Assembly (NCBI GenBank): GCA_964572175.1 | Contig: CAZNEH010000003.1 | Span: 7,488-68,384, forward strand | Length of the DNA: 60,897 nucleotides | Direction: 5' to 3' | Source of the DNA: an uncultured Gammaproteobacteria bacterium | Lineage (GTDB): Bacteria > Patescibacteriota > Patescibacteriia > UBA9570 > CAZNEH01 | Part shown: in pieces, positions 1 through 60,897 of the stretch | Layout: each line of letters begins with the position of its first letter | Position numbering within the stretch: the first letter of the stretch is position 1 | Program-made: the position numbers and the translations under genes | The notes under the pieces: model-generated | Told to the model about the DNA's origin: nothing | Databases searched by the model: none | The model's input: only the letters and a program-made list of their open reading frames with translations

Positions 1-1406
1 TTTTTTTTAGGTCTAAGCAATGGAAATAAAACACATTCACGAACTGGTTTATCCACAAAGAAAGCAAAGACACGTTCGGAAAGTCCAAATCCGCAAGTTG
101 GAGGCATAGCGTGTTTTAAGGCTTCGACAAATTCTTCATCGTGCATTTGGGCTTCGGCGTCTCCAGCTTCACGAAGTTTAGCTTGTTCTTCAAATCGTGA
201 TTCTTGATCAATGGGGTCGTTTAACTCGGAGTAGCCATTACCAAGCTCAGAGCCAGCAATAATAATTTGGAAACGTTCAACTAATTCTGGGTTATCTTCT
301 TTTCGTTTAGCTAAAGGTGAAACTTCAACTGGATGATTAATTAAGAAGGCTGGTCCAGCGATTTCTTTTCTAATTTGTTTCCATAAGTGATCGATCATTC
401 GGCCACGACCAATAATATCTTGGTCTAAGCACTTAGCTTTTATTTCTTTATCAGTAGCTTTTAAAATATCGATATCAAATTTTTCTTGGATGGCGGCTTT
501 GTAATCAATTATCCCCCACTCTTGATCTAGATCCACATCAAAGCCTTTGATTTTAAATTTAAGAGTGCCAAAAGTTTCTCCAAGTACTTTTTTATATAAT
601 TCTTCAGTTAGCTTCATGCCATCTTCGTAATTAGCATAAGCCATGTAGAACTCCATTTGGGTATAGTCTTGAAGGTGTTCAGCATCGATGCCTTCGTTTC
701 TAAATTGGCGGCCGATTTCAAAAGTTCGTTCTAGGCCAGCGACCATTAAACGTTTTTGCCAAAGTTCGCCCATAGAGATGCGGAGGTAAAGGTCGATGTC
801 TAAGGCGTTGTGATGAGTGGTAAATGGTTCAGCGTCGGCGCCGCCAGGAGTAGCTTCTAAGACAGGGGTTTCTACTTCTTGGAAATTGTTATCAATTAAA
901 AATTGACGCATGGTTTGCCAGAAAATAGTTTTTTTACGAAACATTTCTTGAAGCTCAGGGTTCATAGCTATGTCTAAATAGCGTTTTCGATATCTAGTTT
1001 CTTCGTCTTTGATGCCGTGCCATTTTTCTGGTAAAGGTTCTAAGGCTTTAGATAATAATTTAAAGTTTTCTACTAAAACAGAGTTTTCACCTTTTTTAGT
1101 AACAAAAGTTTGTCCGTGAATTTCAATAATGTCGCCACTGTCTATTTTTTTAAGGTTTTGGTTTTCAAAAACTAGTTGAATGGTTCCGGTTTTGTCTTGA
1201 AGTTTGCCAAAGGCTAATTTACCAAAAGATCTTAAAATCATTAAGCGTCCAGCCAGGATTAGGTCTTGACCTTCTAGTTTATCGAATTCATCTAAAATGT
1301 TTTTAGCAAAATGAGTTTGAGTTCCCTTAGAAGGATAAGGATTAGTTCCCTCTTCTTTTAATTTTTTTAGCTTATCCAGCCTCATTTGTTGTTCAGTTTG
1401 ACTCAT
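1..1406 (-). CDS. lysS: lysine--tRNA ligase (class II), 3' end runs off the window
   Basis: Own translation of the minus strand from ATG 1406: MSQTEQQMRLDKLKKLKEEGTNPYPSKG. It continues through LERTFEIGRQFRNE, AGSELGNGYSELNDP and AMPPTCGFGLSERV...LFPLLRPKK with no stop before position 1. It is absent from the ORF track because it is open at the window edge. Confidence 0.9.
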   Translation of the reverse strand, partial: MSQTEQQMRLDKLKKLKEEGTNPYPSKGTQTHFAKNILDEFDKLEGQDLILAGRLMILRSFGKLAFGKLQDKTGTIQLVFENQNLKKIDSGDIIEIHGQTFVTKKGENSVLVENFKLLSKALEPLPEKWHGIKDEETRYRKRYLDIAMNPELQEMFRKKTIFWQTMRQFLIDNNFQEVETPVLEATPGGADAEPFTTHHNALDIDLYLRISMGELWQKRLMVAGLERTFEIGRQFRNEGIDAEHLQDYTQMEFYMAYANYEDGMKLTEELYKKVLGETFGTLKFKIKGFDVDLDQEWGIIDYKAAIQEKFDIDILKATDKEIKAKCLDQDIIGRGRMIDHLWKQIRKEIAGPAFLINHPVEVSPLAKRKEDNPELVERFQIIIAGSELGNGYSELNDPIDQESRFEEQAKLREAGDAEAQMHDEEFVEALKHAMPPTCGFGLSERVFAFFVDKPVRECVLFPLLRPKK

Positions 1407-1478
1407 AGAATAAAAATTAGTTTGTGATTTATGAGGTGATTTTAACATAAAACATAAAAAAAATAAAGCCCTTGCAAC

Positions 1479-1508
1479 AAAAAACCGCGGGTACAGGGCC
1501 CCACGGTT
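1479..1508 (-). terminator. intrinsic terminator after greA (CCGCGGG-type hairpin)
   Basis: On the minus strand, hairpin ACCGTGGGGCCCTGTACCCGCGGT is followed by T6, 20 nt past the greA stop. Same hairpin family as 54964-54988 and 57428-57451. Confidence 0.6.
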
Positions 1509-1528
1509 ATTGATATATAGAAGTTGTA

Positions 1529-1999
1529 TTACTCAACAGATAAAATTTCGAATTTCATGACTCCGGCTGGAACTTGAACATCAACGGTGTCGCCTTTTTT
1601 AGCGCCTAGGAAAGATTGGCCCATTGGAGAGGCATTAGAGATTTTTCCTTCACTAGGATTTGCCTCAGAAGAGCCAACAATAGTATAAGTGAAATCTTTA
1701 CCCATTTTTTCGTTTTTAACCTTGATGGTAGAACCTACTTGAACTGCGCCGCCTTTTTTGGTTTTTTTAATAACTTCAACATTAAGAATCAGGTTGTCTA
1801 ATTCCATGATGCGTCGTTCAATAAAGCCTTGTTCGTCTTTAGCTTCTTGATATTCGGCGTTTTCAGATAAATCACCTAGTTCTTTAGCTTCTTTAATACG
1901 TTCGGCGATTTCCTTTCTTTTGGTTGTTTTTAGTTCGTTTAACTCCTGTTCTAGTCTTTTTAGACCTTCAGCAGTAACGTAGGTTGTATCGGCTGTCAT
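1529..1999 (-). CDS. greA: transcription elongation factor GreA
   Basis: 156 aa. N-terminal coiled coil (YVTAEGLKRLEQELNELK...LSENAEYQEAKDEQ) and C-terminal globular domain typical of GreA. Confidence 0.95.
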   Translation of the reverse strand: MTADTTYVTAEGLKRLEQELNELKTTKRKEIAERIKEAKELGDLSENAEYQEAKDEQGFIERRIMELDNLILNVEVIKKTKKGGAVQVGSTIKVKNEKMGKDFTYTIVGSSEANPSEGKISNASPMGQSFLGAKKGDTVDVQVPAGVMKFEILSVE

Positions 2000-2144
2000 A
2001 TAGTTGTGTTGAGACGAGGCATGCCTCGTCTTTACTTATTTTTTTGATTAATACAATACCAGCTAACGATTTTGTAGTTATTTGTAATTTTAATTTAAAG
2101 TTTATTTAAAGGTGTAAAACGCTTTTTAAGAATTGGTATTACTC

Positions 2145-2173
2145 ATCTTAATATAGATTGCTATTTGTGTCAA
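2145..2173 (-). promoter_or_regulatory. sigma70-type promoter for greA
   Basis: Minus strand TTGACA (2168-2173), 17 nt spacer, TAAGAT (2145-2150). It lies directly downstream of the cassette terminator and implies a greA leader of about 140 nt. Confidence 0.5.
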
Positions 2174-2181
2174 CCCCTAAT

Positions 2182-2229
2182 AAAAAAAGCGCCCAGGCCA
2201 AGTATCGAAGTACGAGGCGAGGGCTTGGT
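2182..2229 (-). terminator. intrinsic terminator of GC-rich cassette 1c
   Basis: GC-rich imperfect hairpin (GCCCTCGCC...GGCCTGGGC on the minus strand) followed by T7. Near-identical copy at 2924-2974. Confidence 0.6.
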
Positions 2230-2865
2230 CTAGGGGTGGCTGCCGTAGAGGGTCTGGATATTGATTCCTCGGCGTTCGGGGTACAGGAGCCAGATGTGGC
2301 GGATGACCTGGCGGCTGACCGGGTTGGATTCTTCGATCCGGGGGTGGTAGCTCACCAGCTTGACCCAGGCTTGTTCTCCGTCGCGAACTAGCTCTGGAGC
2401 TTCGGCGAAGACTCGGTGCTGGCCGTCTGGACCACGGTGGGTGGTCATGGGGAAGACGCGGTGAGCCATCTGGATGAACTGGCAGGCTCGCCACAGGCCG
2501 GGGTTGACATCGATGGATCCAGTTGTGTCCTTGTCATCGATGTGGTAGTTGATGCCCTGGTGATCTTGGGAAATCTGCTCGATCTGGCGGCGAAGACGGC
2601 GGATGCCCGAGGATCCGGTAGGGCCAGCCAGGACCAGGGTGGTCTGGTTGGGTTCGGTCTCGAAGCTGACGACCTGGTAGTCGGGGTGGCACTGGACCAC
2701 GACGTCGGCGGCCATGTAGTAGTCGCGCTTGAAGTTCCAGGGGTCTTCGGGGGAGACTCGGTGCCAGGAGCCGGTGAAGACGATGGTGACCAGGGTGAGA
2801 CCACTTTCGGACTGAAGAGTCTCGGGCTGGTTGGGAATGCGGATGGAACGAACGATGTAGGGCAT
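2230..2865 (-). CDS. GC-rich cassette protein of unknown family, paralog A (211 aa)
   Basis: Start moved to ATG 2865 (MPYIVRSIRIPNQ), 4 nt after AAGGAGG. The longer track ORF (to 2943) would read through its own promoter. It shares the blocks HRVFPMTTHRGPD.QHRVF and LVSYHP.IE..NPVSRQ with 2975-3622. No family recognised. Confidence 0.75.
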   Translation of the reverse strand: MPYIVRSIRIPNQPETLQSESGLTLVTIVFTGSWHRVSPEDPWNFKRDYYMAADVVVQCHPDYQVVSFETEPNQTTLVLAGPTGSSGIRRLRRQIEQISQDHQGINYHIDDKDTTGSIDVNPGLWRACQFIQMAHRVFPMTTHRGPDGQHRVFAEAPELVRDGEQAWVKLVSYHPRIEESNPVSRQVIRHIWLLYPERRGINIQTLYGSHP

Positions 2866-2891
2866 GAAGCCTCCTTGTGGGTTGTGGTCAT

Positions 2892-2919
2892 ACCTTACTA
2901 TAAATAATAATAATGTCAA
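2892..2919 (-). promoter_or_regulatory. promoter of cassette 1c
   Basis: Minus strand TTGACA (2914-2919), 16 nt spacer, TAAGGT (2892-2897). An AT-rich stretch between two GC-rich ORFs. Confidence 0.6.
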
Positions 2920-2923
2920 ATAT

Positions 2924-2974
2924 AAAAAAAGCGCCCAGGCCAAGTACCGTGAGGGTACGAGGCGAGGGCTTGGG
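2924..2974 (-). terminator. intrinsic terminator of cassette 1b
   Basis: Same GC hairpin plus T7 as 2182-2229. It begins right after the stop at 2975. Confidence 0.6.
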
Positions 2975-3622
2975 CTAGAAGCGACCGCTGTAGAAGGTGC
3001 GAACTTCGAACTGCATCTGATCGTGTCTGGGGGGCTCGATGAGTCTGATCTGGCGTCGGAGTTGGCGGCTGACCGGGTTGGCTTTCTCGATCTGGGGGTG
3101 GTAGCTCACCAGCTCGAGGCTGACCAGGTCGGGGCGCGGCAGTTCCGGGACCTTGCTGAAGACGCGGTGTTGGGCGTCCGGACCGCGGTGCGTGGTCATG
3201 GGGAAGACGCGGTGGATCATGATGATGAACTTGGCGGCTTCCTTCAGGCCAGGGTGTTCTTCGATGGATCCGGCGTGTCTCTGTGCCTGTACCTCGGGGG
3301 TGACGCCGTCGTGATCGCGGATGATCTGGTAGACCTTTTGCTGGAAGCGTCGGAGGGCGGACGAATCTTGGGATTCCGTGGCCAGGACCAGGGTGGTCTG
3401 ACTAGCGTTGCCCTCGAAGCTGATGACCCGGAACTCGGGGTAGCACTGGATGACCACGTCTGCGCCAGCGTAGTAGCTGGGGTGCCAGTCCTCGGCTGAG
3501 TCGTTGGTCGGGTCGGACTGGTTGCTGGTGAAGACAACAGTGACCAGAGTCAGCATGCCGGACTCGGACTTGTAGATCTGAGGCTTGGCGGTGATGCTGA
3601 GGGAGTGCGTGACGGTGGGCAT
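2975..3622 (-). CDS. GC-rich cassette protein of unknown family, paralog B (215 aa)
   Basis: Start moved to ATG 3622 (MPTVTHSLSITAK), 4 nt after AAGGAGG. By-eye alignment to 2230-2865 gives somewhat under half identical residues. Confidence 0.75.
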   Translation of the reverse strand: MPTVTHSLSITAKPQIYKSESGMLTLVTVVFTSNQSDPTNDSAEDWHPSYYAGADVVIQCYPEFRVISFEGNASQTTLVLATESQDSSALRRFQQKVYQIIRDHDGVTPEVQAQRHAGSIEEHPGLKEAAKFIIMIHRVFPMTTHRGPDAQHRVFSKVPELPRPDLVSLELVSYHPQIEKANPVSRQLRRQIRLIEPPRHDQMQFEVRTFYSGRF

Positions 3623-3648
3623 GGGGCCTCCTTGTAGGTTGTGATAGT

Positions 3649-3676
3649 ACCTTACTATAAATAAGAATAATGTCAA
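3649..3676 (-). promoter_or_regulatory. promoter of cassette 1b
   Basis: Minus strand TTGACA (3671-3676), 16 nt spacer, TAAGGT (3649-3654). Confidence 0.6.
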
Positions 3677-3680
3677 ATAT

Positions 3681-3730
3681 AAAAAAAGCGCCCTGGGGTT
3701 GTACCGAAGTACAGGGGTCCCAGGGACTTG
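3681..3730 (-). terminator. intrinsic terminator of cassette 1a
   Basis: Minus strand long hairpin CCCTGGGACCCCTGTAC-TTCG-GTACAACCCCAGGG followed by CGC and T7. Confidence 0.6.
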
Positions 3731-3782
3731 GGGCGCGCCAGGTGTGGCGCTAAGCGTTCGTTCTTGTTCTAGGGGTCAGCAG

Positions 3783-4970
3783 CTAGGCCGGGACCCAGAT
3801 GCCGTCGCGGACCACGATCTCCTGCTGGTCGAAGAACACGCGCTTGCCGCAGCCGCCGGGGCGGAAGTCGATCACCACGTCCACGTGCTGCTTGGAGTCG
3901 TTGTACACGCCCTCATCCTTGAGCTGCTTGATGCGGGCCTTGGCTTCCGCGCTCTCGTCGTCGCCGACGAAGGAGTAGGTGTAGCTTTCTCCGATGGCGA
4001 TGTGCAGGGTGCCGCCGACCTTCTCCACGAACAGGGGGTGCTTGAGGACGCGCTTGATGTGGGGGTTCATGCCCAGGGCGATCTCACCCAGACGATGGGA
4101 GCCCTCGTCGGTCTCGATGATCGAGGTGAGCTCGTCCATGCCCTGATCGGCCTTGTACTCCACGATCTTGCCGTCCACGAAGCGCAGGTAGATGCCCTGG
4201 ATGTCGGTGCCGGAGAAGTGGACGGGCAGGTCGACGAAGATCTCGCCTTCGACCGTGTTGGCGTCGGGGCTGGTGAAGATCTCGCCGTCGATCCAGTTCT
4301 TCTCGCCGGTGCACATGTAGCCCTTGCCCTGAGCGATGCTCATGGTGAGGGTGAGCTCGCGACCATCCGGATGCTCGGTGACGATGGTGACCTGGGAGGC
4401 CTCGTCGAAGAGCGGCTTGAGGGTCTTCTGGGGTTCGACCAGGATGTTGGGGTCCATGGTGGCTGCGGAGACCAGGAAGTCGGAGTACTCCTGAAGATCC
4501 ATGCCTTCCATGTCGGCGAAGCCCTGGGTCGGGAACAGGGTCAGAGTCCAGGGCTTGACCTTGAGGATGTCGCTGAGCCGCTTGTAGGCGGTCATGATCG
4601 CGGCAGTCCTCTCGGCCGGGAGTCCGGCGTAGAGCGAGGGGTCTTCCGAGCCCAGGACTTCGATGTACTTGTCGGCCCTCTCCCAGCGCTTGATCATGTA
4701 CTCCGGGGTTTCTTCGAGGGTCTCGAGGGGCAGGATGCGAGCGGCGGTGCCGGACCAGACGCGGGAGCGCTCCAGGTCGGGCGGGCAGAGGTAGATGTCC
4801 GGGATGCCGCCGGCTTCGAGAACCCTGTCCTGAAGGGCGCTCATCAGATCCCAGCAGCCGTATTCGCCGCGGATCATGATGACCTGGCCGGGCTCGACGC
4901 CTCCGATGCTGTGGTTGATGATGATGTCGGTCCAGGCGTTGAGGGCTTCGGGGCTGATGGTGGGCTGCAT
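3783..4970 (-). CDS. M29-family aminopeptidase (AmpS/PepS/aminopeptidase T type), GC-rich
   Basis: 395 aa. Family blocks recognised: GEIFTSP..VEGEIF, ETDEGSHRLGEIALGMN, VEKVGGTLHIAIGESY and HVDVVIDF. GGAGG lies 9 nt before ATG 4970. Confidence 0.8.
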   Translation of the reverse strand: MQPTISPEALNAWTDIIINHSIGGVEPGQVIMIRGEYGCWDLMSALQDRVLEAGGIPDIYLCPPDLERSRVWSGTAARILPLETLEETPEYMIKRWERADKYIEVLGSEDPSLYAGLPAERTAAIMTAYKRLSDILKVKPWTLTLFPTQGFADMEGMDLQEYSDFLVSAATMDPNILVEPQKTLKPLFDEASQVTIVTEHPDGRELTLTMSIAQGKGYMCTGEKNWIDGEIFTSPDANTVEGEIFVDLPVHFSGTDIQGIYLRFVDGKIVEYKADQGMDELTSIIETDEGSHRLGEIALGMNPHIKRVLKHPLFVEKVGGTLHIAIGESYTYSFVGDDESAEAKARIKQLKDEGVYNDSKQHVDVVIDFRPGGCGKRVFFDQQEIVVRDGIWVPA

Positions 4971-5066
4971 GGTGACAGGCCTCCGTTGGATGTGTCCCCC
5001 CTGAAGGAGACGGGTGGTTGAAGAACGAAAAGAGAGAGGCTCGGAAGCCTTCCTCTTTTACGCGGT

Positions 5067-5096
5067 TAGGTTATAAGAAAATGGGTATTTTGTCAA
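5067..5096 (-). promoter_or_regulatory. promoter of cassette 1a
   Basis: Minus strand TTGACA (5091-5096). The best -10 is TAACCT (5067-5072) at 18 nt. The -10 assignment is less certain than for the other cassettes. The leader is about 90 nt. Confidence 0.45.
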
Positions 5097-5100
5097 TATA

Positions 5101-5149
5101 AAAAAGCTCCCTCTCCACGGAGGTGGAGAGGGCGGGGGGAGAGGAGGGA
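5101..5149 (-). terminator. terminator after mrdA; copy A of the CCCTCTCCAC repeat
   Basis: Minus strand TCCTCTCCCCCCG-CCCTCTCCAC-CTCC-GTGGAGAGGG-AGC followed by a T-run. It matches the inverted copy at 24379-24425 at about 41 of 42 positions. Confidence 0.65.
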
Positions 5150-7093
5150 TTATCGAGTGTAATAATAATTTAGCATTTCTCGAGCAACTGGCAGGGCAGC
5201 GTCGGTACCGCCGCCAGCTTCTTCAACTAAAACAGTGATGACAATTTCAGGGCTATCGTATGGAGCAAAGCAAGTAAACCAAGAATGAGTTCGGTCTGTG
5301 CCAGGGGCTTGAGCAGTCCCGGTTTTTCCACCAGAAGAAACAGGTAAAGATTGCATCATTTGGCTAGATCCAGAAGCCACGGCTTGTCCCATTCCTTCTT
5401 TAACTACTTGGACATTATAAGAGTTAAGAAAATCTTTGTTCAAGACTTCAGGTTCATTATGCTGAACAACTTCGTTGTACTCGTTATTGATGGATCTTAA
5501 TAAGTGAGGTTTGTATAAAATTCCGCCGTTAGCAAAAACAGAAGTAGTGGCGGCAATATGTAAAGGAGTGACTAAAGCGTCACCTTGGCCAATAGCATAA
5601 TGATAAGTGTCACCGATATACCACATCTCACCTTTAACTTCTTCTTTCCATTCTTTAGTTGGTAGAAACCCGGATTTTTCACCAGGTAGGTCGATGCCTA
5701 AGGCTTGGTCAATATAAAATTCTTTAGCGTATTGATTAATTTTATCTACGCCCAGGCCTCCTTCGATCTCTCTTTCTTCTTCATTATAAATTCCACCGCC
5801 GGCAACATAAAAATAAGTGTTGACTGATTCAGCAATGGCTTTACGCACATCAGTGGCACCGTGTCCCCCGCCTTTCCAATCTGGGAACCACCAATCGCCA
5901 ATGCGAATTCCACCAGTCGAGCTAATTGTTGTAGAAGGAGTAACTTCGCCTTCTTCTAGGGCTGCGGCGGCAACGATTAATTTAAAGGTTGATCCTGGTG
6001 GATAAGTTCCACCAAAGGCGCGGTTAAAAAGAGGCTTGTTTTCATTTTCTAGTAAGGCAGAATATTCTTCTTGCGTTAAGCCTTGAATAAATTTGTTGTT
6101 ATCATAAGAAGGTAGGGTAGCGATGGTTAAAATTTCACCAGTGCGTGGGTCCATGGCGATAACTATTCCGCCTGGAGCTTGGGTTTTTTCAATATAGCTT
6201 TGTAAAGACTCAGTAGCTTTTTGCTGTAAGCCTAAGTCTAAGCCAAGAACAAGGTTTTTTCCAGGAGCTTGTTTTTTTTCAGCTACTACTTCTTTTTCCT
6301 TGCCTTGGGAGTTAACTTCGATTTGTTTTTTACCGTCTTCTCCTTTAAGGAGGTCCTCATAAGTGTATTCTAAGCCAGCTTTTCCTAAATAATCAGTCAT
6401 AAGGTATTCTCCTAGGCCTTCTTCCAGTTCTTGTTCGTCTATTTTGCCGATATAGCCCATAAATGGAGACATGCTTTGAGGATGAAGGTATTCACGAATA
6501 GCGGCTGTTTTTAGCTCGATTCCAGGCCATTCTCTGGCTGCAGAGATTAGAACTAAAGCTTGTTCATAAGGAAGTTGTTCTAAAAGAGTGTAAGTTTGAT
6601 AAGTGCTAGAAGGAACTTCGGAAATTTTTTGTTTTATTTCTTCTTTAGAGATCTTAGTGATTTGATTGATTTCAGAAATTATTATTTCTTGCTTTTGTTC
6701 GTCTGAAGGAAAATCTTGAGGAGAAATATTTAACATGAAGTTAGGAATGTTTTTTACCAATGGCTCTTGATTGCGATCGTAAATAATTCCTCGACTAGCT
6801 TTAGTAGTTTGGATGCGTAAACGGTTTTCTTCAGCTACTGCTCTATAATGATCTCCGGCTGAGATTTGTAAATAAAATAATCTAATAAATAAAATAGCTA
6901 AACAAGTAGCAATAAAAATTCCTAAGTAGTTGGCTTTTTTTAAATTAACGCCTAATCTAGAAAAACGGGCCTTAAAAGACGTTGACGAATCGATAATGTC
7001 TACTGTTTTTTTCTCATAATCTGTATTGATTTTTTCAGGACTAGATTGAGAATATATTTCAAAGGGATTTTTGGAGCTCATAACGATTAACAA
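5150..7093 (-). CDS. mrdA: penicillin-binding protein 2 (elongasome transpeptidase)
   Basis: 647 aa with an N-terminal TM anchor. Motifs: SxxK (PGSTFKL), SxN (AESVNTY) and KTG (GGKTGTA). It follows mreBCD. Confidence 0.9.
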   Translation of the reverse strand: MLIVMSSKNPFEIYSQSSPEKINTDYEKKTVDIIDSSTSFKARFSRLGVNLKKANYLGIFIATCLAILFIRLFYLQISAGDHYRAVAEENRLRIQTTKASRGIIYDRNQEPLVKNIPNFMLNISPQDFPSDEQKQEIIISEINQITKISKEEIKQKISEVPSSTYQTYTLLEQLPYEQALVLISAAREWPGIELKTAAIREYLHPQSMSPFMGYIGKIDEQELEEGLGEYLMTDYLGKAGLEYTYEDLLKGEDGKKQIEVNSQGKEKEVVAEKKQAPGKNLVLGLDLGLQQKATESLQSYIEKTQAPGGIVIAMDPRTGEILTIATLPSYDNNKFIQGLTQEEYSALLENENKPLFNRAFGGTYPPGSTFKLIVAAAALEEGEVTPSTTISSTGGIRIGDWWFPDWKGGGHGATDVRKAIAESVNTYFYVAGGGIYNEEEREIEGGLGVDKINQYAKEFYIDQALGIDLPGEKSGFLPTKEWKEEVKGEMWYIGDTYHYAIGQGDALVTPLHIAATTSVFANGGILYKPHLLRSINNEYNEVVQHNEPEVLNKDFLNSYNVQVVKEGMGQAVASGSSQMMQSLPVSSGGKTGTAQAPGTDRTHSWFTCFAPYDSPEIVITVLVEEAGGGTDAALPVAREMLNYYYTR

Positions 7094-7559
7094 CTAAGGC
7101 TAAGATAAGTATATTTATAATTAATTGCAAAATAAATTCTTTCCAAGACCAAGGAGAAAAATAATTACTTAGATTTATTAAGTAAATTATTTTAGTAGAT
7201 AAGTAAATAAATAAATTAAATAAAATTGTTCCTAAGGCAACTAGACTTAAAAAAGAAAATAAAGAATAATGAGTTAAAATATGCTTTAGTAATAAATAAG
7301 GTAAGAAGATGGCTAGAGTAAAAGCAATTAAATAAATACCAAAAGGAAATTGAGAAAATAGATCAAAGATTAGGCCAGCGCTTAAAACATAAAGAAGTAA
7401 ATAATAAGGAGAAAAAATTAATAAGAAAGCAAATAATATTATCAGAACTAAATTAAAATAACTTTGCATCCATAAGGAGTTGTTTAAAAAACTGATTTGA
7501 AAAATAATTAATCCTAAAAAAGCAAGGTATAAAAATATTTTTAGGTAAATTAGTTTCAT
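7059..7559 (-). CDS. mreD: rod shape-determining protein MreD (polytopic membrane protein)
   Basis: 166 aa and very hydrophobic. The call rests mainly on its position between mreC and mrdA. Confidence 0.6.
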   Translation of the reverse strand: MKLIYLKIFLYLAFLGLIIFQISFLNNSLWMQSYFNLVLIILFAFLLIFSPYYLLLYVLSAGLIFDLFSQFPFGIYLIAFTLAIFLPYLLLKHILTHYSLFSFLSLVALGTILFNLFIYLSTKIIYLINLSNYFSPWSWKEFILQLIINILILALVVNRYELQKSL

Positions 7560-7565
7560 ATAATC

Positions 7566-8357
7566 TTAAGAAGGAAGAATTATATTAACCACGTCTACTT
7601 GGCGTAGATCAAATAAGATGTTTAGAATTGCAGTTTGCCAAAGTTCGCCTGGAGGGTTATCTATTTTTTCTATTTCTCCGACAATCAATCCAGCTGGAAT
7701 ATTTTCTTCTAAGCCAGCAGTGACGACTATTTCTTGCTCTTGAATTTCTTCGGTTTTAGGAATTAATTCTAGGTTTAAACTAAGGCCATGTTGGCCACGA
7801 GTGATACCAGCAGCGTTTTCTTTTTCTTGGACTTTGGCAGTGAATTGGCAAAAGTTGTCTGTGGTTAATACTACGGTAGCTCTATTTTTTTCAACGCTGT
7901 CTATTTTACCGATTAAGTATCCTTTTTCAACAATAACTGCTAAGCCCTCAACTAAGCCTTGGTCAGAGCCTTGATTTATAATTAATGATTGAGAGGCTTG
8001 GTCGGTAGATTGAGCGATAATGCGAGCTGGAACAGAGTTGTATTCTTTTTCTTCAATGTACTTTAATTGTTCGTTTAATTCTTGATACTCATCAACTAAG
8101 CTTTTTAATTTATTATTTTCATTAAGAAGTTGAGTTATTCTTTGGCTTAGTTCTTTGTTTTCTTCTTTTAATTCTTCTAAATTTTGCTCTTGTTCTTTGT
8201 TGAATATTTTTTGGCTTAGATTATAAAGAGGCTGTTGAATGGGCTTGGTTACACTAAAAAATGCATTTTCAAAAGGCCCTAATAATCCAAAGTTATGAGC
8301 TAATATTAAGACTATAATTATTAATAGAACTATGATTGATGGTTTTATGAATTTCAT
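7566..8357 (-). CDS. mreC: rod shape-determining protein MreC
   Basis: 263 aa with an N-terminal TM, a coiled coil (LEELKEENKELSQRITQLLNENNKLK) and a beta-rich C-terminal domain. It lies downstream of mreB. Confidence 0.85.
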   Translation of the reverse strand: MKFIKPSIIVLLIIIVLILAHNFGLLGPFENAFFSVTKPIQQPLYNLSQKIFNKEQEQNLEELKEENKELSQRITQLLNENNKLKSLVDEYQELNEQLKYIEEKEYNSVPARIIAQSTDQASQSLIINQGSDQGLVEGLAVIVEKGYLIGKIDSVEKNRATVVLTTDNFCQFTAKVQEKENAAGITRGQHGLSLNLELIPKTEEIQEQEIVVTAGLEENIPAGLIVGEIEKIDNPPGELWQTAILNILFDLRQVDVVNIILPS

Positions 8358-8363
8358 CAGTCT

Positions 8364-9419
8364 TTAAATTTCTATTCTATCGTCGGCAGTGCTTAAAACA
8401 AATAAGTCTTTAAGGTTTTCTAAGTCTTCTAAAATAAATCCAGTTCCTCGAGCTACCGTGGTTAGAGGGTCGTCAGCAGCGCGGACTGGAATATTAGTCG
8501 CTTGAGCAATTTTTTTATCTAAGCCTCGAAGCATGGCTCCGCCACCAGAAAGAATAATACCTCGTTCGTAAATATCAGAAACTAATTCAGGAGGGGTTTC
8601 TTCTAAGGTAGATTTAATATTATCTATAAATAAACTAACAGTTTTAGAAATAGCCTCGTTAACGTGTTCACTATTAATGACCACTTCTCTAGGAAGACCA
8701 GTGTTCATGTCTCTGCCTTTTACCTTGGCTTCTAGATTATCTTCTTTAGTGGCAGAGCTCATTTTAATTTTAAGTTCTTCAGCAGTATGTTCACCTAATA
8801 AGAAATTAAATTCTTCTCGGCAGTAATTAATAATATTTTGGTTTAGTTCGTCTCCGGCAACTCTTAAGGATCTCCAGGTAACGATTCCACCTAAAGAGAT
8901 AACTGCAATTTCAGTGCTGCCTCCGCCAATATCAACAACCATATTACCAGTAGAGTCTTGGATTGGTAAGCGGGCGCCAATAGCGGCAGCCATTGGTTCT
9001 TCGATTAAGTAGACTTTTCGAGCTCCAGCATTCATGGCCGCATCTTCTACGGCTTTTTTTTCTACTTCAGTAACGCCCATGGGAATAGCAATAACAATTC
9101 GAGGACGAGGTAAAATAGTAAAAGTTTCTCTATGAACCTTATCTATGAAATACTTAAGCATTTTTTCAGTAACTTCGAAATCAGAAACAACCCCTTGATG
9201 CAAGGGTCTGGAAGTGGTGATGTGTGGCGGGGTTTTACCAATCATGCGTTTGGCTTGTTGACCCACAGCTAAGATTTGATCAGTGTTGTTATTAAGAGCA
9301 ACTACTGAAGGTTCGTTAATAACAATGCCCCGGTCTTTTACATAAACCAGTGTATTAGCAGTTCCTAAATCTATTCCTAAATCTTTGGAAAATTTTCCTA
9401 AGATATTATTAAATACCAT
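8364..9419 (-). CDS. mreB: rod shape-determining protein MreB
   Basis: 351 aa actin-fold ATPase with motifs DLGTANTLVY and VVDIGGGSTEIAVISLGG. Confidence 0.95.
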   Translation of the reverse strand: MVFNNILGKFSKDLGIDLGTANTLVYVKDRGIVINEPSVVALNNNTDQILAVGQQAKRMIGKTPPHITTSRPLHQGVVSDFEVTEKMLKYFIDKVHRETFTILPRPRIVIAIPMGVTEVEKKAVEDAAMNAGARKVYLIEEPMAAAIGARLPIQDSTGNMVVDIGGGSTEIAVISLGGIVTWRSLRVAGDELNQNIINYCREEFNFLLGEHTAEELKIKMSSATKEDNLEAKVKGRDMNTGLPREVVINSEHVNEAISKTVSLFIDNIKSTLEETPPELVSDIYERGIILSGGGAMLRGLDKKIAQATNIPVRAADDPLTTVARGTGFILEDLENLKDLFVLSTADDRIEI

Positions 9420-9425
9420 TTGAAG

Positions 9426-11120
9426 TTACTTTTTTACCTTATTAATAACTTCCTCCAAAGTGATAAGCTCGGTTTCATCTTCTTTACGAAGCTTGTATTC
9501 GATTTTATCACCAGTTTTTTTAGACACGACTAAGCGTACGGGAATTCCGATGAGGTCGGCATCATTAAATTTGGTGCCAGCGCTTTCGTCCCGGTCGTCA
9601 TATAGTACCTCAATCCCCTGTTTTTGTAAAGAGGCGTAAATTTCGTCTGATTGAGTACTTTCTTTGTTCAGGTTAATTAGGTGGACTTGGAAAGGAGCGA
9701 TTTCTTCTGGCCAGGCCATTCCATTGTCGTCACTGTGTTTTTCAATAATAGTCGCTAGGGTTCGACCAACACCAATTCCATAGCAGCCCATATAGTAGAA
9801 TTTTTCTTTACCATCTTTGTCCATGAAAGTAGCTTTCATTTTTTCACTGTAATATTCTCCTAATTGAAATATATTACCCACTTCTATCCCCTTACCTTCT
9901 TTTAATTTTTCACCACTTTCAGAAGTATATTCGTTTTTAGCTAAGGCAATATCTCCTTCGATATTAGGAGTATAATCTCTATCTATGTTTACGTTTAATA
10001 AATCAGTATTTTTTTTATTAGCTCCGCCATAAGCGTTTTTAATAGTTTGTAGAGAATCATCAGCGACGATTTGTACTTTTTTGTCCATGTTTACTGGAGA
10101 GATAAATCCAGGTTCACTTCCTAATTCGCGGATTTCTTCATCAGTAGCATGTCTTAAACTATTAGCGCCAGTTAAATTTTGAAGCTTAGTTTCATTAACT
10201 TCAAAATCACCACGAATAACAGCTAAAATGAATTTACCTTTGTCGTCAACAAACATAACGTCTTTGATTTGCTGCCATAAAGGCATATCATGAAACTTTA
10301 CTCCATCCTCCATACTATTTCCCCGTTTAGCTTCTACTTCTTTAAGTTCTTGCTCTGCTTCATCTAGGTTTTTTTCTTCTTTGGTAAATTTAGCGACATC
10401 TTCATGAGCGGCATACTTACCATCTTCGGAAATTAAGAATTTGCTTTCTCCAGCTTCACTTTCTACAACAAATTCATGAGAATAATCTCCGCCAATATAG
10501 CCATTGTCTGCTTCCACGACTACTGTTTCTAATCCTAGGCGAGAAAAGATACGAGTGTAAGTTTCCCACATTTTTTGATACTCAGTTTTAAAGTCTTCTT
10601 CGTCAACATGAAAAGAGTAAGCGTCTTTCATTAAGAATTCTCTAACTCGAAGCAATCCTCCACGAGCTCTCATTTCGTCTCTAAATTTTTGAGAAAACTG
10701 ATAAATGTTAAAAGGAAGGTTTTTATAACTTAAATTAAAGTCTCGAACAACATCAACCATCATTTCTTCAGCAGTTCCGCCTAAAGCAAATTCTGATTCA
10801 GAACGATCTTTAACAGTCATTAATTCAAAGCCTACAGAATCTGTTCGGCTAGTTTCTTTCCAAAGTTCAATAGGATGAAGAACAGGAGTGATCATTTTAT
10901 GAGCGCCAGTAGAATCCATTTCTTGTTCAATAACTTTTACTATTTTGTCTCGAACTTTGATTCCAAGTGGTAAATAATAATATCTTCCAGCTGCGGATTC
11001 ACGAATAAAGCCAGCTTGGTATAAAAGTTTATGACTAGTTAATTTTATGTCTTTAGGTATTGTTTTTGTTGTTTGAGCAAACAGATTTGATTGTTTCATA
11101 TGTTTAAAATAATTTTCCAA
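9426..11120 (-). CDS. proS: proline--tRNA ligase
   Basis: 564 aa bacterial-type class II ProRS (HKLLYQAGFIRESAAGRYYYLPLG). The true start may be MKQSNLF at 11099. Confidence 0.9.
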   Translation of the reverse strand: MENYFKHMKQSNLFAQTTKTIPKDIKLTSHKLLYQAGFIRESAAGRYYYLPLGIKVRDKIVKVIEQEMDSTGAHKMITPVLHPIELWKETSRTDSVGFELMTVKDRSESEFALGGTAEEMMVDVVRDFNLSYKNLPFNIYQFSQKFRDEMRARGGLLRVREFLMKDAYSFHVDEEDFKTEYQKMWETYTRIFSRLGLETVVVEADNGYIGGDYSHEFVVESEAGESKFLISEDGKYAAHEDVAKFTKEEKNLDEAEQELKEVEAKRGNSMEDGVKFHDMPLWQQIKDVMFVDDKGKFILAVIRGDFEVNETKLQNLTGANSLRHATDEEIRELGSEPGFISPVNMDKKVQIVADDSLQTIKNAYGGANKKNTDLLNVNIDRDYTPNIEGDIALAKNEYTSESGEKLKEGKGIEVGNIFQLGEYYSEKMKATFMDKDGKEKFYYMGCYGIGVGRTLATIIEKHSDDNGMAWPEEIAPFQVHLINLNKESTQSDEIYASLQKQGIEVLYDDRDESAGTKFNDADLIGIPVRLVVSKKTGDKIEYKLRKEDETELITLEEVINKVKK

Positions 11121-12198
11121 TGTCTCTAAACGTGACCAGGATTAGTAAGATAATTAATAAACCGAATCCTAGATTGTGCGCCAGGTTTTCAATTTTTTGA
11201 CTAACTGGTTTACGTTTTATTTTTTCGATGATTAAAAAGATTACACGGCCGCCGTCCAGGGCCGGAAATGGTAGGAAATTAAAGATGGCTAAGTTCAAAG
11301 ATAATAAAGCAGTAAATTGTAAGACATAGATAAAGCCCATTTGAGCGGCTTGACTAGTAAGAACGGCGATGCCAACAGGACCGGCAATGCTTTCAGAAAC
11401 TTGGCCAGCAAAGATTAAGTCTTTTAATAAATAGTAAAAGGCTTGAACAATATAAACCAACAAGACAAAAGTCTTTTTAGTTCCTTCATAAATAGCTAGA
11501 TACCAAGGGTAAGAAACAGTTCCAGTTTGAGATAATAATACTCCCATGCCCTTTTTATCTGTTTCCTCTAAAGTTTCTAGGGTTAAAGCAGTGTTTATTT
11601 GTTCAGCGTTTCTTTTGACAGTTAAATTGATTTCTGAATTTTCTAAAGAGTTATTGTAAGTGTTTAATTCTTCTATATTAGAAAAAGTTTGGTTATTAAT
11701 GCCTAGAATAATATCTCCAGGTTTAAGCTTGGCTTGAGAAGCTGGAGAGTCTTCTAAGATGTAGGAAATCATTAATTGCTCCTCACTAATTCTAGCTTTT
11801 GAAGAGATGTCTTCAGTGGAGTCTGGTAAACCGATCATGTAGCCCAGGCTTAAAAGCATGGCGCATAAAATAATATTCATGACTACGCCAGCAGATAGAA
11901 TTACAAAGCGTTTCCAAATAGCTTGACCAATAAAACTGTCTTGGCCGTCTTCTGCTTCTCCTTCTTGGTCTCCGCCAACAACGCCTTTGATTTTACAAAA
12001 GCCGCCTAAAGGAATCCAGTTTAAAGAATATAAAGTCTTGCCTTTTTTTAGGCCGAATATTCTAGGAGGATAGCCAAAACCAAACTCCTCTACCCCGACT
12101 TTAAAAAGACGGGATGCTCCAAAGTGTCCGAGTTCATGAACAAATATGCATAGGCCAAGAACAAGAACTAAAACGATTATAGTAATGAGTATAGTCAT
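11104..12198 (-). CDS. rseP: RIP site-2 metalloprotease RseP (M50)
   Basis: 364 aa with HELGHF near the N-terminus, a central PDZ-like segment and multiple TM helices. Confidence 0.85.
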   Translation of the reverse strand: MTILITIIVLVLVLGLCIFVHELGHFGASRLFKVGVEEFGFGYPPRIFGLKKGKTLYSLNWIPLGGFCKIKGVVGGDQEGEAEDGQDSFIGQAIWKRFVILSAGVVMNIILCAMLLSLGYMIGLPDSTEDISSKARISEEQLMISYILEDSPASQAKLKPGDIILGINNQTFSNIEELNTYNNSLENSEINLTVKRNAEQINTALTLETLEETDKKGMGVLLSQTGTVSYPWYLAIYEGTKKTFVLLVYIVQAFYYLLKDLIFAGQVSESIAGPVGIAVLTSQAAQMGFIYVLQFTALLSLNLAIFNFLPFPALDGGRVIFLIIEKIKRKPVSQKIENLAHNLGFGLLIILLILVTFRDIGKLF

Positions 12199-12209
12199 GT
12201 AATATTTTT

Positions 12210-12746
12210 TTAAACAGTCATTATTTCTTTTTCTTTATTTTCCCCTATTTCGTCTATCTCTTTAGTGGTGGTGTTAACCTGTTCTTGAACATCTTTTTCT
12301 TGAGTATGATAATCGTCTTCAGAGATGGCGCCTTCTTTTTCTTGAGCTTTTAATTTTTTAAGAGTATCTTCTCTAAGTCGGCGAATAGCAATACGTGATT
12401 CTTCTACTTTTTCTTTCATAATTTTTACTAGTTCTACTCTTTTTTCTTCAGTTAAAGCAGGTAGAGTTAAACGAATTACGTCTTGGTCTACTATGGGGTT
12501 AATTCCTAAGTTAGATTTTTCAATGGCGGTAGAAATAGCTTTTAACTGAGTCTTGTCCCAAGGCTGAATAACTAGAGTCTTTGGTTCTGGAGCGCTAATA
12601 CTGGCTAATTGATTTAAAGGGGTCATTACTCCGTAAGCGTCAACCATAATATTTTCTACTAAAGTAGGAGTAGCTCGATTAGTTCTTAGGTTGGCGAGCT
12701 CTTTTTGTAAGTGCTCAATAATTTTATTGATTTCTTCTTGATTCAT
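12210..12746 (-). CDS. frr: ribosome recycling factor
   Basis: 178 aa with typical RRF sequence (LANLRTNRATPTLVENIMVDAYG...). Confidence 0.95.
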   Translation of the reverse strand: MNQEEINKIIEHLQKELANLRTNRATPTLVENIMVDAYGVMTPLNQLASISAPEPKTLVIQPWDKTQLKAISTAIEKSNLGINPIVDQDVIRLTLPALTEEKRVELVKIMKEKVEESRIAIRRLREDTLKKLKAQEKEGAISEDDYHTQEKDVQEQVNTTTKEIDEIGENKEKEIMTV

Positions 12747-12752
12747 ATGTTT

Positions 12753-13940
12753 TTAACTAGGAAAGAAACTATTACCCTCTTCATCAAAGGTTTTAGTTCC
12801 TACGTAAATAACAGCGGGGTTAACTGGGTCAACGTACATAACTTTAACTTCTCTTTGAGAAGGGAAAGTTTCTAAGACGCGCCAAGTTATTCCACCGTCG
12901 TCACTTTTATGGATTAAATTTTTAATTGAAAAATATATTACCTCTGGCTTACTAGGAGTGACTAGAATATTTTTAATTTCAGTATTAGTACTATCTTCAG
13001 CCGCGATCAAAGTGTTGATTTGATGCCAATTATTTCCTAAATCATTACTTCGCATTAGGCCTTGTTTGGTGGCCATTAAGATAGTTGAAGAATTATTAGG
13101 GTCTAGGAAAAAGTCGTTAACTATTTTTCCTTGAGGCCATAATTCTCGGTGTTCTTTAGTGTCTAGTGGTTCATCCCAGTTGGCTCCGGCGTCTGTGGTT
13201 CTGTATAGCTTACCCTCTTCGTCTCTGACAAAAATAATTCGAGAATCTAGGGCACTCATTTGAGCGTCTTTGGGATAATCTTCAGTGGTATGGATTAGGT
13301 GCCAGTTGGCTCCAGCGTCTTCTGATTTTAAGACAGTTTTTACAGAAGTAAAAGCATAGATAGTATTAGGGTTGTAATGGTCGATTAAGAGCTTCATGAT
13401 TAATCCACCTTGGGTTTCGGTGTAAACATTTTCCCAAGTTTGACCACCGTCATAGCTTTTATAAATAATATTTTGTGAACAAGTATAAATAGTGTCTGGT
13501 TCTTGAGAGTTAATAACTAGATCTACGAAAAGACCGCTTTGGAAATTAGTTGGATACCAGGAATCTGCGGCATTATCTGTTTTGTAAACACCGTTTTCGT
13601 AAGTGGTAGTATATAAAACAGCGGTTTTAGAAAAGTCTTCGTTTTCAGTAGTGATTATTTCTTGAGGATGAAAAGCAATTCGTCTAACATTGGCTGCGGA
13701 GATGCTGAGGGTTTTTCGACCATCTTGACCAACATAAGTTTTTTGCTCCCAGTTTTCTCCATAGTCTTCAGACATAAAAATTCCGCCATCAACATAGCTA
13801 GTTCCGCAAGCTTGACCAGTCAATAATACAGCAAAGATTATTAAGATAAGAGGGAGAATTTTTTTTCCCGATTTTATCTTTGATAAAATCGAGGATCCTC
13901 GATCGCTTTGCGATCGGGACATATTATTGATTTTAATCAT
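12753..13940 (-). CDS. membrane-anchored BNR/Asp-box repeat beta-propeller protein (Ycf48/sortilin-like)
   Basis: 395 aa with an N-terminal TM. Repeated S/T-x-D-x-G-x-x-W boxes: SYDGGQTWENV, SEDAGANWHLI, TTDAGANWDEP, SNDLGNNWHQI and SDDGGITWRVL. Confidence 0.65.
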   Translation of the reverse strand: MIKINNMSRSQSDRGSSILSKIKSGKKILPLILIIFAVLLTGQACGTSYVDGGIFMSEDYGENWEQKTYVGQDGRKTLSISAANVRRIAFHPQEIITTENEDFSKTAVLYTTTYENGVYKTDNAADSWYPTNFQSGLFVDLVINSQEPDTIYTCSQNIIYKSYDGGQTWENVYTETQGGLIMKLLIDHYNPNTIYAFTSVKTVLKSEDAGANWHLIHTTEDYPKDAQMSALDSRIIFVRDEEGKLYRTTDAGANWDEPLDTKEHRELWPQGKIVNDFFLDPNNSSTILMATKQGLMRSNDLGNNWHQINTLIAAEDSTNTEIKNILVTPSKPEVIYFSIKNLIHKSDDGGITWRVLETFPSQREVKVMYVDPVNPAVIYVGTKTFDEEGNSFFPS

Positions 13941-14899
13941 ATGTTTATAATGATATTTTCTAAAATTAATTTTGGTTGAACGTTTTGTTTTAGTAATTCT
14001 TGAGCTTTTTCTATTTGATTAATTTTTTTAGTTATATTTTGGGTTTTGTTATTTGGACTTTGGATTTGATTAACAGTGTATTTTTCTAAATTGTGTTGAT
14101 TTAAAATCTGATCTCTAAGGTAGGAAGTGGCTAGGTCTAGAAGGAGGGATAATTCTTGAGAAGATTTTTTAGAACGGTGTATTTTATCGGCTAGTTTAAA
14201 TTTTTCTTTTTGTGAGCCAGATAATAAAGTATTAACAGTATCTATTTTTTCTTGGTGTTTTTTTAGGGCGTTTTTTTTGTTTAGAAATTCTACAGCTAGA
14301 CCAGGTTTACCATGGGCTAGGCGGGTAATTTTCAAAGCTTGGTCTCGATCAGTTTCGGTTTGCAGATAATCATAAATATCTTTTTGACTAACTGGTAAAA
14401 AGCGAATGATTTGGCAGCGAGAAGTGATGGTTTCTGGGATAGTAGATAAATCTTCAGCTAAAAGGACTAAAACTGTTTTTTGAGCGGGTTCTTCTAAAGT
14501 TTTTAAAAGGGCGTTGCTAGCGCTTAGAGTTAAGCTAGAAGCTTGTTTGATTAAGACTACTTTGTAGCCCTGGTGTAAGGATTTTTTTTGTAACTTGGCA
14601 ATTAACTCTCGGACTTGCTTGATAGAAGTGTTCTTTTTGTCTGCTTCTGGCTCTAACCAATGAACGTCTGGGTGGATGTTTTTGCGTATTTGAGCGCAGT
14701 TTTGGCAACGCCCACAAGGACGAGCCTTGGTTTCAGATACACAAAACAAGCTAAAAAGAAAACTTTCGGCAATTTTCTTTTTACCTAGATGTTCAGGCCC
14801 ATAAAATAAATAGGCGTGATTTATTTTACCATTTTCTATGGAGTTTTGCAAATATTGAACTTGGCGCTGATGGCCAATAATGTCCCACTGGTATTGCAT
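13937..14899 (-). CDS. holB: DNA polymerase III delta' subunit
   Basis: HAYLFYGPEHLGKK plus a zinc module (CGRCQNCAQI). Start set at MQYQWDIIGHQ (14899). The track ORF extends to 14932 but would overlap the small ORF 14904-14999. Confidence 0.8.
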   Translation of the reverse strand: MQYQWDIIGHQRQVQYLQNSIENGKINHAYLFYGPEHLGKKKIAESFLFSLFCVSETKARPCGRCQNCAQIRKNIHPDVHWLEPEADKKNTSIKQVRELIAKLQKKSLHQGYKVVLIKQASSLTLSASNALLKTLEEPAQKTVLVLLAEDLSTIPETITSRCQIIRFLPVSQKDIYDYLQTETDRDQALKITRLAHGKPGLAVEFLNKKNALKKHQEKIDTVNTLLSGSQKEKFKLADKIHRSKKSSQELSLLLDLATSYLRDQILNQHNLEKYTVNQIQSPNNKTQNITKKINQIEKAQELLKQNVQPKLILENIIINI

Positions 14900-14903
14900 G
14901 AAG

Positions 14904-14999
14904 TTATAAAACGCCGAATTGGGTAAGACCAAAGATGATGGCGGCGCTAATGATTAGAAATATACCTAACCCTATTATCCCCTTGTTTAAATGTTTCAT
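14904..14999 (-). CDS. candidate 31-aa small membrane protein (below track cutoff)
   Basis: Own translation: MKHLNKGIIGLGIFLIISAAIIFGLTQFGVL, a single TM helix. Its ATG overlaps the TGA stop of the upstream GT4 gene (ATGA coupling). It ends 5 nt before the preferred holB start. Confidence 0.35.
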   Translation of the reverse strand: MKHLNKGIIGLGIFLIISAAIIFGLTQFGVL

Positions 15000-16084
15000 A
15001 TATTTTTGTTAATTATTTTCCACGTCTCTTGAGCGCATTTTGACCAAGAGAATTTTTTAATTTGAGCAAAGCCTTTTTCTTTTAAGGCAGTATTATTAAT
15101 ATTTTTGGTAATAGTCTGGGCCATGTCTTCGATGCTGTAGGGGTCAAAGTAGAAGGCGGCTTGGCCAGCTACTTCTTTTAACGGAGGGATATGAGAGCAA
15201 ATTACTGGGGTACCAGCAGACATGGCTTCTAAAACTGGGATACCAAAGCCTTCATATAAAGAAGGAAAGATGAATGCTTCTGCTTGATTCATTATAGCAT
15301 TAATATCTTCTTGGTCTACATAGCCGGGTTCTATTATTCTGTTTTCTAGATTATGTTTTTTAATATTGGCTTGAACTTGTTCATACTTATAGCCCTCTCC
15401 TCCGACTAAGACTAGGTTGTATTCTTTGGGTAGTAAAGCAAAAGCATTGATTAACCGAGGAATATTTTTCTTTTCTTCTTTACGGCCAATAAATAATAAA
15501 TAAGGTTTTTTAATATTGTATTTATTTAATATTTCAGGGTTGGGTTGAGGTAGGGGGAAGAAATCTTTAGAAGTAAAGCCATTGTGAACAAAAGAAATTT
15601 TAGATTCTGGAATTTTGTAAAATTTAATTATTTCGTTTTTGGAGAATTCAGAAACAGAGATCAGGTGATGAGCTTTTTTAATGGCGTAGTTCATGGCCCA
15701 ACGGTGATAACCTAGTTCTTTGTCGCTATATAATTCTTTATGAGTAGCAAAGCCAATATCATGAGCGACTAGAATTGTTTTTTTGGGATGAATTAATGGA
15801 ATAGTGTGAGCAGGGATAAATAAAACATCAGGACGTTTGAAAAGCATTTCTAAAGAAAGGCGTATTTGAGTCCAGAGAAATTTTGGAGGCCAGTTTAAAA
15901 CTTTTGATTGCCAATTACTAGGTAAGTCCTCTAGCCCGCCCTGCAAAGGTTCTTTGGAATACAAAATCACCCTGATGTTATCAGGGATAATTTTTTTGAG
16001 TTCTTGAATAAGGTGGTAAGAGTACCACTCAGTACCAGTTTTTTGGATTTTATTGGCGCGGGAAGCGTCTATTCCAATAACCAT
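14996..16084 (-). CDS. glycosyltransferase family 4 (GT-B)
   Basis: 362 aa with an EX7E-type C-terminal motif (PSLYEGFGIPVLEAMSAGTPVI). Confidence 0.85.
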   Translation of the reverse strand: MVIGIDASRANKIQKTGTEWYSYHLIQELKKIIPDNIRVILYSKEPLQGGLEDLPSNWQSKVLNWPPKFLWTQIRLSLEMLFKRPDVLFIPAHTIPLIHPKKTILVAHDIGFATHKELYSDKELGYHRWAMNYAIKKAHHLISVSEFSKNEIIKFYKIPESKISFVHNGFTSKDFFPLPQPNPEILNKYNIKKPYLLFIGRKEEKKNIPRLINAFALLPKEYNLVLVGGEGYKYEQVQANIKKHNLENRIIEPGYVDQEDINAIMNQAEAFIFPSLYEGFGIPVLEAMSAGTPVICSHIPPLKEVAGQAAFYFDPYSIEDMAQTITKNINNTALKEKGFAQIKKFSWSKCAQETWKIINKNI

Positions 16085-17091
16085 TATCTATTTTCCATTA
16101 CAGATCGTTTATAGGACTCAAGGTTTTCTAAGGCAACCCCAGTTCCGCGAACAACGTTAAGCATAGGATCGTTAGCTAGGTAAGCAGGAACTTGAATAGC
16201 TTGGCTTAAAAGCTCATCTAGATTTCTAAGTTGACCAGTACCCCCAGAAATAACCATTCCTTTATCAATAACATCAGCAGCTAATTCAGGAGGGGTTTCT
16301 TGTAATACGTCTTTGGCGGCTTGAATAATTCCTTGAAGTTCGTCGTGAATGGCTTCGGTTACATCTTCAGAGCTAACAGTAACTGTTCGAGGGAGGCCAG
16401 TAATAACATCACGACCACGAACATCCATATTTAAGCTTTCTTCTAAAGGAAGGGCGGAGCCAATTTTAATTTTAAGTTCTTCTGCAGAGCGTTCACCAAT
16501 AGAGAGGCTATATTTTTTACGAACAAATTCAGCAATGGCATGATCAAATTTTGTTCCACCGATACGAACAGAAGTATTAGCTACGATTCCACCAAGGGAG
16601 ATAACCGCGATTTCAGTTGTTCCTCCGCCAATTTCAATAATCATGTGGCCAGATGGAGAGCCAATAGGAATGCCAGCTCCAATAGCAGAAGCAACGGGCT
16701 GTTTAATAATAAAGGCAGCTTTAGCGCCAGCTTGGATAGTAGCGTCGATAACAGCCCTGCGTTCAGTAGAGGTAATTCCAGCTGGAACGGCAATCATAAC
16801 TTCTGGACGGAATAGTCTAATTCCGCCTAAAGCTTTATTAATGAAGTAGCGCAGCATGGATTCTGTGGTGCGGTAATCGGCAATAACACCGTCTTTTAAT
16901 GGGCGGCGAGCAACGATGGTGTCGGGAGTTCGGCCAAGCATGTCGCGGGCCTCGTTTCCAACGGCTAAAACTTTTTTATCTTGTAAGGATATAGCAACAA
17001 CTGATGGTTCATTAATATGAATCCCTTTTTTTGGTACATAAACAAGCGTGTTTACAGTGCCTAGATCAATTCCGATTTGCTTAACAAACAT
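16084..17091 (-). CDS. second MreB/Mbl-like actin homolog
   Basis: 335 aa with motifs IDLGTVNTLVY and IIEIGGGTTEIAVISLGG. Paralog of 8364-9419. Confidence 0.9.
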   Translation of the reverse strand: MFVKQIGIDLGTVNTLVYVPKKGIHINEPSVVAISLQDKKVLAVGNEARDMLGRTPDTIVARRPLKDGVIADYRTTESMLRYFINKALGGIRLFRPEVMIAVPAGITSTERRAVIDATIQAGAKAAFIIKQPVASAIGAGIPIGSPSGHMIIEIGGGTTEIAVISLGGIVANTSVRIGGTKFDHAIAEFVRKKYSLSIGERSAEELKIKIGSALPLEESLNMDVRGRDVITGLPRTVTVSSEDVTEAIHDELQGIIQAAKDVLQETPPELAADVIDKGMVISGGTGQLRNLDELLSQAIQVPAYLANDPMLNVVRGTGVALENLESYKRSVMENR

Positions 17092-17099
17092 GATTTTGG

Positions 17100-18998
17100 T
17101 TATTTGAGGTTAATTTCGAATTCTCGATCAATTCTTAGATTGGTTTGATAGAGTACCTTATTATTACCATCTTTTGAGCCAATGTCAAGGGGGGTGTAAG
17201 ATTTGATGCCTTGACCAGTGTCGTAAGTGAAATTTAGGGAGTGACCCTCTGTTCCAGCTTGTTTCTGAACATATAATTTATACACCTCTTGATCTTTAAG
17301 CCAATCTGGTAATTTATACTTATAATGTAAAGAATTTTCCATTTGAGGCTCAGTAGAAATAAATCCGCCAATAACAGTTTTTCCTAATTCGTCGTAAACA
17401 TCTGGAGCTTTTGGATCGTCGCCTAAAAGTTTGTCGTTTTGAGTAGTTCCAGACCATTCTAGTAATTCTAATCCTTGAGGAACGTAAGCCCTGGTGTAAG
17501 TTCGGTAGCGAGTACTTTTCCAATTAAAAGTTCCTTCGTTTTTGTAGTTTATGTCTAGGGTGGCTACTAGGTCTCCCCCTTCTTCAGCCACGGAATAATT
17601 AATAGTTCGTTTAACACCAGGATCGGTTTTTAAGCTAGCCATGTTAGCATCGACAACCATTAAGAAGTCGCTATCGGTTGGAGATTTTAATTCTCCAGCC
17701 CAGTTTTGTTCTTCAACTAAGTCTTGAATGTCTTCGTCTTTTAGATAAATTAAGATTTGTTTTTCATCAACGTCTTTAGTAAAGGTTTGCCATAAAGTAG
17801 CCCATTCGTCTTTAGGAAGTTCTAGAATTTGGTCCATAATTTGATCAGCTAAAACGCCTATGATTTCTTTGCGATCATCATCAGAAATTCCTTTTTCATA
17901 ATAAGCTTTTTCAACTTCGTATTGTAAGACGTCAACTAAATTTTCAGAAGTAAATTCAATACCCTCAACAGTGATCGCCCCGGTAATATCTAATAAAGAA
18001 GCGATGAAGGTAGGAGTTACCGCAATTACGCCGTCGATGTTTTCTTCAGGTCCATTCTCTAGGTGATAGAATTCTTCGGCTTTTTGGGCAGCAGTTGGAA
18101 AATCTGGAGACCAATTGGAATCACGCATTAACCATTGAGTAGAAGATAGGTAAACAGCTAATGGTTCAGGTGGGTTAATAAATAAATAGTCTTTAGCTGG
18201 AGTGTCTAAGTTATAAATGTTATCAGTTTTAAATTCAACTATTTCTCCATTTTTAACTTTTAAGATTCCGTAAGTTCCGATGAATCCACCAGTTGGGCGA
18301 AGCTCAGTGTTGTTTTGCAATAAGAATAAATAAGTTTGTTCTTGAGGGTAGCCAACAATAGTAGGAATGGTTTCTACGGCTGGAACAGCTTGGTCGATCA
18401 CTTCTTTGATTAAAGGTAAATATTCTTGGATAGGTTGAACAGCTTGGTCTAATTGTTTTAATAATCCTCGGGACGGGATTTGTTCCATGGCAAGAACAGC
18501 TAAGTCTATTTCAGATTTAGCTCCTTGTAGTTCTGGTGGAGCTTGGTACAGTTTTTCAAAAATAGCTTCTTTTTCTTCAGGGCCGATGTTTCTATAAGTA
18601 ATATCTCCGTCGTTTTGAACAATTGCAAAAACCTCTTCACCCAAAGAAGAAACTTTTTGTAAGGCTAAGGAGATGTTATAACCAGCAGTTAAGATTCCAT
18701 CAACTGCTTTTAATTGACGGCCGATTACAGGAACGTATTTTAAGCCAACTATTTTATTAGAGTATTCTTGAGCTTGATAAAAATCTTCTTCAGCTTGTTC
18801 TAGGGCTAGAGTGGCTGCTTCGAAGTCTTGGGCTAAGATAGCAGTTTGAGCATCTTCAAAAGCAGTTTTACCCTCTAATGACTCAGCGTACAAGGCTTTG
18901 CCGTTTTTATAGTTTAATAAGCCTAGGATTACTAGGATTATTACTAAGCCGATAATAACTCCGACTACGGAAAGAATAATTTTGTTTCTTTTTGACAT
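17100..18998 (-). CDS. N-terminally anchored extracytoplasmic protein, DUF4012-like
   Basis: 632 aa with a single N-terminal TM and a large extracytoplasmic domain. The DUF4012 assignment is from memory of the family architecture and has not been searched. Confidence 0.45.
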   Translation of the reverse strand: MSKRNKIILSVVGVIIGLVIILVILGLLNYKNGKALYAESLEGKTAFEDAQTAILAQDFEAATLALEQAEEDFYQAQEYSNKIVGLKYVPVIGRQLKAVDGILTAGYNISLALQKVSSLGEEVFAIVQNDGDITYRNIGPEEKEAIFEKLYQAPPELQGAKSEIDLAVLAMEQIPSRGLLKQLDQAVQPIQEYLPLIKEVIDQAVPAVETIPTIVGYPQEQTYLFLLQNNTELRPTGGFIGTYGILKVKNGEIVEFKTDNIYNLDTPAKDYLFINPPEPLAVYLSSTQWLMRDSNWSPDFPTAAQKAEEFYHLENGPEENIDGVIAVTPTFIASLLDITGAITVEGIEFTSENLVDVLQYEVEKAYYEKGISDDDRKEIIGVLADQIMDQILELPKDEWATLWQTFTKDVDEKQILIYLKDEDIQDLVEEQNWAGELKSPTDSDFLMVVDANMASLKTDPGVKRTINYSVAEEGGDLVATLDINYKNEGTFNWKSTRYRTYTRAYVPQGLELLEWSGTTQNDKLLGDDPKAPDVYDELGKTVIGGFISTEPQMENSLHYKYKLPDWLKDQEVYKLYVQKQAGTEGHSLNFTYDTGQGIKSYTPLDIGSKDGNNKVLYQTNLRIDREFEINLK

Positions 18999-19000
18999 TT

Positions 19001-19804
19001 TTATTTGGTTTTTTTAATTTTAAGATAAGTCATCCAATCTTTAATATGGATTCTGGCGACATAATTAAATAATGAGCCTAAGCCGCCCCAGATAGAGCCT
19101 TTAGCAGAGGCACGGTTGTGGTAGTGAATAATACTGTTTACGTCTGCATAATAATAAACTTTTAAACTTTCGGCGCGAACGCGATCGCAAAGTTCGTAGT
19201 CGGCAAAGTATAAGAAGAATTTTTCTTCTAAACCGCCGTAAGTATCTAAAAAGTCTTTTCTAATAAACATGCAAGCTCCGAGCAGCCATTCTACTTCCCT
19301 GCTTTCTTTACGGTCAAAGTCCCACATTAAGTGGTTTTGTAAATCTTTTTTAGCAAAAGAAAGTTTTCCTAATGGAGTTCGGCGGTAAATAGGAGTAAAG
19401 GCAGTGTATGGTCTAAAGCAAGAGGTTTGGATTGATAAGTCGCCGTTTAATAGTTTTGGGCCAAGCATTCCAATTTCTGGGTGCTGGTCTAGATAGGAAA
19501 TAATTTTATTGAAATCTTCAGAGCTTTTGAAAATAATATCTGTGTTTAAGATTAAAACATAGTCGCCCTTAGCTTCTTTAATTCCAATGTTGTTTCCTTT
19601 AGCGTGACCCCAGTTTGTTTTTTCAGCGATTAACTTTATTTGCGGAAATTGTTCGCGCATTATTTTTACAGAATCGTCTTTAGAGGCGTTGTCTACAACA
19701 ATGATTTCGTAGTCAAAATTTAAGTCCAATTTCAATAAATTCTGCAGGCATAAGCGCAGCAGATTTGAAGTATTATAATTTAGAATTACTATTGATAATT
19801 TCAT
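19001..19804 (-). CDS. glycosyltransferase family 2
   Basis: 267 aa with LSIVILNYN...VDNASKDDS and a DxD-like region. Confidence 0.85.
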   Translation of the reverse strand: MKLSIVILNYNTSNLLRLCLQNLLKLDLNFDYEIIVVDNASKDDSVKIMREQFPQIKLIAEKTNWGHAKGNNIGIKEAKGDYVLILNTDIIFKSSEDFNKIISYLDQHPEIGMLGPKLLNGDLSIQTSCFRPYTAFTPIYRRTPLGKLSFAKKDLQNHLMWDFDRKESREVEWLLGACMFIRKDFLDTYGGLEEKFFLYFADYELCDRVRAESLKVYYYADVNSIIHYHNRASAKGSIWGGLGSLFNYVARIHIKDWMTYLKIKKTK

Positions 19805-19820
19805 ACTATTTTGAGACTAT

Positions 19821-19849
19821 ATTATAACAAACCATTCAATGTTTGGCAA
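19821..19849 (-). promoter_or_regulatory. promoter for GT2 gene 19001-19804
   Basis: Minus strand TTGCCA (19844-19849), 17 nt spacer, TATAAT (19821-19826). Confidence 0.5.
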
Positions 19850-19867
19850 GTTATGTAAACAGATATA

Positions 19868-20218
19868 TTAACAAGCTATTTTAGCTATTTCTTTGTCATG
19901 TCTTTTAAGCCAATCAATAGCAGCTAAGCGTTCAGTATCTAGGTCATCTACTTTTTTAGCTAATTTTTCTATAGATCCTATCACATCTCGAAGCTCTTCT
20001 TTCGTAGCCATGTTTTTTCTAATATCTGTAATGTCTTCCGAGTTTTTCACTACTTGGACAGCAATATTATCTATGGTTTTATCTTGAGCATCAAAACGTT
20101 TGTCGATTTGATCGAATCTTTTATCAATAGATTTAAAAACTTCATCGTTTTTATCGAAGCGTTGGTCGATAGCTTCGAACTTTTTATCAAGATGTTTTAC
20201 TAATTGTTGGTTGTTCAT
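19868..20218 (-). CDS. small coiled-coil protein with IDxRFD-type repeats
   Basis: Start set at MNNQQLVKHLDKKFEAIDQRFDK (20218), downstream of promoter 20228-20256. The longer track ORF begins right at the upstream terminator. Confidence 0.55.
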   Translation of the reverse strand: MNNQQLVKHLDKKFEAIDQRFDKNDEVFKSIDKRFDQIDKRFDAQDKTIDNIAVQVVKNSEDITDIRKNMATKEELRDVIGSIEKLAKKVDDLDTERLAAIDWLKRHDKEIAKIAC

Positions 20219-20227
20219 AGTTATTTT

Positions 20228-20256
20228 ATTATAAGTCCTGAGCACATTATTGTAAA
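20228..20256 (-). promoter_or_regulatory. promoter, near-leaderless, for 19868-20218
   Basis: Minus strand TTTACA (20251-20256), 17 nt spacer, TATAAT (20228-20233). The ATG lies 9 nt after the -10. Confidence 0.5.
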
Positions 20257-20284
20257 GTTGTGTTTTGCGACGGCGCAAAGACAT

Positions 20285-20306
20285 AAAAACAGTACTTGAG
20301 TACTGC
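20285..20306 (-). terminator. intrinsic terminator after 20350-21885
   Basis: Minus strand GCAGTACTCAAGTACTG hairpin followed by T5. Confidence 0.55.
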
Positions 20307-20349
20307 TTTTACGATTTAAGATTGTTGTGTTAGATTGTGGATAACCGTA

Positions 20350-21885
20350 TTACGCGACGGCCCGCCTCGACTCGCTGTCGCTTGTCGACGCGAGGCTGGC
20401 GCTGTATTTTTGAGTAAAGTAAAGACTACAAAACATGATCCAGCCCAAGCCTAAAGGATGATTAAGGTATGGAGTGAAAAAGTGAATAGCCATGATGGCG
20501 AGTAATCCAAAGAGTGATCCGAGAATAATTGGGTTTTTGGTAGATTTAAATGATTTATAGCCGTTTTTAAGGATTTCGTAGAGTAACCACCCATAAATAA
20601 TAACGCCCCAGAGGCCTAATTTGAGCCATAGATCAAGGTATCCCCACTCAAAGGCATAAGTAGTGTAATTACCGCCTGGATTGGCTTCTAAGGCCCGAGG
20701 ATCTTGAGTTTTATAAGTTACAGTAGTGCCAAAGCCAGAGCCGATTACTGGGGTTTCTAGGTTTTTATCTAGTAATGGGTCTAGTAGTTCCATACGAGAA
20801 GAACCAGCTGCTTCTTGAGTTGGGTCTTTGGTTCGCTCAGTTACTAAAGACGAGGCAGAGATAGAAGTATTTCCAGGCATTGGGAAATTTACTATTCCCA
20901 AGATTAAAGCGTAATCAATAACAAAAGCTAAAGCCAAGATCACTCCCAGGGTTAGAATTTTTTTCCATTTTAGTTTTAAAATAAATACAGAGGCTAGAAG
21001 AGCGACAAATAATATTCCAGCAGTGCCAACCCAAAAACTTCGAGAGTATCCTAAGAAAATAACTAAAAGAGACAAGGCAAATAAGATCCATTCATGCTTT
21101 TTTACTTCTTCACCCGAGGCGTTTTGCTTTGCAAACCGCACGGGCACGTATTTTTTTATAGCAATAATAGAGAAGAAGATAAAAAAGGCGACGACAATAA
21201 ATATATGAGACTGGATGAAGATTCTATAGAATCCGTTTTCCATAAGAGTGATTTCTCCTACTCCAGTATCACGAACCCATTTATAAATAGCAGTAACTAC
21301 ATCTCCAAAAAAATCTTTTTGAGAAAAGATAAATAGCAATAATAAAGTTTTAGAAATCAGAGCCGTGATGCCGGCGTAGATTGTTTCGAGTAATTCTTTT
21401 ATTTTAAATTTGCCTTGAGTTAAAGGAAAAATTAATCCTAAATATAAATAGCCGTTGGCGTCTAGGAAAATGTTTTTTAGTTCATTGTTATTTAGGTAAC
21501 CAATTACTACGGCGATAGCTAGAGCGGCGATAAAAGCAGTATATGGTTTCCATAATTTGCTTTTGAAGAATTTTATTTCACGGTCTCTAATAACCCAGAC
21601 TAAGAAAGCTAAGAAAACTACTAAAAATAATCCCAGACGTAGAGACAAAGAAAACTCTCCTAAAGGCCAGTGCAATAAATAACCCTTAGAGCCCATGATA
21701 AGCTCGGCTAAGATAATGTAAATCCCCCATTCTAGTTTGTAGATAGCTAGGCCCAGAGTAATTAAAAGAATGGCAGTAAAAAAGATTTGGTTAAGATCTT
21801 GAGTGCTCCAAGCTATCCAAGAAAGAAGCTCAAGAGCAATAATCCCGATTAAAACTAGTTTAAAGGTTTTTATTTTTTTTAACAT
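20350..21885 (-). CDS. O-antigen ligase/polymerase-like polytopic membrane protein (Wzy_C-like)
   Basis: 511 aa with at least 10 TM helices and a central loop (GYSRSFWVGTAG). The last ~18 codons run into a GC-rich hairpin (20350-20405), so the true C-terminus is uncertain. Confidence 0.55.
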   Translation of the reverse strand: MLKKIKTFKLVLIGIIALELLSWIAWSTQDLNQIFFTAILLITLGLAIYKLEWGIYIILAELIMGSKGYLLHWPLGEFSLSLRLGLFLVVFLAFLVWVIRDREIKFFKSKLWKPYTAFIAALAIAVVIGYLNNNELKNIFLDANGYLYLGLIFPLTQGKFKIKELLETIYAGITALISKTLLLLFIFSQKDFFGDVVTAIYKWVRDTGVGEITLMENGFYRIFIQSHIFIVVAFFIFFSIIAIKKYVPVRFAKQNASGEEVKKHEWILFALSLLVIFLGYSRSFWVGTAGILFVALLASVFILKLKWKKILTLGVILALAFVIDYALILGIVNFPMPGNTSISASSLVTERTKDPTQEAAGSSRMELLDPLLDKNLETPVIGSGFGTTVTYKTQDPRALEANPGGNYTTYAFEWGYLDLWLKLGLWGVIIYGWLLYEILKNGYKSFKSTKNPIILGSLFGLLAIMAIHFFTPYLNHPLGLGWIMFCSLYFTQKYSASLASTSDSESRRAVA

Positions 21886-22729
21886 TTATTCCTAATGATT
21901 TAATAGTTTGAACTAATAAGGCTAAGTACATGCTTAAAGGATTGAATAATACTAGGATTGCGTATTGCCAAAAAGGTTTGTGTTTTCGGAAATAATAGCG
22001 CATGCTGTGATTAAGAACGCTTTGGTTTTTAAGAGCCATGACTTTACCAAAGCTAGCGCCTTTAACATGGGTAATTTCTGCCATTGGGGTGTACATTATT
22101 TTGTAGCCGGCGTCTTTGATTCGTTTTTGCAAGTCTACTTCTTCGTACCAATTGAAAAAGGTTTCGTCGAATACTCCAACCTCGTCTAAAACTTTTTTAG
22201 GAGACAACATAAAGGCACCCATAACTTGGTCGCACTCTTGTTGTTTATTGTAGTCAAAATCTTTGGCAAGGTACTTTTTTATTAAGCCAGGAAAAAAGTT
22301 ATGAGTCTTAGTAAGAATTATTAACTGGTCTTTTAGGCTGGGGTAGCGGCGGATAGAGTCTTGTAAGCTTCCGTCAATATTTAATAATTTGCATCCGACC
22401 ATTCCGGCATCCTGAGGATAATTATCTATTAACTTTTTAAAGATGTTTGAGTTTATTTCTGTGTCGTCGTTTAAAAATAAAATGTACTTTCCTTTTGCTT
22501 TGGTATATCCCCTGTTATTTGCTGAGCCAAAGCCGATGTTGGCTTTGTTTTCTATGACTTGTACTTGAGGGAATTCTTTTTTAACCATTTCTACGGTGCC
22601 GTCAGTAGAGCCGTTGTCACTAACAAAAACCTCGAACTCTAAGTCTTGGGTGTGCTTATAAAGCGAGGTTAAGTTTTTTTTGATGTAGTCCTTGTTGTTC
22701 CAAGAGACTGTAATTATTGATAAATCCAT
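21860..22729 (-). CDS. glycosyltransferase family 2
   Basis: 289 aa with LSIITVSWNN...SDNGSTDGT. Confidence 0.85.
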   Translation of the reverse strand: MDLSIITVSWNNKDYIKKNLTSLYKHTQDLEFEVFVSDNGSTDGTVEMVKKEFPQVQVIENKANIGFGSANNRGYTKAKGKYILFLNDDTEINSNIFKKLIDNYPQDAGMVGCKLLNIDGSLQDSIRRYPSLKDQLIILTKTHNFFPGLIKKYLAKDFDYNKQQECDQVMGAFMLSPKKVLDEVGVFDETFFNWYEEVDLQKRIKDAGYKIMYTPMAEITHVKGASFGKVMALKNQSVLNHSMRYYFRKHKPFWQYAILVLFNPLSMYLALLVQTIKSLGINVKKNKNL

Positions 22730-22754
22730 GTGATTATAATATCAAAAAATAGGT

Positions 22755-22812
22755 AAAAAAACAAGCCGCAGAGCCCAGGAATGGGGTGCGACTTGGGGTG
22801 ACCGCGAGCGGC
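22755..22812 (-). terminator. intrinsic terminator of GC-rich cassette 2
   Basis: Minus strand GCCGC...GCGGC GC-rich hairpin followed by TTGTTTTTTT. Confidence 0.55.
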
Positions 22813-22814
22813 GG

Positions 22815-23027
22815 TCATGGCGCGATCTTCTTGCTGGACATGACCAGGAAGATCACGCTGCCGACCAGGCAGACCAGGCCGAAGAAGGCGTTCCAGCCCG
22901 CGGTGACGGGCTCGCTCTGGTAGAGGTTGACACCACAGGCCGTGAAGAGGCCGGCGGCGAGCAGGAAGGCCAGGATACAGGGGATCATGGCCCAGGCAGG
23001 GTCGTTACGGATGACGGGGTGAAGCAT
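22815..23027 (-). CDS. GC-rich cassette: 70-aa two-TM membrane protein
   Basis: MLHPVIRNDPAWAMIPCILAFLLAAGLFTACG...FGLVCLVGSVIFLVM, two hydrophobic helices. GGAG lies 6 nt before the ATG. It has its own promoter and terminator. Confidence 0.65.
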   Translation of the reverse strand: MLHPVIRNDPAWAMIPCILAFLLAAGLFTACGVNLYQSEPVTAGWNAFFGLVCLVGSVIFLVMSSKKIAP

Positions 23028-23067
23028 GGTGTCTCCGGGGAAGGTGCAGGGTGGTACGGTTCAAATT

Positions 23068-23096
23068 ATCCTATCATAAAACAGGGATTTTGTCAA
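23068..23096 (-). promoter_or_regulatory. promoter of cassette 2
   Basis: Minus strand TTGACA (23091-23096), 17 nt spacer, TAGGAT (23068-23073). Confidence 0.6.
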
Positions 23097-23143
23097 CCAG
23101 TGGCGTTTTTATTGCATAAAACCGCCCTGGCAAGTCCCTAAAT

Positions 23144-23190
23144 AAAAAAGCCCCTCTTCAGGAGTGGAGAGGGGTATGGGGAGAGGATGA
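23144..23190 (-). terminator. terminator after 23194-24339; divergent copy B of the CCCTCTCCAC repeat
   Basis: Minus strand CCTCTCCCCATA-CCCCTCT-(loop)-AGAGGGG followed by a T-run. Confidence 0.6.
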
Positions 23191-23193
23191 TTT

Positions 23194-24339
23194 TTATTTT
23201 GTGTATATATTTCCTCCAGAATCTGAGAAGTAGAAGTAGCTGCCAGTTTTTAGGTAGTCGATAATAGTATAAGAGTTGCTTTTCATAGAAGAGGTTTTAG
23301 GAATAACTTTCTTACTAGCGATTTTTTTAACATTTTTAGTTACCTTCCATAAAACATCTCTTTGCTTAACGTAATTTTTAACATAAATATAAGGCTTGCC
23401 GTCAGAGTCATTACGGAAATAGACCAACTCACCGCCAGTTATTGATTTGTCACTTAGTTTTTTACTAGCCCAAGTATCCCCGTTAGTACTGGATTTTATT
23501 TTTAAAGTATATTCATAGCCTAGGTCATTTGTGGTAGTAATGCCTCTTTGTTGCATGTCCTTGGCCTTGGTTAAGTTATTATAGGTATAAGTTTCAGTGG
23601 TGATATAAATTTTATTTTGATAATTAGTTAAGCCATTGATATAGTTGTACTCTAAATCATTATTAAGCTCAGTGATGTCATATTTTTTACTCCAAAATCC
23701 AGAAGCGCGGCGTAAATATAAATAACTAGAATTATAGGCATAAAGCTTGCCTTTGTTTAAGGTAATTCCAGTTATATTTTTAGGAGTGTTGTTACGTTTA
23801 ATTTTAGACCAATTATCTCCGTTAGAAGTTTTGTAAATTAGGTTTACATCTGGATTAGTGTCATAGCGTTTTATAACTATGTATAAGTTATCTTCATCTT
23901 GAGTGCTGTCGATATAATAAGCACTGTTGTTGGCATAGGACAAAACTCTTGCCCAAGAAGCGTCTTTATATTTCCAAACTTCAACTGTGTCAGTATCGTT
24001 GTTAGAGTTGGTAGAGATTCCACGGTCAACAATAAAGTATAATTCGTTTTTAAAAGTTATTACTTCGTCTAAGCCGATGAACTCTGCGTCTGAGTCTGTT
24101 AAAGTTAGGTCAGATTTATCAGACCAAGATGTAGAGCCTAAAGAGGCACATTTAACTTTAATTTCATTTCCATAGGGACCAGCGGCACAGACTTGATTAT
24201 TATATTCAAAAACATTGGCGTCGTAATGATTGTCGACGTCGGTTTGTTTGTCTAGATTATAGGTAGAAGTAGCGGCTTGCCCTAGAAATGGGATTAGAAG
24301 AGCTGAGGCCACTATTAAACTGATGATGTTTTTATTCAT
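23194..24339 (-). CDS. secreted protein of unknown function (signal peptide, beta-rich)
   Basis: 381 aa with an N-terminal signal-like MNKNIISLIVASALLIPFLGQAA. Asn/Tyr/Thr-rich. No family recognised. Confidence 0.6.
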   Translation of the reverse strand: MNKNIISLIVASALLIPFLGQAATSTYNLDKQTDVDNHYDANVFEYNNQVCAAGPYGNEIKVKCASLGSTSWSDKSDLTLTDSDAEFIGLDEVITFKNELYFIVDRGISTNSNNDTDTVEVWKYKDASWARVLSYANNSAYYIDSTQDEDNLYIVIKRYDTNPDVNLIYKTSNGDNWSKIKRNNTPKNITGITLNKGKLYAYNSSYLYLRRASGFWSKKYDITELNNDLEYNYINGLTNYQNKIYITTETYTYNNLTKAKDMQQRGITTTNDLGYEYTLKIKSSTNGDTWASKKLSDKSITGGELVYFRNDSDGKPYIYVKNYVKQRDVLWKVTKNVKKIASKKVIPKTSSMKSNSYTIIDYLKTGSYFYFSDSGGNIYTK

Positions 24340-24347
24340 ATAATATC

Positions 24348-24376
24348 ATCTTAGCATAAAATAAGGGTTTTGTCAA
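24348..24376 (-). promoter_or_regulatory. promoter, apparently leaderless, for 23194-24339
   Basis: Minus strand TTGACA (24371-24376), 17 nt spacer, TAAGAT (24348-24353). The ATG at 24339 is only 8 nt after the -10. Confidence 0.55.
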
Positions 24377-24378
24377 TG

Positions 24379-24425
24379 CCTGTCCTCTCCCCCCGCCCTC
24401 TCCACCTTCGTGGAGAGGGAGCTAT
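24379..24425 (+). repeat. copy C of the CCCTCTCCAC hairpin repeat (inverted relative to copy A)
   Basis: TCCTCTCCCCCCGCCCTCTCCACCTTCGTGGAGAGGGAGCT. It matches the reverse complement of 5106-5149 with one mismatch in the loop. Confidence 0.8.
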
Positions 24426-25402
24426 TTTGTTTGAGTAAATATATCTCTAATTATATCGTCGATGCTTTTTTCGTTGATGAGGATGTCGTCGACTGGAAGG
24501 TCTTGTAAAATTTTAGCAGCTATTTTTTTGTGTTCAGCAATCGGGACTTGTAAGACGACTCTTTTTTTGGAGAATTCTTTGATCTTGCCCATTCCTTTAA
24601 AGGTGTCTTTAGTCATTACCTCAGTAAAAGTAATTTCTAGAATTTTTTCGTCAACATACTTATCCATTAAATCTTTCATAGTCCCGTCGTAAATGATTTC
24701 TCCTTTATCAATAATGATTAAGCGTTTAGCTAAAGCAACTACATCTTCCATGTAATGAGAGGTTAACAAGATGGTAGTTTTGTATTTAGTATTATGCTCT
24801 TTAATAAATTCGCGGATTTTTTGTTGGGAAACTACGTCTAAACCAATAGTTGGTTCATCTAGGAATAAGATTTTTGGTTTATGCAGTAAAGCAGCCACTA
24901 GTTCGCATTTCATTCGTTGACCAAGAGATAATTTTCTAACTTGAACATTTAAAATGTCTTTGATGTCTAAAAGCTCGGTTAGTTCATCTAAGGTTTTTTT
25001 AAATTCGTCGTCTGGGACTTCGTAAATTTCTTTGTTTAAAATAAAACTTTCCATGGCTGGTAAATCCCACCAAAGTTGATTTTTTTGTCCCATTACCAAG
25101 GCAAACTGTTTTTGAAATTCGGGTTTACGATCCCAGGGAGTGTGGCCTAATACTTTAGCCTCACCTTCGGAAGGATATAAAATCCCAGAAAGCATTTTTA
25201 AGGTAGTAGTTTTTCCAGCTCCGTTTGGCCCTAGGAAGCCAACTAGCTCCCCTTCTTTGACTTCTAAGTTAACTTTTTTAACCGCATGGTTGTAAAGTTT
25301 TTTTCGTTTGAACAATGATTTGATTGAACCTTTTAAACCAGGTTCTTTTTTGTGGAAAGAATAGGTTTTAGATAGGTTTTTTGTGGAGATAATGTTTTTC
25401 AT
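24422..25402 (-). CDS. ABC transporter ATP-binding protein (ABC-2 exporter type)
   Basis: 326 aa with Walker A (GPNGAGKTT), signature (LSLGQRMK) and Walker B (ILFLDEPT). Confidence 0.9.
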   Translation of the reverse strand: MKNIISTKNLSKTYSFHKKEPGLKGSIKSLFKRKKLYNHAVKKVNLEVKEGELVGFLGPNGAGKTTTLKMLSGILYPSEGEAKVLGHTPWDRKPEFQKQFALVMGQKNQLWWDLPAMESFILNKEIYEVPDDEFKKTLDELTELLDIKDILNVQVRKLSLGQRMKCELVAALLHKPKILFLDEPTIGLDVVSQQKIREFIKEHNTKYKTTILLTSHYMEDVVALAKRLIIIDKGEIIYDGTMKDLMDKYVDEKILEITFTEVMTKDTFKGMGKIKEFSKKRVVLQVPIAEHKKIAAKILQDLPVDDILINEKSIDDIIRDIFTQTK

Positions 25403-25419
25403 ATATTTATATTAGCATA

Positions 25420-26223
25420 TTATGATGAGGCTGAGGAGTAGCGTTTAATGGTGGCGTTCCAAAATAAGCGACTTCCGACAGTAAAGATTATAGTGAGCCC
25501 AAAGAAGGTGAAAATCCAAGGCCAGTCGAAAATTCCTAGCATGGCTTCGGCTGGGATAGCGAATAGTAATAAGAAGGGCCAGAAAGTGCTGAGAACATAT
25601 TTTAAGGTTCCGCTAAAAAGGTTTCGAGGGTAAAGACTCATGGTATTAGACTGAAAATAGATTTGATTTAAAGAGTTGGCGCGGATAAAGATAAAAATAA
25701 GTCCAGCGAAAAGATAGAAAATAGAAAAAGTGATTAAGATGGAGCAGATAAATAAGAATATGCCAAATAATACTCCGCTAAAAGTAATGATATTAGGAAT
25801 TTGAATTAAGGCATAGATTAATAATCCGATGACAGCTAAAAAAGAAATCATGACGGAGAAAGTAAAGCGTTGAGTGGCAGTAAAAAATTGTGCATCAATA
25901 GGCTTAGTAATAATCCAATCAAAGTCCCCTTTTCTAACTTGGTCTTGGAATTGTCGCAGAGACGGAAAGATAAACATGTAAAGTAAATAAAAACTGAGTT
26001 GTTGCATACAGAAGATAACGATGATTTGCCAGAAGTTCCAACCAGCGAGCATGTCGGTAAAATTAAAAACAATACTTAAAAAAGCAAATTGGATCAAGGT
26101 CCAAATAATAGTGCTCATAGTATCAGACCAAAAATCGGTGCGGTACATTAAACTAGCCATTAAGTCGCGCTTAATGAGGGTGATCCAAACTCGATAGTAT
26201 TTTTTAATTTCCGACCGCTTCAT
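25420..26223 (-). CDS. ABC-2 family permease, type B copy 2
   Basis: 267 aa, about 6 TM. It ends in KRYSSASS, like 27008-27811. Confidence 0.7.
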   Translation of the reverse strand: MKRSEIKKYYRVWITLIKRDLMASLMYRTDFWSDTMSTIIWTLIQFAFLSIVFNFTDMLAGWNFWQIIVIFCMQQLSFYLLYMFIFPSLRQFQDQVRKGDFDWIITKPIDAQFFTATQRFTFSVMISFLAVIGLLIYALIQIPNIITFSGVLFGIFLFICSILITFSIFYLFAGLIFIFIRANSLNQIYFQSNTMSLYPRNLFSGTLKYVLSTFWPFLLLFAIPAEAMLGIFDWPWIFTFFGLTIIFTVGSRLFWNATIKRYSSASS

Positions 26224-27007
26224 ATCTTTTGACGCCTAGTTTAAAGACTAAATTAGTTAATAAATAACAAATAATTATCCAGACACAAGTAACTATTCCA
26301 CCGACAATCATTTCTTGAACAGAAGCTTGGGCTTGTAAAACTCTAATCGGAAAATAAATTAAATAACTAAATGGCAGGTAAACAAATATATCTTGGATTA
26401 TTTGAGGAAAGAAAACTAGAGGGACGACTGCTCCACTTAAAAAGGAAATAATATATTTAATGCTGCGATAAAAACGTCGAGATTCAGTGATCCAAAAAGC
26501 AGAGAAAGCAAAAATTATTTTTATCCAATAAGAAAGAATAAAGGCTAAGGCAAAAAATACAAAAAATAATAATAAATTAATTAAACTAGGAATAGCTAGG
26601 TAAGAGTTAAAGAATAAAAAGATTCCTAAAATAAATAGACCATTGAATAAAGTACGCATTAGACCATGGGAAAGTTCGTAATAGAAATAAGCCCAGATGT
26701 AGCTATATGGTTTTACTAAGTTAAAAGATAAAGAGCCCTCTTTGATGTCCCAAATAACTGGCTCGGCACTGAAAACAGAAGTGGCCTGATTGATAAGCCG
26801 AGCAAAAATATAATAAGTTATCATTCCAGCTAAAGTGTAACCCTTGATAGTCTCTTGGCCAGGGATTTGGAAAAGGGCTGTCCATAAGACAATGTAAACT
26901 ATTAATGGGTAAAGCTCTGAAAAAACATCAATAAAAAAATTGAACTTATATTGTAAGCTGTCTTGCCACATCATTTTTGCAAAAGAGGTATAGTTTTTGA
27001 TTTTCAT
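26204..27007 (-). CDS. ABC-2 family permease, type A copy 2
   Basis: 267 aa, polytopic. Its N-terminus resembles that of 27792-28586. Confidence 0.7.
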   Translation of the reverse strand: MKIKNYTSFAKMMWQDSLQYKFNFFIDVFSELYPLIVYIVLWTALFQIPGQETIKGYTLAGMITYYIFARLINQATSVFSAEPVIWDIKEGSLSFNLVKPYSYIWAYFYYELSHGLMRTLFNGLFILGIFLFFNSYLAIPSLINLLLFFVFFALAFILSYWIKIIFAFSAFWITESRRFYRSIKYIISFLSGAVVPLVFFPQIIQDIFVYLPFSYLIYFPIRVLQAQASVQEMIVGGIVTCVWIIICYLLTNLVFKLGVKRYEAVGN

Positions 27008-27811
27008 TTACGAGGAAGCTGAGGAATAATGTTTAAGCGCAAATCGCCAAAAAGAAATGGCGATTACGAGTAATATTATACTGAAAAATAAGGCAAATGT
27101 AAAATAGGGCCAGTTATTTTGTCCTAATAAGACTTGGGAAGGGAAAGTGGCAATGATAGTAATAGGAAGAATATAGTCAAAGCCTAGCTTTACTCCTCTA
27201 CTGTAAATAGTGGTTGGATAACGAGAAGTTTGGAGTAGGTTTTCGAAGAATCTACCTAAGCCAGTGGAGTTAATGGTCCAGAAACTGGTAGAGGCAATGA
27301 TTAAAGTGATTGCGTAAATAAAGACAACTGAATTTAATAGTAATAAAATAAATAATAAAATATTTTGCCAGGCAAAAACTAAAGAAGTATTAACAAAGAT
27401 ATAGTACCAGAAATAAATTAAGGGCAGATGAGAAAATAAATCAAAAACGTCAAACACCTTAAAAGAAGTGATGAATAAAGTATTAACTGGTTTAACTAAA
27501 GAAAAATCAAAGTCTCCCCTTTTTACATCACGAGGAAAATAATAAAATAAGTTGCGGTGGAAGGTCATGACAATAATAGCTTCTATAGTTAAGTAAGTAG
27601 CTATTAAAACTAGGATTTCATTAAAGTTCCACTCGCCTATGGCTGGAATGTTTAAGTAAATGGCGTAGAAAAATACGATTAAGATTAGACCACGAAGAAT
27701 TTTACCGATTAAGGCAGTAAAAAAACTTAAGCGGTACATGGTATGTAAAAAGAAATGTACCCTAATAAAGTATTTTGAGATTCGTAGATATTTAAATACC
27801 TTCGCCAGCAT
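27008..27811 (-). CDS. ABC-2 family permease, type B copy 1
   Basis: 267 aa. It ends in KHYSSASS. Confidence 0.7.
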   Translation of the reverse strand: MLAKVFKYLRISKYFIRVHFFLHTMYRLSFFTALIGKILRGLILIVFFYAIYLNIPAIGEWNFNEILVLIATYLTIEAIIVMTFHRNLFYYFPRDVKRGDFDFSLVKPVNTLFITSFKVFDVFDLFSHLPLIYFWYYIFVNTSLVFAWQNILLFILLLLNSVVFIYAITLIIASTSFWTINSTGLGRFFENLLQTSRYPTTIYSRGVKLGFDYILPITIIATFPSQVLLGQNNWPYFTFALFFSIILLVIAISFWRFALKHYSSASS

Positions 27812-28586
27812 ATCGTTTTATTCCTCGTTTATAAACTATGTAAACTACTAACAATAATCCTAAGATCCATAAGCAGGCTTCTCCGGCATAGAATAATATT
27901 TCAGCATAGGTTAATTTATCTAAATATATTTGCATGGGTAGCCAGTTAACAAATTTAAACGGTAAAGCAAAAAATATTTTTTGAAGTGACCCTGGGAATA
28001 AGGTTAGCGGGATTAAAGCACCGGAAGCGATTTCCATAACTCGACGCACTACAAAACGGGGTCCCCAAGTTTGTTCAAACCAAAAAGCAATAATAGAGCC
28101 TAGGTAAAAGATTAGGAAGTGAATCAAGGCGGCGACTATGATAGCTAGGATTACTAGGATAATATTTTGAGGAGCTATTAGAAAGTCGAATAAGAATATA
28201 ACAATAAAGATAAAAGAGATTAACCCTAGTAAAAGAGTGATTACTCTACGGCATAGGTCGCGAGTGAGCCACCACATTGTTGGGTTTACTGGGCGGACTA
28301 GGTTTATGGAAAGGAGTCCTTGATTGATGTCGTCGTTTATTTCGTCTCCTTGAGCGGTTAGGAGGATGAAGCTATTGATTAGCCCGGCCCCGAGTAAGTA
28401 GGTAATCATTTGCTTGAGGGTGTATCCGCCAATAATGTCTAGGGCTTGGGATTGGTAGATGTAATACCACAAAGCAATGGTGATTAACATGGTGATTAAT
28501 CCCCCGATTATTTCTAACCAAAAATTCATCCGGTAAGCCAGATATTCTTGCCAAGTAAGTTTTGCTACTAGCCAGTATTTTTTCAT
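27792..28586 (-). CDS. ABC-2 family permease, type A copy 1
   Basis: 264 aa, polytopic. First gene of the operon. Confidence 0.7.
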   Translation of the reverse strand: MKKYWLVAKLTWQEYLAYRMNFWLEIIGGLITMLITIALWYYIYQSQALDIIGGYTLKQMITYLLGAGLINSFILLTAQGDEINDDINQGLLSINLVRPVNPTMWWLTRDLCRRVITLLLGLISFIFIVIFLFDFLIAPQNIILVILAIIVAALIHFLIFYLGSIIAFWFEQTWGPRFVVRRVMEIASGALIPLTLFPGSLQKIFFALPFKFVNWLPMQIYLDKLTYAEILFYAGEACLWILGLLLVVYIVYKRGIKRYAGEGI

Positions 28587-28624
28587 TTTTTAGCTAATTT
28601 TAGGCTATTTTAAGGTGTTAATAT

Positions 28625-28653
28625 TGACAAAAGTGTATTTATATGATATCATA
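28625..28653 (+). promoter_or_regulatory. promoter of the structured RNA candidate
   Basis: TTGACA (28625-28630), 17 nt spacer, TATCAT (28648-28653). Confidence 0.6.
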
Positions 28654-28659
28654 TTATGT

Positions 28660-29035
28660 TGTTTACTGTAAGAGACGCTGGATGATTCCCTCAGGGACAA
28701 AGGGGTGCACCTTTTGAGCCTGATAAGATCCTAGCGTGAGTAATACAATCTCCTGAGAAGTCGGCATACAAATAAGTCCTGCGGAGGAGAGAGTACTGAT
28801 CATTAATGGCCATGGGTTCTAAAGTAACTGGGCCCATTGATGGTAAGCAGAGCGAATGACAAAGCCGCTGCCAAGTGCCGCCCGGGGAAAACTATCGAGT
28901 CCCTGGGTTGCCGGTAGCCCACCGCGTCGCGCTGTGGACCCTGGTATCGTCTGGGAGTACCGCTTGCGAGAGACCACTTTTGCATGAACAACTTGGGGCC
29001 TGCTATAGCACTACAGCAGCCCCTTCTTTTTTTTG
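28660..29035 (+). ncRNA. candidate structured RNA of unknown class (~375 nt); the 5' end is estimated
   Basis: A GC-enriched block in an AT-rich intergenic region with its own promoter. Nested helices can be drawn: 28675-28683/28728-28737, 28699-28703/28710-28714, 28749-28754/28785-28790, 28805-28811/28830-28838 and 28881-28887/28901-28907. It ends in a strong terminator (28995-29023 hairpin plus T-run to 29035). There is no SD-led ORF. Confidence 0.5.
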
Positions 29036-29047
29036 TTTAATTTTTTG

Positions 29048-29056
29048 TGTTATAAT
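29048..29056 (+). promoter_or_regulatory. extended -10 promoter, leaderless, for 29065-29529
   Basis: TGTTATAAT. The ATG lies 8 nt after the -10. Confidence 0.5.
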
Positions 29057-29064
29057 CTAAGTAT

Positions 29065-29529
29065 ATGAAATTTTTAACAAAAATACAACTTAGTAAATGG
29101 TGGTTTTTATTCTTTATTATTTGGATTATTGTTTTTATAACCCTGGGAATAGAGTCTGGAGAGGGTTCTCAGCCAACTGAGGATAGCTCTCCATTGTTAG
29201 ACACTATTTACATTATCTCTAGTCCATTTGTTTTGGGCTTTTTGTATTATTATCTTTATCGTCGGGTTAATAAGTGGATCGTCTTTTTATCAGCTCCTTT
29301 TATTGGAATGTTGATGGAATGGTTCTTGTTTCGGCCAGCGGACGTGCTTAATGAAAGTACTACGGTAGAGGCGCTTTGGTTTTTTGCTTGGATCTGGACA
29401 GTTATTTTGATTCCTCCTTATTTCTTAACTCGGATCGCGGATCGGTCTAAGAAGCACTTGTTGGGAGTAATTGCTTTTGTAGTAGTTTGTTTTGCGGCCG
29501 CGATTGTTAACCTAGTAATTGGATTCTAA
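29065..29529 (+). CDS. polytopic membrane protein, unknown function
   Basis: 154 aa with about 4 TM helices. No family recognised. Confidence 0.6.
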   Translation: MKFLTKIQLSKWWFLFFIIWIIVFITLGIESGEGSQPTEDSSPLLDTIYIISSPFVLGFLYYYLYRRVNKWIVFLSAPFIGMLMEWFLFRPADVLNESTTVEALWFFAWIWTVILIPPYFLTRIADRSKKHLLGVIAFVVVCFAAAIVNLVIGF

Positions 29530-30027
29530 TTCCTTAATTACTTTATTATAAACTTCTTCCCTGTTTTCTTCAGTTATTTCAAAAATAGTCACGTCACTTC
29601 TATTTTTTATTTGCTCAGTAAATTCGTCGCTGTAAATTTTAGAAATTCCAGCTAAGCAAGTATTTTCAGAGTCTAAATATTTAAGAGTTAACTCTTTAAA
29701 TTTGTCAGAGAATAGTTCCATTTCCCCTATTTCATCTAAATACAAGAAATCATTTGGTTGAAAATTTTCTACTTCTGGTAAAATGCTTTCAAAATTTTCT
29801 AAGTCTACAGAATAACTAGAGACCTTGTAAGGAGTATTTATTTTTTTACTAGAGAGTAATTGTTTTCCTCTAGAGTGAGTTTCTACTTCAAAACCAGTTC
29901 GTTCTCCTTGTTCTCTAATTTCATTAGTTACAAAACCAACTTTATTTTTAATATCAGAAATAACCTTGTTTATTAAGGTGCTTTTTCCGCTTCTAGGCAT
30001 GCCGGTTATCAAGATATTTTTAGGCAT
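29512..30027 (-). CDS. THEP1-type nucleoside-triphosphatase (NTPase_1)
   Basis: 171 aa with Walker A (ITGMPRSGKSTL), GFVTNEIREQGERTGFEV and Walker B (LYLDEIGEMEL), as in the THEP1 family. Confidence 0.7.
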   Translation of the reverse strand: MPKNILITGMPRSGKSTLINKVISDIKNKVGFVTNEIREQGERTGFEVETHSRGKQLLSSKKINTPYKVSSYSVDLENFESILPEVENFQPNDFLYLDEIGEMELFSDKFKELTLKYLDSENTCLAGISKIYSDEFTEQIKNRSDVTIFEITEENREEVYNKVIKELESNY

Positions 30028-30499
30028 ATTCTTCTAATTCCTTAAATATTTTGTCCTCTGTTTTATATCGCAACACAGCAGCCGCGTTTTTGGCACAGTA
30101 CTCTAATTCTGGCTGGTTTTGGGTCTTGGTATAGTGTTTAAAGCTATCTAAGGTGTCTGCGGCTTTAACGATAAGGGCGTCTTTCCCTAGCTCGGCGCAG
30201 CGGCGGCAAAGGTCTTGGATTCTTTCATCTTTGTCATCGATAGAGCGGTCCTTAGAGTTGGCTTGGATGATCTCTAGGACTCTGGGGCCGAATTGGTCAG
30301 AGATTATCTGAGGGTTGATGTCTGACCATTCTATCATATCGTGAAGATACCCGGCTAAAACAATGTCTTCGGAGTAACCATTTTCTTGGAGGTATTCGCC
30401 TACTCTGGTGACGTGGGGTAACATTTGTTTTTTTGAATGCGCTTCAGAAGGCGGGCAATATTTTTTGATTAGTTTAATTGCTTGGGTTATTTTGGACAT
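30020..30499 (-). CDS. HD-domain phosphohydrolase (small, SpoT/Mesh1-like HD_4 type)
   Basis: 159 aa with H...HD signature (LPHVTRVGEYL...LAGYLHDMIEWS). Confidence 0.6.
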   Translation of the reverse strand: MSKITQAIKLIKKYCPPSEAHSKKQMLPHVTRVGEYLQENGYSEDIVLAGYLHDMIEWSDINPQIISDQFGPRVLEIIQANSKDRSIDDKDERIQDLCRRCAELGKDALIVKAADTLDSFKHYTKTQNQPELEYCAKNAAAVLRYKTEDKIFKELEEYA

Positions 30500-30515
30500 A
30501 TAAGATTTTATTTGT

Positions 30516-30542
30516 GCTGTTGTGATCTAGCTTGTCTAGATC
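30516..30542 (+). repeat. 3'-half copy of the triple-hairpin repeat
   Basis: GCTGTTGTGATCTAGCTTGTCTAGATC is identical to the right halves of 51818-51884 and 53820-53888. It overlaps the stop of the GT4 gene. Confidence 0.75.
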
Positions 30543-31570
30543 AGCAATTTTTTCAATTTTTCCGCTTGTAACTTCCAAGTGAATTCGTTAGCGACGCGGT
30601 TTTTGCCTTGTTCACCAAGGCGGTCAGCTAAGTCTTGGTTGTATAAAAGTTGAATGATGGCTTTGGCGATCATGTGAGGGTCTTCGGGGTCAACTAGGAA
30701 GCCGGTTTTGCCGTCGACAACAGCATCAGGGACGCCGCCAGAGTTACCAGCAATGACAGGTTTGCCGAAAGAATTAGCTTCGAGAAATACTAAGCCGAAA
30801 CCTTCGACGTCTTGGTCTGGTAAGGCGCGGGAAGGCATGATGAAAAGATTACAGCCAGCGTACAAGCGAGCGATTTCTTCTTCTGGAACGCGGCCCATGA
30901 ACTCGACGTTTTTTTCTAACTTATGTTTTTTTACAAAATCTTCAAGTGTGTCGCGGTAAGGACCGTCGCCAGCAATAAGATATTGGGCTTTAGGAAATTT
31001 TTTGATTACGGCAGGCATGGCGCGCAAGACCATGTCGTGGCCCTTGCGTTTTACAAGGCGACCCACAGAAAGGATTGTTGGTTGTTCAGGGCTAGAGGGT
31101 AGATCAGGGTACTTGGCTGGAGTGAGGTTGGGGCCAGGAGGAATAATGGAAATTTTATATTGATTACGGCCAGTTAAAAGTTTTTGTAATTCCCGTTTAG
31201 TGTAATTAGAAACAGTAGTGACTCGTTCACTAGCGTTTAATATTTTGGTCATGAGCCATTTTTTGCGAGGATATTTTAAAGGATAAGTAATATCCATGGC
31301 ATGAGTCATGGTAATGTATTTAATCGGCAGGACTTTACTAAGGAGCCAAACTACGGTGCCTAAAGGTAAAACTTGGCCGACTAAAACTAGTTCTATTTTT
31401 TCTTTCTTTATGGTTTTAGTTATAGTTAAAAAAGATCTGAGCCAGTGTTTTTTAATAACCAGAACAGATATCTTAGTGGACGGTAAATTTTGGACCATGT
31501 TAGCGTAGTAGTTGGCTACGCCTCCTACTTGAGGTGGGTATTCTAAAGTGACTAGCAATGTTTTTCTCAT
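30536..31570 (-). CDS. glycosyltransferase family 4
   Basis: 344 aa with EGFGLVFLEANSFGKPVIAGNSGGVPDAV. Confidence 0.85.
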   Translation of the reverse strand: MRKTLLVTLEYPPQVGGVANYYANMVQNLPSTKISVLVIKKHWLRSFLTITKTIKKEKIELVLVGQVLPLGTVVWLLSKVLPIKYITMTHAMDITYPLKYPRKKWLMTKILNASERVTTVSNYTKRELQKLLTGRNQYKISIIPPGPNLTPAKYPDLPSSPEQPTILSVGRLVKRKGHDMVLRAMPAVIKKFPKAQYLIAGDGPYRDTLEDFVKKHKLEKNVEFMGRVPEEEIARLYAGCNLFIMPSRALPDQDVEGFGLVFLEANSFGKPVIAGNSGGVPDAVVDGKTGFLVDPEDPHMIAKAIIQLLYNQDLADRLGEQGKNRVANEFTWKLQAEKLKKLLI

Positions 31571-31571
31571 A

Positions 31572-33035
31572 TTAAGCCTTTCCTCTTTTTAATAATGCTT
31601 TTAAATCACTGGTTGAGACAGCAGTTGTTAATAAAATTAAAGCTAGGTAACTGAATCCAGCTAAGACGATCAGGATTATTAAATGTAAAGAGTCTCGAAG
31701 TAAATAAGTTACTACGCCCATGCCTAAAGCAGAGATTAGAACTAAAATGAATTTTTTTAGCAAGAAGAGCTTACTAAATTTAGTGATTTTATAAACCCAA
31801 GGAAGACCAAGGCCAACTAAGACAATACTAGAAGCAAGGGCTGCGGCGCTGGCGCCTAAGTAAGTGTATTTTGGAATTAAGATAAAATTTAAAACAACAT
31901 TAACCATTAAGGCAATGCCCATGTTTAAAGTATTTAAAGTTTGGCGGTTGCAGGCATTTAATAGATTGCCAATTGGATAGTTGAAGAACAAGAAGAATAA
32001 GCTAAGCATTAATATTTGCAAGGCTTGAATAGAAGCTTCAAAGGCAGGTCCCCAAACAGTTAGAATGATTTTATCAGCTAAGACTAAGGTACCAACAACG
32101 ATTGGCAAGCTAAGAATCAACATGTAAAAGGATCCGTTTTCGAAAAGTTTTTTAACTTTAGATATTTCGTGTTTAAACCAATAACTTACTTCTGGGAAAT
32201 AAGAGGTAGCAAATGATCCAGGTAAAACAGTTAAGGCAAAAGTAAGTTTAAAAGCCAAAGCATACCAACCAACATAACGATCACCAGCTAAAAGTTTTAA
32301 CATTACGCTATCTACAGAACCGTTTAATTTATAAAAAATTCCAGCAATAGCAAAAGGCGCGGAAAGTTTTAACATTTTCCAGAAAAATCCACCAGATATT
32401 TTGAAACGAAATTTTAGGTCTGTTTTTTTGAATATTAAAGTAGAAGCATAAATAATATTAAAGGAGCTGCCGATAATTAAGGCTCCAATAATGTATTCTA
32501 AAGGCATATTTAGCCATAAAGCTAAAATACCAGTTCCGACTACTAAGGATTGGTAGATTATTACACTTAAGGCCTCGAACTTCATCTGCTTTAGAGCTCG
32601 GAACACAGAAAAGAATGTATAAGTTAAAGTGTCGAGTAAAATAACTACCCCGCCTAAGTAAACTAGTTGAACGTCATAGGTAGTGATATTTTGATAGCCA
32701 AGCCAGTTAAATAAATTAATAGTTATAGCCATTCCTAAAAGAGAAACAACTATTAAGATTGTTTTTATGCTTAAAGTGTTTTGGAAAAAAGTTTGTAGCT
32801 TTTCTTTGTCTTTACTTCCCTCTCTAGTAAGGATTGGGCCAAGGCCGAAATCCATAAAAATGATAAAGATAGAAGTAAAAGTGAGAACAAAAGTATATTT
32901 ACCCAGATTTTCTGGGCCGAGACAAGCAGCAAGATAGGAGTAATAACCAAAAGAAATGATCTTTTGGATTAAAGATGCTAAAGTAAGATAAGTAGTATTT
33001 TTAGTAAGACTAGATTGTTTTAACGTTTTGACCAT
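31572..33035 (-). CDS. polysaccharide/oligosaccharide flippase (MOP/Wzx-like)
   Basis: 487 aa, about 12-14 TM, typical Wzx/polysaccharide-biosynthesis-protein layout. Confidence 0.75.
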   Translation of the reverse strand: MVKTLKQSSLTKNTTYLTLASLIQKIISFGYYSYLAACLGPENLGKYTFVLTFTSIFIIFMDFGLGPILTREGSKDKEKLQTFFQNTLSIKTILIVVSLLGMAITINLFNWLGYQNITTYDVQLVYLGGVVILLDTLTYTFFSVFRALKQMKFEALSVIIYQSLVVGTGILALWLNMPLEYIIGALIIGSSFNIIYASTLIFKKTDLKFRFKISGGFFWKMLKLSAPFAIAGIFYKLNGSVDSVMLKLLAGDRYVGWYALAFKLTFALTVLPGSFATSYFPEVSYWFKHEISKVKKLFENGSFYMLILSLPIVVGTLVLADKIILTVWGPAFEASIQALQILMLSLFFLFFNYPIGNLLNACNRQTLNTLNMGIALMVNVVLNFILIPKYTYLGASAAALASSIVLVGLGLPWVYKITKFSKLFLLKKFILVLISALGMGVVTYLLRDSLHLIILIVLAGFSYLALILLTTAVSTSDLKALLKRGKA

Positions 33036-33448
33036 TGTGGTGCACGTCGGGCTTTTTTCAAACCTGGTTTCTTTCGTTCTTTGATTCGTGCATCACGGGT
33101 TAATAGCCCAGCTTTTTTAAGAGGAGGTCTTAGAGTTTCGTCCACAAGCAATAATACTCTGGCAATTCCATGAGCAGATGCTTCAGCTTGGCCTTTGCTT
33201 CCTCCGCCAACGACTTTAATAGAAATGTCGCCAGCTAGTTGGTGATTAGATTTGTCTAAAGGAGAGAAAACAATTCGTTGTAACTCTTTAGTTGGGAAAT
33301 ATTCGGTATAATCTTTTTCGTTAACAATGATTTTACCTTCTCCTTTTTTAATATAACGAACTCTGGCAGAGGCAGATTTTCTGCGTCCAACAGCGTAATG
33401 ATAATTTTTTCTAGTAGTAGCCATATTTATGTGGACAAGCCGAGGCAT
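33020..33448 (-). CDS. rpsI: 30S ribosomal protein S9
   Basis: YAVGRRKSASARV...GGGSKGQAEA...LTRDARIKERKKPGLKKARRAPQWSKR. The true start may be MATTRK at 33424. Confidence 0.95.
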   Translation of the reverse strand: MPRLVHINMATTRKNYHYAVGRRKSASARVRYIKKGEGKIIVNEKDYTEYFPTKELQRIVFSPLDKSNHQLAGDISIKVVGGGSKGQAEASAHGIARVLLLVDETLRPPLKKAGLLTRDARIKERKKPGLKKARRAPQWSKR

Positions 33449-33452
33449 GTCC

Positions 33453-33791
33453 TTACTTAATTGTTAATCTTTTCATCATTCCGCTTCTAAGCTTGTTTTT
33501 TGGAAGCATTCCATAAACAGCTTTTTCTAAACGCTTTGCAGGAGTAAGCTCTCTAGCAGTTTTCTTTTTAAGACCACTTGGGTAACCAGAATAACTAGTG
33601 TATTCTTTTTGTTCCATTTTTTTACCACTAAGAGTAGCCTTGGCGACGTTTTCTACAGTTACTTTAGGGCCTTTATCTTGGTGATAAACAAAATCAGGAT
33701 TGTCTTTACCACGAAGTTTAACAGATACTTCAGAAGCTAAGCGTCCTAAAGCTTTGCCGGTAGCGTCGATTGTAATTTCTTTATTTTCCAT
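33453..33791 (-). CDS. rplM: 50S ribosomal protein L13 (short form)
   Basis: 112 aa with IDATGKALGRLASEVSVKLRGK and MLPKNKL. Shorter than the E. coli L13 sequence I aligned it against from memory. Confidence 0.9.
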   Translation of the reverse strand: MENKEITIDATGKALGRLASEVSVKLRGKDNPDFVYHQDKGPKVTVENVAKATLSGKKMEQKEYTSYSGYPSGLKKKTARELTPAKRLEKAVYGMLPKNKLRSGMMKRLTIK

Positions 33792-33792
33792 A

Positions 33793-34143
33793 TTATACTA
33801 ATTCAATTTGAGCGATATCTGCTCCGTCTCCTTGGCGAGATCCTAGCTTGATGATTCTAGTGTATCCACCTTCGCGTTCTTTGTAGTTAGGGGCAATATC
33901 TTTAATTAATTTATCAACGGCTTTTTTGTCGTTTAAACGAGCTAAAAGATAACGGCGAGTAGCTAAATCGTCTTTGCGAGCTCTAGAGATTAAACGTTCG
34001 ATCATTGGTTGAACCGCTTTAGCCTTGGCTTGAGTGGTTTTCATCTTTTTATGTAAAAAGAAATTAACCATTAATCCTCTAAATAATGCTTTACGAGGAC
34101 CTCTAGCTCGGTCTAAAGTTTTTTTCTTTTTTTGGTGTCTCAT
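33793..34143 (-). CDS. rplQ: 50S ribosomal protein L17
   Basis: 116 aa with MRHQKKKKTLDRARGPRKAL...TTQAKAKAVQPMIERLI. Confidence 0.95.
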   Translation of the reverse strand: MRHQKKKKTLDRARGPRKALFRGLMVNFFLHKKMKTTQAKAKAVQPMIERLISRARKDDLATRRYLLARLNDKKAVDKLIKDIAPNYKEREGGYTRIIKLGSRQGDGADIAQIELV

Positions 34144-34145
34144 AA

Positions 34146-34904
34146 TTATTCTTCCTCTTCTTTAGTTTCTTCTTTAACTTCTTCTGCTTCTTCTTTTAGG
34201 TCTTCAGGTGTTCCGCTGAAGTCGGTGTTATTTAGTAAGTCAAAATGGTCAACTAAAATTTTAGCACTGTCTTTAAAAGCTTCTTCTGGAGATAAAGTTC
34301 CATCAGTAACAATGTCTAAAGTAAGCTTGTCGTAGTTAGTTTGTTTACCAACACGAACATGTTCAGATTTAAAGTTAACGTTTTTAACCGGGGTATAAAT
34401 AGCGTCGATAGAAATATAACCAACGTCTAATTTTTCCTTTTCTCTGTTTTCTACAGGAACATAACCCATTCCTTTATTAACCATTACGCTCATTTCAAAT
34501 TCAGTGCTTTTATCAGTGATAGTGGCTAAGTGTAATTTTGGGTTAGTTACTTCTACTTCGCTGTTTTTGTCGAAGTCACCAGCGGTTACTTTTTTGTCGC
34601 CTTTAACTTTTAAGGTTAATTCTTGAGGTTCGTCTGAGTGCATTTTTAAAGTAACTTGTTTTAAGTTCAAGATAATTTCTACGATATCTTCTTTAATATT
34701 TTCTAAGCTAGAAAATTCGTGGTCAACGCCTTTAATTTTCACCGCAGTAATAGCTCCACCTGGTAAAGATGATAGCAATACTCTTCGTAAGGCATTCCCT
34801 AAAGTAGTACCGTAACCTGGGTAACATGGGCTAACGATGATCTCAGAATGATTTTTCTCAATCTCGTTAGTGGTAATTTGATTAGGTAAAGTGATGTTTT
34901 CCAT
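34146..34904 (-). CDS. rpoA: RNA polymerase alpha subunit, N-terminal domain only with an acidic tail
   Basis: 252 aa with GYGTTLGNALRRVLLSS and the rest of the alpha NTD. It ends ...FDLLNNTDFSGTPEDLKEEAEEVKEETKEEEE, with no helix-hairpin-helix CTD. Confidence 0.9.
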   Translation of the reverse strand: MENITLPNQITTNEIEKNHSEIIVSPCYPGYGTTLGNALRRVLLSSLPGGAITAVKIKGVDHEFSSLENIKEDIVEIILNLKQVTLKMHSDEPQELTLKVKGDKKVTAGDFDKNSEVEVTNPKLHLATITDKSTEFEMSVMVNKGMGYVPVENREKEKLDVGYISIDAIYTPVKNVNFKSEHVRVGKQTNYDKLTLDIVTDGTLSPEEAFKDSAKILVDHFDLLNNTDFSGTPEDLKEEAEEVKEETKEEEE

Positions 34905-34915
34905 ATGTTTTTTAT

Positions 34916-35545
34916 TTATCTTGAATAGAATTCAATGATTAAGTTTAAGGCAAATGGAGGTTGAATGATCTCGGTAGTTGGCCGAGCAGTAGCCTCGCAA
35001 GTTAATGTTTTCTTATCAACTTTTAGCCAAGATGGAATTTCTTTTTTTTCAATAGTTTTTAAAGTGTTAGCAAACTCTGGGCCAGCTAAGCTTTTTTCTC
35101 TAACTGTAATTTTTTCTCCAGGAACAATTTGGTAAGAAGGAATGTTTACTTTTTTACCATTTATTAAGAAATGACCATGAGAAACTAATTGACGAGCTTT
35201 AGCTCTAGATGTAGCTAAGCCAGCTCGGTAAATTACGTTGTCGAATCTCATTTCTAAGAATTGTAAAAGAGTTTCCGCAGTGTTATCAGATTTTTGAGTT
35301 GCTTTTTCGTAATAATTTCTAAATTGTTTTTCTAATAAGCCATAAGACTTTTTAGCTTTTTGCTTTTCTTTTAACTGAATTCCGTATTCAGTTAGTCTAG
35401 GATATCCTTTTTGAGCGTGTTGCCCAGGAGGAAAGTTACGTTTAACCATTGCGCACTTTGCAGAATCACAACGTTCGCCTTTAAGCATTAGTTTTTCACC
35501 AGCTCGACGACATAGTTTACATTTAGGTCCAATATATTTTGCCAT
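34916..35545 (-). CDS. rpsD: 30S ribosomal protein S4
   Basis: 209 aa with MAKYIGPKCKLCRRAGEKL and an S4 domain. Confidence 0.95.
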   Translation of the reverse strand: MAKYIGPKCKLCRRAGEKLMLKGERCDSAKCAMVKRNFPPGQHAQKGYPRLTEYGIQLKEKQKAKKSYGLLEKQFRNYYEKATQKSDNTAETLLQFLEMRFDNVIYRAGLATSRAKARQLVSHGHFLINGKKVNIPSYQIVPGEKITVREKSLAGPEFANTLKTIEKKEIPSWLKVDKKTLTCEATARPTTEIIQPPFALNLIIEFYSR

Positions 35546-35548
35546 ATT

Positions 35549-35950
35549 TTATACTCTTCTAGGTTTTTTAGGTCGACAACCATTATGAGGAATAGGAGTC
35601 ATGTCTTTGATTGAAGTGATATTAAAACCAGCGGCGTTTAATGCGCGTAAGGCGCCGTCACGTCCGCTGCCAATTCCTTTGATGAAAACATTGATGTCTT
35701 TTAAGCCCATATCTTTTACTTTGTCTGCAGCATGTTTAGCAATTACACCAGCTGCGTATGGGGTTGCTTTTTTTGGTCCTTTAAATCCGCATTGTCCAGC
35801 TGAAGAAGTAGCTAAAGGATTACCATTTTGGTCTGTAAAGGTAAGAATGGTGTTGTTGTAGGTTGCTTTAATATAAGCATTACCACGAGTGATTTGCTTC
35901 TTGGCTTTCTTTTTTGGTTTAGCGATTGTTTTATTGGGTTTTTCTGTCAT
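35549..35950 (-). CDS. rpsK: 30S ribosomal protein S11
   Basis: 133 aa ending in PIPHNGCRPKKPRRV. Confidence 0.95.
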   Translation of the reverse strand: MTEKPNKTIAKPKKKAKKQITRGNAYIKATYNNTILTFTDQNGNPLATSSAGQCGFKGPKKATPYAAGVIAKHAADKVKDMGLKDINVFIKGIGSGRDGALRALNAAGFNITSIKDMTPIPHNGCRPKKPRRV

Positions 35951-35962
35951 ATATTATTTATA

Positions 35963-36355
35963 TTAAGTCTTTTGAGCGGCGGCTTTACGACCAGAGCCAA
36001 CAGTTTTACGGGTATTACCTCGGATAGTACGAGTATTGGTCTTAGTTCTTTGACCACGAGCAGGAAGGCCTTTAGCATGGCGAGAGCCACGGTAAGAACC
36101 AGTTTCTTTAAGCCGTTTAATATTAGATAAAACTTCACGTTTTAATTCACCTTCGATACGATGACCTTTTTCGATGTGGTTTCTAAGAGTGTTAACTTGT
36201 TCAGAAGTTAAGTCTTTAGTTCTGGTATTAGGGTCAATTTTAGTCTCCTTTAAAACTTTTTTTGAAGTAGTTAAGCCAATACCATAAATGTAGGTTAATG
36301 CTACTTCAATTCTTTTTTCGTTTGGGAGGGTTACTCCTGATATTCTTGCTGCCAT
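35963..36355 (-). CDS. rpsM: 30S ribosomal protein S13
   Basis: 130 aa with [27 protein letters not shown]. Confidence 0.95.
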
Positions 36356-36360
36356 AATTT

Positions 36361-36474
36361 TTATCCTTGACGTTGTTTATGTTTAGGGTTTTTACAAATT
36401 ACGTAAACTCGACCTTTGCGACGGATTACTTTGCAATCCTTACAAATTTTTTTTACTGATGTTCGTACTTTCAT
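36361..36474 (-). CDS. rpmJ: 50S ribosomal protein L36 (below track cutoff)
   Basis: Own translation: [37 protein letters not shown] (37 aa). It lies in the canonical slot between infA and rpsM. Confidence 0.9.
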
Positions 36475-36526
36475 AAATAAATATATATCCTTTTATCTTC
36501 CCTCGTCGGGAGACTCGGGGTATTAG

Positions 36527-36745
36527 TTAGTTTCTATAGGTTATGCGGCCCTTTGTTAAATCGTAAGGTGACATTTCTACGGTTACTTTGTCTCCGGTTA
36601 AGATGCGGATTTTGTACATACGCATTTTACCAGATAAATGGGCGGTGATAATGTGACCGTTTTCTAATTTAATTTTAAACGTAGTATTAGGAAGTAAATC
36701 CTCTACTACTCCGGTCATTTCGATGAAATCTTTTTTTGCTGACAT
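36527..36745 (-). CDS. infA: translation initiation factor IF-1
   Basis: 72 aa with an S1-like fold sequence ([24 protein letters not shown]...). Confidence 0.95.
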
Positions 36746-36824
36746 TAAAATATTATCTGACCCAGTTAAAGGCCAGAATTTCTCCTTAATTAGCTTATTT
36801 TTTCAAGGACTAGTCTAAATCTTG

Positions 36825-36872
36825 TTGACATCAGTTATGCGATTATTATAACAGGATTTATATTTATGTCAA
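36825..36872. promoter_or_regulatory. face-to-face overlapping promoter pair sharing one -10 region
   Basis: Minus strand: TTGACA (36867-36872), 16 nt, TATAAT (36845-36850), driving infA-rpmJ-rpsM and downstream genes. Plus strand: TTGACA (36825-36830), 16 nt, TATAAC (36847-36852), pointing at cassette 4. Confidence 0.45.
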
Positions 36873-36918
36873 ATGTTTTAGGGTATAAATGTGGAAAACC
36901 CCTAAAATTAGGTAAATA

Positions 36919-36945
36919 TTGACAATAAAGGATAATTGTTATAAA
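36919..36945 (+). promoter_or_regulatory. promoter of GC-rich cassette 4
   Basis: TTGACA (36919-36924). The -10 is TATAAA (36940-36945) at only 15 nt, so the -10 register is uncertain. Confidence 0.45.
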
Positions 36946-36987
36946 AATAAAGGGCCTATATACATGCGCAGTGCGCGGGAGGGTGTG

Positions 36988-37236
36988 ATGACTGTCAGCG
37001 GAAAAAAGCCTAGCCCCAAGGACCTGATGGTGGCGATTCTGGTGATTCTGACCATGGTCCTGGTGGTCGGCATCCACAATCTGGGGAAGCAGCTCGAAGA
37101 GGCTCAGCAGGGCCTGGAGACGGCTCGAGCGAAGCACGCGGCCTGCGAGATGGAGGTGATGATGATCAGTGATATGCTCACTGACACCGAAGTCGCCTGG
37201 GCAGACTACACCGAAGAAGTGGTCTATGGTGAGTAG
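36988..37236 (+). CDS. GC-rich cassette: 82-aa single-pass membrane protein with a helical acidic tail
   Basis: Start chosen at ATG 36988 (MTVSGKKPSPKDLMVAILVILTMVLVVGI...), 4 nt after GGGAGGG. An in-frame ATG at 36964 is the alternative. The rest of the longer track ORF (from 36919) overlaps the promoter. Confidence 0.6.
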   Translation: MTVSGKKPSPKDLMVAILVILTMVLVVGIHNLGKQLEEAQQGLETARAKHAACEMEVMMISDMLTDTEVAWADYTEEVVYGE

Positions 37237-37256
37237 CCTCTGTTCGTGGGGGCAGA

Positions 37257-37303
37257 CCCTGTTTAGCGAGTTCCTTTGGGAGTTTGCGAGGCAGGGCTTT
37301 TTT
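37257..37303 (+). terminator. terminator of cassette 4
   Basis: CCCTGTTTAGC...GCGAGGCAGGG stem (10 of 11 positions pair, including two G-U) followed by CTTTTTT. Confidence 0.5.
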
Positions 37304-37311
37304 ATTCCTTA

Positions 37312-39066
37312 TTATTCTAAGATGGCTTTAATTCTACGAACGCCTTGAGAAGAAGACTGTTCTTTTTTTATTTTGAAGTGGCCGAGTTGGCTGGTTGATT
37401 CTACATGAGGACCGCCGCAGACTTCTTTAGAAAAGTCTCCGACAGTGTAAACTTTTACTTTTTCAGCGTATTTGTCTCCGAAAAAGGCTAAAGCGCCTTC
37501 GGTTTTAGCTTCTTCTAAGCTTTTTTCTTCACAGTTTATAGCAAGATCTTTTTTAATTTGTTGGTTGACTAAGTCTTCGACTTGTTGTTTTTGGTCGTCA
37601 GTAAGCTTGTCTGGGTGGGTAAAGTCGAATCTTAAACGTTCAGCATTAATATTAGAACCTTTTTGTTCAACATGATCACCCAAGACTTGGCGTAAGGCTT
37701 GGTGTAGTAAATGAGTAGTAGTATGGTATTTTTTGCTCATTTGCGAGTCGTCGCCCAGACCGCCTTTGAATTTGCCAGCAGAGGCAGTTCGAGATTTGTC
37801 TTGATGTTCTTTTAATTTAGCTTCAAAGCCTTCAACATCTACTTTAATCCCCTTTTTCTTAGCTTCTTCAACAGTCATTTCTATTGGAAAGCCATAGCTT
37901 TGATATAAATCAAAAGCAGTTTGAGCAGAGATTTTTTCTGGGCGAACAGAGATAGATTGTTCGAGTTTACTTAGTCCTTTGTTTAAAGTGTTGCGGAATT
38001 TTTTTTCTTCTTTTTTAAGTTCTAGTAAAATAGCGTCTTTGTTTTTGTCTAGCTCAGAGTATTCTATAGAATATTCGTTGATTACTACCTCAGCGATTTG
38101 TTTAGTAAAATTTTCTTCTATTTTTAGAGTGTGGCCATGGCGAATAGCGCGACGGATAAGGCGGCGCAAAATATAACCTTGGTCTACATTGGAAGGAGTG
38201 ATGCCTTCGGCTAATAAGAAAGTAGCGGCTCTTAAGTGATCAGCAATAATTCTAAAAGATTTTTCTTCTTTTTGGTCAGTTAAATTTTTAATGGCTTCGA
38301 TGATGTGTTCGAATTGATCAGTATCAAAGACATTTGATTTTTTTTGTAAAATAGCGGCCACGCGTTCAAGGCCCATGCCAGTGTCGACGTTTTTATTTTT
38401 TAAAGGAATAAATTGGCCATCTTTGGTTTTTTCGAATTCCATGAAGACATTGTTCCAGATTTCAGAGTATTTACCGCAATCACAAGAAGGGTCACAGTCT
38501 GGGCCGCAAGGTTCTTTGCCGGTGTCGTAGAAAATTTCTGTGTCTGGGCCGCAGGGTCCGGTAGCGCCAACAGGTCCCCACCAGTTTTCTTCTTTGCCAA
38601 ATTTATAAAGGTGTTTTTCGGAAACTCCTTGTTTGCGCCAAAGTTTTTTAGTTTCTTCGTCTTCTTCGTAATAAGTAATGTGGATTTTTTTAGGGTCGAT
38701 GTTGAGCCACTTGTCTGAGGTTAAGAATTCCCAAGACCATTTAATGGATTGCTCTTTAAAGTAATCGCCTAAAGACCAGTTGCCAAGCATTTGGAAAAAA
38801 GTTAAGTGCCAGTTGTCACCTACTTCGTCGATATCGTTGGTGCGAATACAAAGTTGGCAATTAGCTAAGCGTTTTCCACTGGGATGGGACTCACCCATTA
38901 AGTATGGGATTAGGGGTTGCATTCCAGCAGTGATGAATAAGGCAGTAGGATCGTTTTCTGGAAGTAAAGAAGCGCTAGGAATGATAGCGTGTTTTTTTTC
39001 TTTAAAAAATTCTAAGTACTTGGCTTTAAGTTGTCTTGCGGTCATAGGTTTTAATAATACCTCCAC
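37312..39066 (-). CDS. alaS: alanine--tRNA ligase, short form without a C-Ala domain
   Basis: 584 aa with a catalytic core (FITAGMQP, WNNVFMEF) and an editing-domain metal ligands (HTTTHLLHQA, CGGPHV). It ends right after the editing domain. Confidence 0.9.
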   Translation of the reverse strand: MEVLLKPMTARQLKAKYLEFFKEKKHAIIPSASLLPENDPTALFITAGMQPLIPYLMGESHPSGKRLANCQLCIRTNDIDEVGDNWHLTFFQMLGNWSLGDYFKEQSIKWSWEFLTSDKWLNIDPKKIHITYYEEDEETKKLWRKQGVSEKHLYKFGKEENWWGPVGATGPCGPDTEIFYDTGKEPCGPDCDPSCDCGKYSEIWNNVFMEFEKTKDGQFIPLKNKNVDTGMGLERVAAILQKKSNVFDTDQFEHIIEAIKNLTDQKEEKSFRIIADHLRAATFLLAEGITPSNVDQGYILRRLIRRAIRHGHTLKIEENFTKQIAEVVINEYSIEYSELDKNKDAILLELKKEEKKFRNTLNKGLSKLEQSISVRPEKISAQTAFDLYQSYGFPIEMTVEEAKKKGIKVDVEGFEAKLKEHQDKSRTASAGKFKGGLGDDSQMSKKYHTTTHLLHQALRQVLGDHVEQKGSNINAERLRFDFTHPDKLTDDQKQQVEDLVNQQIKKDLAINCEEKSLEEAKTEGALAFFGDKYAEKVKVYTVGDFSKEVCGGPHVESTSQLGHFKIKKEQSSSQGVRRIKAILE

Positions 39067-40066
39067 CCAGGAGTTGTTTACCTTTGTAAAAAACAGCAGA
39101 TTGGCCTGGAGTTGGGGCGGTAACTGGTTTTAATAATGTAACTTTGTTTTTGTCTAAAATACAAGGGGTATCGGGATAGTGATACCGGATTTGTACTTTA
39201 CATTTTACTGGAAATTTAAGGTTTTGTCTATTGATCCAGTTAGTCTCGGTTAAGGTTAGCTCATCTTGTAATAAGTCTTTTTTATTATTACTTACTAATA
39301 ATATATTTTTTTTAAAGTCTTGCTTAACCACAAACCATGGCCCTGATCCGCCAATAGGAGTTCGTTGGCCAATAGTATATAAAGGAACTCCTTCATGCTC
39401 CCCTATTTTTTCTTTACTATTTATATCAATAATATCTCCTGATTTAACAGAGAGGTGTTTTTTTAAGAAGTTATTATATTGTTTGTCTGGAATAAAACAA
39501 ATATCTTGAGATTCGCTTTTAGTAGTAACAGGTAGCTTTAATTTTTTAGCTATTTTTCTGACTTGGGGCTTAGTGTAATCTCCTAAAGGAAAGATTAAAT
39601 TTTCTAGTTGGGATTCTTTCAGGTTGTATAAGAAATAGCTTTGGTCTTTGGTTTTGTCCTTGGCTTTGTATAATTTATTGTTTTTGAGCTTGATATAATG
39701 GCCAGTAGCTAAATATTCGGCGCCTAAAGATTTTGCTTTTTTTAATAAGGTGTCGAATTTGATGAATTTATTACATTGAACGCAAGGGTTTGGGGTCAGC
39801 CCTTTCTTGTAGTCGCTAATAAAACGATCGACAACGTGTTCTTTAAAAGGTTGGTCGAAGTTTACGGTGTATAAGGGAAAATCTAAGAACTGGGCGATTT
39901 TGCGGGCGTCTTGCTGGGATTCTAGGGAGCAGCAACGATTAGAGTCGCTCCAAAAGTGCATAAAAAGACCGATTACTTTGTAACCTTGTTTTTGTAATAA
40001 GGCCGCGCTGACGGAAGAGTCTATTCCTCCGCTCATAGCGACAGCTACGGTTTTTTGTTTAGGCAT
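39026..40066 (-). CDS. mnmA: tRNA-specific 2-thiouridylase MnmA
   Basis: 346 aa with a PP-loop (VAMSGGIDSS) and the conserved cysteine context (NPCVQCN). Confidence 0.95.
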   Translation of the reverse strand: MPKQKTVAVAMSGGIDSSVSAALLQKQGYKVIGLFMHFWSDSNRCCSLESQQDARKIAQFLDFPLYTVNFDQPFKEHVVDRFISDYKKGLTPNPCVQCNKFIKFDTLLKKAKSLGAEYLATGHYIKLKNNKLYKAKDKTKDQSYFLYNLKESQLENLIFPLGDYTKPQVRKIAKKLKLPVTTKSESQDICFIPDKQYNNFLKKHLSVKSGDIIDINSKEKIGEHEGVPLYTIGQRTPIGGSGPWFVVKQDFKKNILLVSNNKKDLLQDELTLTETNWINRQNLKFPVKCKVQIRYHYPDTPCILDKNKVTLLKPVTAPTPGQSAVFYKGKQLLGGGIIKTYDRKTT

Positions 40067-40072
40067 AGATAT

Positions 40073-40081
40073 ATTATAGCA
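40073..40081 (-). promoter_or_regulatory. extended -10 promoter, leaderless, for mnmA-alaS
   Basis: Minus strand TGCTATAAT. The ATG at 40066 is 6 nt after the -10. There is no -35 match because the position falls in the cassette terminator. Confidence 0.5.
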
Positions 40082-40117
40082 AAAAAATCACCCGCCGTCG
40101 CATAAAGCTATGGCGGG
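40081..40117 (-). terminator. terminator of cassette 5a
   Basis: Minus strand CCCGCC...GGCGGG hairpin followed by TGATTTTTTT. Confidence 0.6.
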
Positions 40118-40128
40118 CAAGCCCGCGG

Positions 40129-40401
40129 TCACTCGAGAGTGACGCACGGGATGGATTTGGGCCGGAGGATGTTGGTCCAGACCTGGCCGGAGCCCTGCTG
40201 GAAGTGGACGATGATGTTGGCGGCCATGGTGGTGGCATCGATGGCCCTGATCTGGGTGCGGTTGAGGTCGAGTTGGGCCAGGACCAGGTCGATGATTTCG
40301 GCGTCGGTGAGGCTGTTGCGGTCCTGGACGACCAGATAGGCTCGGGAGATGTGAGTGGCACTGTAGGAAATGAGAAGAGCGGTGTTGTGAGTTGCGGACA
40401 T
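40129..40401 (-). CDS. GC-rich cassette: 90-aa protein, unknown function
   Basis: MSATHNTALLISYSATHISRAYLVVQDRNSLTDAEIIDLVLAQLDL... AAAGGAGG lies 5 nt before ATG 40401. This frame is chosen over the two overlapping minus-strand ORFs because of the SD. Confidence 0.6.
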   Translation of the reverse strand: MSATHNTALLISYSATHISRAYLVVQDRNSLTDAEIIDLVLAQLDLNRTQIRAIDATTMAANIIVHFQQGSGQVWTNILRPKSIPCVTLE

Positions 40402-40422
40402 GGAGACCTCCTTTGTGGACCA

Positions 40423-40473
40423 ACCTTAGTAAGGAGGGTATAGGTTGTCAAATGATTTTAACTAAGGTAAGGT
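40423..40473. promoter_or_regulatory. back-to-back divergent promoters sharing the -35 (TTGTCAA)
   Basis: Minus strand: TTGACA (40446-40451), 17 nt, TAAGGT (40423-40428). Plus strand: TTGTCA (40445-40450), 17 nt, TAAGGT (40468-40473). Confidence 0.55.
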
Positions 40474-40502
40474 AAATATGAACAAATGATGAGGAGGGTC
40501 TC

Positions 40503-40706
40503 ATGGCCAAGAGAAAAGTTATCGTACAAAAAGATCGCCACTGCCATACTAGCGGTTGTGAGTGGGTCGACTACGAGGACTGCGGCATGAGGTGTCAGCA
40601 GAGTCGCCTGGCCAGGGATTACTTCAATCGTGATCGAGGAATGGAGGGTTGCCGGGCTACTGGCGGTGGTCACATCCGGCTTCCGTCAGGCGCGGCCAAG
40701 TATTGA
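40503..40706 (+). CDS. GC-rich cassette: 67-aa Cys/His-rich basic protein (possible zinc-binding)
   Basis: MAKRKVIVQKDRHCHTSGCEWVDYEDCGMRCQQSRLARDYF... GAGGAGG lies 5 nt before the ATG. It is followed by a terminator. Confidence 0.6.
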   Translation: MAKRKVIVQKDRHCHTSGCEWVDYEDCGMRCQQSRLARDYFNRDRGMEGCRATGGGHIRLPSGAAKY

Positions 40707-40721
40707 GAGGGCTGACGTGTT

Positions 40722-40758
40722 CGAAGGGGTTCCCCAAGGGGCACCCCGTATTTTTTTT
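40722..40758 (+). terminator. terminator of cassette 5b
   Basis: GGGGT...ACCCC GC hairpin followed by GTATTTTTTTT. Confidence 0.55.
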
Positions 40759-40763
40759 ATTTA

Positions 40764-40896
40764 AAAAAGACCCACCGGTGTTCCGAACTGGTCGGAACTG
40801 GGTGGGCGGACCTGTAGGTCACTCGATGGGTCGTACCCAGTAGAGCTGGGTGTGGACTTCTACCGTGGGGTGTCTCCGTGGGCGGTTTGTGATTCT
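40764..40896 (-). ncRNA. candidate ~130-nt small RNA (cassette 5c), no ORF; the 5' end is estimated
   Basis: It has its own promoter (40903-40932) and a strong terminator (minus strand CCCACCCAGTTCCGACCAGTTCGGAACACCGGTGGG plus T6). There is no ATG/SD-led ORF. It contains CGGAGACACC, the same 10-mer that precedes the ATG of cassette 2. Confidence 0.45.
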
Positions 40897-40902
40897 AAGC
40901 CA

Positions 40903-40932
40903 ACCTTAGCAAATAGAGGCATGGTTTGTCAA
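40903..40932 (-). promoter_or_regulatory. promoter of cassette 5c
   Basis: Minus strand TTGACA (40927-40932), 18 nt, TAAGGT (40903-40908). It abuts a plus-strand extended -10 (TGTTATAAT, 40933-41) for 41007-41318. Confidence 0.55.
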
Positions 40933-41006
40933 TGTTATAATTTTAGGATATAATAAGATAGAAAATAGTTTAGGACTTCCCTAATTAAAAATTAAAGTCT
41001 ATAACT

Positions 41007-41318
41007 ATGACTAAAAAACAGCAAAAAACTAAAAAGGTAACCACTGATCAAAAAGTTGATCAGGTCTTGGGAATTGTTAAAAAATCAGCTAAAAGACAAG
41101 AAGAATTAGCGGAAAATCAAGAATTAATTTTAAAGACAATGAATGAATTCTCCTCTAGAATAGAGGAAAAGATAGATAATATTGATATTAAAGTAGATAA
41201 AGTAGAAGATTCTTTAAAGAAAGGAATGAAAGGAATGGAAAATAGAATGGTTAATAAAGACTACTTAGATAGAAAGTTTGCCGCAGCTGGAATTAAAACA
41301 TCAACAATTCCGGTTTAA
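41007..41318 (+). CDS. small Lys/Glu-rich coiled-coil protein
   Basis: 103 aa with IEEKIDNIDIKVDKVEDSLKK repeats. It loosely resembles 19868-20218. Confidence 0.55.
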   Translation: MTKKQQKTKKVTTDQKVDQVLGIVKKSAKRQEELAENQELILKTMNEFSSRIEEKIDNIDIKVDKVEDSLKKGMKGMENRMVNKDYLDRKFAAAGIKTSTIPV

Positions 41319-42015
41319 AGATAAATAAGAAACCTAAAATTATCATAAGTACTCCACCGATAAGACCGGTGTAGTAAGAAATTTTTTCGTTTAAGTGAAC
41401 CATCTTCATAGCAGAAACAGCGATAATAAAAACAATGAAGTCGTCTAGCATAAAGAAGAAGATGTATCCAAGAATATATAAGTAATATTGCCAGGTAGGA
41501 ATTTCAGCCACAGTTAAAGCAGCTGTATAGATAGCTGGAAAACCAGCAGAGCATAACAATTCGATTAAGTTAACGCTAAAAGCTAAAAAGATAACTCCCA
41601 ATACAGAGGCGGGTAAAGTTCGCGGATTAGCGAACTCTTTTATTTTTTCAATAGTTTTAAAGCGAGATTTAGTGCCAGTGACTTTGCATTGGCCTTTGTA
41701 CTTGATGGCATCACGAGTATTGTAAATTCCAAATCCAATAGCTAGAGCCCCAATGATCCAGCGAGCAACTTCAATATAGCTTAAGAATAAAAAGGCATTG
41801 AGCCAAGCGGCCATGAATAAATAATAAACAATTCCAGAAACAATAATAAAAGTTCCGCCGATCCACCAGATTTTTTTGCGATCTTTAGTATTAAGTAAAA
41901 GAGTTAGTAAAAAAACCAAGACCCACATGGCGCAAGGATTAAAGCCATCGAGGATTCCTAAAACAACAGTTAAGGCTGGTAAGGATAAATTAAGATTTAG
42001 TAGTTGATCGACCAT
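41293..42015 (-). CDS. CcdA/DsbD-like thiol-disulfide transfer membrane protein
   Basis: 240 aa, about 6 TM, with LDGFNPCAMWVL in TM1. It is coupled to the upstream thioredoxin-fold gene. Confidence 0.5.
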   Translation of the reverse strand: MVDQLLNLNLSLPALTVVLGILDGFNPCAMWVLVFLLTLLLNTKDRKKIWWIGGTFIIVSGIVYYLFMAAWLNAFLFLSYIEVARWIIGALAIGFGIYNTRDAIKYKGQCKVTGTKSRFKTIEKIKEFANPRTLPASVLGVIFLAFSVNLIELLCSAGFPAIYTAALTVAEIPTWQYYLYILGYIFFFMLDDFIVFIIAVSAMKMVHLNEKISYYTGLIGGVLMIILGFLFIFKPELLMF

Positions 42016-42490
42016 TAAATAAGAAAATAATTACTAAAAATGTAGCAATGATTGCGACAGCTACTAAAATATACATTGCTTTTTGTTGCTGCGGGTCGGT
42101 ATATTCATGAGCGGCTATTTTTTCACTTGGTGATTCGCATTCGCTAACAGAACATATTTCTATTTGAGATTCTATTTCATTAATAGTAGAGCTAGCGCTT
42201 CCAGACAAGGCTTTGTCGTTGATTAAAACTACGGGAACGCCGTTGATATTTTTTTCGTAGATATCTGAAAGCTGAAGAAAGATTTTATTCCCCTCTTCTT
42301 CAGTGACATTGTATTCAGTGATATCGAGTTGAGGATATGTTTCTTTAAAGGTGTTTAACTCAGCTTCTACCTCGTGGCAATGCGGACAAGTAGGGCTATA
42401 GAAAAATAATAGCTCTACAGGATTTTCTTGAGCAAAAACAGGAAACGCAAAAAACGTTAATAATAAAACAAGTAAATATTTTTTAAACAT
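41990..42490 (-). CDS. secreted thioredoxin-fold thiol:disulfide oxidoreductase
   Basis: 166 aa with a signal peptide, a CPHC active site (FYSPTCPHCHEV) and a C-terminal TM. Confidence 0.7.
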   Translation of the reverse strand: MFKKYLLVLLLTFFAFPVFAQENPVELLFFYSPTCPHCHEVEAELNTFKETYPQLDITEYNVTEEEGNKIFLQLSDIYEKNINGVPVVLINDKALSGSASSTINEIESQIEICSVSECESPSEKIAAHEYTDPQQQKAMYILVAVAIIATFLVIIFLFNGRSTTKS

Positions 42491-42499
42491 GATATAAAA

Positions 42500-43162
42500 T
42501 TACTTTAACATCCCTTCTCCTAAAGGGTTGTATCCTGATTCGATTTCATCCCCATCATTGTATCCGTCACCGTCAGTGTCTTTTTTTAAGGGGTCAGTAC
42601 CATAAGTGGCCTCTTCTTCGTCTGTAAGGCCGTCACCGTCTGAATCTACAGCAACTGGAGTAGTATTAGTATTTTCGTTTGTGTTTGTGTTGGTGTTAGT
42701 GACTGTAGTATTAACGACATTAGTATTAGTAGTAGGAGTGGTTTCAGGAGTTTGGTTTAAGTAAAAATATAACCAAATTCCACCAGCAGCTAAAGCAGCG
42801 ATAACAATAATAGCCACAATAATTAAAATAGTTTTTTGCATCATAGAAAGACCTTCTCGACCAAATAGTTCAGCTTCGTCTTCAGTAGAAAGAGCGGCTT
42901 GCTCAGCAGTTGGAGGAGCAGCTTGAGGAGGGGTCATTTTTGGAGCTGGCTGAGGAGGGGTTAGCGGGGCAACTTGAGGTCTGGGAGCAGGGGTCGGAGC
43001 TGGAGCGGCTGGCTGCGGAGTAGGTGCTTTGGGAACGGGTCGAGGTTGAGGTTGTTGGGCAGGAAGATTTGGAGGAGTTGGCCCGCCTAGACTTGGCGAG
43101 GCTGGCCCGGCTGGAGTTTTAGGTTGAGGGGTTTGTTGAGGTTGTTGTACGTCGTCGAACAT
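42500..43162 (-). CDS. single-pass membrane protein: Pro-rich N-terminus, Thr/Asn-rich linker, thrombospondin-type-3-like Asp repeats
   Basis: 220 aa with PQQTPQPKTPAGP..., a TM (IILIIVAIIVIAALAAGGIWLYFY), NTNTNTNENTNT and DSDGDGLTDEEE...DTDGDGYNDGDE. Confidence 0.55.
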   Translation of the reverse strand: MFDDVQQPQQTPQPKTPAGPASPSLGGPTPPNLPAQQPQPRPVPKAPTPQPAAPAPTPAPRPQVAPLTPPQPAPKMTPPQAAPPTAEQAALSTEDEAELFGREGLSMMQKTILIIVAIIVIAALAAGGIWLYFYLNQTPETTPTTNTNVVNTTVTNTNTNTNENTNTTPVAVDSDGDGLTDEEEATYGTDPLKKDTDGDGYNDGDEIESGYNPLGEGMLK

Positions 43163-43223
43163 ATACTAGTTTTTAGTTTGTTAGTATTTAGTTGTTAGTA
43201 TTATACCATAATATAAAAAACTA

Positions 43224-43232
43224 TGCTATAAT
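43224..43232 (+). promoter_or_regulatory. extended -10 promoter, leaderless, for the histidine kinase
   Basis: TGCTATAAT. The ATG at 43241 is 8 nt after the -10. Confidence 0.5.
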
Positions 43233-43240
43233 ATATTTAT

Positions 43241-44872
43241 ATGTGGAAAATATTTAAAGATTTAAAGCTTAAGTATAAGCTATTTATTATTTTAGCGGTT
43301 TTACTTTATTTAGCCGTTAGTTCTTGGATTTTTAGTTTTTCAACTTTAAAAGACATTGATGATAGTTATTCTAGGTTAGAAAGTTACTCTTTGCCTAGTT
43401 TATTGGTTACCTCAGACTTAAAAGATAGTTTAAGTTTGTCTTTTGCTCAAGCGGCAGATTATGTGACTACTGGAAATCAAGAGTTTAAAACTCAGTTTAC
43501 AGAGAATTTTAAACAAGCTGTGGCTGCGGAGATTGATTTATTTGAGTTAGCCCAAACTGATGCGGATTTTGAGTTTACCCAGTTATTTGAAGAAGAGATT
43601 AATGAGATTAATCAAGGCTTAACTGGAATTATTGATAAATACGAAAAAGACCCAGAAAATTTTGCGGCTCAACAAGAATTAGCTAATTTAGGAGAGTTGC
43701 GAGATGATTTTGATATGTTTTTGGAAGAACAAGTGACTGTAAAAGCTCAGGCCCAGATTAATGAAGCTTCTAGTAAGATTGATAGCACTGTGAGCAGAGT
43801 TATTATTTATACTTGGTTTGTGGTAGCGGGAGTATTAATTATTACGGTAATTATTTTGTTTTTAATTCGACACAATATTACTAAGCCTGTAGAGATTTTA
43901 ACCGTGGCGGCCAAGAAAATGGGTAAAGGTAAATTTGAGCCCACTGGTTTAAAGCGTAATGATGAACTTGGTTTATTTGCGCAAACTTTTGATAAAATGG
44001 GAGTAGACATTACTAAAGCACGGGAAGACCTAGAAGCAGAATTAGTAAAAACTAAAGAACTTGATAAACAAAAAAGTGAGTTTTTATCTATTGCCGCCCA
44101 TCAATTAAGAACTCCAATGGCCGGAGTTAAATGGGTTATGGACATGTTGGTTGAGGGTGATATGGGGCCATTAACTGAAGAGCAAAAACATCATTTAAAA
44201 AATGGCGTAGATAATAGCACTAGAATGATCAAGTTGATTAATGACTTACTTGATGTGACTAAAATAGAAGCGCAAAAGTTTCAATATCAAATTGCTAAAG
44301 TAAACTTGGTAGAAGTAATTGATGAAGTTTTAGCAGAGTTCTCCGCCAATATAGAAAAGAAAAAGTTAAAAGTTGATCTACAAGTAGAAAAAGTAGTAGA
44401 GATAAATGTAGATCGTAAGAAGATTAATATTGCTTTATCTAATTTAATTGATAACGCGATTAAATATTCTCCAGAAGGAAAGACTATTACGGTTAGATTA
44501 GTTAAAGAAAAAGATGGTTTATTAATTACAGTGGCTGATCAAGGTTATGGGATTCCTGAAAAGCAACAAAATCAAGTATTTGATAAATTTTTTAGAGGAG
44601 CGAATATTTTAAAGATTGAAACAGACTACTCTACCATTGGAACTGGCTTAGGACTTCATTTAACTAAGGATATTATTGAAAAACATGAAGGTAAGATTTG
44701 GTTTGAGTCTGCAGAAAACAAAGGTACTAAATTCTTTATTAAACTTCCTTTAAATTTAAAAGTAGTAAAACAAGTTAAGACTAAAAAAGATATTCAAAGT
44801 CAGAAACAAAAAGTTTTAACTCCAGAAGAAATTGAAGAACTTAAGAAGAAGATACAAGATAAACAAAAATAA
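43241..44872 (+). CDS. sensor histidine kinase (periplasmic sensor-TM-HAMP-HisKA-HATPase)
   Basis: 543 aa with an H-box (SIAAHQLRTPM), an N-box (LIDNAIKYS) and G-boxes (DQGYGIP, GTGLGLHL). No response regulator is adjacent. Confidence 0.9.
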   Translation: MWKIFKDLKLKYKLFIILAVLLYLAVSSWIFSFSTLKDIDDSYSRLESYSLPSLLVTSDLKDSLSLSFAQAADYVTTGNQEFKTQFTENFKQAVAAEIDLFELAQTDADFEFTQLFEEEINEINQGLTGIIDKYEKDPENFAAQQELANLGELRDDFDMFLEEQVTVKAQAQINEASSKIDSTVSRVIIYTWFVVAGVLIITVIILFLIRHNITKPVEILTVAAKKMGKGKFEPTGLKRNDELGLFAQTFDKMGVDITKAREDLEAELVKTKELDKQKSEFLSIAAHQLRTPMAGVKWVMDMLVEGDMGPLTEEQKHHLKNGVDNSTRMIKLINDLLDVTKIEAQKFQYQIAKVNLVEVIDEVLAEFSANIEKKKLKVDLQVEKVVEINVDRKKINIALSNLIDNAIKYSPEGKTITVRLVKEKDGLLITVADQGYGIPEKQQNQVFDKFFRGANILKIETDYSTIGTGLGLHLTKDIIEKHEGKIWFESAENKGTKFFIKLPLNLKVVKQVKTKKDIQSQKQKVLTPEEIEELKKKIQDKQK

Positions 44873-44886
44873 ATAAATTTAAAACA

Positions 44887-44917
44887 GTCCCCCGGCTAAA
44901 GCCGAGGGACATTTTTT
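44887..44917 (+). terminator. terminator after the histidine kinase
   Basis: GTCCCCCGGC-TAAA-GCCGAGGGAC followed by ATTTTTT. Confidence 0.65.
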
Positions 44918-44960
44918 ATACTCAAGTTTAATGTCCTGCCCCTTTAGGGGTAGGACTGAC

Positions 44961-45392
44961 CTAACTGAGTAATTGAAGAACAGTTTTGCAAGCTTGGGCG
45001 CCGAGATGGCGGCGGCGGTCAGCTTGGTCGTAAGTAGTGCAAGTGGAAATGCCAAAGCCAACTGGTTTTTCGAGATCTATAGAAAGTTTCATTAAATAGT
45101 GGCTTAAAGGTTCACAGATATATTCAAAATGCATGGTTTCCCCTTTTATTAGGCAGCCCATAGCTACAAAGCCATCAAAGTCTTGATGGATTTTTTTAAT
45201 TTGATAAGGGATTTCGTAAGATCCAGGTACCTCGAAAACGCTATACTCTACTCCATATTTTTTTAATACTTCTTCGGCCTGCTTGAGCATGTCTGAAGTA
45301 ATATCTTCATTAAAAACAGCTCGCACTAAAGCGATTTTTTTATTTTTAATCCCCTCTTTATTGATTTTAAACTTTACTGATTCGGTGGACAT
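44961..45392 (-). CDS. ribH: 6,7-dimethyl-8-ribityllumazine synthase
   Basis: 143 aa with KIALVRAVFNEDIT...VPGSYEIP...GCLIKGETMHFEYI. Confidence 0.8.
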   Translation of the reverse strand: MSTESVKFKINKEGIKNKKIALVRAVFNEDITSDMLKQAEEVLKKYGVEYSVFEVPGSYEIPYQIKKIHQDFDGFVAMGCLIKGETMHFEYICEPLSHYLMKLSIDLEKPVGFGISTCTTYDQADRRRHLGAQACKTVLQLLS

Positions 45393-45966
45393 ATTTTCCT
45401 ATTAAGTCGAATTCTAGATTGACTTTGTCATTAATTTTTAGATTTCCTAAGTTAGTGTTTTCTAAAGTATGTTGAATTAAGGCTATTTTATTTTTGTCGA
45501 ATATAGTTAAGCTTACGCCGTTGATAGTGATTGAGCCCTTGTTGATAATAAATTTATTATATTTAGCTGGAAATTTTAGAGTGAATATTTTAGAGTCTTT
45601 GTCTTTTTTGATGTTAGAAATAGTTCCGGTGCAGTCGACATGGCCAGAGACTAGGTGTCCGCCGACTAGATCGTTTAATTTTAAAGATCTTTCTAGATTT
45701 ACCAGTGGCATTTCGCTTTGCGAACTGCTCTGGCAAGCGGGAATGTTTTTATTAAAGGCAGTTAGGCGGATTGTTTCGGGCATGTGCTCGAAAGTGAAGC
45801 TAGTTTTAGTTTGTTTACAAATCGTAGAACAAATTCCGTTTAGGCAAATGCTTTCGCCTAGTTTTGTTTTCCAGGAGCTAGGTTTTTTTACAGTTATAAA
45901 AAGATGGCCGTTTTTTTCTTCGGTTTTGGTAATGGGTTTAAGAGATTGAACTATTCCGGAAAACAT
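45367..45966 (-). CDS. ribE: riboflavin synthase alpha chain
   Basis: 199 aa with MFSGIVQ and duplicated lumazine-binding halves (GESICLNGICST / GSITINGVSLT). Confidence 0.9.
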   Translation of the reverse strand: MFSGIVQSLKPITKTEEKNGHLFITVKKPSSWKTKLGESICLNGICSTICKQTKTSFTFEHMPETIRLTAFNKNIPACQSSSQSEMPLVNLERSLKLNDLVGGHLVSGHVDCTGTISNIKKDKDSKIFTLKFPAKYNKFIINKGSITINGVSLTIFDKNKIALIQHTLENTNLGNLKINDKVNLEFDLIGKYVHRISKV

Positions 45967-46309
45967 TTAGATCTTTTTTAATTTGTTTAATAAGAGCTTG
46001 TTTGTTTGGGAATTTTTTATTAGCTCTTATTTTCTTAATTAACTTAACAGAAATGTACTGATTGTACAAGTTTTTTTTAAAATTTGGGATATAAACTTCT
46101 AGTCTTTCTTGAGGGTCGTTAAAAGTTTTGGGTGAGCCAATAAAGGCAAGGGCTTTGTATTGCTTACCATGGATGCGAGTGAGAGTAATATAAACGCCCC
46201 GCGGAACGGGGCGATGTATATTTAAGTTAGCAGTAGGAAAACCTAGTTTTCTACCTCTTCCAGAAAATTTTCTTACTTTACCTATAATTCTTTTTTTACT
46301 TGAGTCCAC
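45938..46309 (-). CDS. riboflavin kinase (stand-alone RibF C-terminal domain)
   Basis: 123 aa with GRGRKLGFPTANL and a C-terminal E..IR...F-type motif region. Confidence 0.8.
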   Translation of the reverse strand: MDSSKKRIIGKVRKFSGRGRKLGFPTANLNIHRPVPRGVYITLTRIHGKQYKALAFIGSPKTFNDPQERLEVYIPNFKKNLYNQYISVKLIKKIRANKKFPNKQALIKQIKKDLNVFRNSSIS

Positions 46310-46617
46310 TTTTTCTTTAGCTCGGTTTTTACTTTTTTAGCTTCTCCTTCAGCTAATTTCTTTTTAGCTGCATATTCTTTAACAACATCATCAACAATAT
46401 CGTCGTATTTTTTCTTAGTTAAAGTTTTTACTTTACTTGCTTTTTTAGCAACTTCTTTACCTAGATGGGTTGCTTCTTTTTTAACGTCTTTAACCATTTT
46501 TTTACCAGCTTTGGTTTGGGTAAAGAATAAAGCGGCGCTAGTGGCGACAACTGCTCCTAAAGCAGCTCCCACAGCGAAAGGATGTTTTTTAGCCATAGTT
46601 TTTATAAAGTTAATCAT
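46282..46617 (-). CDS. small Lys-rich membrane-anchored protein (YtxH-like)
   Basis: Start set at MINFIKTMAKKHPFAVGAALGAVVATSAALFF (46617). The longer track ORF would read through a 5' hairpin. Confidence 0.4.
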   Translation of the reverse strand: MINFIKTMAKKHPFAVGAALGAVVATSAALFFTQTKAGKKMVKDVKKEATHLGKEVAKKASKVKTLTKKKYDDIVDDVVKEYAAKKKLAEGEAKKVKTELKKKWTQVKKEL

Positions 46618-46669
46618 ATTTTTATTTTTGCGGACCGCAGATTTGCGATCCTTACTATTATAACACAAA

Positions 46670-48019
46670 CTATAATTCGACGCTATCGCCTTCTTCTGGG
46701 ACTAGGGATTCGATGCCCAGGTCTTGGGTGATGGTTTTTGCTAGAGATTGGGCTTGATCTGCTTCACCATGGGTGACAAATATTTTTTTAGGTTTTTTCT
46801 CTATACCAGAAATTAATTTTAAAAGTTTTGGTTTATCAGCATGGGCAGAATAAGCACCGATAGCTCGGACTTTGGCTTTTACTTCTACGTCTTGGCCCAT
46901 GATTTTTACTCTCTTCTCGCCTTCTAATAATTTACGACCTAGAGTTCCCCTAACCTGGTAGCCGACGATTAAGAGTTGGCTGCGCCAGTCTGGTAAATAA
47001 CGCTGTAAGTGAAAGCCAATGCGGCCACCCACGCACATTCCAGAACCAGCTAAAATTATTTTAGGTGGACGAACGTTGTTAATTTGTTTTGACTCTCGGC
47101 TAGAGCGAGTCATTTTTAGTCCAGGAAAGTTAAAAACATCGTCGCCAGAGGCAATTAAGTCGTGAGCCTCTTTATTAAATAATTCCTCGTGCATTTTAAA
47201 TATATCAGTAGCCTTAATAGCCAAGGGACTGTCGACAAAAACTGGGACTGGAGGAACGTCTTTGTTTTCTATAAGCTGGTTAAGTTCGTATAAAAGTTCT
47301 TGGGTACGCTCTAAGGCAAAGGCAGGAATCATTAAGACGCCTTTGTTTTTAACAGTTTCGTAAATTGCAGATTGTAAAAGCAAGAGGCGTTCTTTAGAGT
47401 CTTCGTGGATGCGGTCGCCATAAGTAGATTCGATAATTAAGTAATCCGCATCTTTGATTTGTTCGGTGGCATGAAGTAATGGTACTGGAGGGTTTCCTAA
47501 ATCTCCGGAGAAAGTTATTTTTTTGCCATCTATTTTTAATTTTAAAATTCCTGAGCCTAGAATATGGCCAGCGTCTTTAAAAGTAAAGCTTAGTTTGTCA
47601 GATATTTTAGTAGTGTGATTGTAGTCTACGCCCTCAAATAAAGTTAAAACTTGTTCGACATCAAAATGAGTGTATAAAGGTGGGTAGCCTCCTTCACTAG
47701 CTTCGTTAGCTAAGACATGTTGAGAATCTTCGAGCATGACATTGCCAAAGTCTTTGGTGGCTTTAGTGCAAAATACTTTTCCTCTAAAACCCTCTTTGTA
47801 TAACCTGGGAACACGGCCGCAATGATCTAAATGGGCGTGAGTTAAAAAAACATAATCTATGTCCGCCGGGTTATAAGGAAAAGGATTGTAGTTTTTGTTT
47901 TCTGAAAATTTACTTCCTTGAAAAATGCCGCAGTCAACTAGAATTTTAATGTCCCCTGCTTCTAATAAGTAATTAGAGCCGGTTACCTCTTGGGCTGCGC
48001 CGTAAAAAGATAGTTTCAT
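46670..48019 (-). CDS. MBL-fold beta-CASP RNA-metabolising hydrolase
   Basis: 449 aa with HAHLDHCG, beta-CASP motifs and a C-terminal HGE. Confidence 0.8.
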   Translation of the reverse strand: MKLSFYGAAQEVTGSNYLLEAGDIKILVDCGIFQGSKFSENKNYNPFPYNPADIDYVFLTHAHLDHCGRVPRLYKEGFRGKVFCTKATKDFGNVMLEDSQHVLANEASEGGYPPLYTHFDVEQVLTLFEGVDYNHTTKISDKLSFTFKDAGHILGSGILKLKIDGKKITFSGDLGNPPVPLLHATEQIKDADYLIIESTYGDRIHEDSKERLLLLQSAIYETVKNKGVLMIPAFALERTQELLYELNQLIENKDVPPVPVFVDSPLAIKATDIFKMHEELFNKEAHDLIASGDDVFNFPGLKMTRSSRESKQINNVRPPKIILAGSGMCVGGRIGFHLQRYLPDWRSQLLIVGYQVRGTLGRKLLEGEKRVKIMGQDVEVKAKVRAIGAYSAHADKPKLLKLISGIEKKPKKIFVTHGEADQAQSLAKTITQDLGIESLVPEEGDSVEL

Positions 48020-48021
48020 AT

Positions 48022-49104
48022 TTATATTTTTATTATTTCAAATTCTGCGTCCCTTAATAATTCATCTAAGCCAATTTCGTTTTCTATTTTTTCTAGGTCT
48101 ATGGGTTTGCTGGAAATGGCAACTTGTTTAGGGATTAAGAACGAGCAGCAGTCGTCGTAAGGAAGGATGGAGATTTCGTAGGTGCCGATTTTTTTAGCTA
48201 AGTCGATAATTTCTTGTTTGTCATAAGAAATTAAAGGACGATATATAGGAAGGTCTACAGCCATAGAGGTGGTGTGCATGTTGGGTAGAGTTTGGGAGGC
48301 GACCTGGCCAATGCTTTCGCCAGTAACTATGCCGCGGACTTTTTCTCTACGAGCAATGTTGGCGGCTAGTTTGAGCATTAAGCGGCGATATAAAAGAATG
48401 CGGTATTTGGCTGGAGCTAAAGTGACTATTTTCTTTTGAATATCCCCTATTCCAATGGAGTATAGCTTGGCGTTGCCCTGATAAGTGTTTAGTTGTTTAA
48501 CTATTTTTTTGACGTTTTCTACAGATTGTTTAGAAGTATGAGGATAGCTATGAAAATGAGTGTAAACCATCTTACAACCGCGTTTCATGGCCAAATAAGA
48601 CGATACTGGAGAGTCTATCCCAGAAGAGATCATTGAAATAAGTGAGCCACTAGAGCTTAAAGGAAGGCCGCCTGGGCCTTTTATTTTTTCAGTATAAAAG
48701 TATATTTTTTCTTCGACTATGTCTAAGTTGATGGTTAGCTCGGGATTATCTAGGTCGACTTTAGAGTCGATCATGTTGCCGACTTTAATATTTACTTCTT
48801 GAGAGGTTAAAGGATATTTTTTATCAGAACGTTTTGTTCTAACGGCAAAGGTTTTAAATTTTTTAGGAAGTAAACTAGGAATTTCTTCTAAGGTTTTTAT
48901 TTCTTTAACTATGGCATAATTAGTGATGCCGAAAATAGTGTGAAGCTCGTCGGGAGACTCGCTTTCCACTAAAAAGCCGCCAGAGATTTTTTTAAGAGTT
49001 TTTGGCTTTAGCTTAGTTTTAATTTGAGCTTTTAATTTATCCTCAAAAAAAGTTCTGTTTTTTCCTTTAAGAGTTATTTCAGAAAATCTAACTAGAATGA
49101 GCAT
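48022..49104 (-). CDS. thiI: tRNA 4-thiouridine synthase ThiI (THUMP + PP-loop, no rhodanese domain)
   Basis: 360 aa with LISMISSGIDSPVSSYL and an N-terminal ferredoxin-like/THUMP region. Confidence 0.8.
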   Translation of the reverse strand: MLILVRFSEITLKGKNRTFFEDKLKAQIKTKLKPKTLKKISGGFLVESESPDELHTIFGITNYAIVKEIKTLEEIPSLLPKKFKTFAVRTKRSDKKYPLTSQEVNIKVGNMIDSKVDLDNPELTINLDIVEEKIYFYTEKIKGPGGLPLSSSGSLISMISSGIDSPVSSYLAMKRGCKMVYTHFHSYPHTSKQSVENVKKIVKQLNTYQGNAKLYSIGIGDIQKKIVTLAPAKYRILLYRRLMLKLAANIARREKVRGIVTGESIGQVASQTLPNMHTTSMAVDLPIYRPLISYDKQEIIDLAKKIGTYEISILPYDDCCSFLIPKQVAISSKPIDLEKIENEIGLDELLRDAEFEIIKI

Positions 49105-49772
49105 AGGCGGGCGGGAGTTTTAGATTTGTTAATATAAATATTTTGACCAGTTTTTAGTTCAATATATTTTTGATTGTTGTCGTCGACTAAAACAGCTGGG
49201 CCGCGAGTTAGGTGGACTTTTATCTTAGCGTCTTCTTTTAAGACTAAGTGCTGGATTAAAGAAATGGCGTTGTTAAAAGCCAGGCCCAAGCCGTCAGAAA
49301 AATTACTGCGGGTAACGCTTTGGTAATAAGCAGTACTGCCAAAAGGAGTGGCTACGATTATTCCGTCGCCTAAAATTTCTTGTTCATATAATTTGTCATC
49401 AATATAAACTTCAAAACGAATGGCTTTGTTGTAGTGTTTATGCATAACCACTACGTCGTTTAAGGCAGTGATAGTTTTTTGGCCTACTCGAGCCTCGACT
49501 TTATTATATTCTTTAATAGTAAATTTATTGGTGAGTAATTTTTTAAGGATTTGTTTTTTAGGTAGATCAATACAGTTTTTGCAGATTTGACTGTTTTTTA
49601 TTACTACTTTAGGGATTCCTGGGTAAACTCTTTCCGCCCTTAAAAGAGTGCCATCACCGCCATAGCAAATAATTATTTCTGGGTTTTTTTGGACTATTTC
49701 AAAACCAGGGTAGTTTTTTTTGAGATCTTTAATAAGCTCGGCTTTTTTTAAGCCAGTAACGATAATTTTCAT
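49092..49772 (-). CDS. nadK: NAD kinase (short)
   Basis: 226 aa with the GGDGT motif (ICYGGDGTLLRA). TATAAT (49779-49784) lies 6 nt before the ATG, so the gene looks leaderless. Confidence 0.8.
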   Translation of the reverse strand: MKIIVTGLKKAELIKDLKKNYPGFEIVQKNPEIIICYGGDGTLLRAERVYPGIPKVVIKNSQICKNCIDLPKKQILKKLLTNKFTIKEYNKVEARVGQKTITALNDVVVMHKHYNKAIRFEVYIDDKLYEQEILGDGIIVATPFGSTAYYQSVTRSNFSDGLGLAFNNAISLIQHLVLKEDAKIKVHLTRGPAVLVDDNNQKYIELKTGQNIYINKSKTPARLCSF

Positions 49773-49854
49773 ATAGTTATTATACCTGGAATTAAGTTTG
49801 ACGGCAAGCTATTTTTTTGGTTTAATTAAGGGGTAATAATTAAATTTAAAAAAT

Positions 49855-50877
49855 ATGACAGAGCCAGGAGCTAACCCTCGAATTGATCGACCAACTGCCG
49901 GAGCTAATTTTTATGTGCCAGATAAAATTAAAGAAGTTCCAGAAAAAATTAGAGAAGAGGTTAAGGGTGAGTACAGAAAGTTAATGGTGGCTACCCTAAA
50001 AAGATATGATCGTAATCAGACTCCAGTTGATGTGGCCATGCCTGCCTTTTTAAGTTTACAGGAATCTCATTTTGAAAGAGCTATAGAAAGAGTTCGTTTA
50101 AAAAGAGAGGCTCAAACAGATGAGTTAACTGGTCTTTTAAAAGTGACGGCCATGACTAATCAATATGAGATTACTCGAAAGAGATTATCTAATGAAAGTA
50201 CTCCAGAAGATCAGTGTGCAGTAGTTATTACTTTTGATTTAGACTTTTTTAGACAGATAAATGATAAAATAGGACATCCAGGAGCAGATACTATTTTAGC
50301 AGAGATTGGTCAAAAATTAGGAGATGAGTCTAACAATTTAAGACCTGGTGATATTGCTGGTCGGGTAGGTGGAGACGAGTTTGCAATGATTTTAAGCAAC
50401 ATAAAAAAATCTGAAGTAGAAACAGCTATTCAAAGAATTCATCAAATAGTTGGGTCTATTTCTAGACCAGAAATTGGAGAAGTAAAAAGTAGTTTTGGAG
50501 CTTTGATTATTAATAAGGGAGATACTAGGCTTTTTGATGATGTGCGAACAGCAAGTGACGAGGCGACCTATGGAGTTAAAGACTATGGTCGTAATGGATA
50601 TGCTATTGTTGATGGGGATCAAGTAAAGATTGTTAATAGAGATGAGAATGGTGAATATCAAGAAAGTTACCAAGGGACTGAAATGCCTAAACCAGATGAG
50701 GCTCATCGAATAAAAGAAGTTGGTAATGCAATACAAAGAATTACCGAGGAAATGGATAAAGCTAAAGAAAAGCCTTGTTTTGATAAAGCTAAAATGACTG
50801 AAGTGGAGTCAGCTGTAGAAACTATTGGTAAAGCTTATTTTGAAGCTAAGAATTGTAACGAGAGTATTACAGAGTAG
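49855..50877 (+). CDS. GGDEF-domain protein (putative diguanylate cyclase)
   Basis: 340 aa with RVGGDEFAMIL and upstream FDLDFFRQINDKIGHPGAD. The N- and C-terminal extensions are of unknown function. Confidence 0.8.
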   Translation: MTEPGANPRIDRPTAGANFYVPDKIKEVPEKIREEVKGEYRKLMVATLKRYDRNQTPVDVAMPAFLSLQESHFERAIERVRLKREAQTDELTGLLKVTAMTNQYEITRKRLSNESTPEDQCAVVITFDLDFFRQINDKIGHPGADTILAEIGQKLGDESNNLRPGDIAGRVGGDEFAMILSNIKKSEVETAIQRIHQIVGSISRPEIGEVKSSFGALIINKGDTRLFDDVRTASDEATYGVKDYGRNGYAIVDGDQVKIVNRDENGEYQESYQGTEMPKPDEAHRIKEVGNAIQRITEEMDKAKEKPCFDKAKMTEVESAVETIGKAYFEAKNCNESITE

Positions 50878-51808
50878 TGATTGGACGAGATTGAGTAATG
50901 TAAAACTTAGATTTATATAAAGCCCATTCGATATCTTGAGGGGAGCCATAGTGCTCCTCTATTTTTTGACAGATAATAGAAAGTTTTTTGATTTGAGCGT
51001 CAGTAAGTTTTTGTTTGCTGGCCTTAGTTTTAGGAACCTTCTTCTCCTCTACTCCAGCAGTTTTAGTTTTTACGATCATCATGTTTTGTTCAGAAATGTT
51101 TTTGTCTAAAATTCGAGGAATGTTTCCTTTGGCGATAACATAGGTGTCTGGAGTAACTAAGCCACCAACAATAGCCTCTCCTAACCCGTAGCCAGCTTCT
51201 AAAACTATTTGGTCAAGATCGCGGGTAACAGGATGAGCAGTAAAGGTTATGCCAGAGATTTCGGATTGAACCATGGTTTGGATGACGACCGCCACAGAGA
51301 CTTTAGCGTCTTGTAAGTTTTTTTCGTAGCGGTAGAAGATGGCGCGCGGAGTAAATAAAGAGGACCAGCATTTTTTGACGCTGTCTAGTAAATCTTTATT
51401 GGTTACGTTTAAATATGTTTCTAACTCACCAGCCCAAGAAGCAACTTTAGAATCTTCGGCTGTGGCAGAAGAACGAATAGCTACGAACTTGGCTTTTAGT
51501 TTTTTAAAGTCAGCTTCGATTTCTTTGGCAATGTCTTTTGGGAATTCTACGTCGGCAATAAGATCTCTGATTACATTAGAAGCTTTGTCAACGGAATTAA
51601 TATCTTCAAAGTTTACTTTTTTTAATTGAGTAATAATTTCGACATTAAGGTCGGTCTCTTCTAAGAAACGGTCAAAGGCATTGGCCGTAACTACAAAGCC
51701 AGGAGGAACCGGGATTTTAGCTTGAGTCATCTCGCCCAAAGAAGCGCCTTTTCCCCCAGCCTCGTTCACGCTTTTTTTATTAATTTTTTTGAAGTTTTTA
51801 CAATACAT
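50867..51808 (-). CDS. stand-alone PpsA/PPDK-type N-terminal ATP-grasp (nucleotide-binding) subunit
   Basis: Start set at MYCKNFKK (51808). The track start is a GTG inside repeat 51818-51884. Motifs: AGGKGASLGEM, VAIRSSATAEDS, and an end at YITQSRPITTL, the usual end of the PPDK_N domain. There is no swivel or TIM-barrel domain. Confidence 0.85.
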   Translation of the reverse strand: MYCKNFKKINKKSVNEAGGKGASLGEMTQAKIPVPPGFVVTANAFDRFLEETDLNVEIITQLKKVNFEDINSVDKASNVIRDLIADVEFPKDIAKEIEADFKKLKAKFVAIRSSATAEDSKVASWAGELETYLNVTNKDLLDSVKKCWSSLFTPRAIFYRYEKNLQDAKVSVAVVIQTMVQSEISGITFTAHPVTRDLDQIVLEAGYGLGEAIVGGLVTPDTYVIAKGNIPRILDKNISEQNMMIVKTKTAGVEEKKVPKTKASKQKLTDAQIKKLSIICQKIEEHYGSPQDIEWALYKSKFYITQSRPITTL

Positions 51809-51817
51809 AGTTTCGAG

Positions 51818-51884
51818 GACCGAGATAAACTCGGTCACAACAGCCCATCCTAACAGTGCTGTTGTGATCTAGCTTGTCTAGATC
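51818..51884 (+). repeat. triple-hairpin intergenic repeat, full copy
   Basis: Three consecutive hairpins: GACCGAG-ataaa-CTCGGTC, ACAACAGC-loop-GCTGTTGT and GATCTAG-cttgt-CTAGATC. Confidence 0.85.
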
Positions 51885-51893
51885 TATAAAGAT

Positions 51894-52901
51894 TTATTTG
51901 ATTATTTTTATTATACCCTTATCAGCATTAATTTCAACCTTGTCTCCGTCTTTGAGGGCTTGAGTGGCGATTTTAGTAGCGACGATGCAAGGTTTTTTTA
52001 GTTCGCGGGCGACGATAGCGGCGTGGCAAGTGATACCGCCTTCGTCTGTGATAATAGCTGCGGCGCGCTTCATGGCTGGTAAATAACGAGGATCGGTCAT
52101 AGAAGCGACTAGGATGTCCCCTTCTGTTATGTTTTTAGCTTGGTCAACTTTGGTTATTATTTTAACCGGGCCCTCTACTTTTCCAGGATAAGCAGATTGT
52201 CCTTTAATCTCTTTAATGTTTTTTACATCATCAAAAAAATGTTTGATTAATTCAGGATTATAAAATATTTCTTCGCCTTGACCACTGTGTTTTATGAGAA
52301 TAAATTTTTTTCTGGGTGAGATATCTGGTATTATGCCTGTTTTTAAAAAATTATTAAATTCATCAATGGTTAAATAAAAAAGAGTGTCTTTTTCTAAGTC
52401 TAATTCTTGTTCTACTTTTGGTAAAAGATTTCTTTCTAAGGTAAAGCATTGTTTATGAACGTTTTCATATTTTTTTCTGATAGTAAAAGCAAAATCGCGG
52501 ACGTCTTTATTTTGATGGTGTTCAGGGGCTTCGTAACCGATCATGATAATATTACTAAAATTAACAAAGTATTTAATTAATTCTTGTAGAGCATTTAAAT
52601 TATTTGAATGTTTTTTGTTATAGAATAATTCAAATTCTTTTTTCTTTTGACTATATTGAGATTCTATTTTTTTTAGTTTATTTAAATCTAGATGTTTGTA
52701 TAAATTTTCATGTCTTAAAAGAGCATCTTTTTTGGGCATGAAATGATAAAAAGTGTCTTCTTTAAGGATAAGGTAGAAAGGATTTGGGGAGCAGTTAAAG
52801 AATTTTTTGTTTTCATTAAAAAGTCCTTGAATAACAATAGAGGCTCCTAAAATGGAATAGTCCCTTTGGTGTTTTTCGTAGTCTAAGTCTTTATTTAACA
52901 T
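51894..52901 (-). CDS. swivel-domain protein 1: unknown N-terminal domain + PEP-utilising-enzyme mobile (phosphohistidine) domain
   Basis: 335 aa. C-terminus: GQSAYPGKVEGPVKII...GDILVASMTDP...TDEGGITCHAAIVARELKKPCIV...DGDKVEINADKGII. Confidence 0.85.
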   Translation of the reverse strand: MLNKDLDYEKHQRDYSILGASIVIQGLFNENKKFFNCSPNPFYLILKEDTFYHFMPKKDALLRHENLYKHLDLNKLKKIESQYSQKKKEFELFYNKKHSNNLNALQELIKYFVNFSNIIMIGYEAPEHHQNKDVRDFAFTIRKKYENVHKQCFTLERNLLPKVEQELDLEKDTLFYLTIDEFNNFLKTGIIPDISPRKKFILIKHSGQGEEIFYNPELIKHFFDDVKNIKEIKGQSAYPGKVEGPVKIITKVDQAKNITEGDILVASMTDPRYLPAMKRAAAIITDEGGITCHAAIVARELKKPCIVATKIATQALKDGDKVEINADKGIIKIIK

Positions 52902-52907
52902 GGTTTT

Positions 52908-52916
52908 ATTATATCA
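52908..52916 (-). promoter_or_regulatory. extended -10 promoter, leaderless, for 51894-52901
   Basis: Minus strand TGATATAAT. The ATG at 52901 is 6 nt after the -10. Confidence 0.5.
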
Positions 52917-52963
52917 CAAATGGTTTTTTTGCCTAATTTTAGCCTATTTAAGGGGGTTATATC

Positions 52964-52992
52964 TTGACAAGGGGGTGAAAGTGTGTTATCCT
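52964..52992 (+). promoter_or_regulatory. promoter of GC-rich cassette 6a
   Basis: TTGACA (52964-52969), 17 nt, TATCCT (52987-52992). Confidence 0.6.
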
Positions 52993-53075
52993 ACTATGAT
53001 CGTAGCGCAAGGCAAATTCAGCCTTAGCGGACGTGAATCGACACGCTCTTCCCCCACCCTCCACCAGGAGAAACG

Positions 53076-53744
53076 ATGAACCCTATCGTCAACACCCCCT
53101 CCCCGGCCTACATGGCCTTCCTGTCCCTCCTCATCAGCCAGACCATCCAGTCCGGCAACCGCATCGTCGTGACCGTGTGCCACGGTGACAAGCGCAAGCG
53201 TGAGAGCGATGGCGTCGAGGAGCTCACCGAGCTCGGTCACGCCCAGGGCGGCGTGGACGCCATGTTCATCAAGAGCGTCGTGCCCCAGGGCATCAAGCTC
53301 GAGATCCTCTGGTCCGGCCATCACCGGACGGATCAGATGGCCAAGATCCACGCGGGCGTCTTCCCCGAGGCCGAGGTCATCAAGGACGAGGAGCTGGACT
53401 TCGTGCCCGCCTACGAGGCTCACCTGGATGGTGATCTCGACAAGTTCAAGGCCGAGGTCGCGGCGATCAACAGCGCCGGCGGCACGGTGGGCAATGCCCG
53501 GATCCTCGCGGCCAAGCACGAGATCTCCGGCTACGCCTCCCAGATGACCGATGACGTGTCTGGCTGGGTGACGAAGCAGCGGGCCCAGATCGTCCTCGGC
53601 ATGGGGCACCGCTGCTGGGCCAACGGCGCGGCTCACCACGACACGCCCTTCATGCCGAACGTGGGCGACATGTACTTCCACCTGGTCTCCGCCGATGGCG
53701 AGATCATGGACGTGATCTACGTGCCCTGCCCGCTCTCGGCCTAG
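53076..53744 (+). CDS. GC-rich cassette: divergent histidine-phosphatase-superfamily-like protein (CHG in place of RHG)
   Basis: 222 aa with AGGAG 5 nt before the ATG. Blocks align by eye to the PGAM/SixA-type pattern: IVVTVCHGDK...LTELGHAQ (RHG...LT..G..QA), ILWSGHHRTDQMA (SS..RA.QTA) and QIVLGMGHRCW (late His). Confidence 0.45.
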   Translation: MNPIVNTPSPAYMAFLSLLISQTIQSGNRIVVTVCHGDKRKRESDGVEELTELGHAQGGVDAMFIKSVVPQGIKLEILWSGHHRTDQMAKIHAGVFPEAEVIKDEELDFVPAYEAHLDGDLDKFKAEVAAINSAGGTVGNARILAAKHEISGYASQMTDDVSGWVTKQRAQIVLGMGHRCWANGAAHHDTPFMPNVGDMYFHLVSADGEIMDVIYVPCPLSA

Positions 53745-53766
53745 CGACGACGGCCTCACGGCCAAG

Positions 53767-53819
53767 CCCCCTCCTCTTCATTCCCTCACGGGAGTGCGGA
53801 GGACGGGGCGCTTTTTTTT
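53767..53819 (+). terminator. terminator of cassette 6a
   Basis: CCCCCTCCTC...GAGGACGGGG stem (9 of 10 paired) followed by CGC and T8. Confidence 0.6.
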
Positions 53820-53888
53820 GACCGAGATAAACTCGGTCACAACAGCACAAATTAAAAAAGTACTGTTGTGATCTAGCTTGTCTAGATC
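53820..53888 (+). repeat. triple-hairpin intergenic repeat, full copy inside GC-rich patch 6
   Basis: Same arms as 51818-51884; the middle loop differs (cacaaattaaaaaagta) and the middle stem is one bp shorter. It lies exactly between the 6a terminator and the 6b promoter. Confidence 0.85.
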
Positions 53889-53898
53889 ATCAACTAGG

Positions 53899-53927
53899 TT
53901 GACAAGCACGGTGAAATGCGGTTAGAT
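53899..53927 (+). promoter_or_regulatory. promoter of GC-rich cassette 6b
   Basis: TTGACA (53899-53904), 17 nt, TTAGAT (53922-53927). Confidence 0.6.
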
Positions 53928-53963
53928 AAAAGGGAATTCAAGCGTCCGAAGGAGGGTAAGAAA

Positions 53964-54890
53964 ATGAGTGTGATTCCGTTCAGTGAGACTGTGGCTACGC
54001 GTTTGGCTGGTGGTGAGCATCTGATGATCCTGGTGCAGCCGGGCGAGAGGGTCGATGGCAAGCTGACCAACATCGGAATGCGGAGAAGTCGGTGGGCGGC
54101 CGAAGTTCTCAAGGGATTGATACCTGATCGGTTGGTGCCTCAGGTATTCTATGACCCCAGTGATCCAGTGGCTCGTTGTACGGCCGAGGTCATCGTCGAG
54201 GGCACTGACGGGCATCTGATGGGTACGCACAGCTCTCTGGATTCTGGAGGCTTGCCCCAGAATACGACCGAATGGGTTCAGAGCCCTCATCGTCAGTCTG
54301 GCACCGTGAACATCGGAGTGAGCGTCACGACCAAGGTTCTGGCTGGAGGTAAGCACGAGAACTTTGGTCCGGGATGCCTGATCTATTACTTCGTCTCCTC
54401 TGGGGGGAGGATCGTGAGCACGATCTACGGTTACCCCGGCCTGGAAGAAGAGCGTGCTGATCGTCGGCGAGAGGGTTACAACTCGGCTGAGAGCCATGTG
54501 GCTGTGGTCTTCATTCGTGACCTGGAAGCAGCCGTGGAGATGGTTGCTAACCCTAAGATCCATGGTCGGCTTCGAGAGTTGAGCTACCAGACCGTGAGGA
54601 TCTACGCCCCAGGACCTGCGATACTAGAGTTCATGGAGGCTGCAGATCAGTTCCACCGGCTCCTGGAGGATACTCGGATCGAGCTTGACACCAGGTTGAC
54701 TCACGCTGACTCGATGGACACGCCGATCCACCTGGCCTGGGGTATCGGTTGGAACCTGAAGCTGGGCCAGGCAGCAATTGTACTTGGTCAGTGGGAGTGG
54801 CGTTGGTTTGGTCCGAAGGTCAAGGCCGTGATCTATTTCATCGACCAGAAGACCCTGCGGGTCTGCGACCACGAGACTATCGAGGTCTAA
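53964..54890 (+). CDS. GC-rich cassette: 308-aa protein with a degenerate histidine-phosphatase-like N-terminal half (QPG in place of RHG)
   Basis: Start set at MSVIPFSETVAT (53964), 8 nt after GAAGGAGG. LMILVQPGERVDGKLTNIGMRRSRWAAEVL and VFYDPSDPVARCTAEVI follow the same spacing as the RHG...LT..G and S...RA.QTA blocks. The C-terminal half is of unknown function. Confidence 0.4.
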   Translation: MSVIPFSETVATRLAGGEHLMILVQPGERVDGKLTNIGMRRSRWAAEVLKGLIPDRLVPQVFYDPSDPVARCTAEVIVEGTDGHLMGTHSSLDSGGLPQNTTEWVQSPHRQSGTVNIGVSVTTKVLAGGKHENFGPGCLIYYFVSSGGRIVSTIYGYPGLEEERADRRREGYNSAESHVAVVFIRDLEAAVEMVANPKIHGRLRELSYQTVRIYAPGPAILEFMEAADQFHRLLEDTRIELDTRLTHADSMDTPIHLAWGIGWNLKLGQAAIVLGQWEWRWFGPKVKAVIYFIDQKTLRVCDHETIEV

Positions 54891-54908
54891 GCGGTGGAGG
54901 ACCGCTGT

Positions 54909-54953
54909 CAGCGCAAGGAGTTCTCTGCGGAGAGCTCTGAGCGCTGTTTTTTT
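54909..54953 (+). terminator. terminator of cassette 6b
   Basis: CAGCGC...GAGTTCTC-TGCG-GAGAGCTC...GCGCTG hairpin followed by T7. Confidence 0.6.
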
Positions 54954-54963
54954 CTGCTTTAAG

Positions 54964-54988
54964 ACCGCGGGTATGGGACCCCGCGGGT
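54964..54988. repeat. CCGCGGG hairpin repeat copy
   Basis: ACCGCGGGTATGGGACCCCGCGGGT, between cassette 6b and the stop of 55002-56021. Confidence 0.75.
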
Positions 54989-55001
54989 ATTGATAATAGG
55001 A

Positions 55002-56021
55002 TTATGAAGTATAAGATTGCTTAATGATTTTAACGATACCGTGGTTGGCTTTGACTTCTACGAGCATGCCGTCGCGAAGGACCTTGGTGGCTACTTGAGT
55101 GCCGATGACGCAGGGTTTTTTAAGCTCTCGGGCTAGGATGGCGGCGTGGCAAGTAATACCCCCTTCATTAGTAATAAAACCGGCTGATTTTTTCATTAAA
55201 CTTAAATATTCAGGACGAGTCATGCCAGTAACAAGAATGTCTCCTTGGTTAAAGTTTTTAACTTTACGAGGATTTAGAATTATTTTTACTCTACCTTTAA
55301 CCTTGCCCGGATAAGCAGTTTGCCCTTGAATAAGGTTTTTATTTTTTTTGGGCTGAAGCTGTTTTTCTATAGCCAAAGCTTTTTTACCAGAGAATATTTT
55401 AATTTGACCCTTTTCAACTACTACGGCACCGTTTTTATAACGAGCTTGGAGAATTTTTTTAGGCGGGAGCTGGCCGGTTTGCCAGTAATTATCAAGTTCT
55501 TCTGGAGTCATATTTAAAGCGTCGGGTGAGATTTGTTTGCCCATGACAACCATAAATTTTTCTATTTCAGTATAAACTGGCTCGGCGTATACTCTAGCCT
55601 CTTCTAATTTAGGTAAAAGTTTCTTTAGTTTTTGCGGAGACAGATAATCAGTGACGAATTTCATTCCCCGATGCGGACCGCCGTAGACATGCATTAGCTC
55701 AAGGAACTGATTAAATTTTTCCTGGTCTATTTTACGGCGTTTATTTTTTTTAATAAAATCTATGATTTCATCGCTAGCTTTGATAATATCTTTGCACCAC
55801 TTAAGATGATTTTGTTTGAGAAGGTATTTTCCTAAAGAGTCTTTGTCGGCTTTATCGTAATAACAAGTACTATGACCTTGATGTGAGACCATAATTGCTC
55901 TTTTAAGATTTTTGCCCAAATAGGGTTTTAGAAAAGTAATATATTCTTGTCCTAAGTAGCCGCAGGTTAAAATACTCCACTGGCCAGACCAATTTTTTTC
56001 CCAAGTTTTGTTTTTTATCAT
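55002..56021 (-). CDS. swivel-domain protein 2 (unknown N-terminal domain + PEP-utilising mobile domain)
   Basis: 339 aa. C-terminus: GQTAYPGKVKGRVKII...GDILVTGMTRPE...TNEGGITCHAAILARELKKPCVIGT. The N-terminal region is related to that of 51894-52901. Confidence 0.85.
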   Translation of the reverse strand: MIKNKTWEKNWSGQWSILTCGYLGQEYITFLKPYLGKNLKRAIMVSHQGHSTCYYDKADKDSLGKYLLKQNHLKWCKDIIKASDEIIDFIKKNKRRKIDQEKFNQFLELMHVYGGPHRGMKFVTDYLSPQKLKKLLPKLEEARVYAEPVYTEIEKFMVVMGKQISPDALNMTPEELDNYWQTGQLPPKKILQARYKNGAVVVEKGQIKIFSGKKALAIEKQLQPKKNKNLIQGQTAYPGKVKGRVKIILNPRKVKNFNQGDILVTGMTRPEYLSLMKKSAGFITNEGGITCHAAILARELKKPCVIGTQVATKVLRDGMLVEVKANHGIVKIIKQSYTS

Positions 56022-57415
56022 AGCTTTGTAATAATTCCTTTAGTAGCGTCCACCTCAACTAAGTCCCCGTCTTTTAGGCTGGACAAGGCGGATTGGACGC
56101 CGACGATGCAGGGTTTTTTAAGCTCTCGAGAAACAATGGCGGCATGAGAAGTGACTCCACCCTCAGCGCTGACGATAGCTCCGGCAATTTTCATCAAGGG
56201 GACGAATTCCGGGCGGGTGTTAGGGGCGACTAGGATGTCCCCAGGTTCTAGTTTTTTAAAGTCTTTACGGCCCTTGATTATTTTTACCTTTCCTCTAACT
56301 ATTCCAGGATAAGCAGTACCTCCTTGAAGTTTATTTTTTTTATTTATACTATCTTGAACGCTTTGTTGCATTTTGTTTCCCCTTTTTCCAGAATAAGCCT
56401 TGTACTTAAAAACATCTTTGTTAAAAATATAAAAAGCTCCTAAGTACCTATTTTCGGCTTCAGTTAAAAGACTTTGCTTCGGTTTGTTGAAAATATTTTC
56501 TATTTCCCAGTAAAAGAAGTTTTCAATTGTTTTTAAAGGAAGGCCAGTTCTAATGCTGAATTGCTGAGCAATTTTTTTAAGGGATTCGGCAGACATTTGC
56601 TGATATGATTTACGAGCGTCTCTAAAATTACTAAGTAAAGCCAGGAGTTCGATGGTGGTTATCAATTCCGAAGAGAGTTTATATTTTTGGTATACTTTTT
56701 TCTTTTGCTGTTTTAAATTATTAAAGGTATTTTTTAATTTTTGAATTTCTTTTTTATCTAAGGACTTAAGTCTTTTTGAAAAATATTCTTTGGTTAGCGG
56801 CTTTATGGTAGCATAATCATTATGCATCCAATAATATTTTTGTTGGTGTTGGTCTAGATTTTTGGTAGTACTTAGATCCATTTCTTCTTGTTGAATAAAA
56901 GATGGTTCAGGAGGAGTGAGGATTGTTTCTAGATCTTTCTCATTAATATTTTTACTTTCTTTGTTTAGTTTTTTCTGTAAAATTATTTCCCCATAATAAT
57001 CAAAATTGTCTAAAAAGATTGAATTAGTCCAAACCTGAAGATAGATTTTATTAAATTCTTTAAATAATTTTAATAATTCTTCGTTAGTGTATTTAGAAAG
57101 ATTGGCTTCTAATATTTTAGAAACTATTTTTAAATAGGGTTTTATGTACTTGGTCTGCCAATTAGAATATAATTTAGGAATAAATTTTTTATCTTTTAAT
57201 TGCCGTTGGTAATAATATTGAGCACATTTTTTAAGCCCTCTTTTAGAAAGGTAAGCGTACATGAAATTGTCTTTTAAATAAACAACAATTTCGTATTGTA
57301 AAGGAGTTTGGCGATTATTTATTTTATAATTAAAGCAACTATGCAAAGGATAAGAAATATAAAAAGGTTTTACATCCGCAGCTTGTTGGTACCAGTTTAT
57401 TTTTTTTATATTCAT
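56018..57415 (-). CDS. swivel-domain protein 3 (long N-terminal domain + PEP-utilising mobile domain)
   Basis: 465 aa. C-terminus: GGTAYPGIVRGKVKII...GDILVAPNTRPE...SAEGGVTSHAAIVSRELKKPCIVG. The N-terminal block HQQKYYWMHNDYA is shared with 57459-58802. Confidence 0.85.
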   Translation of the reverse strand: MNIKKINWYQQAADVKPFYISYPLHSCFNYKINNRQTPLQYEIVVYLKDNFMYAYLSKRGLKKCAQYYYQRQLKDKKFIPKLYSNWQTKYIKPYLKIVSKILEANLSKYTNEELLKLFKEFNKIYLQVWTNSIFLDNFDYYGEIILQKKLNKESKNINEKDLETILTPPEPSFIQQEEMDLSTTKNLDQHQQKYYWMHNDYATIKPLTKEYFSKRLKSLDKKEIQKLKNTFNNLKQQKKKVYQKYKLSSELITTIELLALLSNFRDARKSYQQMSAESLKKIAQQFSIRTGLPLKTIENFFYWEIENIFNKPKQSLLTEAENRYLGAFYIFNKDVFKYKAYSGKRGNKMQQSVQDSINKKNKLQGGTAYPGIVRGKVKIIKGRKDFKKLEPGDILVAPNTRPEFVPLMKIAGAIVSAEGGVTSHAAIVSRELKKPCIVGVQSALSSLKDGDLVEVDATKGIITKL

Positions 57416-57427
57416 ATATTCTCTAGT

Positions 57428-57451
57428 GCCGCGGGTGCAGGGCCCCGCGGC
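57428..57451. repeat. CCGCGGG hairpin repeat copy
   Basis: GCCGCGGGTGCAGGGCCCCGCGGC, between two swivel-domain genes. Confidence 0.75.
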
Positions 57452-57458
57452 TATATAT

Positions 57459-58802
57459 TTAATGTAATTTTTTTACTATTCCTTTCTCTGTGTCTACCTC
57501 CACTAAATCTCCGTCTTTCAAGATTTTTGTAGCGATGCGGGTAGAAACAATGCAAGGTATATTTAATTCGCGGGAAACAATGGCAGCGTGGCAGGTCATT
57601 CCTCCTTCGTCAGTGATTAAAGCGCTGGCTTTTTTAATAGCCATGATATAGTCTGGGCTAGTCATAGAAGCGACTAAAATTTCTCCCCTTTTTAATTTAC
57701 TTACTTGCTTAGGTGAGGTTAATATTTTTACCCTACCCCTTATTTTAGGACCTTGGCTAACAACAGTGCCTTTTAACCGCTTTGTTTTAGGGTTTATTTT
57801 TTGTTCTAAGTAAGGCTTAATCGCTTGCTTAGCTTTTTGTCCGGATAGATAGTGAAGTTTATTTGTTTTTTCATCAAAGTAAAAGAAAGTATGAGCGAGG
57901 CGTTTTTTGATTTCAGAAGTTTTTACTTTTTTGTTTTTAGTAACTAAGTCTAGAACTTTTTGGCAATTGTAGTAACAAGCGTGTTCGTATGGAATGGGCA
58001 GTTGTTTTAAAAATAGATCAATATAATGATTGGCTAAAAAGATATAAAATTTACGGTAGTCTTGCCACCAAATAGAAAAACTTAACACATCAGCCAGGTC
58101 TTTTATTTCTTTTGATAAGTTATATTTTTTGGCTATTTGTTTTTTATTTATTCTGGGCCTGGAAATTGGTTTTAATTTTTTCTTTCTCTTGGCGAAATAA
58201 CTAACTGGCAGGACTCGAGTGTGGTGATAGCTGTTCAAGAGACAGAAATATTTTTGCTGGTGTTTTTTTAGGTCTTTGGTCTTAGATAGATCTAGTTCTT
58301 CTTGTTGGTAAAAAGAAAGTTTTTCTGGAGCTGAGAGGCGCTCAAATACGTGAACAAAATCTGTGCTCGGTACAGCTTTAGCTAGTTTTTGTTTTAGAAG
58401 TTCTTCCATTCCCCAATTAGCTAGTTCTGGTAGTAAAACAATGCCCCAGAATTTAAGATAAGCCTCATGCCACTCGGGATATAGCTCTAAGGCGTTTTGC
58501 TTGGTGATCTTAGCTTGGATCTTTAAAAGATCCTGCAAGTCTTTTTTCCAGAGTTTAAAGTATTTCAGGGAGTCTTTTTTTAGGTATTTTTGGTAATTTT
58601 TTATACCGGCGTTAATTAATTCTTCGCGGTCTACAATAAACATGACTTTTTCGTCATGCCAATACCCTATTGAATTTGGCCAGGGGTAAAATTTTTGATT
58701 AAAGTAAGAAAATCCTAAATTAAAATAGTCTGGGTAAATTAGCTTACCGTCAATTGGCCCCCATTTAAAAAGTTCTTTTTTAGGATTGATTTTTACCTGC
58801 AT
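57459..58802 (-). CDS. swivel-domain protein 4
   Basis: 447 aa. C-terminus: RGRVKILTSP...GEILVASMTSPD...TDEGGMTCHAAIVSRELNIPCIVST. Confidence 0.85.
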   Translation of the reverse strand: MQVKINPKKELFKWGPIDGKLIYPDYFNLGFSYFNQKFYPWPNSIGYWHDEKVMFIVDREELINAGIKNYQKYLKKDSLKYFKLWKKDLQDLLKIQAKITKQNALELYPEWHEAYLKFWGIVLLPELANWGMEELLKQKLAKAVPSTDFVHVFERLSAPEKLSFYQQEELDLSKTKDLKKHQQKYFCLLNSYHHTRVLPVSYFAKRKKKLKPISRPRINKKQIAKKYNLSKEIKDLADVLSFSIWWQDYRKFYIFLANHYIDLFLKQLPIPYEHACYYNCQKVLDLVTKNKKVKTSEIKKRLAHTFFYFDEKTNKLHYLSGQKAKQAIKPYLEQKINPKTKRLKGTVVSQGPKIRGRVKILTSPKQVSKLKRGEILVASMTSPDYIMAIKKASALITDEGGMTCHAAIVSRELNIPCIVSTRIATKILKDGDLVEVDTEKGIVKKLH

Positions 58803-59376
58803 CTTTCTTTAATTTTTCAAGATTATTTAAAGCCAGTTCCCTAAATTCATCAAAGAAAAAATTGTTTGTTAGCTTTTCTAGCATAACAAGTAATTTGTCT
58901 AAGTTTTTGTATTTATCTTTAATGTTGTTTATGCGGGTTAAGGTGTATCGATCTAGAGAGTCAAAATCGTGGAATATTTTTTTCTGTTCAGTGTCGTAAT
59001 AATCTGCCCAATTTTTTATATCTAATTGATCAAAGTCGTGAATAGAAATAATTTCGACTATCTCGGCTGATTTTTTTGGGTTGTAATTTACTTGCTCTAA
59101 AATGTTTTTAGCGATTTTTGCGCCGCTAAGCATATGAACAAGTTTGCCGTTCACAAGCTTGTCTGGGCCAGTAACGTGCTTAAAATGCTCTGGAAGGATG
59201 GCAGAGTGGCCAATATCGTGCATAATAGCAGCGGGAATTAGTACTTCTAAATCTAGGTCTAATTCTCCTTGGTAATTTTCTAGAGATTTAACAGTTTCTT
59301 GGGCATGGGTATAGTCATCAGGACGACCTTTTTTTAGTAATGGCGTGGCTAATTTCCAGATTTGATCATAGTTCAT
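58780..59376 (-). CDS. HD-domain metal-dependent phosphohydrolase
   Basis: 198 aa with H...HD (THAQETVKSL...AAIMHDIGHS) and later H/D residues (HMLSGAKIA, ISIHDFD). It is embedded in the swivel array with overlapping stops and starts. Confidence 0.75.
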   Translation of the reverse strand: MNYDQIWKLATPLLKKGRPDDYTHAQETVKSLENYQGELDLDLEVLIPAAIMHDIGHSAILPEHFKHVTGPDKLVNGKLVHMLSGAKIAKNILEQVNYNPKKSAEIVEIISIHDFDQLDIKNWADYYDTEQKKIFHDFDSLDRYTLTRINNIKDKYKNLDKLLVMLEKLTNNFFFDEFRELALNNLEKLKKDAGKNQS

Positions 59377-60797
59377 AGTATTGTGACGATTCCTTTATTA
59401 GCGTCTACTTCAACTAAGTCGTTATCTTTAATAATTTGAGTGCCAGTAGTAGTTCCAACAACGCAAGGTTTTTTTAGCTCTCTAGAAATAATAGCGGCAT
59501 GGGAAATTATTCCCCCGGTATCTGTAACAAAGGCCCCGGCTTTTTTCATGGCTACAATCAAATCTGGATTAGTGGCTGAAGAAACAAGGATGTCTCCTTT
59601 TTTTACTTTTTTGACGTCGTTTTCTACTAAAACTATCTTGGCTTGGCCCCGAACTTTGCCAGCATAAGCAGTCATTCCCTTGAGAATTTTTTGTTTACTT
59701 ACTTTCTTTTTTGTTTTTTTGGTGCGTTTTTTGATTTGCTTTTCACATTCTGAGCCCTGGTAAATTTTTACTTGGCCCCTAGTAATATAAAAACAGCATT
59801 TTTTAAGACGAGTTTTAGTAACATTACGGTATAATTCAGCATTACTATTTAATAAAGCGTCTTTTAGTTCAGGGAAAATTAAGTATTTTAGGTTTTTAAC
59901 AGGAATGTCTAAGCGATGAGAAAATTCGGCAAAGACCTTGTCCATGGCTACATAAGATTTTTGATAAGCGCCCTTGCGATAATCTTTGATATGCATGAAT
60001 TCTGAAGAGACTTCTAGTAAATATACTAAATTTCTTGGAAGATTAAATTTTTTAATGATTTCTTGTTTTTGCTTGGTAATATCTTTGTAATGCCGTAATA
60101 TTTTTTGCTTTTGTTTTTTAGGGTCTCCGGATTTTTTATCTTCGGCTAATAGTTTTTTAAGAAGTTTTTTATCCATGATTGGGCCAGAGTAAGCATAAGT
60201 AAGCCAAGAATATTTTTTTAAATAATTATCTAACGAGCCCTTATTAATTAATAAGTTTAAGCGAGCGATTTGAGCTTTTTGGACCTCAGATTGTTTTTCA
60301 GAAGAACTTAAAATAGAATAGTATTTGCTAGTGTTTTTAGGGATGTTTTTTTTGAGCTGTTTATTAATTTCATCAGATAAAAAGTTTTTTTCTAAACCAT
60401 CAACAAAAACTGGAATCCATCCCCAGGCTCTAGTTTTTCTGAGGATTTTGCGATAATCTTGATATAGTTTTAATAATTCTTTGTCGCTAAGCTTGTCTAC
60501 TCTTTTAACTGAATTGCTAAAATCTATTAATTGCTGGCTATATTTATAAATATTTCTTAGGCAGCGTTGATAGAATTTTTTGTCTTTTTTGATTTTGTTA
60601 AATAAAAAACGACCTACTTTTAAGGTCGATTCTGAATCAAAATAAAAACTAAGATGATCTTTTTCAATAATGCCCATGGTTTGCTTAACTACTGGGCCCT
60701 TGGTGATTTTAGCCATATCTTTGGTTGCAACAAGATCAGATATATACCAAGGATATACGTACATTTTTTTACGATCAAAAAAGAATTTTAACGCCAT
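59373..60797 (-). CDS. swivel-domain protein 5
   Basis: 474 aa. C-terminus: GMTAYAGKVRGQAKIV...GDILVSSATNPD...TDTGGIISHAAIISRELKKPCVVGT. Confidence 0.85.
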   Translation of the reverse strand: MALKFFFDRKKMYVYPWYISDLVATKDMAKITKGPVVKQTMGIIEKDHLSFYFDSESTLKVGRFLFNKIKKDKKFYQRCLRNIYKYSQQLIDFSNSVKRVDKLSDKELLKLYQDYRKILRKTRAWGWIPVFVDGLEKNFLSDEINKQLKKNIPKNTSKYYSILSSSEKQSEVQKAQIARLNLLINKGSLDNYLKKYSWLTYAYSGPIMDKKLLKKLLAEDKKSGDPKKQKQKILRHYKDITKQKQEIIKKFNLPRNLVYLLEVSSEFMHIKDYRKGAYQKSYVAMDKVFAEFSHRLDIPVKNLKYLIFPELKDALLNSNAELYRNVTKTRLKKCCFYITRGQVKIYQGSECEKQIKKRTKKTKKKVSKQKILKGMTAYAGKVRGQAKIVLVENDVKKVKKGDILVSSATNPDLIVAMKKAGAFVTDTGGIISHAAIISRELKKPCVVGTTTGTQIIKDNDLVEVDANKGIVTIL

Positions 60798-60806
60798 AAT
60801 GTTAAT

Positions 60807-60836
60807 ATTTTACCACTTTTTAGATCGATTTGTCAA
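60807..60836 (-). promoter_or_regulatory. promoter of the swivel-domain operon, near-leaderless
   Basis: Minus strand TTGACA (60831-60836), 18 nt, TAAAAT (60807-60812). The ATG at 60797 is 9 nt after the -10. The promoter lies in the last codons of the upstream ORF. Confidence 0.5.
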
Positions 60837-60897
60837 TGATATTTGGATCTTCACCAATGAGGTTGAAGAGCTCGGTCTCTAGTTCTTTTAATAATTT
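60820..60897 (-). CDS. 3' end of an unidentified minus-strand ORF entering from the window edge
   Basis: Own translation: ...KLLKELETELFNLIGEDPNIIDKSI followed by TAA (60820-60822). Too short to identify. Confidence 0.3.
   Translation of the reverse strand, partial: KLLKELETELFNLIGEDPNIIDKSI

Follow-up and report, generated by a model that had tools for sequence, protein, structure and literature searches.

Phage morons ('more DNA' units) are defined by a promoter and terminator of their own and by a deviant GC content (PMC3594210). Those of the HK97/HK022 type are single genes with their own promoter and factor-independent terminator lying between two resident genes, their GC content is unlike that of the neighbours, they are missing from related genomes, and their cargo is often small, orphan and accessory (PMC3594210). 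Minimal mobile elements (MMEs), by the definition quoted in one paper, are different whole-gene cassettes located between two conserved genes and exchanged by homologous recombination (PMC3082526). The MMEs of Neisseria place different cassettes between the same conserved gene pair across strains and carry no mobility genes, and their exchange is proposed to occur by natural transformation and recombination in the flanks (PMC3082526). Integron cassettes are small, mostly single-ORF and often orphan, with a hairpin-forming end. For Patescibacteria, horizontal gene transfer, genomic islands and competence have all been documented: compositionally deviant, horizontally acquired DNA occurs in CPR genomes, and competence-mediated uptake has been proposed (PMC12455944).

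We analysed a stretch of 60,897 nucleotides (the window) from the small, AT-rich genome of a Patescibacteria (CPR) bacterium, in which eleven GC-rich mini-units lie between core genes. The units extend over 53 kb and are distributed over six intergenic slots between conserved core genes; three sites hold clusters of 2-3 units. They resemble morons in each of the respects given above, but they sit in the core region of a bacterial chromosome and not in a prophage, phage genes are absent nearby, the cassette proteins match no phage family, as many as eleven units occur within 53 kb, and the contrast extends to translation initiation, with Shine-Dalgarno (SD) sequences in the units and none in the host. 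As in Neisseria MMEs, mobility genes are lacking, and the c6 slot (infA/alaS) behaves in the same manner. However, replacement was seen at one slot only, and strongly foreign cargo with a full set of private expression signals for each gene lies outside the definition of MMEs. The units share size, gene content and hairpin end with integron cassettes, and some form tandem arrays (c3-c2-c1); they differ in that attC core sites are missing and the window contains neither IntI nor attI, that each unit brings its own promoter and a true terminator with a U-run, and that they are dispersed over six loci in both orientations. The islands reported in Patescibacteria are multi-gene, and most of the inferred transfers are between Patescibacteria (PMC12455944). 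Promoters are mentioned 0 times in that paper, and hence no promoter-SD-terminator unit architecture is described there.

Composition and expression signals

The host is a Patescibacteria bacterium; the best named hits of its native AlaRS come from MAGs of Patescibacteria and Parcubacteria. Six patches with a GC content of 47-67% interrupt a backbone of ~36% GC, and composition changes within tens of bases at the patch edges. Sliding GC was 0.51-0.67 in 2101-5100, 22801-23100, 36901-37200, 39901-40800 and 53101-54900, compared to about 0.23-0.45 in the backbone. GC3 of the nine cassette ORFs ranged from 0.59 to 0.93, whereas native ORFs (n = 58) had a mean of 0.30 (sd 0.06, maximum 0.47). The chosen cassette frames follow the order GC3 > GC1 > GC2, a pattern absent in alternative long ORFs of the patches. 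Sliding GC and GC3, in which the cassettes are strongly unlike native genes, thus bear out the original prediction of compositionally foreign patches, with one exception: 28625-29035, also listed there as GC-rich, has only about 47-52% GC and holds a structured RNA and no SD-led ORF, and is possibly native. Genes lie on the minus strand in patch 1, patch 2 and part of patch 5.

Table 1. Positions and sequence elements of the eleven units and of two repeat elements at their borders
Feature	Position	Strand	Promoter (-35, spacer, -10)	Leader and SD	Product	3' end
c1	2180..2919	-	TTGACA, 16 nt, TAAGGT	SD AAGGAGG	ORF 2230-2865, 211 aa, orphan	hairpin + U7
c2	2923..3676	-	TTGACA, 16 nt, TAAGGT	SD AAGGAGG	ORF 2975-3622, 215 aa, orphan	hairpin + U7
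c3	3680..5096	-	TTGACA (5096-5091), 17 nt, TAACCT	leader about 100 nt; SD GGAGG	ORF 3783-4970, 395 aa, Peptidase_M29	hairpin + U7
c4	22757..23096	-	TTGACA, 17 nt, TAGGAT	SD GGAG	ORF 22815-23027, 70 aa, hydrophobic	hairpin + U7
c5	28624..29036	+	TTGACA, 17 nt, TATCAT		structured RNA about 380 nt, no SD-led ORF; about 50% GC	hairpin + U8
c6	36919..37300	+	TTGACA, TATAAA	SD GGGAGG	ORF 36988-37236, 82 aa, N-terminal hydrophobic helix	hairpin + U6
c7	40078..40451	-	TTGACA, 17 nt, TAAGGT	SD AAGGAGG	ORF 40129-40401, 90 aa, orphan	hairpin + U7
c8	40445..40759	+	TTGTCA, 17 nt, TAAGGT	SD GAGGAGG	ORF 40503-40706, 67 aa, Cys-rich	hairpin + U8
c9	40762..40932	-	TTGACA, 18 nt, TAAGGT		transcript about 135 nt with GGAGAC, no AUG	hairpin + U6
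c10	52964..53820	+	TTGACA, 17 nt, TATCCT	leader about 80 nt; SD AGGAG	ORF 53076-53744, 222 aa, orphan	hairpin + U8
Nested-palindrome repeat element	53819..53893	.			c10-c11 spacer; repeat families D15, I2, I4	
c11	53899..54956	+	TTGACA, 17 nt, TTAGAT	SD AAGGAGGG	ORF 53964-54890, 308 aa, orphan	hairpin + U7
GC-rich palindromic terminator element, 46 nt	5100..5145	.			directly upstream of c3 promoter; repeat family I1	

A promoter and a terminator were found in 11/11 units, and a ribosome-binding site in the nine that code for protein (Table 1). TTGACA occurs 23 times on both strands of the window (roughly 39 occurrences are expected from base composition), and 10 of the 23 lie in the correct orientation where a GC-rich unit has its 5' boundary. 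The remaining unit, c8, has TTGTCA, which overlaps the -35 element of c7 on the opposite strand. The spacers of 16-18 nt and the TAnnnT-like -10 elements also agree with the original description, though TAAGGT, counted there four times, is present in five units. Three promoter families could be distinguished: F1 (c3, c4, c5, a unit in the sister strain L035 and a native promoter at 24376), F2 (c1, c2, c7, c8 and c9, with the TAAGGT -10) and F3 (c10 and c11). The c4 promoter is similar to those of c3 and of position 24376, and F1 also drives one AT-rich native gene. AT-rich promoters do exist between adjacent GC-rich ORFs, as had been proposed, but in c10 and c11 the promoter spacer is itself 53-59% GC, and the AT-rich stretch between these units is largely a repeat element that is also present at two native sites.

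Median predicted pairing energies with the anti-SD sequence were -11.4 kcal/mol in cassette ORFs (n = 9) and -0.6 kcal/mol in native ORFs (n = 58). Within -16..-4, 9/9 cassette ORFs and 8/58 native ORFs have a GGAG/GAGG/AGGA core, as expected from the earlier claim that strong SD sequences are confined to the coding units. Native genes are essentially without an SD, and many look leaderless. Every unit (11/11) ends in a hairpin followed directly by 6-8 U, as had also been described, with folds of -15 to -41 kcal/mol and z-scores of -1.3 to -6.2; the terminator 3' ends GGGCGCUUUUUUU are common to c1, c2, c3 and c10. Native -10 elements sometimes start 2-15 nt from a cassette U-run, and the U-run of c7 abuts the extended -10 of mnmA, which looks leaderless.

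A gene caller placed the start of the c6 ORF at 36964. The frame of c8 is less certain because its GC3 is only 0.59. The c5 RNA folds with an MFE of -137.6 kcal/mol (z -2.9) and matched no Rfam family at the gathering threshold or at E<=10; it may be a native structured ncRNA. The coding content of c9 is at best a 15-codon micro-ORF starting with ACG, its fold has -42.6 kcal/mol (z -2.2), and it could be a small RNA or else the remnant of a gene.

Occupancy of the slots in related genomes

The order mnmA-alaS-infA-ribosomal genes is kept in L007, L008 and L009. The alaS-infA gap measures 162-193 nt in these genomes and 566 nt in the window, where it holds c6; L007 and L008 lack a unit in the c6 slot. 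The closest relative, L006, has a 240-aa gene that abuts mnmA, whereas the window has 1226 bp with c7-c9 at this position, and the c7 slot is empty in L006, L007 and L008. L035, a sister strain from another sample, is 92.9% identical to the window over infA and the upstream region. Homology stops a few bases upstream of the c6 -35 element, and past this break the TTGACA promoter, the SD and the GC-rich ORF of L035 all differ from those of c6. Replacement at the strain level was thus observed at one slot only (c6), on a 628-bp L035 contig of low coverage. Since the promoter differs together with the cargo, it is part of the variable unit and not of a pre-existing native slot. Slots in relatives are empty or otherwise filled, which, like the GC3 contrast and the reproduced junctions, speaks for the original view when set against the refuting conditions named there. 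The proposal that genes were captured into native promoter/terminator slots does not hold.

Cargo

The c3 protein is a Peptidase_M29 (Pfam PF02073, E 4e-46). Its homologue in L002 is 67% identical and all others are <=57% identical, including each of those in a truly GC-rich context; named relatives belong to Acidobacteria, Deltaproteobacteria and similar groups. A homologue located in a contig of 70% GC has the same GC3 as c3 (0.92), and at least this cargo has relatives in high-GC bacteria, in agreement with a predicted high-GC donor. The L002 gene is itself GC-rich and located in AT-rich flanks, with 33% protein divergence from c3. With the nearest relative in such a setting, GC-richness either persisted in AT-rich genomes or was imported twice from an unsampled donor.

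The other eight cassette proteins had no relatives in any collection searched, other Patescibacteria included, and are orphans with no donor identified. No cassette protein matched PHROG families, IMG/VR contigs, GenBank phages or plasmids; c1 had no matches in phage or plasmid records, and no homologues of c2 were found. The c10 protein has weak similarity to the phosphoglycerate-mutase-like chain 3eoz (E 0.087), and its AF2 model is of too low a quality to be informative. c1 and c2 are tandem paralogues, 47% identical, with a dS of 0.57 and dN/dS of about 0.8; they are fast-evolving, and the values point to ongoing turnover. An aminopeptidase, small membrane and Cys-rich proteins and fast-evolving orphan paralogues together suggest that the cargo may serve niche or conflict functions and not housekeeping.

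Repeats at the unit borders

A 34-nt core of the element between c10 and c11 recurs at 30514-30547 and 51856-51889, adjoining native genes (three exact 21-mers, 0 expected). The L002 cassette has a similar nested-palindrome architecture on its 3' side. An inverted copy (96%) of the element upstream of c3 is found at 24383-24428, adjoining a related promoter, and a diverged copy lies at 23140-23190, upstream of c4. Border palindromes thus occur in both orientations; no sequence common to all unit borders was found. The earlier statement that direct repeats do not flank the units stands for target-site duplications, but palindromic repeat elements border several of them. The scanned ORFs of the window and those annotated on retrieved contigs contained no integrase or transposase domains, the scanned window ORFs no recombinase domain, the window no tRNA, and the patches no attC-like RYYYAAC...GTTRRRY pairs; structural or replication genes were absent near the units. 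The locus is, as had been concluded, not a classical island.

Origin of the units

We consider it probable that the GC-rich units are single-gene islets that were acquired horizontally, are self-expressing and have ameliorated to different degrees, and that they are comparable to morons and minimal mobile elements. Their appearance is that of accessory genes which were imported and vary between strains, not that of a new kind of machinery. Each would be an autonomous sigma-70-type transcription unit in a spacer between core operons of the AT-rich chromosome. Judging from sequence features, its near-consensus promoter would drive a short GC-rich mRNA, in which initiation would depend on a strong SD because the message is structured; the AT-rich, often leaderless mRNAs of the host would need none, and the strong intrinsic terminator would shield neighbouring native genes. 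Entire units, promoter included, are present, absent or replaced at one slot between related genomes. Their GC-richness would stem from high-GC donors, directly or via a cassette pool shared by related CPR strains, and the fall in GC3 from 0.93 to 0.59 indicates incomplete amelioration and suggests different residence times. The units were likely acquired by uptake of DNA and subsequent recombination in conserved flanks. Of the repeated capture from a high-GC donor originally envisaged, the foreign, self-contained units are thus retained and the native promoter/terminator slots are not.

Against import stands the sharing of promoter families by unrelated cargos, one family including the promoter of a native gene, which independent imports do not predict. 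Because of this sharing and the palindromic border repeats, a dedicated cassette mechanism retains some plausibility: a site- or structure-specific recombinase, with its gene elsewhere in the genome, would insert promoter-equipped cassettes that bear a few standard promoter and terminator modules at intergenic hairpins. Such a platform would be functionally integron-like, with dispersed self-expressing cassettes. We regard it as unlikely, although F1, F2 and F3 span unrelated cargo, terminator 3' ends recur in four units, palindromes border units in both orientations, a look-alike element adjoins the related M29 cassette in L002, and the swapped L035 segment begins just upstream of the -35 element. 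The scanned ORFs of the window offer no recombinase, integrase or transposase domain, the patches no attC-like pairs and the borders no sequence common to all. The shared TTGACA, A-tract, T-tract and TGn extended -10 could reflect convergence on a strong-promoter consensus, or promoter likeness could stem from local duplication, as in c1/c2; the better conservation of the AT-rich promoter than of synonymous sites is expected under AT-biased mutation. The undescribed mechanism raised earlier is therefore not demonstrated and is a minority reading of a pattern that fits morons and minimal mobile elements.

It is improbable that a single high-GC phage or plasmid with early-type promoters, SDs and terminators supplied all units, its pieces being dispersed by rearrangement or repeated sampling. 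The common promoter, leader and terminator styles and the three clustered sites would fit, as would the small orphan ORFs with strong expression signals, a typical feature of morons and of the early regions of phages (PMC3594210). However, the absence of phage and plasmid matches, the wide GC3 range, which suggests different ages or sources, the scatter over six slots among core genes with structural and replication genes absent nearby, and the use of one promoter family by an AT-rich native gene all speak against a single donor.

Very improbable is an old residence of these genes, with GC-richness maintained by selection (for example on mRNA structure or stability, or SD-dependent regulation). 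Both c3 and its diverged L002 relative are GC-rich in AT-rich flanks, and strong SDs are kept in the units of lowest GC3 (c8 and c11). Old residents are nevertheless difficult to reconcile with slots that are empty in syntenic relatives and, in one case, filled differently in a 93%-identical strain, with 8/9 proteins lacking homologues in other Patescibacteria, or with the GC3 spread and c1/c2 values, which fit ongoing amelioration.

Assembly of the junctions

Logan contigs (SRR8146440), an independent assembly of the same run by a different assembler, were 100% identical to the window over 26065-30539, 31007-44956 and 53819-55128. They span c5, c6, c7-c9 and c11, reproducing four patches, and for c11 the 100% identity of one contig extends beyond the unit into the adjacent native gene. 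The same junctions were thus obtained twice, and they are not assembly artefacts. The contig derives from a metagenome and switches composition within tens of bases, but the notion that reads of a high-GC organism were joined into an AT-rich contig by assembly or binning is already close to refuted, since Logan identity runs through both junctions of c5, c6 and c7-c9 and through the upstream spacer and downstream junction of c11, every unit is bounded on both sides by native spacers in which the native promoters and terminators are intact, AT-rich promoters separate adjacent GC-rich ORFs, and the sister strain from another sample has a like unit in the same slot.

Expression signals of the GC-rich units

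In a 300-nt composition scan of the window, the GC content of the backbone (the AT-rich native genes around the units) was ~0.23-0.45. It rose to 0.51-0.67 at 2.1-5.1, 22.8-23.1, 36.9-37.2, 39.9-40.8 and 53.1-54.9 kb, with a weaker rise at 28.8-29.1 kb. The eleven GC-rich units, or cassettes, in these patches (c1 to c11) were defined from sequence reading and ORF tables. Nine of the 11 contain an ATG-started ORF preceded, at a distance of 4-9 nt, by a Shine-Dalgarno (SD) sequence (AAGGAGG, GAGGAGG, GGGAGG, GGAGG, AGGAG or GGAG). The minus strand carries the genes of the first two patches as well as c7 and c9. In the cassette frames chosen, the order was GC3 > GC1 > GC2, which is the signature expected for real genes in GC-rich DNA, and the many alternative long ORFs in the patches lacked this pattern. 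The compositional difference that had been predicted was also evident at third codon positions: GC3 of the cassette ORFs was 0.59-0.93 (c10, 0.93; c3, 0.92; c4, 0.89; c2 and c7, 0.84; c1, 0.79; c6, 0.76; c11, 0.67; c8, 0.59), compared to a mean of 0.30 (s.d. 0.06, maximum 0.47) for 58 native ORFs.

The hexamer TTGACA is rarer in the window than expected, with 23 copies on both strands against ~39 from base composition, and ten of these copies, correctly oriented, sit at the 5' edges of GC-rich units. The -35 of c8 is TTGTCA and overlaps that of c7 on the opposite strand. All 11 units have a spacer of 16-18 nt and a -10 hexamer that fits TAnnnT. TAAGGT, counted in four units in the original prediction, is the -10 of five (c1, c2, c7, c8 and c9; promoter family F2). 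Every unit ends in a hairpin followed at once by U6-8 (-15 to -41 kcal/mol), with a fold z of -2.4 or lower in 7 of the 11. Median predicted pairing to the anti-SD was -11.4 kcal/mol for cassette ORFs and -0.6 kcal/mol for native ORFs, and a GGAG, GAGG or AGGA core was present in 9/9 and 8/58, respectively. The native genes checked for the original prediction had been described as being without an SD, and almost none of the 58 native ORFs has one. Overall, the composition, promoter, SD and terminator statistics agreed with the original description of the units, with small corrections.

In 20 of the 58 native genes, a TAnnnT hexamer (often TATAAT) lies 4-10 nt before the start codon. This, along with the near-absence of SD sequences, suggests that leaderless mRNAs and leaderless translation may be widespread in this bacterium. 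The U-run of c7 is followed by GC and then by the TATAAT of mnmA, 6 nt before the mnmA ATG. On the evidence of the sequence, each unit appears to be an autonomous module with a promoter, (a leader and SD,) an ORF or RNA and a terminator, and the units are packed tightly between native operons which are left undamaged. The sigma-70 holoenzyme of the bacterium would express the units. SD-dependent initiation would offset structured GC-rich 5' regions, and native AT-rich or leaderless mRNAs would start without an SD; unstructured start regions can stand in for an SD. With strong SDs confined to imported GC-rich genes and its own genes lacking them, the genome offers a natural experiment in translation initiation.

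Positions of units and other features in the window and in loci of other genomes
Sequence	Positions	Strand	Feature
Window	3680-5096	-	c3
Window	28624-29036	+	c5
Window	28650-29036	+	c5 RNA
Window	36919-37300	+	c6, in the alaS-infA spacer
Window	40078-40932		c7-c9, upstream of mnmA
Window	40129-40401	-	c7 ORF
Window	40074-40451		wrong-frame 125-aa ORF called over c7
Window	52964-54956		c10 and c11
Window	22730-22750; 40067-40080; 43225-43240; 49773-49790; 52902-52920		examples of TAnnnT before native start codons
Window	5100-5145		46-nt palindromic element, directly upstream of the c3 promoter
Window	24383-24428		46-nt element, inverted copy (96%), beside an F1 promoter
Window	23140-23190		46-nt element, diverged third copy, upstream of c4
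Window	24376		F1 promoter of an AT-rich native gene
Window	53819-53893		nested-palindrome element, inverted pair, in the c10-c11 spacer
Window	30514-30547; 51856-51889		34-nt core, each time upstream of a native gene (HD_4 and PPDK_N)
L002	1455-1545		similarly built element 3' of the M29 cassette
Window	8364-9419; 16084-17091		two MreB paralogues; DNA repeat families D16, D18 and D19 lie in the stretch that separates the two
Window	37312-39045		AlaRS, 577 aa, without the usual C-terminal extension, as in CPR relatives
Window	41007-41318	+	AT-rich 103-aa orphan ORF
Window	50867-52901; 55002-60797		array of five tandem paralogues with a PEP-utilizers (phospho-histidine swivel) domain at the end, c10/c11 being inserted inside the array; also an HD-domain protein and, separately, an ATP-binding protein (PPDK_N)
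Window	34016-34123	+	sub-threshold Rfam match to Vault RNA
Window	1485-1510		native terminator after greA
Window	54963-54995		native terminator after the gene at 55002
L008 (33% GC)	2928-3190		uncalled GC-richer 87-codon ORF, then a tRNA-like fragment (GGTTCGATCCCCGCG)
L008	3745-4137		uncalled GC-richer stretch of ~390 nt resembling a structured RNA gene

Junctions, empty slots and a variant slot in related genomes

The window is part of an NCBI contig of 68 kb. Logan contigs, assembled independently from the same read set as the window assembly (run SRR8146440), were 100% identical to the window over 26065-30539, 31007-44956 and 53819-55128. They cover c5, c6 and c7-c9 with both junctions and, for c11, the upstream spacer and the downstream junction into a native gene. 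Identity across the junctions makes an assembly chimera very unlikely, and this explanation was rejected.

Native ORFs of the window include those for GreA, PBP2, MreC, two MreB proteins, a ProRS-like protein, an RseP-like M50 protein, RRF and a ribosomal-protein/RpoA block, as well as InfA, a short AlaRS, MnmA, riboflavin genes, ThiI, glycosyltransferases and ABC-2 permeases. The top named matches of the AlaRS were from Patescibacteria and Parcubacteria MAGs. In the closest relative (L006, 72% in AlaRS), the order HK, 220-aa, Grx-like, 240-aa, mnmA, alaS is colinear with the window and the 240-aa gene abuts mnmA; in the window, these two genes are separated by 1226 bp containing c7, c8, c9 and the 103-aa ORF. 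L007 (63%) and L008/L009 (62%) have kept the order mnmA-alaS-infA-rpmJ-rpsM-rpsK-rpsD-rpoA-rplQ-rplM-rpsI, with no cassette upstream of mnmA, and their alaS-infA gaps are 162 nt and 193 nt, respectively. The corresponding gap in the window is 566 nt, of which 382 nt are c6. The slots of c6 and c7-c9 are thus empty among L006, L007 and L008, as insertion of cassettes into the backbone had led one to expect. The 103-aa ORF is missing from L006, and its presence indicates that the c7-c9 slot takes AT-rich cargo too.

An exact InfA protein look-up led to a sister strain, L035, which comes from another sample and is represented by an ENA contig of 628 bp. This contig is 92.9% identical to positions 36526-36920 of the window, comprising infA and its upstream region, and the identity stops a few bases ahead of the -35 of c6. 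Past this breakpoint, and in the same orientation as c6, are another promoter (TTGACAAAAGTAAATATTTATGCTATGTT), a GGGAG SD and another GC-rich ORF (MPRFSTKRFVRQDD...). The variable segment, of which the contig shows one end only, therefore takes in the promoter. This argues against capture of genes into native promoter slots, which had been proposed in the original prediction, since the promoter differs together with the ORF.

Products of the units

The third unit, c3, encodes a full-length Peptidase_M29 aminopeptidase: residues 9-367 match the PF02073 profile with 158 bits, the curated cut-off being 27, and there are 1426 homologues at E ≤ 1e-20. The relatives with a name come from Acidobacteria, Deltaproteobacteria, Thermoanaerobaculales and similar groups and are 52-57% identical; one of them, with a GC3 equal to the 0.92 of c3, is present on a contig of 70% GC. 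A single closer relative, P0003 (67%), comes from another run, where it is on a Logan contig of 1.6 kb (L002). The P0003 gene has a GC content of 0.63 and a GC3 of 0.79, is flanked by AT-rich sequence and has a GAGGAG SD; the cassette adjoins sequence resembling the 3' end of a tRNA gene, and ARAGORN called no tRNA on the contig. A clade-specific scan revealed no close relatives of c3 and P0003 in GTDB representatives, and a scan of JGI metagenomes for this clade gave 25 hits, all at ≤56% identity. The GC content of the contig matched that of the c3-like gene in nearly all of these, and none was a cassette of the c3 type. A partial exception was L011, where a gene of GC 0.51 is flanked by sequence of 0.31-0.41, without the cassette architecture.

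Most products had at first been left without a family, and this still holds for the eight cassette proteins other than c3, none of which showed a Pfam, NCBIfam, PHROG or PADLOC family above noise. No relatives of c1 or c2 were found in a word-indexed search of a 5.8-billion-protein index, or in GTDB representatives, JGI metagenomes or IMG/VR, and exhaustive HMMER searches against 1.84 billion representatives gave repetitive-protein noise only. No match was found by tblastn for c1 in GenBank phages or PLSDB plasmids, or for c10 and c11 in PLSDB plasmids, and c6, c7, c8, c10 and c11 had no relatives in IMG/VR. An origin of the units from phages or plasmids was rejected, as the proteins scanned had no match in IMG/VR, PHROGs, GenBank phages or PLSDB. 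Defence systems were also rejected, PADLOC giving only sub-threshold ZorB noise for c6.

The pipeline applied to the Logan contigs had called a wrong-frame ORF over c7, and wrong-frame or wrong-strand calls inside GC-rich units were also seen in patches 1 and 6. Gene callers trained on the AT-rich backbone mis-frame the GC-rich units, and most cassette proteins are missing from a 15-billion-protein collection because wrong frames were picked; only c11 is present there as called. That a protein is absent from protein databases therefore carries little weight, and DNA-level scans count for more. Cassette proteins will be systematically missing from such databases, and surveys will under-count cassettes.

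The c1 and c2 proteins are tandem paralogues with 47% amino-acid identity, a dS of 0.57, a dN/dS of ~0.8 and conserved C-terminal blocks, values that point to a fast-evolving family. AF2 models had a pLDDT of 48.6 for c1 (with c2 as alignment) and 49.0 for c10. With c10, Foldseek gave matches (TM ~0.23) that were meaningless. A single weak PDB match of c10 (E 0.087) was PGAM/histidine-phosphatase-like, with RHG changed to CHG. One may speculate that c10 and c11 are histidine-phosphatase-fold proteins tied functionally to the PEP-utilizers paralogues that surround them.

Two units, c5 and c9, are without an SD-led ORF. The predicted c5 RNA (~380 nt) has a consensus promoter, a terminator and a long-range stem closing its 5' and 3' ends (MFE -137.6 kcal/mol, z -2.9). 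Even at E ≤ 10, no Rfam family matched it, and it could represent an ncRNA of this CPR lineage that has yet to be described. Ordinary RNAs (RNase P, tmRNA, SRP or 6S) do not account for the short GC-rich patches, since most of these hold SD-led ORFs with the coding GC3 pattern, and nothing was found by Rfam (gathering and permissive) or ARAGORN. The match to the eukaryotic Vault RNA, inside the rplQ/rpoA region (31.7 bits against a gathering threshold of 34, E 0.005), is almost certainly due to chance.

Comparison with known systems

An integron reading was rejected. A simple regular-expression search (not HattCI) for attC core-site pairs (RYYYAAC...GTTRRRY) gave 8 pairs in the window, all of them outside the patches, and there is no integrase in the window. 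Moreover, the units have their own promoters and are present at six loci in both orientations, unlike integron cassettes, which are mostly promoterless and held in one array. The units also differ from a classical genomic island, as the original prediction had stated: ARAGORN found no tRNA in the window, no integrase or transposase domain was detected in its scanned ORFs, and no target duplications were found. Horizontal gene transfer and genomic islands have been documented in Patescibacteria, in a study where promoters are never mentioned (0 occurrences; PMC12455944).

The units bear a closer likeness to two other systems. Minimal mobile elements of the Neisseria type are whole-gene cassettes that differ among strains between the same two conserved flanking genes, encode no mobility functions and are proposed to be incorporated through transformation and homologous recombination. 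One slot (infA/alaS) fits this description: flanks of L035 and the window are 92.9% identical there, and the promoter and ORF differ. Neither integrase or transposase domains in the scanned window ORFs nor a tRNA is present, and the window holds no competence genes. Phage morons are defined by their own promoter and terminator, a deviant GC content and their being extra DNA relative to relatives (PMC3594210). The units resemble them in having, by sequence alone, an upstream promoter and a hairpin/U6-8 terminator in 11/11 cases, in their GC3 relative to flanking native genes, and in that c6 and c7-c9 are additions relative to L006, L007 and L008. Unlike morons, the units are flanked by core genes (greA, PBP2, the mreBCD region, alaS, infA and ribosomal proteins) and not by a prophage. 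They fall under the operational definition of a moron, except for residence in a phage.

Shared signals and origin of the units

Promoter family F1 (TTGACAAAA...TTTTATGnTAnnAT) is shared by c3, c4, c5, the L035 unit and an AT-rich native gene, and family F3 (TTGACAAG..GGTGAAA) by c10 and c11. The terminators of c1, c2, c3 and c10 have a common 3' end, GGGCGC followed by the U-run. A 46-nt GC-rich, palindromic, terminator-like element borders the c3 promoter, and with its inverted copy 19 kb away and a diverged third copy, it behaves like a small repeated intergenic element. The spacer between c10 and c11 carries a nested-palindrome element with a 34-nt core (GTGCTGTTGTGATCTAGCTTGTCTAGATC...) that recurs upstream of two native genes, and a similarly built element was found on L002, from another sample. 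The 34-nt element may serve as an operator or a terminator, or recombination may take place at it.

The promoter families, shared terminator ends and border repeats are not predicted by a simple model of independent imports. They could stem from convergent evolution towards one kind of strong promoter (-35, A-tract, T-tract and TGn extended -10), from local duplication as for c1 and c2, from a pool of cassettes common to the population, or from a real recombination mechanism. Conservation of the c1 and c2 promoters was set aside as evidence for framework modules, because two effects together can explain it: a slower change of AT sites when mutation is AT-biased, and selection acting on the elements of the promoter and the stems of the terminator.

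It is rather improbable that the units come from a pool of ready-to-express cassettes, in which GC-rich cargo is combined with a few standard promoter, leader and terminator modules and inserted or swapped at intergenic hairpins by an unrecognised process. Candidates for this process are a recombinase whose gene lies outside the window and a structure-directed recombination of taken-up ssDNA at palindromes that resemble terminators. As a corollary, the GC-rich, SD-dependent cargo would derive from a high-GC host of the bacterium, and the cassettes would be a genomic fingerprint of the symbiont's host. We regard it as unlikely that there is a dedicated system of cassettes bearing promoters, or that the cargo derives from the host.

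The units are real, denser and more stereotyped than usual; their SD contrast is instructive, and some of their modularity is unexplained. The genomes of Patescibacteria are tiny and streamlined, and the hosts of these bacteria are mostly unknown. Eleven self-expressing, foreign, strain-variable units in 53 kb indicate a way in which these bacteria may acquire functions without the help of classical mobile elements, and the units could help to trace donors or hosts. The units would have been acquired through uptake of DNA followed by recombination; in Patescibacteria, both competence and pili are reported to be prevalent (PMC12455944). The GC3 series from c10 to c8 would reflect differing residence times under AT-biased mutation. 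For c1 and c2 (GC3 ~0.8), a rough two-state calculation suggests that their values are compatible with decay from ~0.92 since duplication within the lineage. Native terminators, like those of the units, occur in repeated families, and the two that follow greA and the gene at 55002 belong to one hairpin family (ACCGYGGGG.CC..TACCCGCGGT).

Follow-up and report, generated by a model that had tools for sequence, protein, structure and literature searches.

Phage morons of the HK97/HK022 type are described as extra DNA in comparison to syntenic relatives, with a deviant GC content and a promoter and terminator of their own (PMC3594210). In Patescibacteria, horizontal gene transfer and genomic islands have been reported to be frequent (PMC12455944). 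The gene cassettes of integrons are promoterless and are served by a common promoter, Pc. REP- and Correia-type intergenic repeats supply terminators and promoters. Here, we compare with these systems a GC-rich patch of 3 kb in the AT-rich chromosome of a member of the Patescibacteria (CPR), contained in a window of 60,897 nt, which is the whole stretch of DNA that was analysed. Between ~2150 and ~5150 the GC content climbs from ~0.36 to 0.58-0.65; it amounts to ~60% across positions 2176-5100, while most of the remaining window has 33-38%. As the original prediction had claimed, the patch consists of three co-oriented minus-strand genes between mrdA and greA, and the open reading frames that we found have exactly the coordinates given there. 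The patch and its borders comprise the following features, in the direction of transcription:

5099-5132, minus strand: hairpin CCCTCTCCAC-CTCC-GTGGAGAGGG with T-run, directly after the mrdA stop codon (-20.0 kcal/mol, z -3.9)
5068-5096, minus strand: M29 promoter TTGACA-17-TAACCT, homologous to promoters at 23096 and 24376
4971-5067, minus strand: GC-rich 5' leader of the M29 gene; 5' stem-loop, SD GGAGG at 4984-4980 (9 nt upstream of the ATG)
3783-4970, minus strand: M29 family metallo-aminopeptidase, 395 aa (PF02073, E 4e-46; GC3 0.92)
3679-3728, minus strand: M29 intrinsic terminator, UUCG-loop hairpin followed by U7 (-20.4 kcal/mol)
3649-3676, minus strand: paralog B promoter TTGACA-16-TAAGGT, beginning 4 nt after the preceding T-run
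2975-3622, minus strand: paralog B, 215 aa, no family (ATG at 3622; SD AAGGAGG 3633-3627; GC3 0.84)
2922-2970, minus strand: paralog B terminator, hairpin followed by U7 (-21.9 kcal/mol, z -3.8)
2892-2919, minus strand: paralog A promoter TTGACA-16-TAAGGT
2230-2865, minus strand: paralog A, 211 aa, no family (ATG at 2865; SD AAGGAGG 2876-2870; GC3 0.79)
2180-2225, minus strand: paralog A terminator, hairpin followed by U7 (-15.2 kcal/mol, z -2.4)
2145-2173, minus strand: ancestral greA promoter GTTGACAC-17-TAAGAT (scan match 10/12), in host DNA outside the insert

The flanking genes were assigned by Pfam to GreA (PF03449/PF01272) and a class B PBP (PF03717/PF00905), and the wider neighbourhood contains lysS, greA, mrdA, mreDCB, proS, rseP, frr and holB. 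Because greA follows 90-270 nt after mrdA in nine related Patescibacteria loci, the patch is an insertion. The gap measures ~1-5 kb in four further related loci, and none of the loci compared, with short or with longer gap, encodes the M29 peptidase, A or B. Codon composition is deviant in the patch: GC3 is 0.79-0.92 in the patch genes compared with 0.29 in greA and mrdA, and the minus frames of the patch have GC1/GC2/GC3 of ~0.61/0.40/0.79-0.92. The patch begins upstream with the M29 promoter and ends downstream with the terminator of paralog A. GTTGACA(C/T) promoters in the mrdA-greA spacers of related MAGs resemble the greA promoter, and the hairpin at 5099-5132 is the predicted terminator of mrdA. 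The insertion would thereby be transcriptionally insulated, with a terminator for mrdA and with greA retaining its ancestral promoter.

Insulation would also extend to the single genes. The original prediction had held that each gene carries its own promoter, SD and terminator and that the three do not form an operon. Both statements stood up at the level of sequence: a TTGACA box, a GGAGG-type SD and a hairpin with T7 accompany each gene, so that the arrangement is not that of a classical operon. The promoter scan of the region returned four promoter-like sites versus 1.2 expected, and the hairpins of the three gene terminators have -15 to -22 kcal/mol, with U7 after each. Transcription would start and end separately for each gene, in a cassette of host-type TTGACA promoter, SD leader, coding sequence and intrinsic terminator that is repeated three times in the patch.

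In having a predicted promoter and terminator for every gene, in its deviant composition (GC 0.60 versus ~0.36 in the flanks) and in its absence from the same position in nine syntenic relatives, the patch resembles phage morons. In contrast to these, it lies in a housekeeping chromosome between the mreBCD-mrdA cell-shape genes and greA, and it is made of three units in a row, of which two are a tandem duplication. No phage genes were found near the patch, and neither informative PHROGs matches nor relatives in viral contigs. With the genomic islands of Patescibacteria (PMC12455944) it shares a deviant composition, an accessory content, a probable variability between strains and a streamlined CPR genome as host; it differs from them by its size of 3 kb, the lack of an integrase, tRNA or prophage link, the separate insulation of its genes, the GC-richness in an AT-rich host and products mostly without detected homolog. 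Integron cassettes are similar as compact single-gene head-to-tail units with imperfect inverted repeats at the 3' end and variable content at a fixed site. However, every patch gene is preceded by a TTGACA promoter of its own, and the hairpins at the 3' ends have the look of ordinary GC-rich terminators with T-runs, not of recognisable attC sites. Neither intI nor attI nor Pc was detected, and the open reading frames scanned included no integrase.

An abrupt change of GC content could also arise from an assembly chimera or a contaminant. Over 13,009 and 14,444 nt, respectively, the Logan contigs L031 and L030 are 100% identical to the window. The NCBI contig (68,384 nt) shows 100% agreement with Logan SRR8146440_876 across both patch junctions, at which terminators and promoters of host type are precisely joined. 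Since the same DNA is present in two independent Logan contigs with 100% identity, it is neither chimeric nor synthetic; a synthetic origin is ruled out by two natural assemblies. A related objection is that the genes lie on the other strand. The gene table of the Logan contig L031 places the following open reading frames within 2158-5021:

2167-2391, plus strand: antisense shadow of the patch genes
2437-2907, plus strand: antisense shadow of the patch genes
2864-3499, plus strand: antisense shadow of the patch genes
3699-5021, plus strand: antisense shadow of the patch genes

Shadow products of 440 aa and 211 aa are present in a collection of 15 billion proteins, which lacks the true products of the M29, A and B genes. 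The use of the plus strand by public calls and the lack of true-frame proteins in the collection would fit real plus-strand genes. However, the plus-strand frames have GC1 of 0.69-0.89 and GC3 of 0.6, and elevated GC1 in this range is the signature of antisense shadows. They run across conserved intergenic modules and differ between A and B, which are colinear on the minus strand only. The Pfam and PDB matches of M29 are likewise on the minus strand, as are SD sites, ATGs, promoters and T-runs. From the M29 matches, the minus-only colinearity and the shadow-type GC1, it follows that the minus strand is the true coding strand. We therefore regard an artefact, in the assembly or in the choice of strand, as extremely improbable.

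The gene of the first cassette encodes an M29 metallopeptidase, as predicted originally. Its product matches PF02073 with 158.1 bits against a cut-off of 27, over residues 9-367 and positions 4-381 of the 406 of the profile, and AmpS (1ZJC) with E 1.8e-21. In the alignment with AmpS the pairs EIFTSPD/EVFTAPD, GEIAL/GEVAL, HIAIG/HLAIG and HVD/HVD correspond, with the longer forms GEIALG and HVDVV in the patch protein. EIFTSPD, GEIAL, HIAIG and HVD correspond to the motifs with the acidic and His ligands of the metal site in the AmpS and PepS structures. In its full-length PF02073 match and in the motifs aligned with AmpS, the patch enzyme resembles the known M29 peptidases AmpS (1ZJC), aminopeptidase T (2AYI) and PepS (4ICQ), in contrast to which it falls in a divergent branch of 395 aa. 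Among 1442 homologs at E ≤ 1e-10 the best is 67% identical, whereas all others, those of Acidobacteria and Deltaproteobacteria type included, have 53-57% identity to the patch enzyme and ~67% among themselves. The enzyme is probably a cytosolic, peptide-scavenging aminopeptidase. The fold of its leader is not significantly better than that of shuffled sequences (z -1.0), and Rfam gave no match in the patch, the leader included.

Paralogs A and B are 46% identical (E 1e-64) and colinear over their full length, which agrees with the paralogy proposed earlier, and the two blocks singled out at that time, HRVFPMTTHRGPD.QHRVF and LVSYHP.IE..NPVSRQ, are invariant between both. Their promoter-plus-leader modules, from T-run to ATG, are 88% identical and their terminators ~80-90%, compared with 64% nucleotide identity and near-saturated synonymous sites in the coding sequences. 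This difference points to functional regulatory modules. An old tandem duplication that included promoter and terminator is the best explanation for cassettes 2 and 3; a third paralog was not found in the window, and hhalign of A and B against its orphan open reading frames of 222 aa and 311 aa gave nothing. The dN/dS of 0.83 between A and B does not testify to selection that is relaxed or positive, since the synonymous sites are almost saturated owing to codon bias. Both are soluble proteins of ~24 kDa with a variable N-terminal half and a conserved C-terminal block that is rich in His, Asp and Glu and may form a metal site.

The original prediction could name no family for A and B, and profile and fold searches likewise led to no characterised family. 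Pfam, NCBIfam, PHROGs and PADLOC gave no informative match; a BK_channel_a match (E 0.02) is spurious, and a weak PHROGs match of B (E 0.35) concerns a family of unknown function. A word-index search of 5.8 billion clusters had no match for A and B. When 1.84 billion representatives were searched exhaustively with a HMMER profile, the only matches were long repeat proteins with many weak stretches, which proved to be artefacts on reading the sequences. Nothing was found by scans of genome, metagenome and viral contigs with back-translated motifs, by tblastn against phages and plasmids, or by a sequence profile search of the PDB. AlphaFold2 on the two-sequence alignment reached mean pLDDT of 48.6 and 41.1, i.e. 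low confidence. For the first of these models, Foldseek proposed only IS200-type transposases and ferredoxin-like folds that are generic or de novo (TM 0.25-0.37). These were rejected, given the low confidence of the model and the lack of an HUH motif in A and B. Since the true proteins are missing from the protein collection, the lack of homologs is in part an annotation artefact. Nucleotide-level scans for A and B homologs were likewise empty.

It had been suggested that the three genes form a functional trio. A and B would then serve the peptidase as partners, inhibitors, chaperones or factors in substrate processing, and selection would keep the genes linked. The genes are adjacent and equally oriented, share one codon style (C3 ~0.6) and homologous terminator parts, and, like M29, A and B could bind a metal, by means of their His/Asp/Glu block. 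However, co-occurrence with M29 genes is not demonstrable, because no search found a homolog of A or B; protein databases mis-call such genes. The contexts of M29 relatives lack A and B as well: the closest relative (67%) is a GC-rich gene with a tRNA upstream and AT-rich DNA downstream, where no A/B-like open reading frame occurs in the 228 nt covered, and more distant homologs have unrelated contexts, e.g. beside an S41 peptidase or DUF1846. By hhalign, the probability of a match between A/B and M29 is 0.2%. Moreover, a terminator and a promoter for each gene are the opposite of a co-regulated design, and unrelated orphan genes elsewhere in the window are built likewise. The trio was thus not borne out, and we consider it quite improbable. 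The 3' half of the M29 terminator is also found in the terminators of A and B, so that the three genes have some common history. Their clustering is better explained by a shared insertion history and shared regulatory parts than by function.

At least seven further GC-rich units with the same promoter-body-terminator layout exist elsewhere in the window (at ~23.0k, 28.6k, 37.0k, 40.1-40.9k and 53.0-54.9k). The products of most GC-rich cassettes are small orphan proteins, including some membrane proteins. At the alaS-infA site, a relative has near-identical infA DNA and a different GC-rich cassette. Variability between strains is shown at that site; the patch itself is probably strain-specific, and a relative contig ends ~70 nt short of its junction. 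Such replacement between close relatives, like the small orphan proteins of most cassettes, would fit A and B being fast-diversifying conflict-type accessory genes (defence, anti-defence, toxin/immunity or host interaction). This would account for the variation of cassettes between strains, for A and B being orphans and for the variability of their N-terminal half. Between A and B, dN equals or exceeds dS in the N-terminal and middle segments, and the C-terminal blocks are conserved. However, dN/dS is unreliable under an extreme codon bias that nearly saturates synonymous sites, PADLOC, PHROGs and Pfam returned no match that would indicate such a role, and A and B are paralogous rather than a complementary pair in a two-gene toxin/antitoxin layout. 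A role in conflict is therefore unlikely.

The hairpin on the mrdA side, CCCTCTCCAC-N4-GTGGAGAGGG, has three copies in the window (5109, 23151 and 24396, the last inverted) versus none expected, and a TTGACAAAAyCCC promoter accompanies it three times, in both orientations. Judged from this recurrence, it belongs to a REP-like hairpin family of the host genome. In contrast to REP or Correia repeats, there are three copies only and no known terminal inverted repeats or transposase, and mobility is putative. No integrase or transposase was found among ~34 open reading frames scanned and no tRNA in the window, which distinguishes the patch from a classical integrative island, and neither an att site nor a clear target duplication was found that would explain a movement of the cassettes. 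The sole flanking similarity of the patch is a generic junction of T-run and TTGACA. A search of metagenomes for the terminator-promoter junction gave one match, in a contig with PpiC and FabH genes, which was judged to be due to chance.

In conclusion, we infer a horizontal origin and have good confidence that the patch entered the AT-rich Patescibacteria chromosome by horizontal transfer, as a GC-rich islet that is probably strain-specific and lies in an mrdA-greA spacer which is normally short. It is best read as a group of accessory cassettes that are insulated, vary between strains and resemble morons. A donor was not identified; the M29 enzyme is 53-57% identical to Acidobacteria- or Deltaproteobacteria-type homologs. 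GC-rich Patescibacteria found no support as donors, as their codon style (C3 similar to G3) disagrees with that of the cassettes (C3 0.6, G3 0.2-0.3). Since the closest M29 relative is also GC-rich beside AT-rich DNA, GC-richness has lasted through much divergence, which is not predicted by a simple picture of recent transfer plus amelioration. We tentatively speculate, with more doubt than conviction, that the lineage keeps a sizeable accessory genome (~11% of the window) as individually insulated GC-rich "chromosomal morons" that are swapped between close strains without a recognisable recombinase, and that A and B are the first members of a new metal-binding family. If so, chromosomal morons would mostly be orphan genes or small RNAs at fixed intergenic sites, would stay GC-rich over long divergence and would be overlooked by standard gene callers and hence unseen in protein databases. 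In public records, four antisense hypothetical proteins take the place of two real genes and a clear M29 peptidase, and gene calling may go wrong systematically at the GC-rich islets of AT-rich CPR genomes. This would conceal part of the accessory genes from surveys based on proteins and make orphans seem more numerous than they are. Small, insulated, strain-variable cassettes amid housekeeping operons suggest a tidy way in which ultra-reduced genomes could try out foreign genes with essential transcription undisturbed.

The stretch between mrdA and greA stands out by its base composition: at ~2150-5150 the GC content reaches 0.58-0.65, and the rest of the window lies mostly at 33-38%, apart from a handful of GC-rich patches. 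Three minus-strand open reading frames were recovered at exactly the coordinates of the original prediction (the terminator of mrdA is listed with them):

3783-4970, minus strand: M29 aminopeptidase, 395 aa
2975-3622, minus strand: paralog B, 215 aa
2230-2865, minus strand: paralog A, 211 aa
5099-5132: mrdA terminator, a hairpin followed by T6

We consider this islet, patch 1, to be probably a stack of insulated accessory cassettes, similar to morons, that was inserted where two housekeeping genes adjoin in a conserved order. Each cassette within the mrdA-greA junction would be insulated by its own predicted promoter and terminator. The patch is flanked by the genes for GreA and for MrdA, a class B PBP. 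Past MrdA follow a 166-aa ORF without Pfam match in the position of MreD and then MreC, MreB, ProS, RseP, Frr and HolB, and lysS was read from the sequence beyond greA. The window contains two MreB paralogs (8364-9419 and 16084-17091, 7.7 kb apart, both PF06723 with E<1e-130), which share DNA blocks of 75-77% identity (repeat families D15 and D16).

Upstream of each of the three genes we found TTGACA, a spacer of 16 or 17 nt and TAAGGT or TAACCT, with AAGGAGG or GGAGG located 4-9 nt ahead of the ATG. The -10 hexamers end at 5068, 3649 and 2892. Downstream of every gene, a GC-rich hairpin with a folding energy of -15 to -22 kcal/mol precedes U7 (T-runs near 3681, 2924 and 2182), and only 3-4 nt separate each T-run from the next -35 hexamer. 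After the terminator of paralog A, the sequence GTTGACAC-17-TAAGAT (2173-2145) is the predicted greA promoter. The proteins A and B are 46% identical (E 1e-64) and colinear from end to end, and thus true paralogs; the entire unit has been duplicated in tandem, with a repeat period of ~742-757 nt. The module from T-run to ATG is 88% identical between A and B (counted by hand) and the terminators are ~80-90% identical, whereas the coding sequences share just 64% of their nucleotides. Since the non-coding modules are conserved better than the genes themselves, the promoters and terminators are likely to be functional or to have been homogenised. Given the extreme codon bias, synonymous sites are near saturation, with 29 synonymous differences observed versus 37.7 expected under independent codon choice. 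The Nei-Gojobori ratio of 0.83 is therefore not readable as relaxed selection, an interpretation that we dropped. In the block HRVFPMTTHRGPDxQHRVF, 5 of the 19 codons differ synonymously and 1 non-synonymously, and this block is under purifying selection.

The sequence blocks of A and B quoted in the original prediction are invariant, and its statement that the two match no nameable family was borne out by all sequence searches. Neither protein has a match in Pfam, NCBIfam, PHROGs, PADLOC or PDB; the indexed protein search was empty, as was tblastn against phages and plasmids, and an exhaustive profile search returned repeat-protein matches only, which we judged to be artefacts. Their motifs did not occur in 185,579 species genomes, JGI metagenomes or IMG/VR in nucleotide-level scans, which are independent of gene calls and, requiring exact motifs of 7-9 residues, can miss distant relatives. 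A and B make up a family without detectable relatives. AlphaFold2 models were of low confidence (mean pLDDT 48.6 and 41.1) and weakly suggest a beta-alpha-beta-beta-alpha-beta topology for residues 23-116; Foldseek matches to the model were generic. Both proteins are acidic to neutral and hydrophilic (pI ~6.5-6.8, GRAVY -0.5), and no signal peptide or transmembrane segment was seen when the sequences were read by eye. The invariant residues include H135, H143, D147, H150, H174 and E178 (numbering of A), for which a putative metal site is a reasonable guess, nothing more.

By exact look-up in a collection of 15 billion proteins, GreA, MreC, MreB and the PEP-utilizer proteins were found, with a 68,384-nt NCBI contig and Logan as their sources. 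The true-frame products of M29, A and B were absent from this collection, as were those of a 222-aa and a 311-aa ORF in a GC-rich patch near 53 kb, whereas the antisense plus-strand ORFs 3699-5021 (440 aa) and 2864-3499 (211 aa) were present. The Logan contig SRR8146440_876 (L031) corresponds to window 2013-15021 at 100% identity, and its gene table has four plus-strand calls over patch 1, none with a Pfam match. These shadow frames have a GC1 of 0.69-0.89 and a GC3 of 0.6, and their first codon position coincides with the third position of the true codon on the minus strand. They run across the conserved intergenic modules, and the counterparts over A and B are not equivalent. As the true products are missing while shadow ORFs are present, the lack of homologs in protein databases is in part artefactual, and similar mis-calls would affect relatives in AT-rich genomes. 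That patch 1 itself is an artefact is extremely improbable: window 30513-44956 is likewise covered at 100% identity by another Logan contig, L030, and the identity of both contigs excludes chimera, contamination and a synthetic origin.

ORF 3783-4970 can be assigned to the M29 family by a full-length match to PF02073 (E 4e-46) and by similarity to AmpS 1ZJC (E 1.8e-21) with conserved EIFTSPD, GEIALG, HIAIG and HVD motifs. It shares 67% identity with its best database match, P0001. All other top matches are ~67% identical to one another and 53-57% identical to these two proteins. P0001 is encoded in another organism on a 1.6-kb contig, L001 (SRR22387842), where positions 1-194 upstream of the gene hold the 3' end of a tRNA (GGTTCGATCCCGC...CCA), followed by a small terminator and the promoter TTGACG-17-TACTGT. 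The P0001 gene is GC-rich and followed by AT-rich DNA, which shows that at least two organisms carry this M29 branch as a GC-rich gene amid AT-rich sequence. No A/B-like sequence occurs on L001, nor was one found beside P0002, a more distant homolog with S41 peptidase and DUF1846 genes as neighbours. These two contexts, the sole comparative evidence, speak against an obligatory M29-A/B module. They also count against the predicted trio, in which A and B act as partners or inhibitors of the peptidase, and which we now regard as unlikely. A conflict-type role of A and B is possible, if scarcely more probable than such a partnership.

The nearest relatives of MrdA are found in MAGs of Patescibacteria and Parcubacteria (40-49% identity). 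The distance from mrdA to greA is 90-270 nt in nine related loci and ~1-5 kb in four more; M29, A and B are encoded in none of these loci. The spacers of these relatives hold a GTTGACA(C/T) promoter resembling the one at 2173. Given these short spacers and the similar promoter, the patch of ~2.9 kb is an insertion, which with the terminator of mrdA lies between the stop codon of this gene and the ancestral promoter of greA. Neither an integrase nor a transposase was found among ~34 scanned ORFs of the window, and the window holds no tRNAs. Just upstream of the greA ATG lies a perfect palindrome, AGACGAGGCATGCCTCGTCT (2012-2031), inside which L031 starts. In the relative GCA_046766275.1 (~92% identical; contig L032, ~100-119) it reads AGACGAATATATATTCGTCT; the stem base is kept and the upper part changed in a compensating manner, which suggests a conserved leader hairpin. 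Local patches with GC at least 0.15 above the median also occur in related Patescibacteria MAG loci (L010, 16490-17856; L017, 359-3057), one encoding an Opp-type ABC ATPase and another a 180-aa ORF.

At least seven more units in the window combine a TTGACA promoter, a GC-rich body, a hairpin and a T-run (an adjoining ORF is listed as well):

23096-22755, minus strand: ~70-aa membrane ORF
28624-29040, plus strand: TTGACA-17-TATCAT promoter and terminator around ~380 nt of GC-richer DNA, no ORF >20 aa
~36925-37305 (spacer patch from ~36905): ~85-aa ORF
40932-40760, minus strand: predicted transcript of ~140 nt, no ORF, z -2.8
40451-40085, minus strand: 90-aa ORF (40129-40401) with own promoter and terminator
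40503-40706, plus strand: divergent 67-aa ORF beside the 90-aa ORF, Cys/His-rich, GAGGAGG SD
52964-53822, plus strand: 222-aa ORF (53076-53744), GC3 0.93, TTGACA promoter, strong terminator
53899-54955, plus strand: 311-aa ORF (53955-54890), GC3 0.66, TTGACA promoter, strong terminator

Patch 1 and the seven further units amount to ~6.9 kb and thereby to about 11% of the whole window. The ORFs tested from the further units, including those of 222 and 311 aa, belong to no Pfam family; for the 222-aa protein, a homolog is lacking as well. The unit at 28624-29040 (MFE z-score -2.3) matches no Rfam family, with just a sub-threshold antisense RefA9 match (E 0.05), and is a candidate novel ncRNA. 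At third positions the cassettes prefer C over G (0.6 versus 0.2-0.3; host genes 0.21 versus 0.07), a preference not shown by GC-rich Patescibacteria. Positions 40085-40932 form a compound GC-rich patch of the ORF-less transcript, the 67-aa ORF and the 90-aa ORF, over which the Logan call (L030 4506-4883, 125 aa, from TTG 40451) uses a frame other than that of the 90-aa ORF. The second large patch, 52964-54955, sits between two PEP-utilizer paralogs and breaks an array of five paralogous genes (51894-60797, minus strand) with conserved blocks at their 3' ends, which make up repeat families D1 and D2. Both array paralogs run through Pfam end with the PEP-utilising mobile domain PF00391, and a PPDK_N gene (50867-51838) lies beside the array.

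At the alaS-infA site, the relative L029 (ENA ERZ24794671) encodes an identical InfA protein, and the promoter, leader DNA and flanks are ~95-98% identical to the window. Upstream of AATATTTACCTAA, however, the GC-rich cassette of L029 (1-235) is a different one: it has a TTGACA promoter of its own, and its ORF is unrelated to that at window ~36905-37305 (ORF starts MTVSGKKPSPKDL... in the window, MPRFSTKRFVRQDD... in L029). Homology resumes at AATATTTACCTAA, adjoining the cassette -35 hexamer. These different cassettes indicate that cassettes can be replaced between close strains at one fixed site. The M29 promoter and the hairpin before it are members of small repeat families that also occur at 23.1k and 24.4k, beside host genes that are AT-rich; these regulatory "parts" are therefore of host type. 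The window has three copies (0 expected by chance) of a GC-rich, REP-like hairpin, CCCTCTCCAC-N4-GTGGAGAGGG, which ends in a CCTCTCCCC tail; each copy is adjoined by a related promoter, TTGACAAAAyCCC...TA(A/G)GAT. A separate repeat, GT(A/G)CTGTTGTGATCTAGCTTGTCTAGATC, is listed with it:

5109-5132, 23151-23174 and 24396-24419: REP-like hairpin, one copy inverted
30514-30547, 51856-51889 and 53860-53893: GT(A/G)CTGTTGTGATCTAGCTTGTCTAGATC

The latter element contains the palindrome GATCTAG-N5-CTAGATC; its three copies are 91-100% identical and may represent an operator or repeat element. The copy at 53860 stops 5-6 nt before a -35 hexamer, and L030 ends exactly at the copy at 30514.

The islet resembles known kinds, namely HGT islets and morons. 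It is formally no moron, due to the missing phage context, and differs from integrons and classical islands as every gene is preceded by a promoter of its own and no integrase was found. The wider cassette phenomenon would gain weight if it held genome-wide and across strains. The practical outcome is an annotation correction for patch 1, together with a warning that protein-based searches overlook GC-rich islets when the CPR genome around them is AT-rich.

Follow-up and report, generated by a model that had tools for sequence, protein, structure and literature searches.

A GC-rich patch with two orphan small genes and an ORF-less unit beside mnmA in a Parcubacteria-like genome: a possible islet of laterally acquired DNA

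Three predicted transcription units lie in a GC-rich patch between mnmA and a native coiled-coil gene

The window analysed here (the whole stretch of DNA, 60,897 nucleotides) belongs to a Patescibacteria, Parcubacteria-like genome with a GC content of about 35%. Between the promoter of mnmA and that of a native coiled-coil gene (41007-41318, 103 aa) lies a GC-rich patch of approximately 860 bp. In the GC profile of the window the values reach 0.50-0.58 over 40000-40999, compared with 0.29-0.38 in the flanks on each side, which consist of mnmA-alaS and native genes. At least five GC-rich islets are present, this patch among them, and about 11% of the window is GC-rich cargo of this kind. It carries two small protein ORFs, 5a and 5b, and an ORF-less unit, 5c, as three separate single-gene units, each with a TTGACA/TAAGGT promoter-like site at one end and a hairpin and U-run terminator at the other. 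The patch is natural DNA. An independent Logan assembly contig matches window positions 30513-44956 with 100% identity, and because this match extends over 14.4 kb, an assembly chimera or an artificial insert was ruled out. The features of the patch are listed below.

40073-40081, minus strand: extended -10 promoter of mnmA, TGCTATAAT, read directly; 6 nt upstream of the mnmA ATG (40066)
40081-40120, minus strand: predicted 5a terminator, hairpin 40088-40120 and U-run 40081-40087; by folding, a 9-bp GC stem, then U7
40129-40401, minus strand: 5a coding sequence, 90 aa, 9.9 kDa, pI 6.2, soluble; orphan
40407-40413, minus strand: Shine-Dalgarno sequence AAGGAGG of 5a, 5 nt upstream of the ATG
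40420-40460, both strands: predicted back-to-back promoter block of 5a and 5b; P5a -10 at 40423-40428 and -35 at 40446-40451 (minus), P5b -35 at 40445-40450 (plus)
40468-40473, plus strand: predicted -10 hexamer TAAGGT of P5b, 17 nt downstream of TTGTCA
40491-40498, plus strand: Shine-Dalgarno sequence GAGGAGGG of 5b, GGAGG core 5 nt upstream of the ATG
40503-40706, plus strand: 5b coding sequence, 67 aa, 7.7 kDa, pI 9.2, five Cys, three His; orphan
40726-40758, plus strand: predicted 5b terminator, hairpin 40726-40747 and T8 40751-40758, from fold and sequence
40763-40807, minus strand: predicted 5c terminator, two-tier hairpin 40770-40807 and U6 40763-40768; fold -22.3 kcal/mol, z-score -3.4
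40763-40896, minus strand: 5c, predicted non-coding transcript of about 134 nt with promoter and terminator, no ORF
40900-40945, both strands: second predicted back-to-back block; P5c -10 at 40903-40908 and -35 at 40927-40932 (minus), -35 of the coiled-coil gene at 40926-40931 (plus)

Promoter and terminator sites were identified by direct reading, regular-expression statistics and folding; a simple consensus scanner recovered only the promoter of the coiled-coil gene and missed all three terminators of the patch. The left edge is marked by the mnmA promoter, which is of the native leaderless type, and the arrangement of TGnTATAAT followed by ATG precedes many native genes. The U-run of the 5a terminator adjoins the mnmA -10. 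With the three terminators in place, mnmA and the coiled-coil gene would be protected against read-through.

The initial annotation had proposed this layout of three units, with 5b and 5c converging on back-to-back terminators, 5c devoid of an ORF, and 5a and 5b fired from mirror-image promoters whose -35 hexamers overlap and lie 17 nt from TAAGGT. All of this was borne out in the sequence: the layout by ORF positions, promoter hexamers and terminator folds, the convergence by the folds of hairpin and U-run, the ORF-less nature of 5c by the lack of an ORF of at least 20 codons and of a coding frame, and the promoters by regular-expression matches.

Predicted back-to-back promoters occur in two copies

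By hexamers and spacing, the region between 5a and 5b is predicted to contain back-to-back divergent promoters. P5a is composed of TTGACA (40451-40446), a 17-nt spacer and TAAGGT (40428-40423) on the minus strand, and P5b of TTGTCA (40445-40450), again a 17-nt spacer, and TAAGGT (40468-40473) on the plus strand. The two -35 hexamers have 5 bp in common within TTGTCAA (40445-40451). Due to this sharing, one RNA polymerase at a time could bind, in one orientation. The shared -35 is in part a by-product of the sequence, since TTGACAA reads TTGTCAA on the opposite strand. The overlapping -35 layout recurs at the promoters of 5c and the coiled-coil gene as a duplicated block. Here, P5c reads TTGACA (40932-40927), an 18-nt spacer and TAAGGT (40908-40903) on the minus strand, and the coiled-coil gene has its -35 at 40926-40931 and a -10, TATAAT, at 40949-40954 on the plus strand. 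Local alignment of the block at 40420-40460 with its duplicate at 40900-40945, 480 bp away, gave a score of 31, compared with 16 +/- 2.7 and a maximum of 28 in 1000 shuffles.

The pattern TTGACA-N16-18-TAAGGT occurs four times in the window, where 0.05 occurrences are expected from shuffles, and all four precede islet units. TAAGAT -10 hexamers are also present upstream of greA and of a native 381-aa gene. Since AT-rich promoters of this type are used by native genes as well, the cassettes appear to be chimeric and not simple imports. The promoter box was also considered as a phage signature and discarded; it has six exact matches in IMG/VR, which according to a rough, uncomputed estimate does not exceed the chance level for 17 specified bases.

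Bidirectional promoters have been described in which a symmetrical -10 is common to both strands (Warman et al., bioRxiv 10.1101/2020.01.31.928960; PMC12825309). Their start sites are 10, 18 or 23 bp apart, and the two directions are expected to compete only if one of them is strong (PMC12825309). The 5a/5b block resembles these promoters in that a near-palindromic sequence is read on both strands, and binding of one polymerase would exclude the other. Unlike them, it overlaps at the -35 and not at the -10, and the predicted starts, 40416 and 40480, are about 65 bp apart. As judged from its hexamers, the block is a classical back-to-back divergent layout and not a bidirectional promoter with a shared -10. 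Initiation of 5a and 5b would compete only if one of the two were strongly driven.

5a is almost certainly, and 5b probably, a real gene

The GC content of 5a by codon position is 0.55/0.42/0.84, and its GC3 of 0.84 compares with 0.22-0.34 in neighbouring native genes. Its codon score amounts to 0.72 bits per codon (other frames, -0.98 to 0.03), on par with the islet genes for the M29 peptidase (0.75) and for a 222-aa protein (0.71) in leave-one-out scoring. 5a is almost certainly a real gene, as predicted from GC by codon position, codon score and strong Shine-Dalgarno sequence. The 5b frame is the best of six, yet its codon score of -0.004 bits per codon provides no distinct codon signal; 5b also has no GC3 signal, and its first 12 codons are AT-rich. 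Nevertheless, only seven GGAGG-N3-9-ATG sites in the window lead into an ORF of 60 codons or more, and the start of 5b is one of them; the ORF also fills its own transcription unit. We predict that 5b is probably a real coding gene. The transcripts of 5b and 5a were also considered as structured RNAs, and this was rejected with unremarkable fold z-scores of -1.4 and -1.6.

Neither product is hydrophobic. The Kyte-Doolittle mean over 19 residues peaks at 1.06 in 5a and at -0.14 in 5b, and 5b has an overall GRAVY of -0.92 with 13 Lys+Arg. AlphaFold2 models built without an alignment reached a pLDDT of 58.7 for 5a and 41.8 for 5b, and a Foldseek search of the 5a model against PDB and BFVD returned nothing below E=0.1. 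5a may be a soluble alpha/beta protein of about 10 kDa. 5b, at about 8 kDa, is basic and rich in Cys and His, and metal binding is conceivable for it. Both could be lineage-restricted accessory proteins. A zinc knuckle or ribbon had been suggested for 5b at the outset. No support was found for this suggestion: the cysteines are arranged as C14-x4-C19-x7-C27-x3-C31, i.e. C-x4-C-x7-C-x3-C, paired CxxC or CxxH motifs are absent, no zinc-ribbon family matches, and the pLDDT is 42.

Searches in sequence, family and structure collections gave neither protein a homologue, in agreement with the earlier statement that the locus matches no known module. Against Pfam, NCBIfam, PADLOC and PHROGs, the best E-values of 5a were 0.027-0.12, all below the curated cut-offs, and 5b had no match in Pfam at an E of 1 or better and none in the other three. 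A word-indexed search of 5.8 billion proteins yielded zero candidates for 5a and 5b, and neither tblastn-confirmed scans of GTDB genomes, JGI metagenomes and IMG/VR nor a PDB sequence search recovered either of them. In phage and plasmid collections tblastn gave a single match at E=0.8, to a Gordonia phage hypothetical protein, which we attribute to chance; phage or viral relatives of the patch were not found. An exhaustive phmmer search of 5a against 1.84 billion representatives returned four matches and no true homologue among them. All four are long repeat proteins (SRCR-type and similar) with scores summed over repeats, and they were dismissed as artefacts. A 30-nt DNA match (repeat family D11) had prompted the idea that 5a is kin to the islet paralogues p237/p233. 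BLASTP and hhalign gave an 8-residue patch only, and the idea was dropped. A gene caller trained on the AT-rich host called a wrong frame over 5a and missed 5b, so that genes of this class would be systematically missing from protein databases.

5c is probably not a dedicated regulator

Inside the 5c transcript there is no ORF of 20 or more codons with a start codon, and codon scoring detects no coding signal in any frame. The leader is cassette-like (CACAAACC...GGAG) but has no start codon. The fold of 5c has a z-score of -2.9, which comes mostly from the terminator. No Rfam match reaches its gathering score: over 5c only ASdes appears, at E 0.73 and far below that score, and the best E-value of the region, 0.058, belongs to an animal miRNA model over 40028-40111, outside 5c. 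A tRNA/tmRNA search was negative. Duplex energies of 5c with the start regions of 5a, 5b, the coiled-coil gene and mnmA are within the range of shuffles, and 5b and 5c are predicted to end approximately 5 nt apart, at about 40758 and 40763 respectively, without overlap. An internally deleted copy of 5a was considered as the source of 5c and rejected; the bodies align no better than shuffles or unrelated GC-rich genes, and only the promoter block is shared. Probably, 5c is not a dedicated regulator. It would most likely be a by-product of a promoter copy, a cassette-like leader without a start codon and a strong terminator.

Toxin-antitoxin and regulatory readings of the trio

The initial annotation had seen a toxin-antitoxin-like or regulatory trio in the three units. 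Two small genes and a small RNA within less than 1 kb are indeed reminiscent of type I and type II toxin-antitoxin loci, and a three-part functional module, with the 5c RNA acting on 5b or 5a, would agree with the tight packing of the units, the convergence of 5b and 5c and the fact that 5c folds better than shuffles. However, this fold signal belongs mostly to the terminator, 5b and 5c are predicted to end short of each other and the duplex energies of 5c are those of shuffles. Unlike type II loci, 5a and 5b are divergent, have separate promoters and terminators, are not co-transcribed and display no domain homology; unlike type I loci, there is no small hydrophobic toxin (Kyte-Doolittle maxima 1.06 and -0.14) and no antisense overlap or complementarity. 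Tandem RNA repeats of the type III kind were absent as well, Tandem Repeats Finder reporting only the 5b terminator hairpin, and Pfam, NCBIfam, PADLOC and PHROGs contained no toxin-antitoxin or defence family matching the patch. With no operon, no hydrophobic peptide, no antisense potential of 5c, no RNA repeats and no family match, the proposed trio was not upheld, and we consider a three-part module very unlikely.

Small repressors and their targets can form divergently transcribed pairs, e.g. in tetR/tetA-type layouts. 5a and 5b share with such pairs the divergent genes, the overlapping promoters and one product that is small and basic. If 5b were a metal- and DNA-binding protein acting on the TAAGG-rich intergenic block, it might control both P5b and P5a; its pI of 9.2, 13 Lys+Arg, five Cys and three His would suit this role, as would divergent promoters with overlapping -35 hexamers in a 101-bp intergenic region that holds four TAAGG motifs and a CCTTAgTAAGG palindrome. 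But no DNA-binding or zinc-ribbon family matches 5b, a DNA-binding fold cannot be recognised in it, and its AlphaFold2 model is unstructured in confidence terms (pLDDT 42). Furthermore, the TAAGG motifs are the -10 hexamers themselves, no operator is evident apart from the promoter hexamers, and the block also serves 5c and the coiled-coil gene, next to which there is no 5b-like gene. We therefore regard a regulator-target pair as quite unlikely.

The patch as a possible islet of acquired DNA

As the best explanation we propose, with about even confidence, that the patch is an islet of accessory DNA gained by lateral transfer and carrying orphan genes. Its composition and codon usage differ from those of the host (GC 0.50-0.58 versus about 0.35; GC3 of 5a 0.84). 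No donor or homologue was found for 5a or 5b, whose foreign origin is suggested by composition and expression signals. The missing GC3 and codon signal of 5b and the AT-rich, native-type promoters count against this explanation. By sequence comparison, the M29 peptidase gene of a sister islet is of foreign origin: its relatives are 52-57% identical and, where named, belong to MAGs of Acidobacteriota, Deltaproteobacteria and Pseudomonadota. One of them sits in a contig of 70% GC and has a GC3 of 0.92, the same as the M29 gene of the window. The islet may have grown by duplication of the local promoter block together with capture of foreign DNA. It resembles islets of acquired orphan genes and the 'morons' of phages in its atypical composition, in the own promoter and intrinsic terminator of each gene, in its insertion between intact housekeeping genes and in proteins without relatives. 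It differs from a phage moron in lying outside any prophage, flanked by mnmA-alaS and native genes, and in having no phage or viral relative that we could find, and from both in that its promoters are host-type, one block being a local duplicate, and that translation is initiated differently in the host's own genes.

This last difference extends over the whole window. Islet genes have a -35/-10 promoter, a leader of 20-25 nt, a strong GGAGG and a GC-rich hairpin terminator, whereas native genes are AT-rich, without a Shine-Dalgarno site and mostly leaderless behind TGnTATAAT. A strong Shine-Dalgarno sequence precedes nine of nine islet genes, compared with GGAG upstream of none of the approximately 57 native ORFs. 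Of the 12 occurrences of GGAGG-N3-9-ATG in the window, seven lead into an ORF of 60 or more codons, and these seven all belong to islet genes, 5a and 5b among them. The initial annotation had missed that the patch belongs to a genome-wide class of GC-rich, Shine-Dalgarno-led foreign cassettes.

Such cassettes could be silent in their present host. The anti-Shine-Dalgarno motif is missing from the 16S rRNA in about half of the Parcubacteria (PMC9297842), and for this reason the GGAGG sites may be unreadable here. Together with the lack of Shine-Dalgarno sites in native genes, the orphan status of both 5a and 5b, the resemblance of 5c to an already dead unit and the fact that the organism is seen only once in public data, this would fit an inert recent import, whose ORFs are carried-over fragments that stay untranslated and will be lost. 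Against this, each ORF lies exactly between a host-type promoter and a terminator, and the 5a frame is unbroken and bears the full codon signature. The sister islet genes are also far diverged, yet their frames, promoters and Shine-Dalgarno sites are kept: the paralogues p237 and p233 are 47% identical and both have remained GC-rich with a Shine-Dalgarno site, a pattern difficult to reconcile with recent arrival and plain decay, and one that also tells against the islet explanation favoured above. In a second organism the gene of an M29 homologue with 67% identity is likewise GC-rich, carries a GAGGAG Shine-Dalgarno site and lies between flanks of lower GC (0.43-0.47). An inert import is unlikely on balance, though it keeps a real chance. 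The split between nine of nine islet genes and none of about 57 native ones, the GC-richness that persists through large divergence and the nearest M29 relatives in 70% GC bacteria could also be read as genes built for another cell, that is, cassettes expressed in, or tuned to, a high-GC bacterial host of the symbiont. However, neither transfer machinery nor border repeats nor any hint that DNA or RNA is exported are present in the window, and independent acquisitions from related donors account for the same facts, which renders this extremely improbable. Hardly more probable is that 5a and 5b belong to a maintained second gene class (GC-rich, with consensus -35, leader and strong Shine-Dalgarno sequence) of an AT-rich, leaderless, Shine-Dalgarno-less Parcubacteria-like symbiont; in this reading, should the host ribosome lack the anti-Shine-Dalgarno tail, the cassettes would use a separate initiation route or be built for a high-GC partner cell.

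If the patch is an acquired islet, the trio alone is a further pair of orphan small proteins in foreign DNA; such pairs are common in bacterial genomes, and they are not very instructive. Of greater interest is the split in expression signals. It provides a clean test, set up by nature, of the ability of such symbionts to translate Shine-Dalgarno-led messages, and it bears on the way in which foreign genes become connected to expression in a leaderless genome and on whether copying of promoter blocks serves this purpose.

The mnmA closest to that of the host is 55% identical, and the collections hold no close relative of the host. Beside these mnmA homologues (distant relatives only, at most 55% identity) no GC-rich patch was seen. 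The sole GC excess at their loci is a single 300-bp window in L004, located about 4 kb beyond mnmA.

The GC-Rich Patch Between mnmA and a Coiled-Coil Gene

Between mnmA and a native coiled-coil gene (41007-41318, 103 aa) the GC content rises to 0.50-0.58 (40075-40935), against about 35% for the window. An assembly artefact was ruled out, as all 14,444 bases of an independent Logan contig match window 30513-44956 exactly. The initial annotation had described two small divergent ORFs, 5a and 5b, and an ORF scan recovered both with the same coordinates, strands and lengths. Their mirror-image promoter-like sites with a common -35 and 17 nt to TAAGGT, and the back-to-back terminators of 5b and the ORF-less predicted unit 5c, were likewise seen. 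The features are as follows; promoters come from direct reading and a regular-expression scan, terminators (hairpin plus U-run) from folding.

40129-40401, minus: 5a, ORF of 90 aa
40503-40706, plus: 5b, ORF of 67 aa
40451-40446 (TTGACA), 17-nt spacer, 40428-40423 (TAAGGT), minus: promoter-like site P5a
40445-40450 (TTGTCA), 17-nt spacer, 40468-40473 (TAAGGT), plus: promoter-like site P5b
40932-40927 (TTGACA), 18-nt spacer, 40908-40903 (TAAGGT), minus: promoter-like site P5c
40081-40120, minus: 5a terminator
40726-40758, plus: 5b terminator
40763-40807, minus: 5c terminator

The pattern TTGACA-N16-18-TAAGGT occurs four times in the window, where shuffles predict 0.05. The predicted 3' ends of 5b and 5c do not overlap.

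Coding Potential of 5a and 5b

Judged by its sequence, 5a is almost certainly a real gene. GC at codon positions 1/2/3 of its frame is 0.55/0.42/0.84, which reads as the profile of a high-GC gene, and AAGGAGG, an SD-like motif, lies 5 nt before its ATG. A codon log-odds model trained on the window's other GC-rich genes gave 5a 0.72 bits per codon (0.75 by leave-one-out for the M29 aminopeptidase gene of another islet) and the remaining five frames across the region -1.3 to 0.03. The public gene call over 5a, a Pro/Ser/Thr-rich ORF of 125 aa (40074-40451, minus; GC 0.44/0.75/0.54), is in the wrong frame, and 5b has no call in the public contig annotation. Because the public caller picked another frame, the window's own 5a is missing from the protein collection. 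Trained on the AT-rich host, gene finders mis-annotate the genes of GC-rich patches, and this class is therefore under-represented in protein databases.

For 5b we consider a real gene probable. Its ORF takes up 204 nt of the roughly 270-nt transcription unit, with GGAGG 5 nt before the ATG. The frame scores highest among the six, yet its codon score is about 0, and GC3 reaches no more than 0.59. The best case for 5b as a gene is the count of GGAGG-N3-9-ATG: seven of the 12 occurrences in the window start an ORF of 60 codons or more, and all seven ORFs are GC-rich patch genes, 5a and 5b included. In 5c, an ORF search found no ORF with a start codon, and codon scoring found no coding frame.

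5a and 5b as Orphan Proteins

Homology and structure checks of both proteins returned no homologue and no described module, and both are orphans. A word-indexed search of 5.8 billion proteins gave zero matches to either. Exhaustive searching of 1.84 billion representatives turned up four for 5a, all long repeat proteins, which we rejected as artefacts since scores of repeat proteins sum over repeats. Searches of GTDB genomes, JGI metagenomes, IMG/VR and the PDB were empty, and Pfam, NCBIfam, PADLOC and PHROGs gave no significant match; among phages and plasmids the sole match (E=0.8) was judged chance.

Single-sequence AlphaFold2 models are weak for both proteins. That of 5a (pLDDT 58.7) suggests helices between two beta-hairpins, and fold searches with it gave no match; that of 5b has a pLDDT of 41.8. 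5a is soluble, with a pI of 6.2. 5b is hydrophilic (pI 9.2) with five Cys and three His, and had been proposed to carry a zinc knuckle or ribbon. This proposal is not supported, as the spacing C-x4-C-x7-C-x3-C is not that of a canonical zinc ribbon and no family matched.

A Duplicated Promoter Block and the Unit 5c

The block 40420-40460 comprises the P5a -10, the common -35 and the beginning of the P5b spacer. Its top match within the whole window is 40900-40945, where P5c and the coiled-coil gene's promoter lie (alignment score 31; shuffles 16 +/- 2.7, maximum 28 in 1000). The common -35 arrangement thus exists in two copies, one in each duplicated block, and is partly a consequence of sequence, since TTGACAA read on the opposite strand is TTGTCAA.

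The leaders of 5a and of p233 and p237, paralogous genes in another islet, run TAAGGT, CACAA, AAGGAGG, ATG in that order. In 5c, TAAGGT is followed by ATCACAAACCGCCCACGGAGACACCCCACGG, which looks like a leader of the same kind in which the SD site is weakened and an ATG is absent. The 5c body was also tried as a relative of 5a and rejected, the likeness lying within chance. 5c is more stably folded than shuffled sequence (z-score -2.9), an effect to which the terminator contributes most, and Rfam has no family match for it.

GC-Rich Islets and Native Genes

The window contains at least five GC-rich islets, together about 11% of its length:

2200-5150: islet with the M29 aminopeptidase gene (3783-4970, minus) and two tandem diverged paralogues (the pair p237/p233; likely true CDS 2230-2865 and 2975-3622, both minus)
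22780-23150: islet
36830-37300: islet
40075-40935: islet of 5a, 5b and 5c
52960-54990: islet

In each of the nine islet genes GGAG or GGAGG sits 4-9 nt ahead of the ATG and the leader measures 20-90 nt, and every visible promoter among them has a TTGACA -35; GGAG lies upstream of none of about 57 native ORFs. Many native ORFs begin 6-8 nt after TGnTATAAT (starts at e.g. 40066, 43241, 29065, 51894 to 52901, 49772), so that many native genes are leaderless; mnmA, with TGCTATAAT at 40081-40073 and its ATG at 40066, is an example. In a published survey, the anti-SD motif is missing from 16S rRNA in about half of Parcubacteria (PMC9297842); the window contains no 16S gene. No close relatives of the host were found in public data, and its protein clusters are singletons. 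The nearest mnmA, from a Patescibacteria MAG, is 55% identical, and the loci of distant mnmA homologues showed no GC-rich patch beside mnmA.

The M29 gene is demonstrably foreign by sequence comparison, its nearest relatives being found in high-GC bacteria. Relatives at 52-57% identity come, where the source is named, from Acidobacteriota, Deltaproteobacteria and Pseudomonadota MAGs; one lies on a 70% GC contig with a GC3 of 0.92, equal to that of the window's copy. The best match (67% identity; L031 1-1610, Logan SRR22387842) is GC-rich (GC3 0.79) with a GAGGAG SD site. It sits on a short contig directly after a tRNA 3' end, with flanks whose GC falls below that of the gene (0.43-0.47, down to 0.31 over the last 120 nt). 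Being GC-rich and SD-led, this gene places the GC-rich cassette phenomenon in a second organism. Four-fold sites between the two M29 genes are saturated and both are still GC-rich.

p237 and p233 share 47% protein identity with a dN/dS of 0.83, and a conserved motif, HRVFPMTTHRGPDxQHRVF; neither has a family match. Each is served by a separate terminator and TTGACA-16-TAAGGT promoter, and both retain the SD site and a GC3 of 0.75-0.81. In this pair and in the M29 pair, GC-richness seems to last longer than it would if such genes simply decayed within an AT-rich genome, unless they were acquired independently.

Origin and Function of the Patch

The reading we favor, at about even confidence, is that the patch is a laterally acquired accessory-gene islet driven from a local back-to-back promoter block that was duplicated. 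Small orphan proteins would be translated from 5a and probably from 5b, 5c would most likely be a dead or by-product unit, and mnmA and the coiled-coil gene would be insulated by the three terminators. That the patch is instead an inert recent import is unlikely: the lack of relatives of 5a and 5b fits such an import, and the host-type promoters, the terminators and the intact frame and codon signal of 5a speak against it. Cassettes made to be expressed in a partner cell of high GC content would suit the GC-richness and SD sites, and we regard this as very unlikely. What fits the favored reading less well is that the promoters of the cassettes are AT-rich and of host type, which makes the cassettes chimeric; a TAAGAT -10 with a TTGACA -35 also precedes two native genes, greA and one of 381 aa.

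The functional trio of 5a, 5b and 5c seen in the initial annotation as a regulatory or toxin-antitoxin-like layout is very improbable; types I, II and III each lack a defining feature. 5a and 5b do not form an operon, neither is hydrophobic, 5c does not overlap 5b, and no RNA repeats were found in the patch. At the starts of 5a, 5b, mnmA and the coiled-coil gene, 5c pairs no better than shuffled sequence does, folding showed no unusual structure in the 5a and 5b transcripts, and no family match supports a toxin-antitoxin reading. The trio is an orphan-gene islet matching no described module. A pair in which 5b regulates 5a would draw on the basic character of 5b and the common -35, and is quite unlikely. 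Initiation of 5a and 5b had been expected to be coupled or exclusive. The overlap of the -35 hexamers stands, so that the block would admit one polymerase in one orientation at a time. In bidirectional promoters sharing a -10, competition matters only if one direction is strongly activated (PMC12825309), and by analogy competition between P5a and P5b would matter only under such activation. SD-led GC-rich cassettes in a leaderless, SD-less symbiont genome form a broader pattern worth pursuing.

Further Elements of the Islets

The single-gene islets (22815-23027, minus; 36988-37236, plus) encode small membrane proteins, one of 70 aa with two hydrophobic segments, and one of 82 aa with a coiled coil, a single hydrophobic segment at the N-terminus and a weak likeness to ZorB/MotB (E ~0.005). 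The islet 52960-54990 sits among five paralogous genes with a PEP-utilising-enzyme mobile domain (51894-60797) and has two plus-strand genes, one of 222 aa (53076-53744) with weak likeness to histidine phosphatase/phosphoglycerate mutase (E 0.03-0.09) and an orphan of 308 aa (53964-54890), a singleton in the protein collection.

A palindromic repeat, GACCGAGATAAACTCGGTCACAACAGCAC then GTGCTGTTGTGATCTAGCTTGTCTAGATC, occurs three times (30506-30547, 51818-51889, 53814-53893). The Logan contig stops exactly at 30513, within one of these copies, suggesting that the element is multi-copy in the genome. A terminator-plus-promoter module, a GC hairpin (AAAAAAGCTCCCTCTCCAC...GGAGAGGG...GGGGAGAGGA) followed by TTGACAAAA-CCC-TTTTAT, also occurs three times (5068-5145, 23068-23190, 24348-24428), upstream of one native gene of 381 aa and of two islet genes, which encode the M29 peptidase and the membrane protein of 70 aa.
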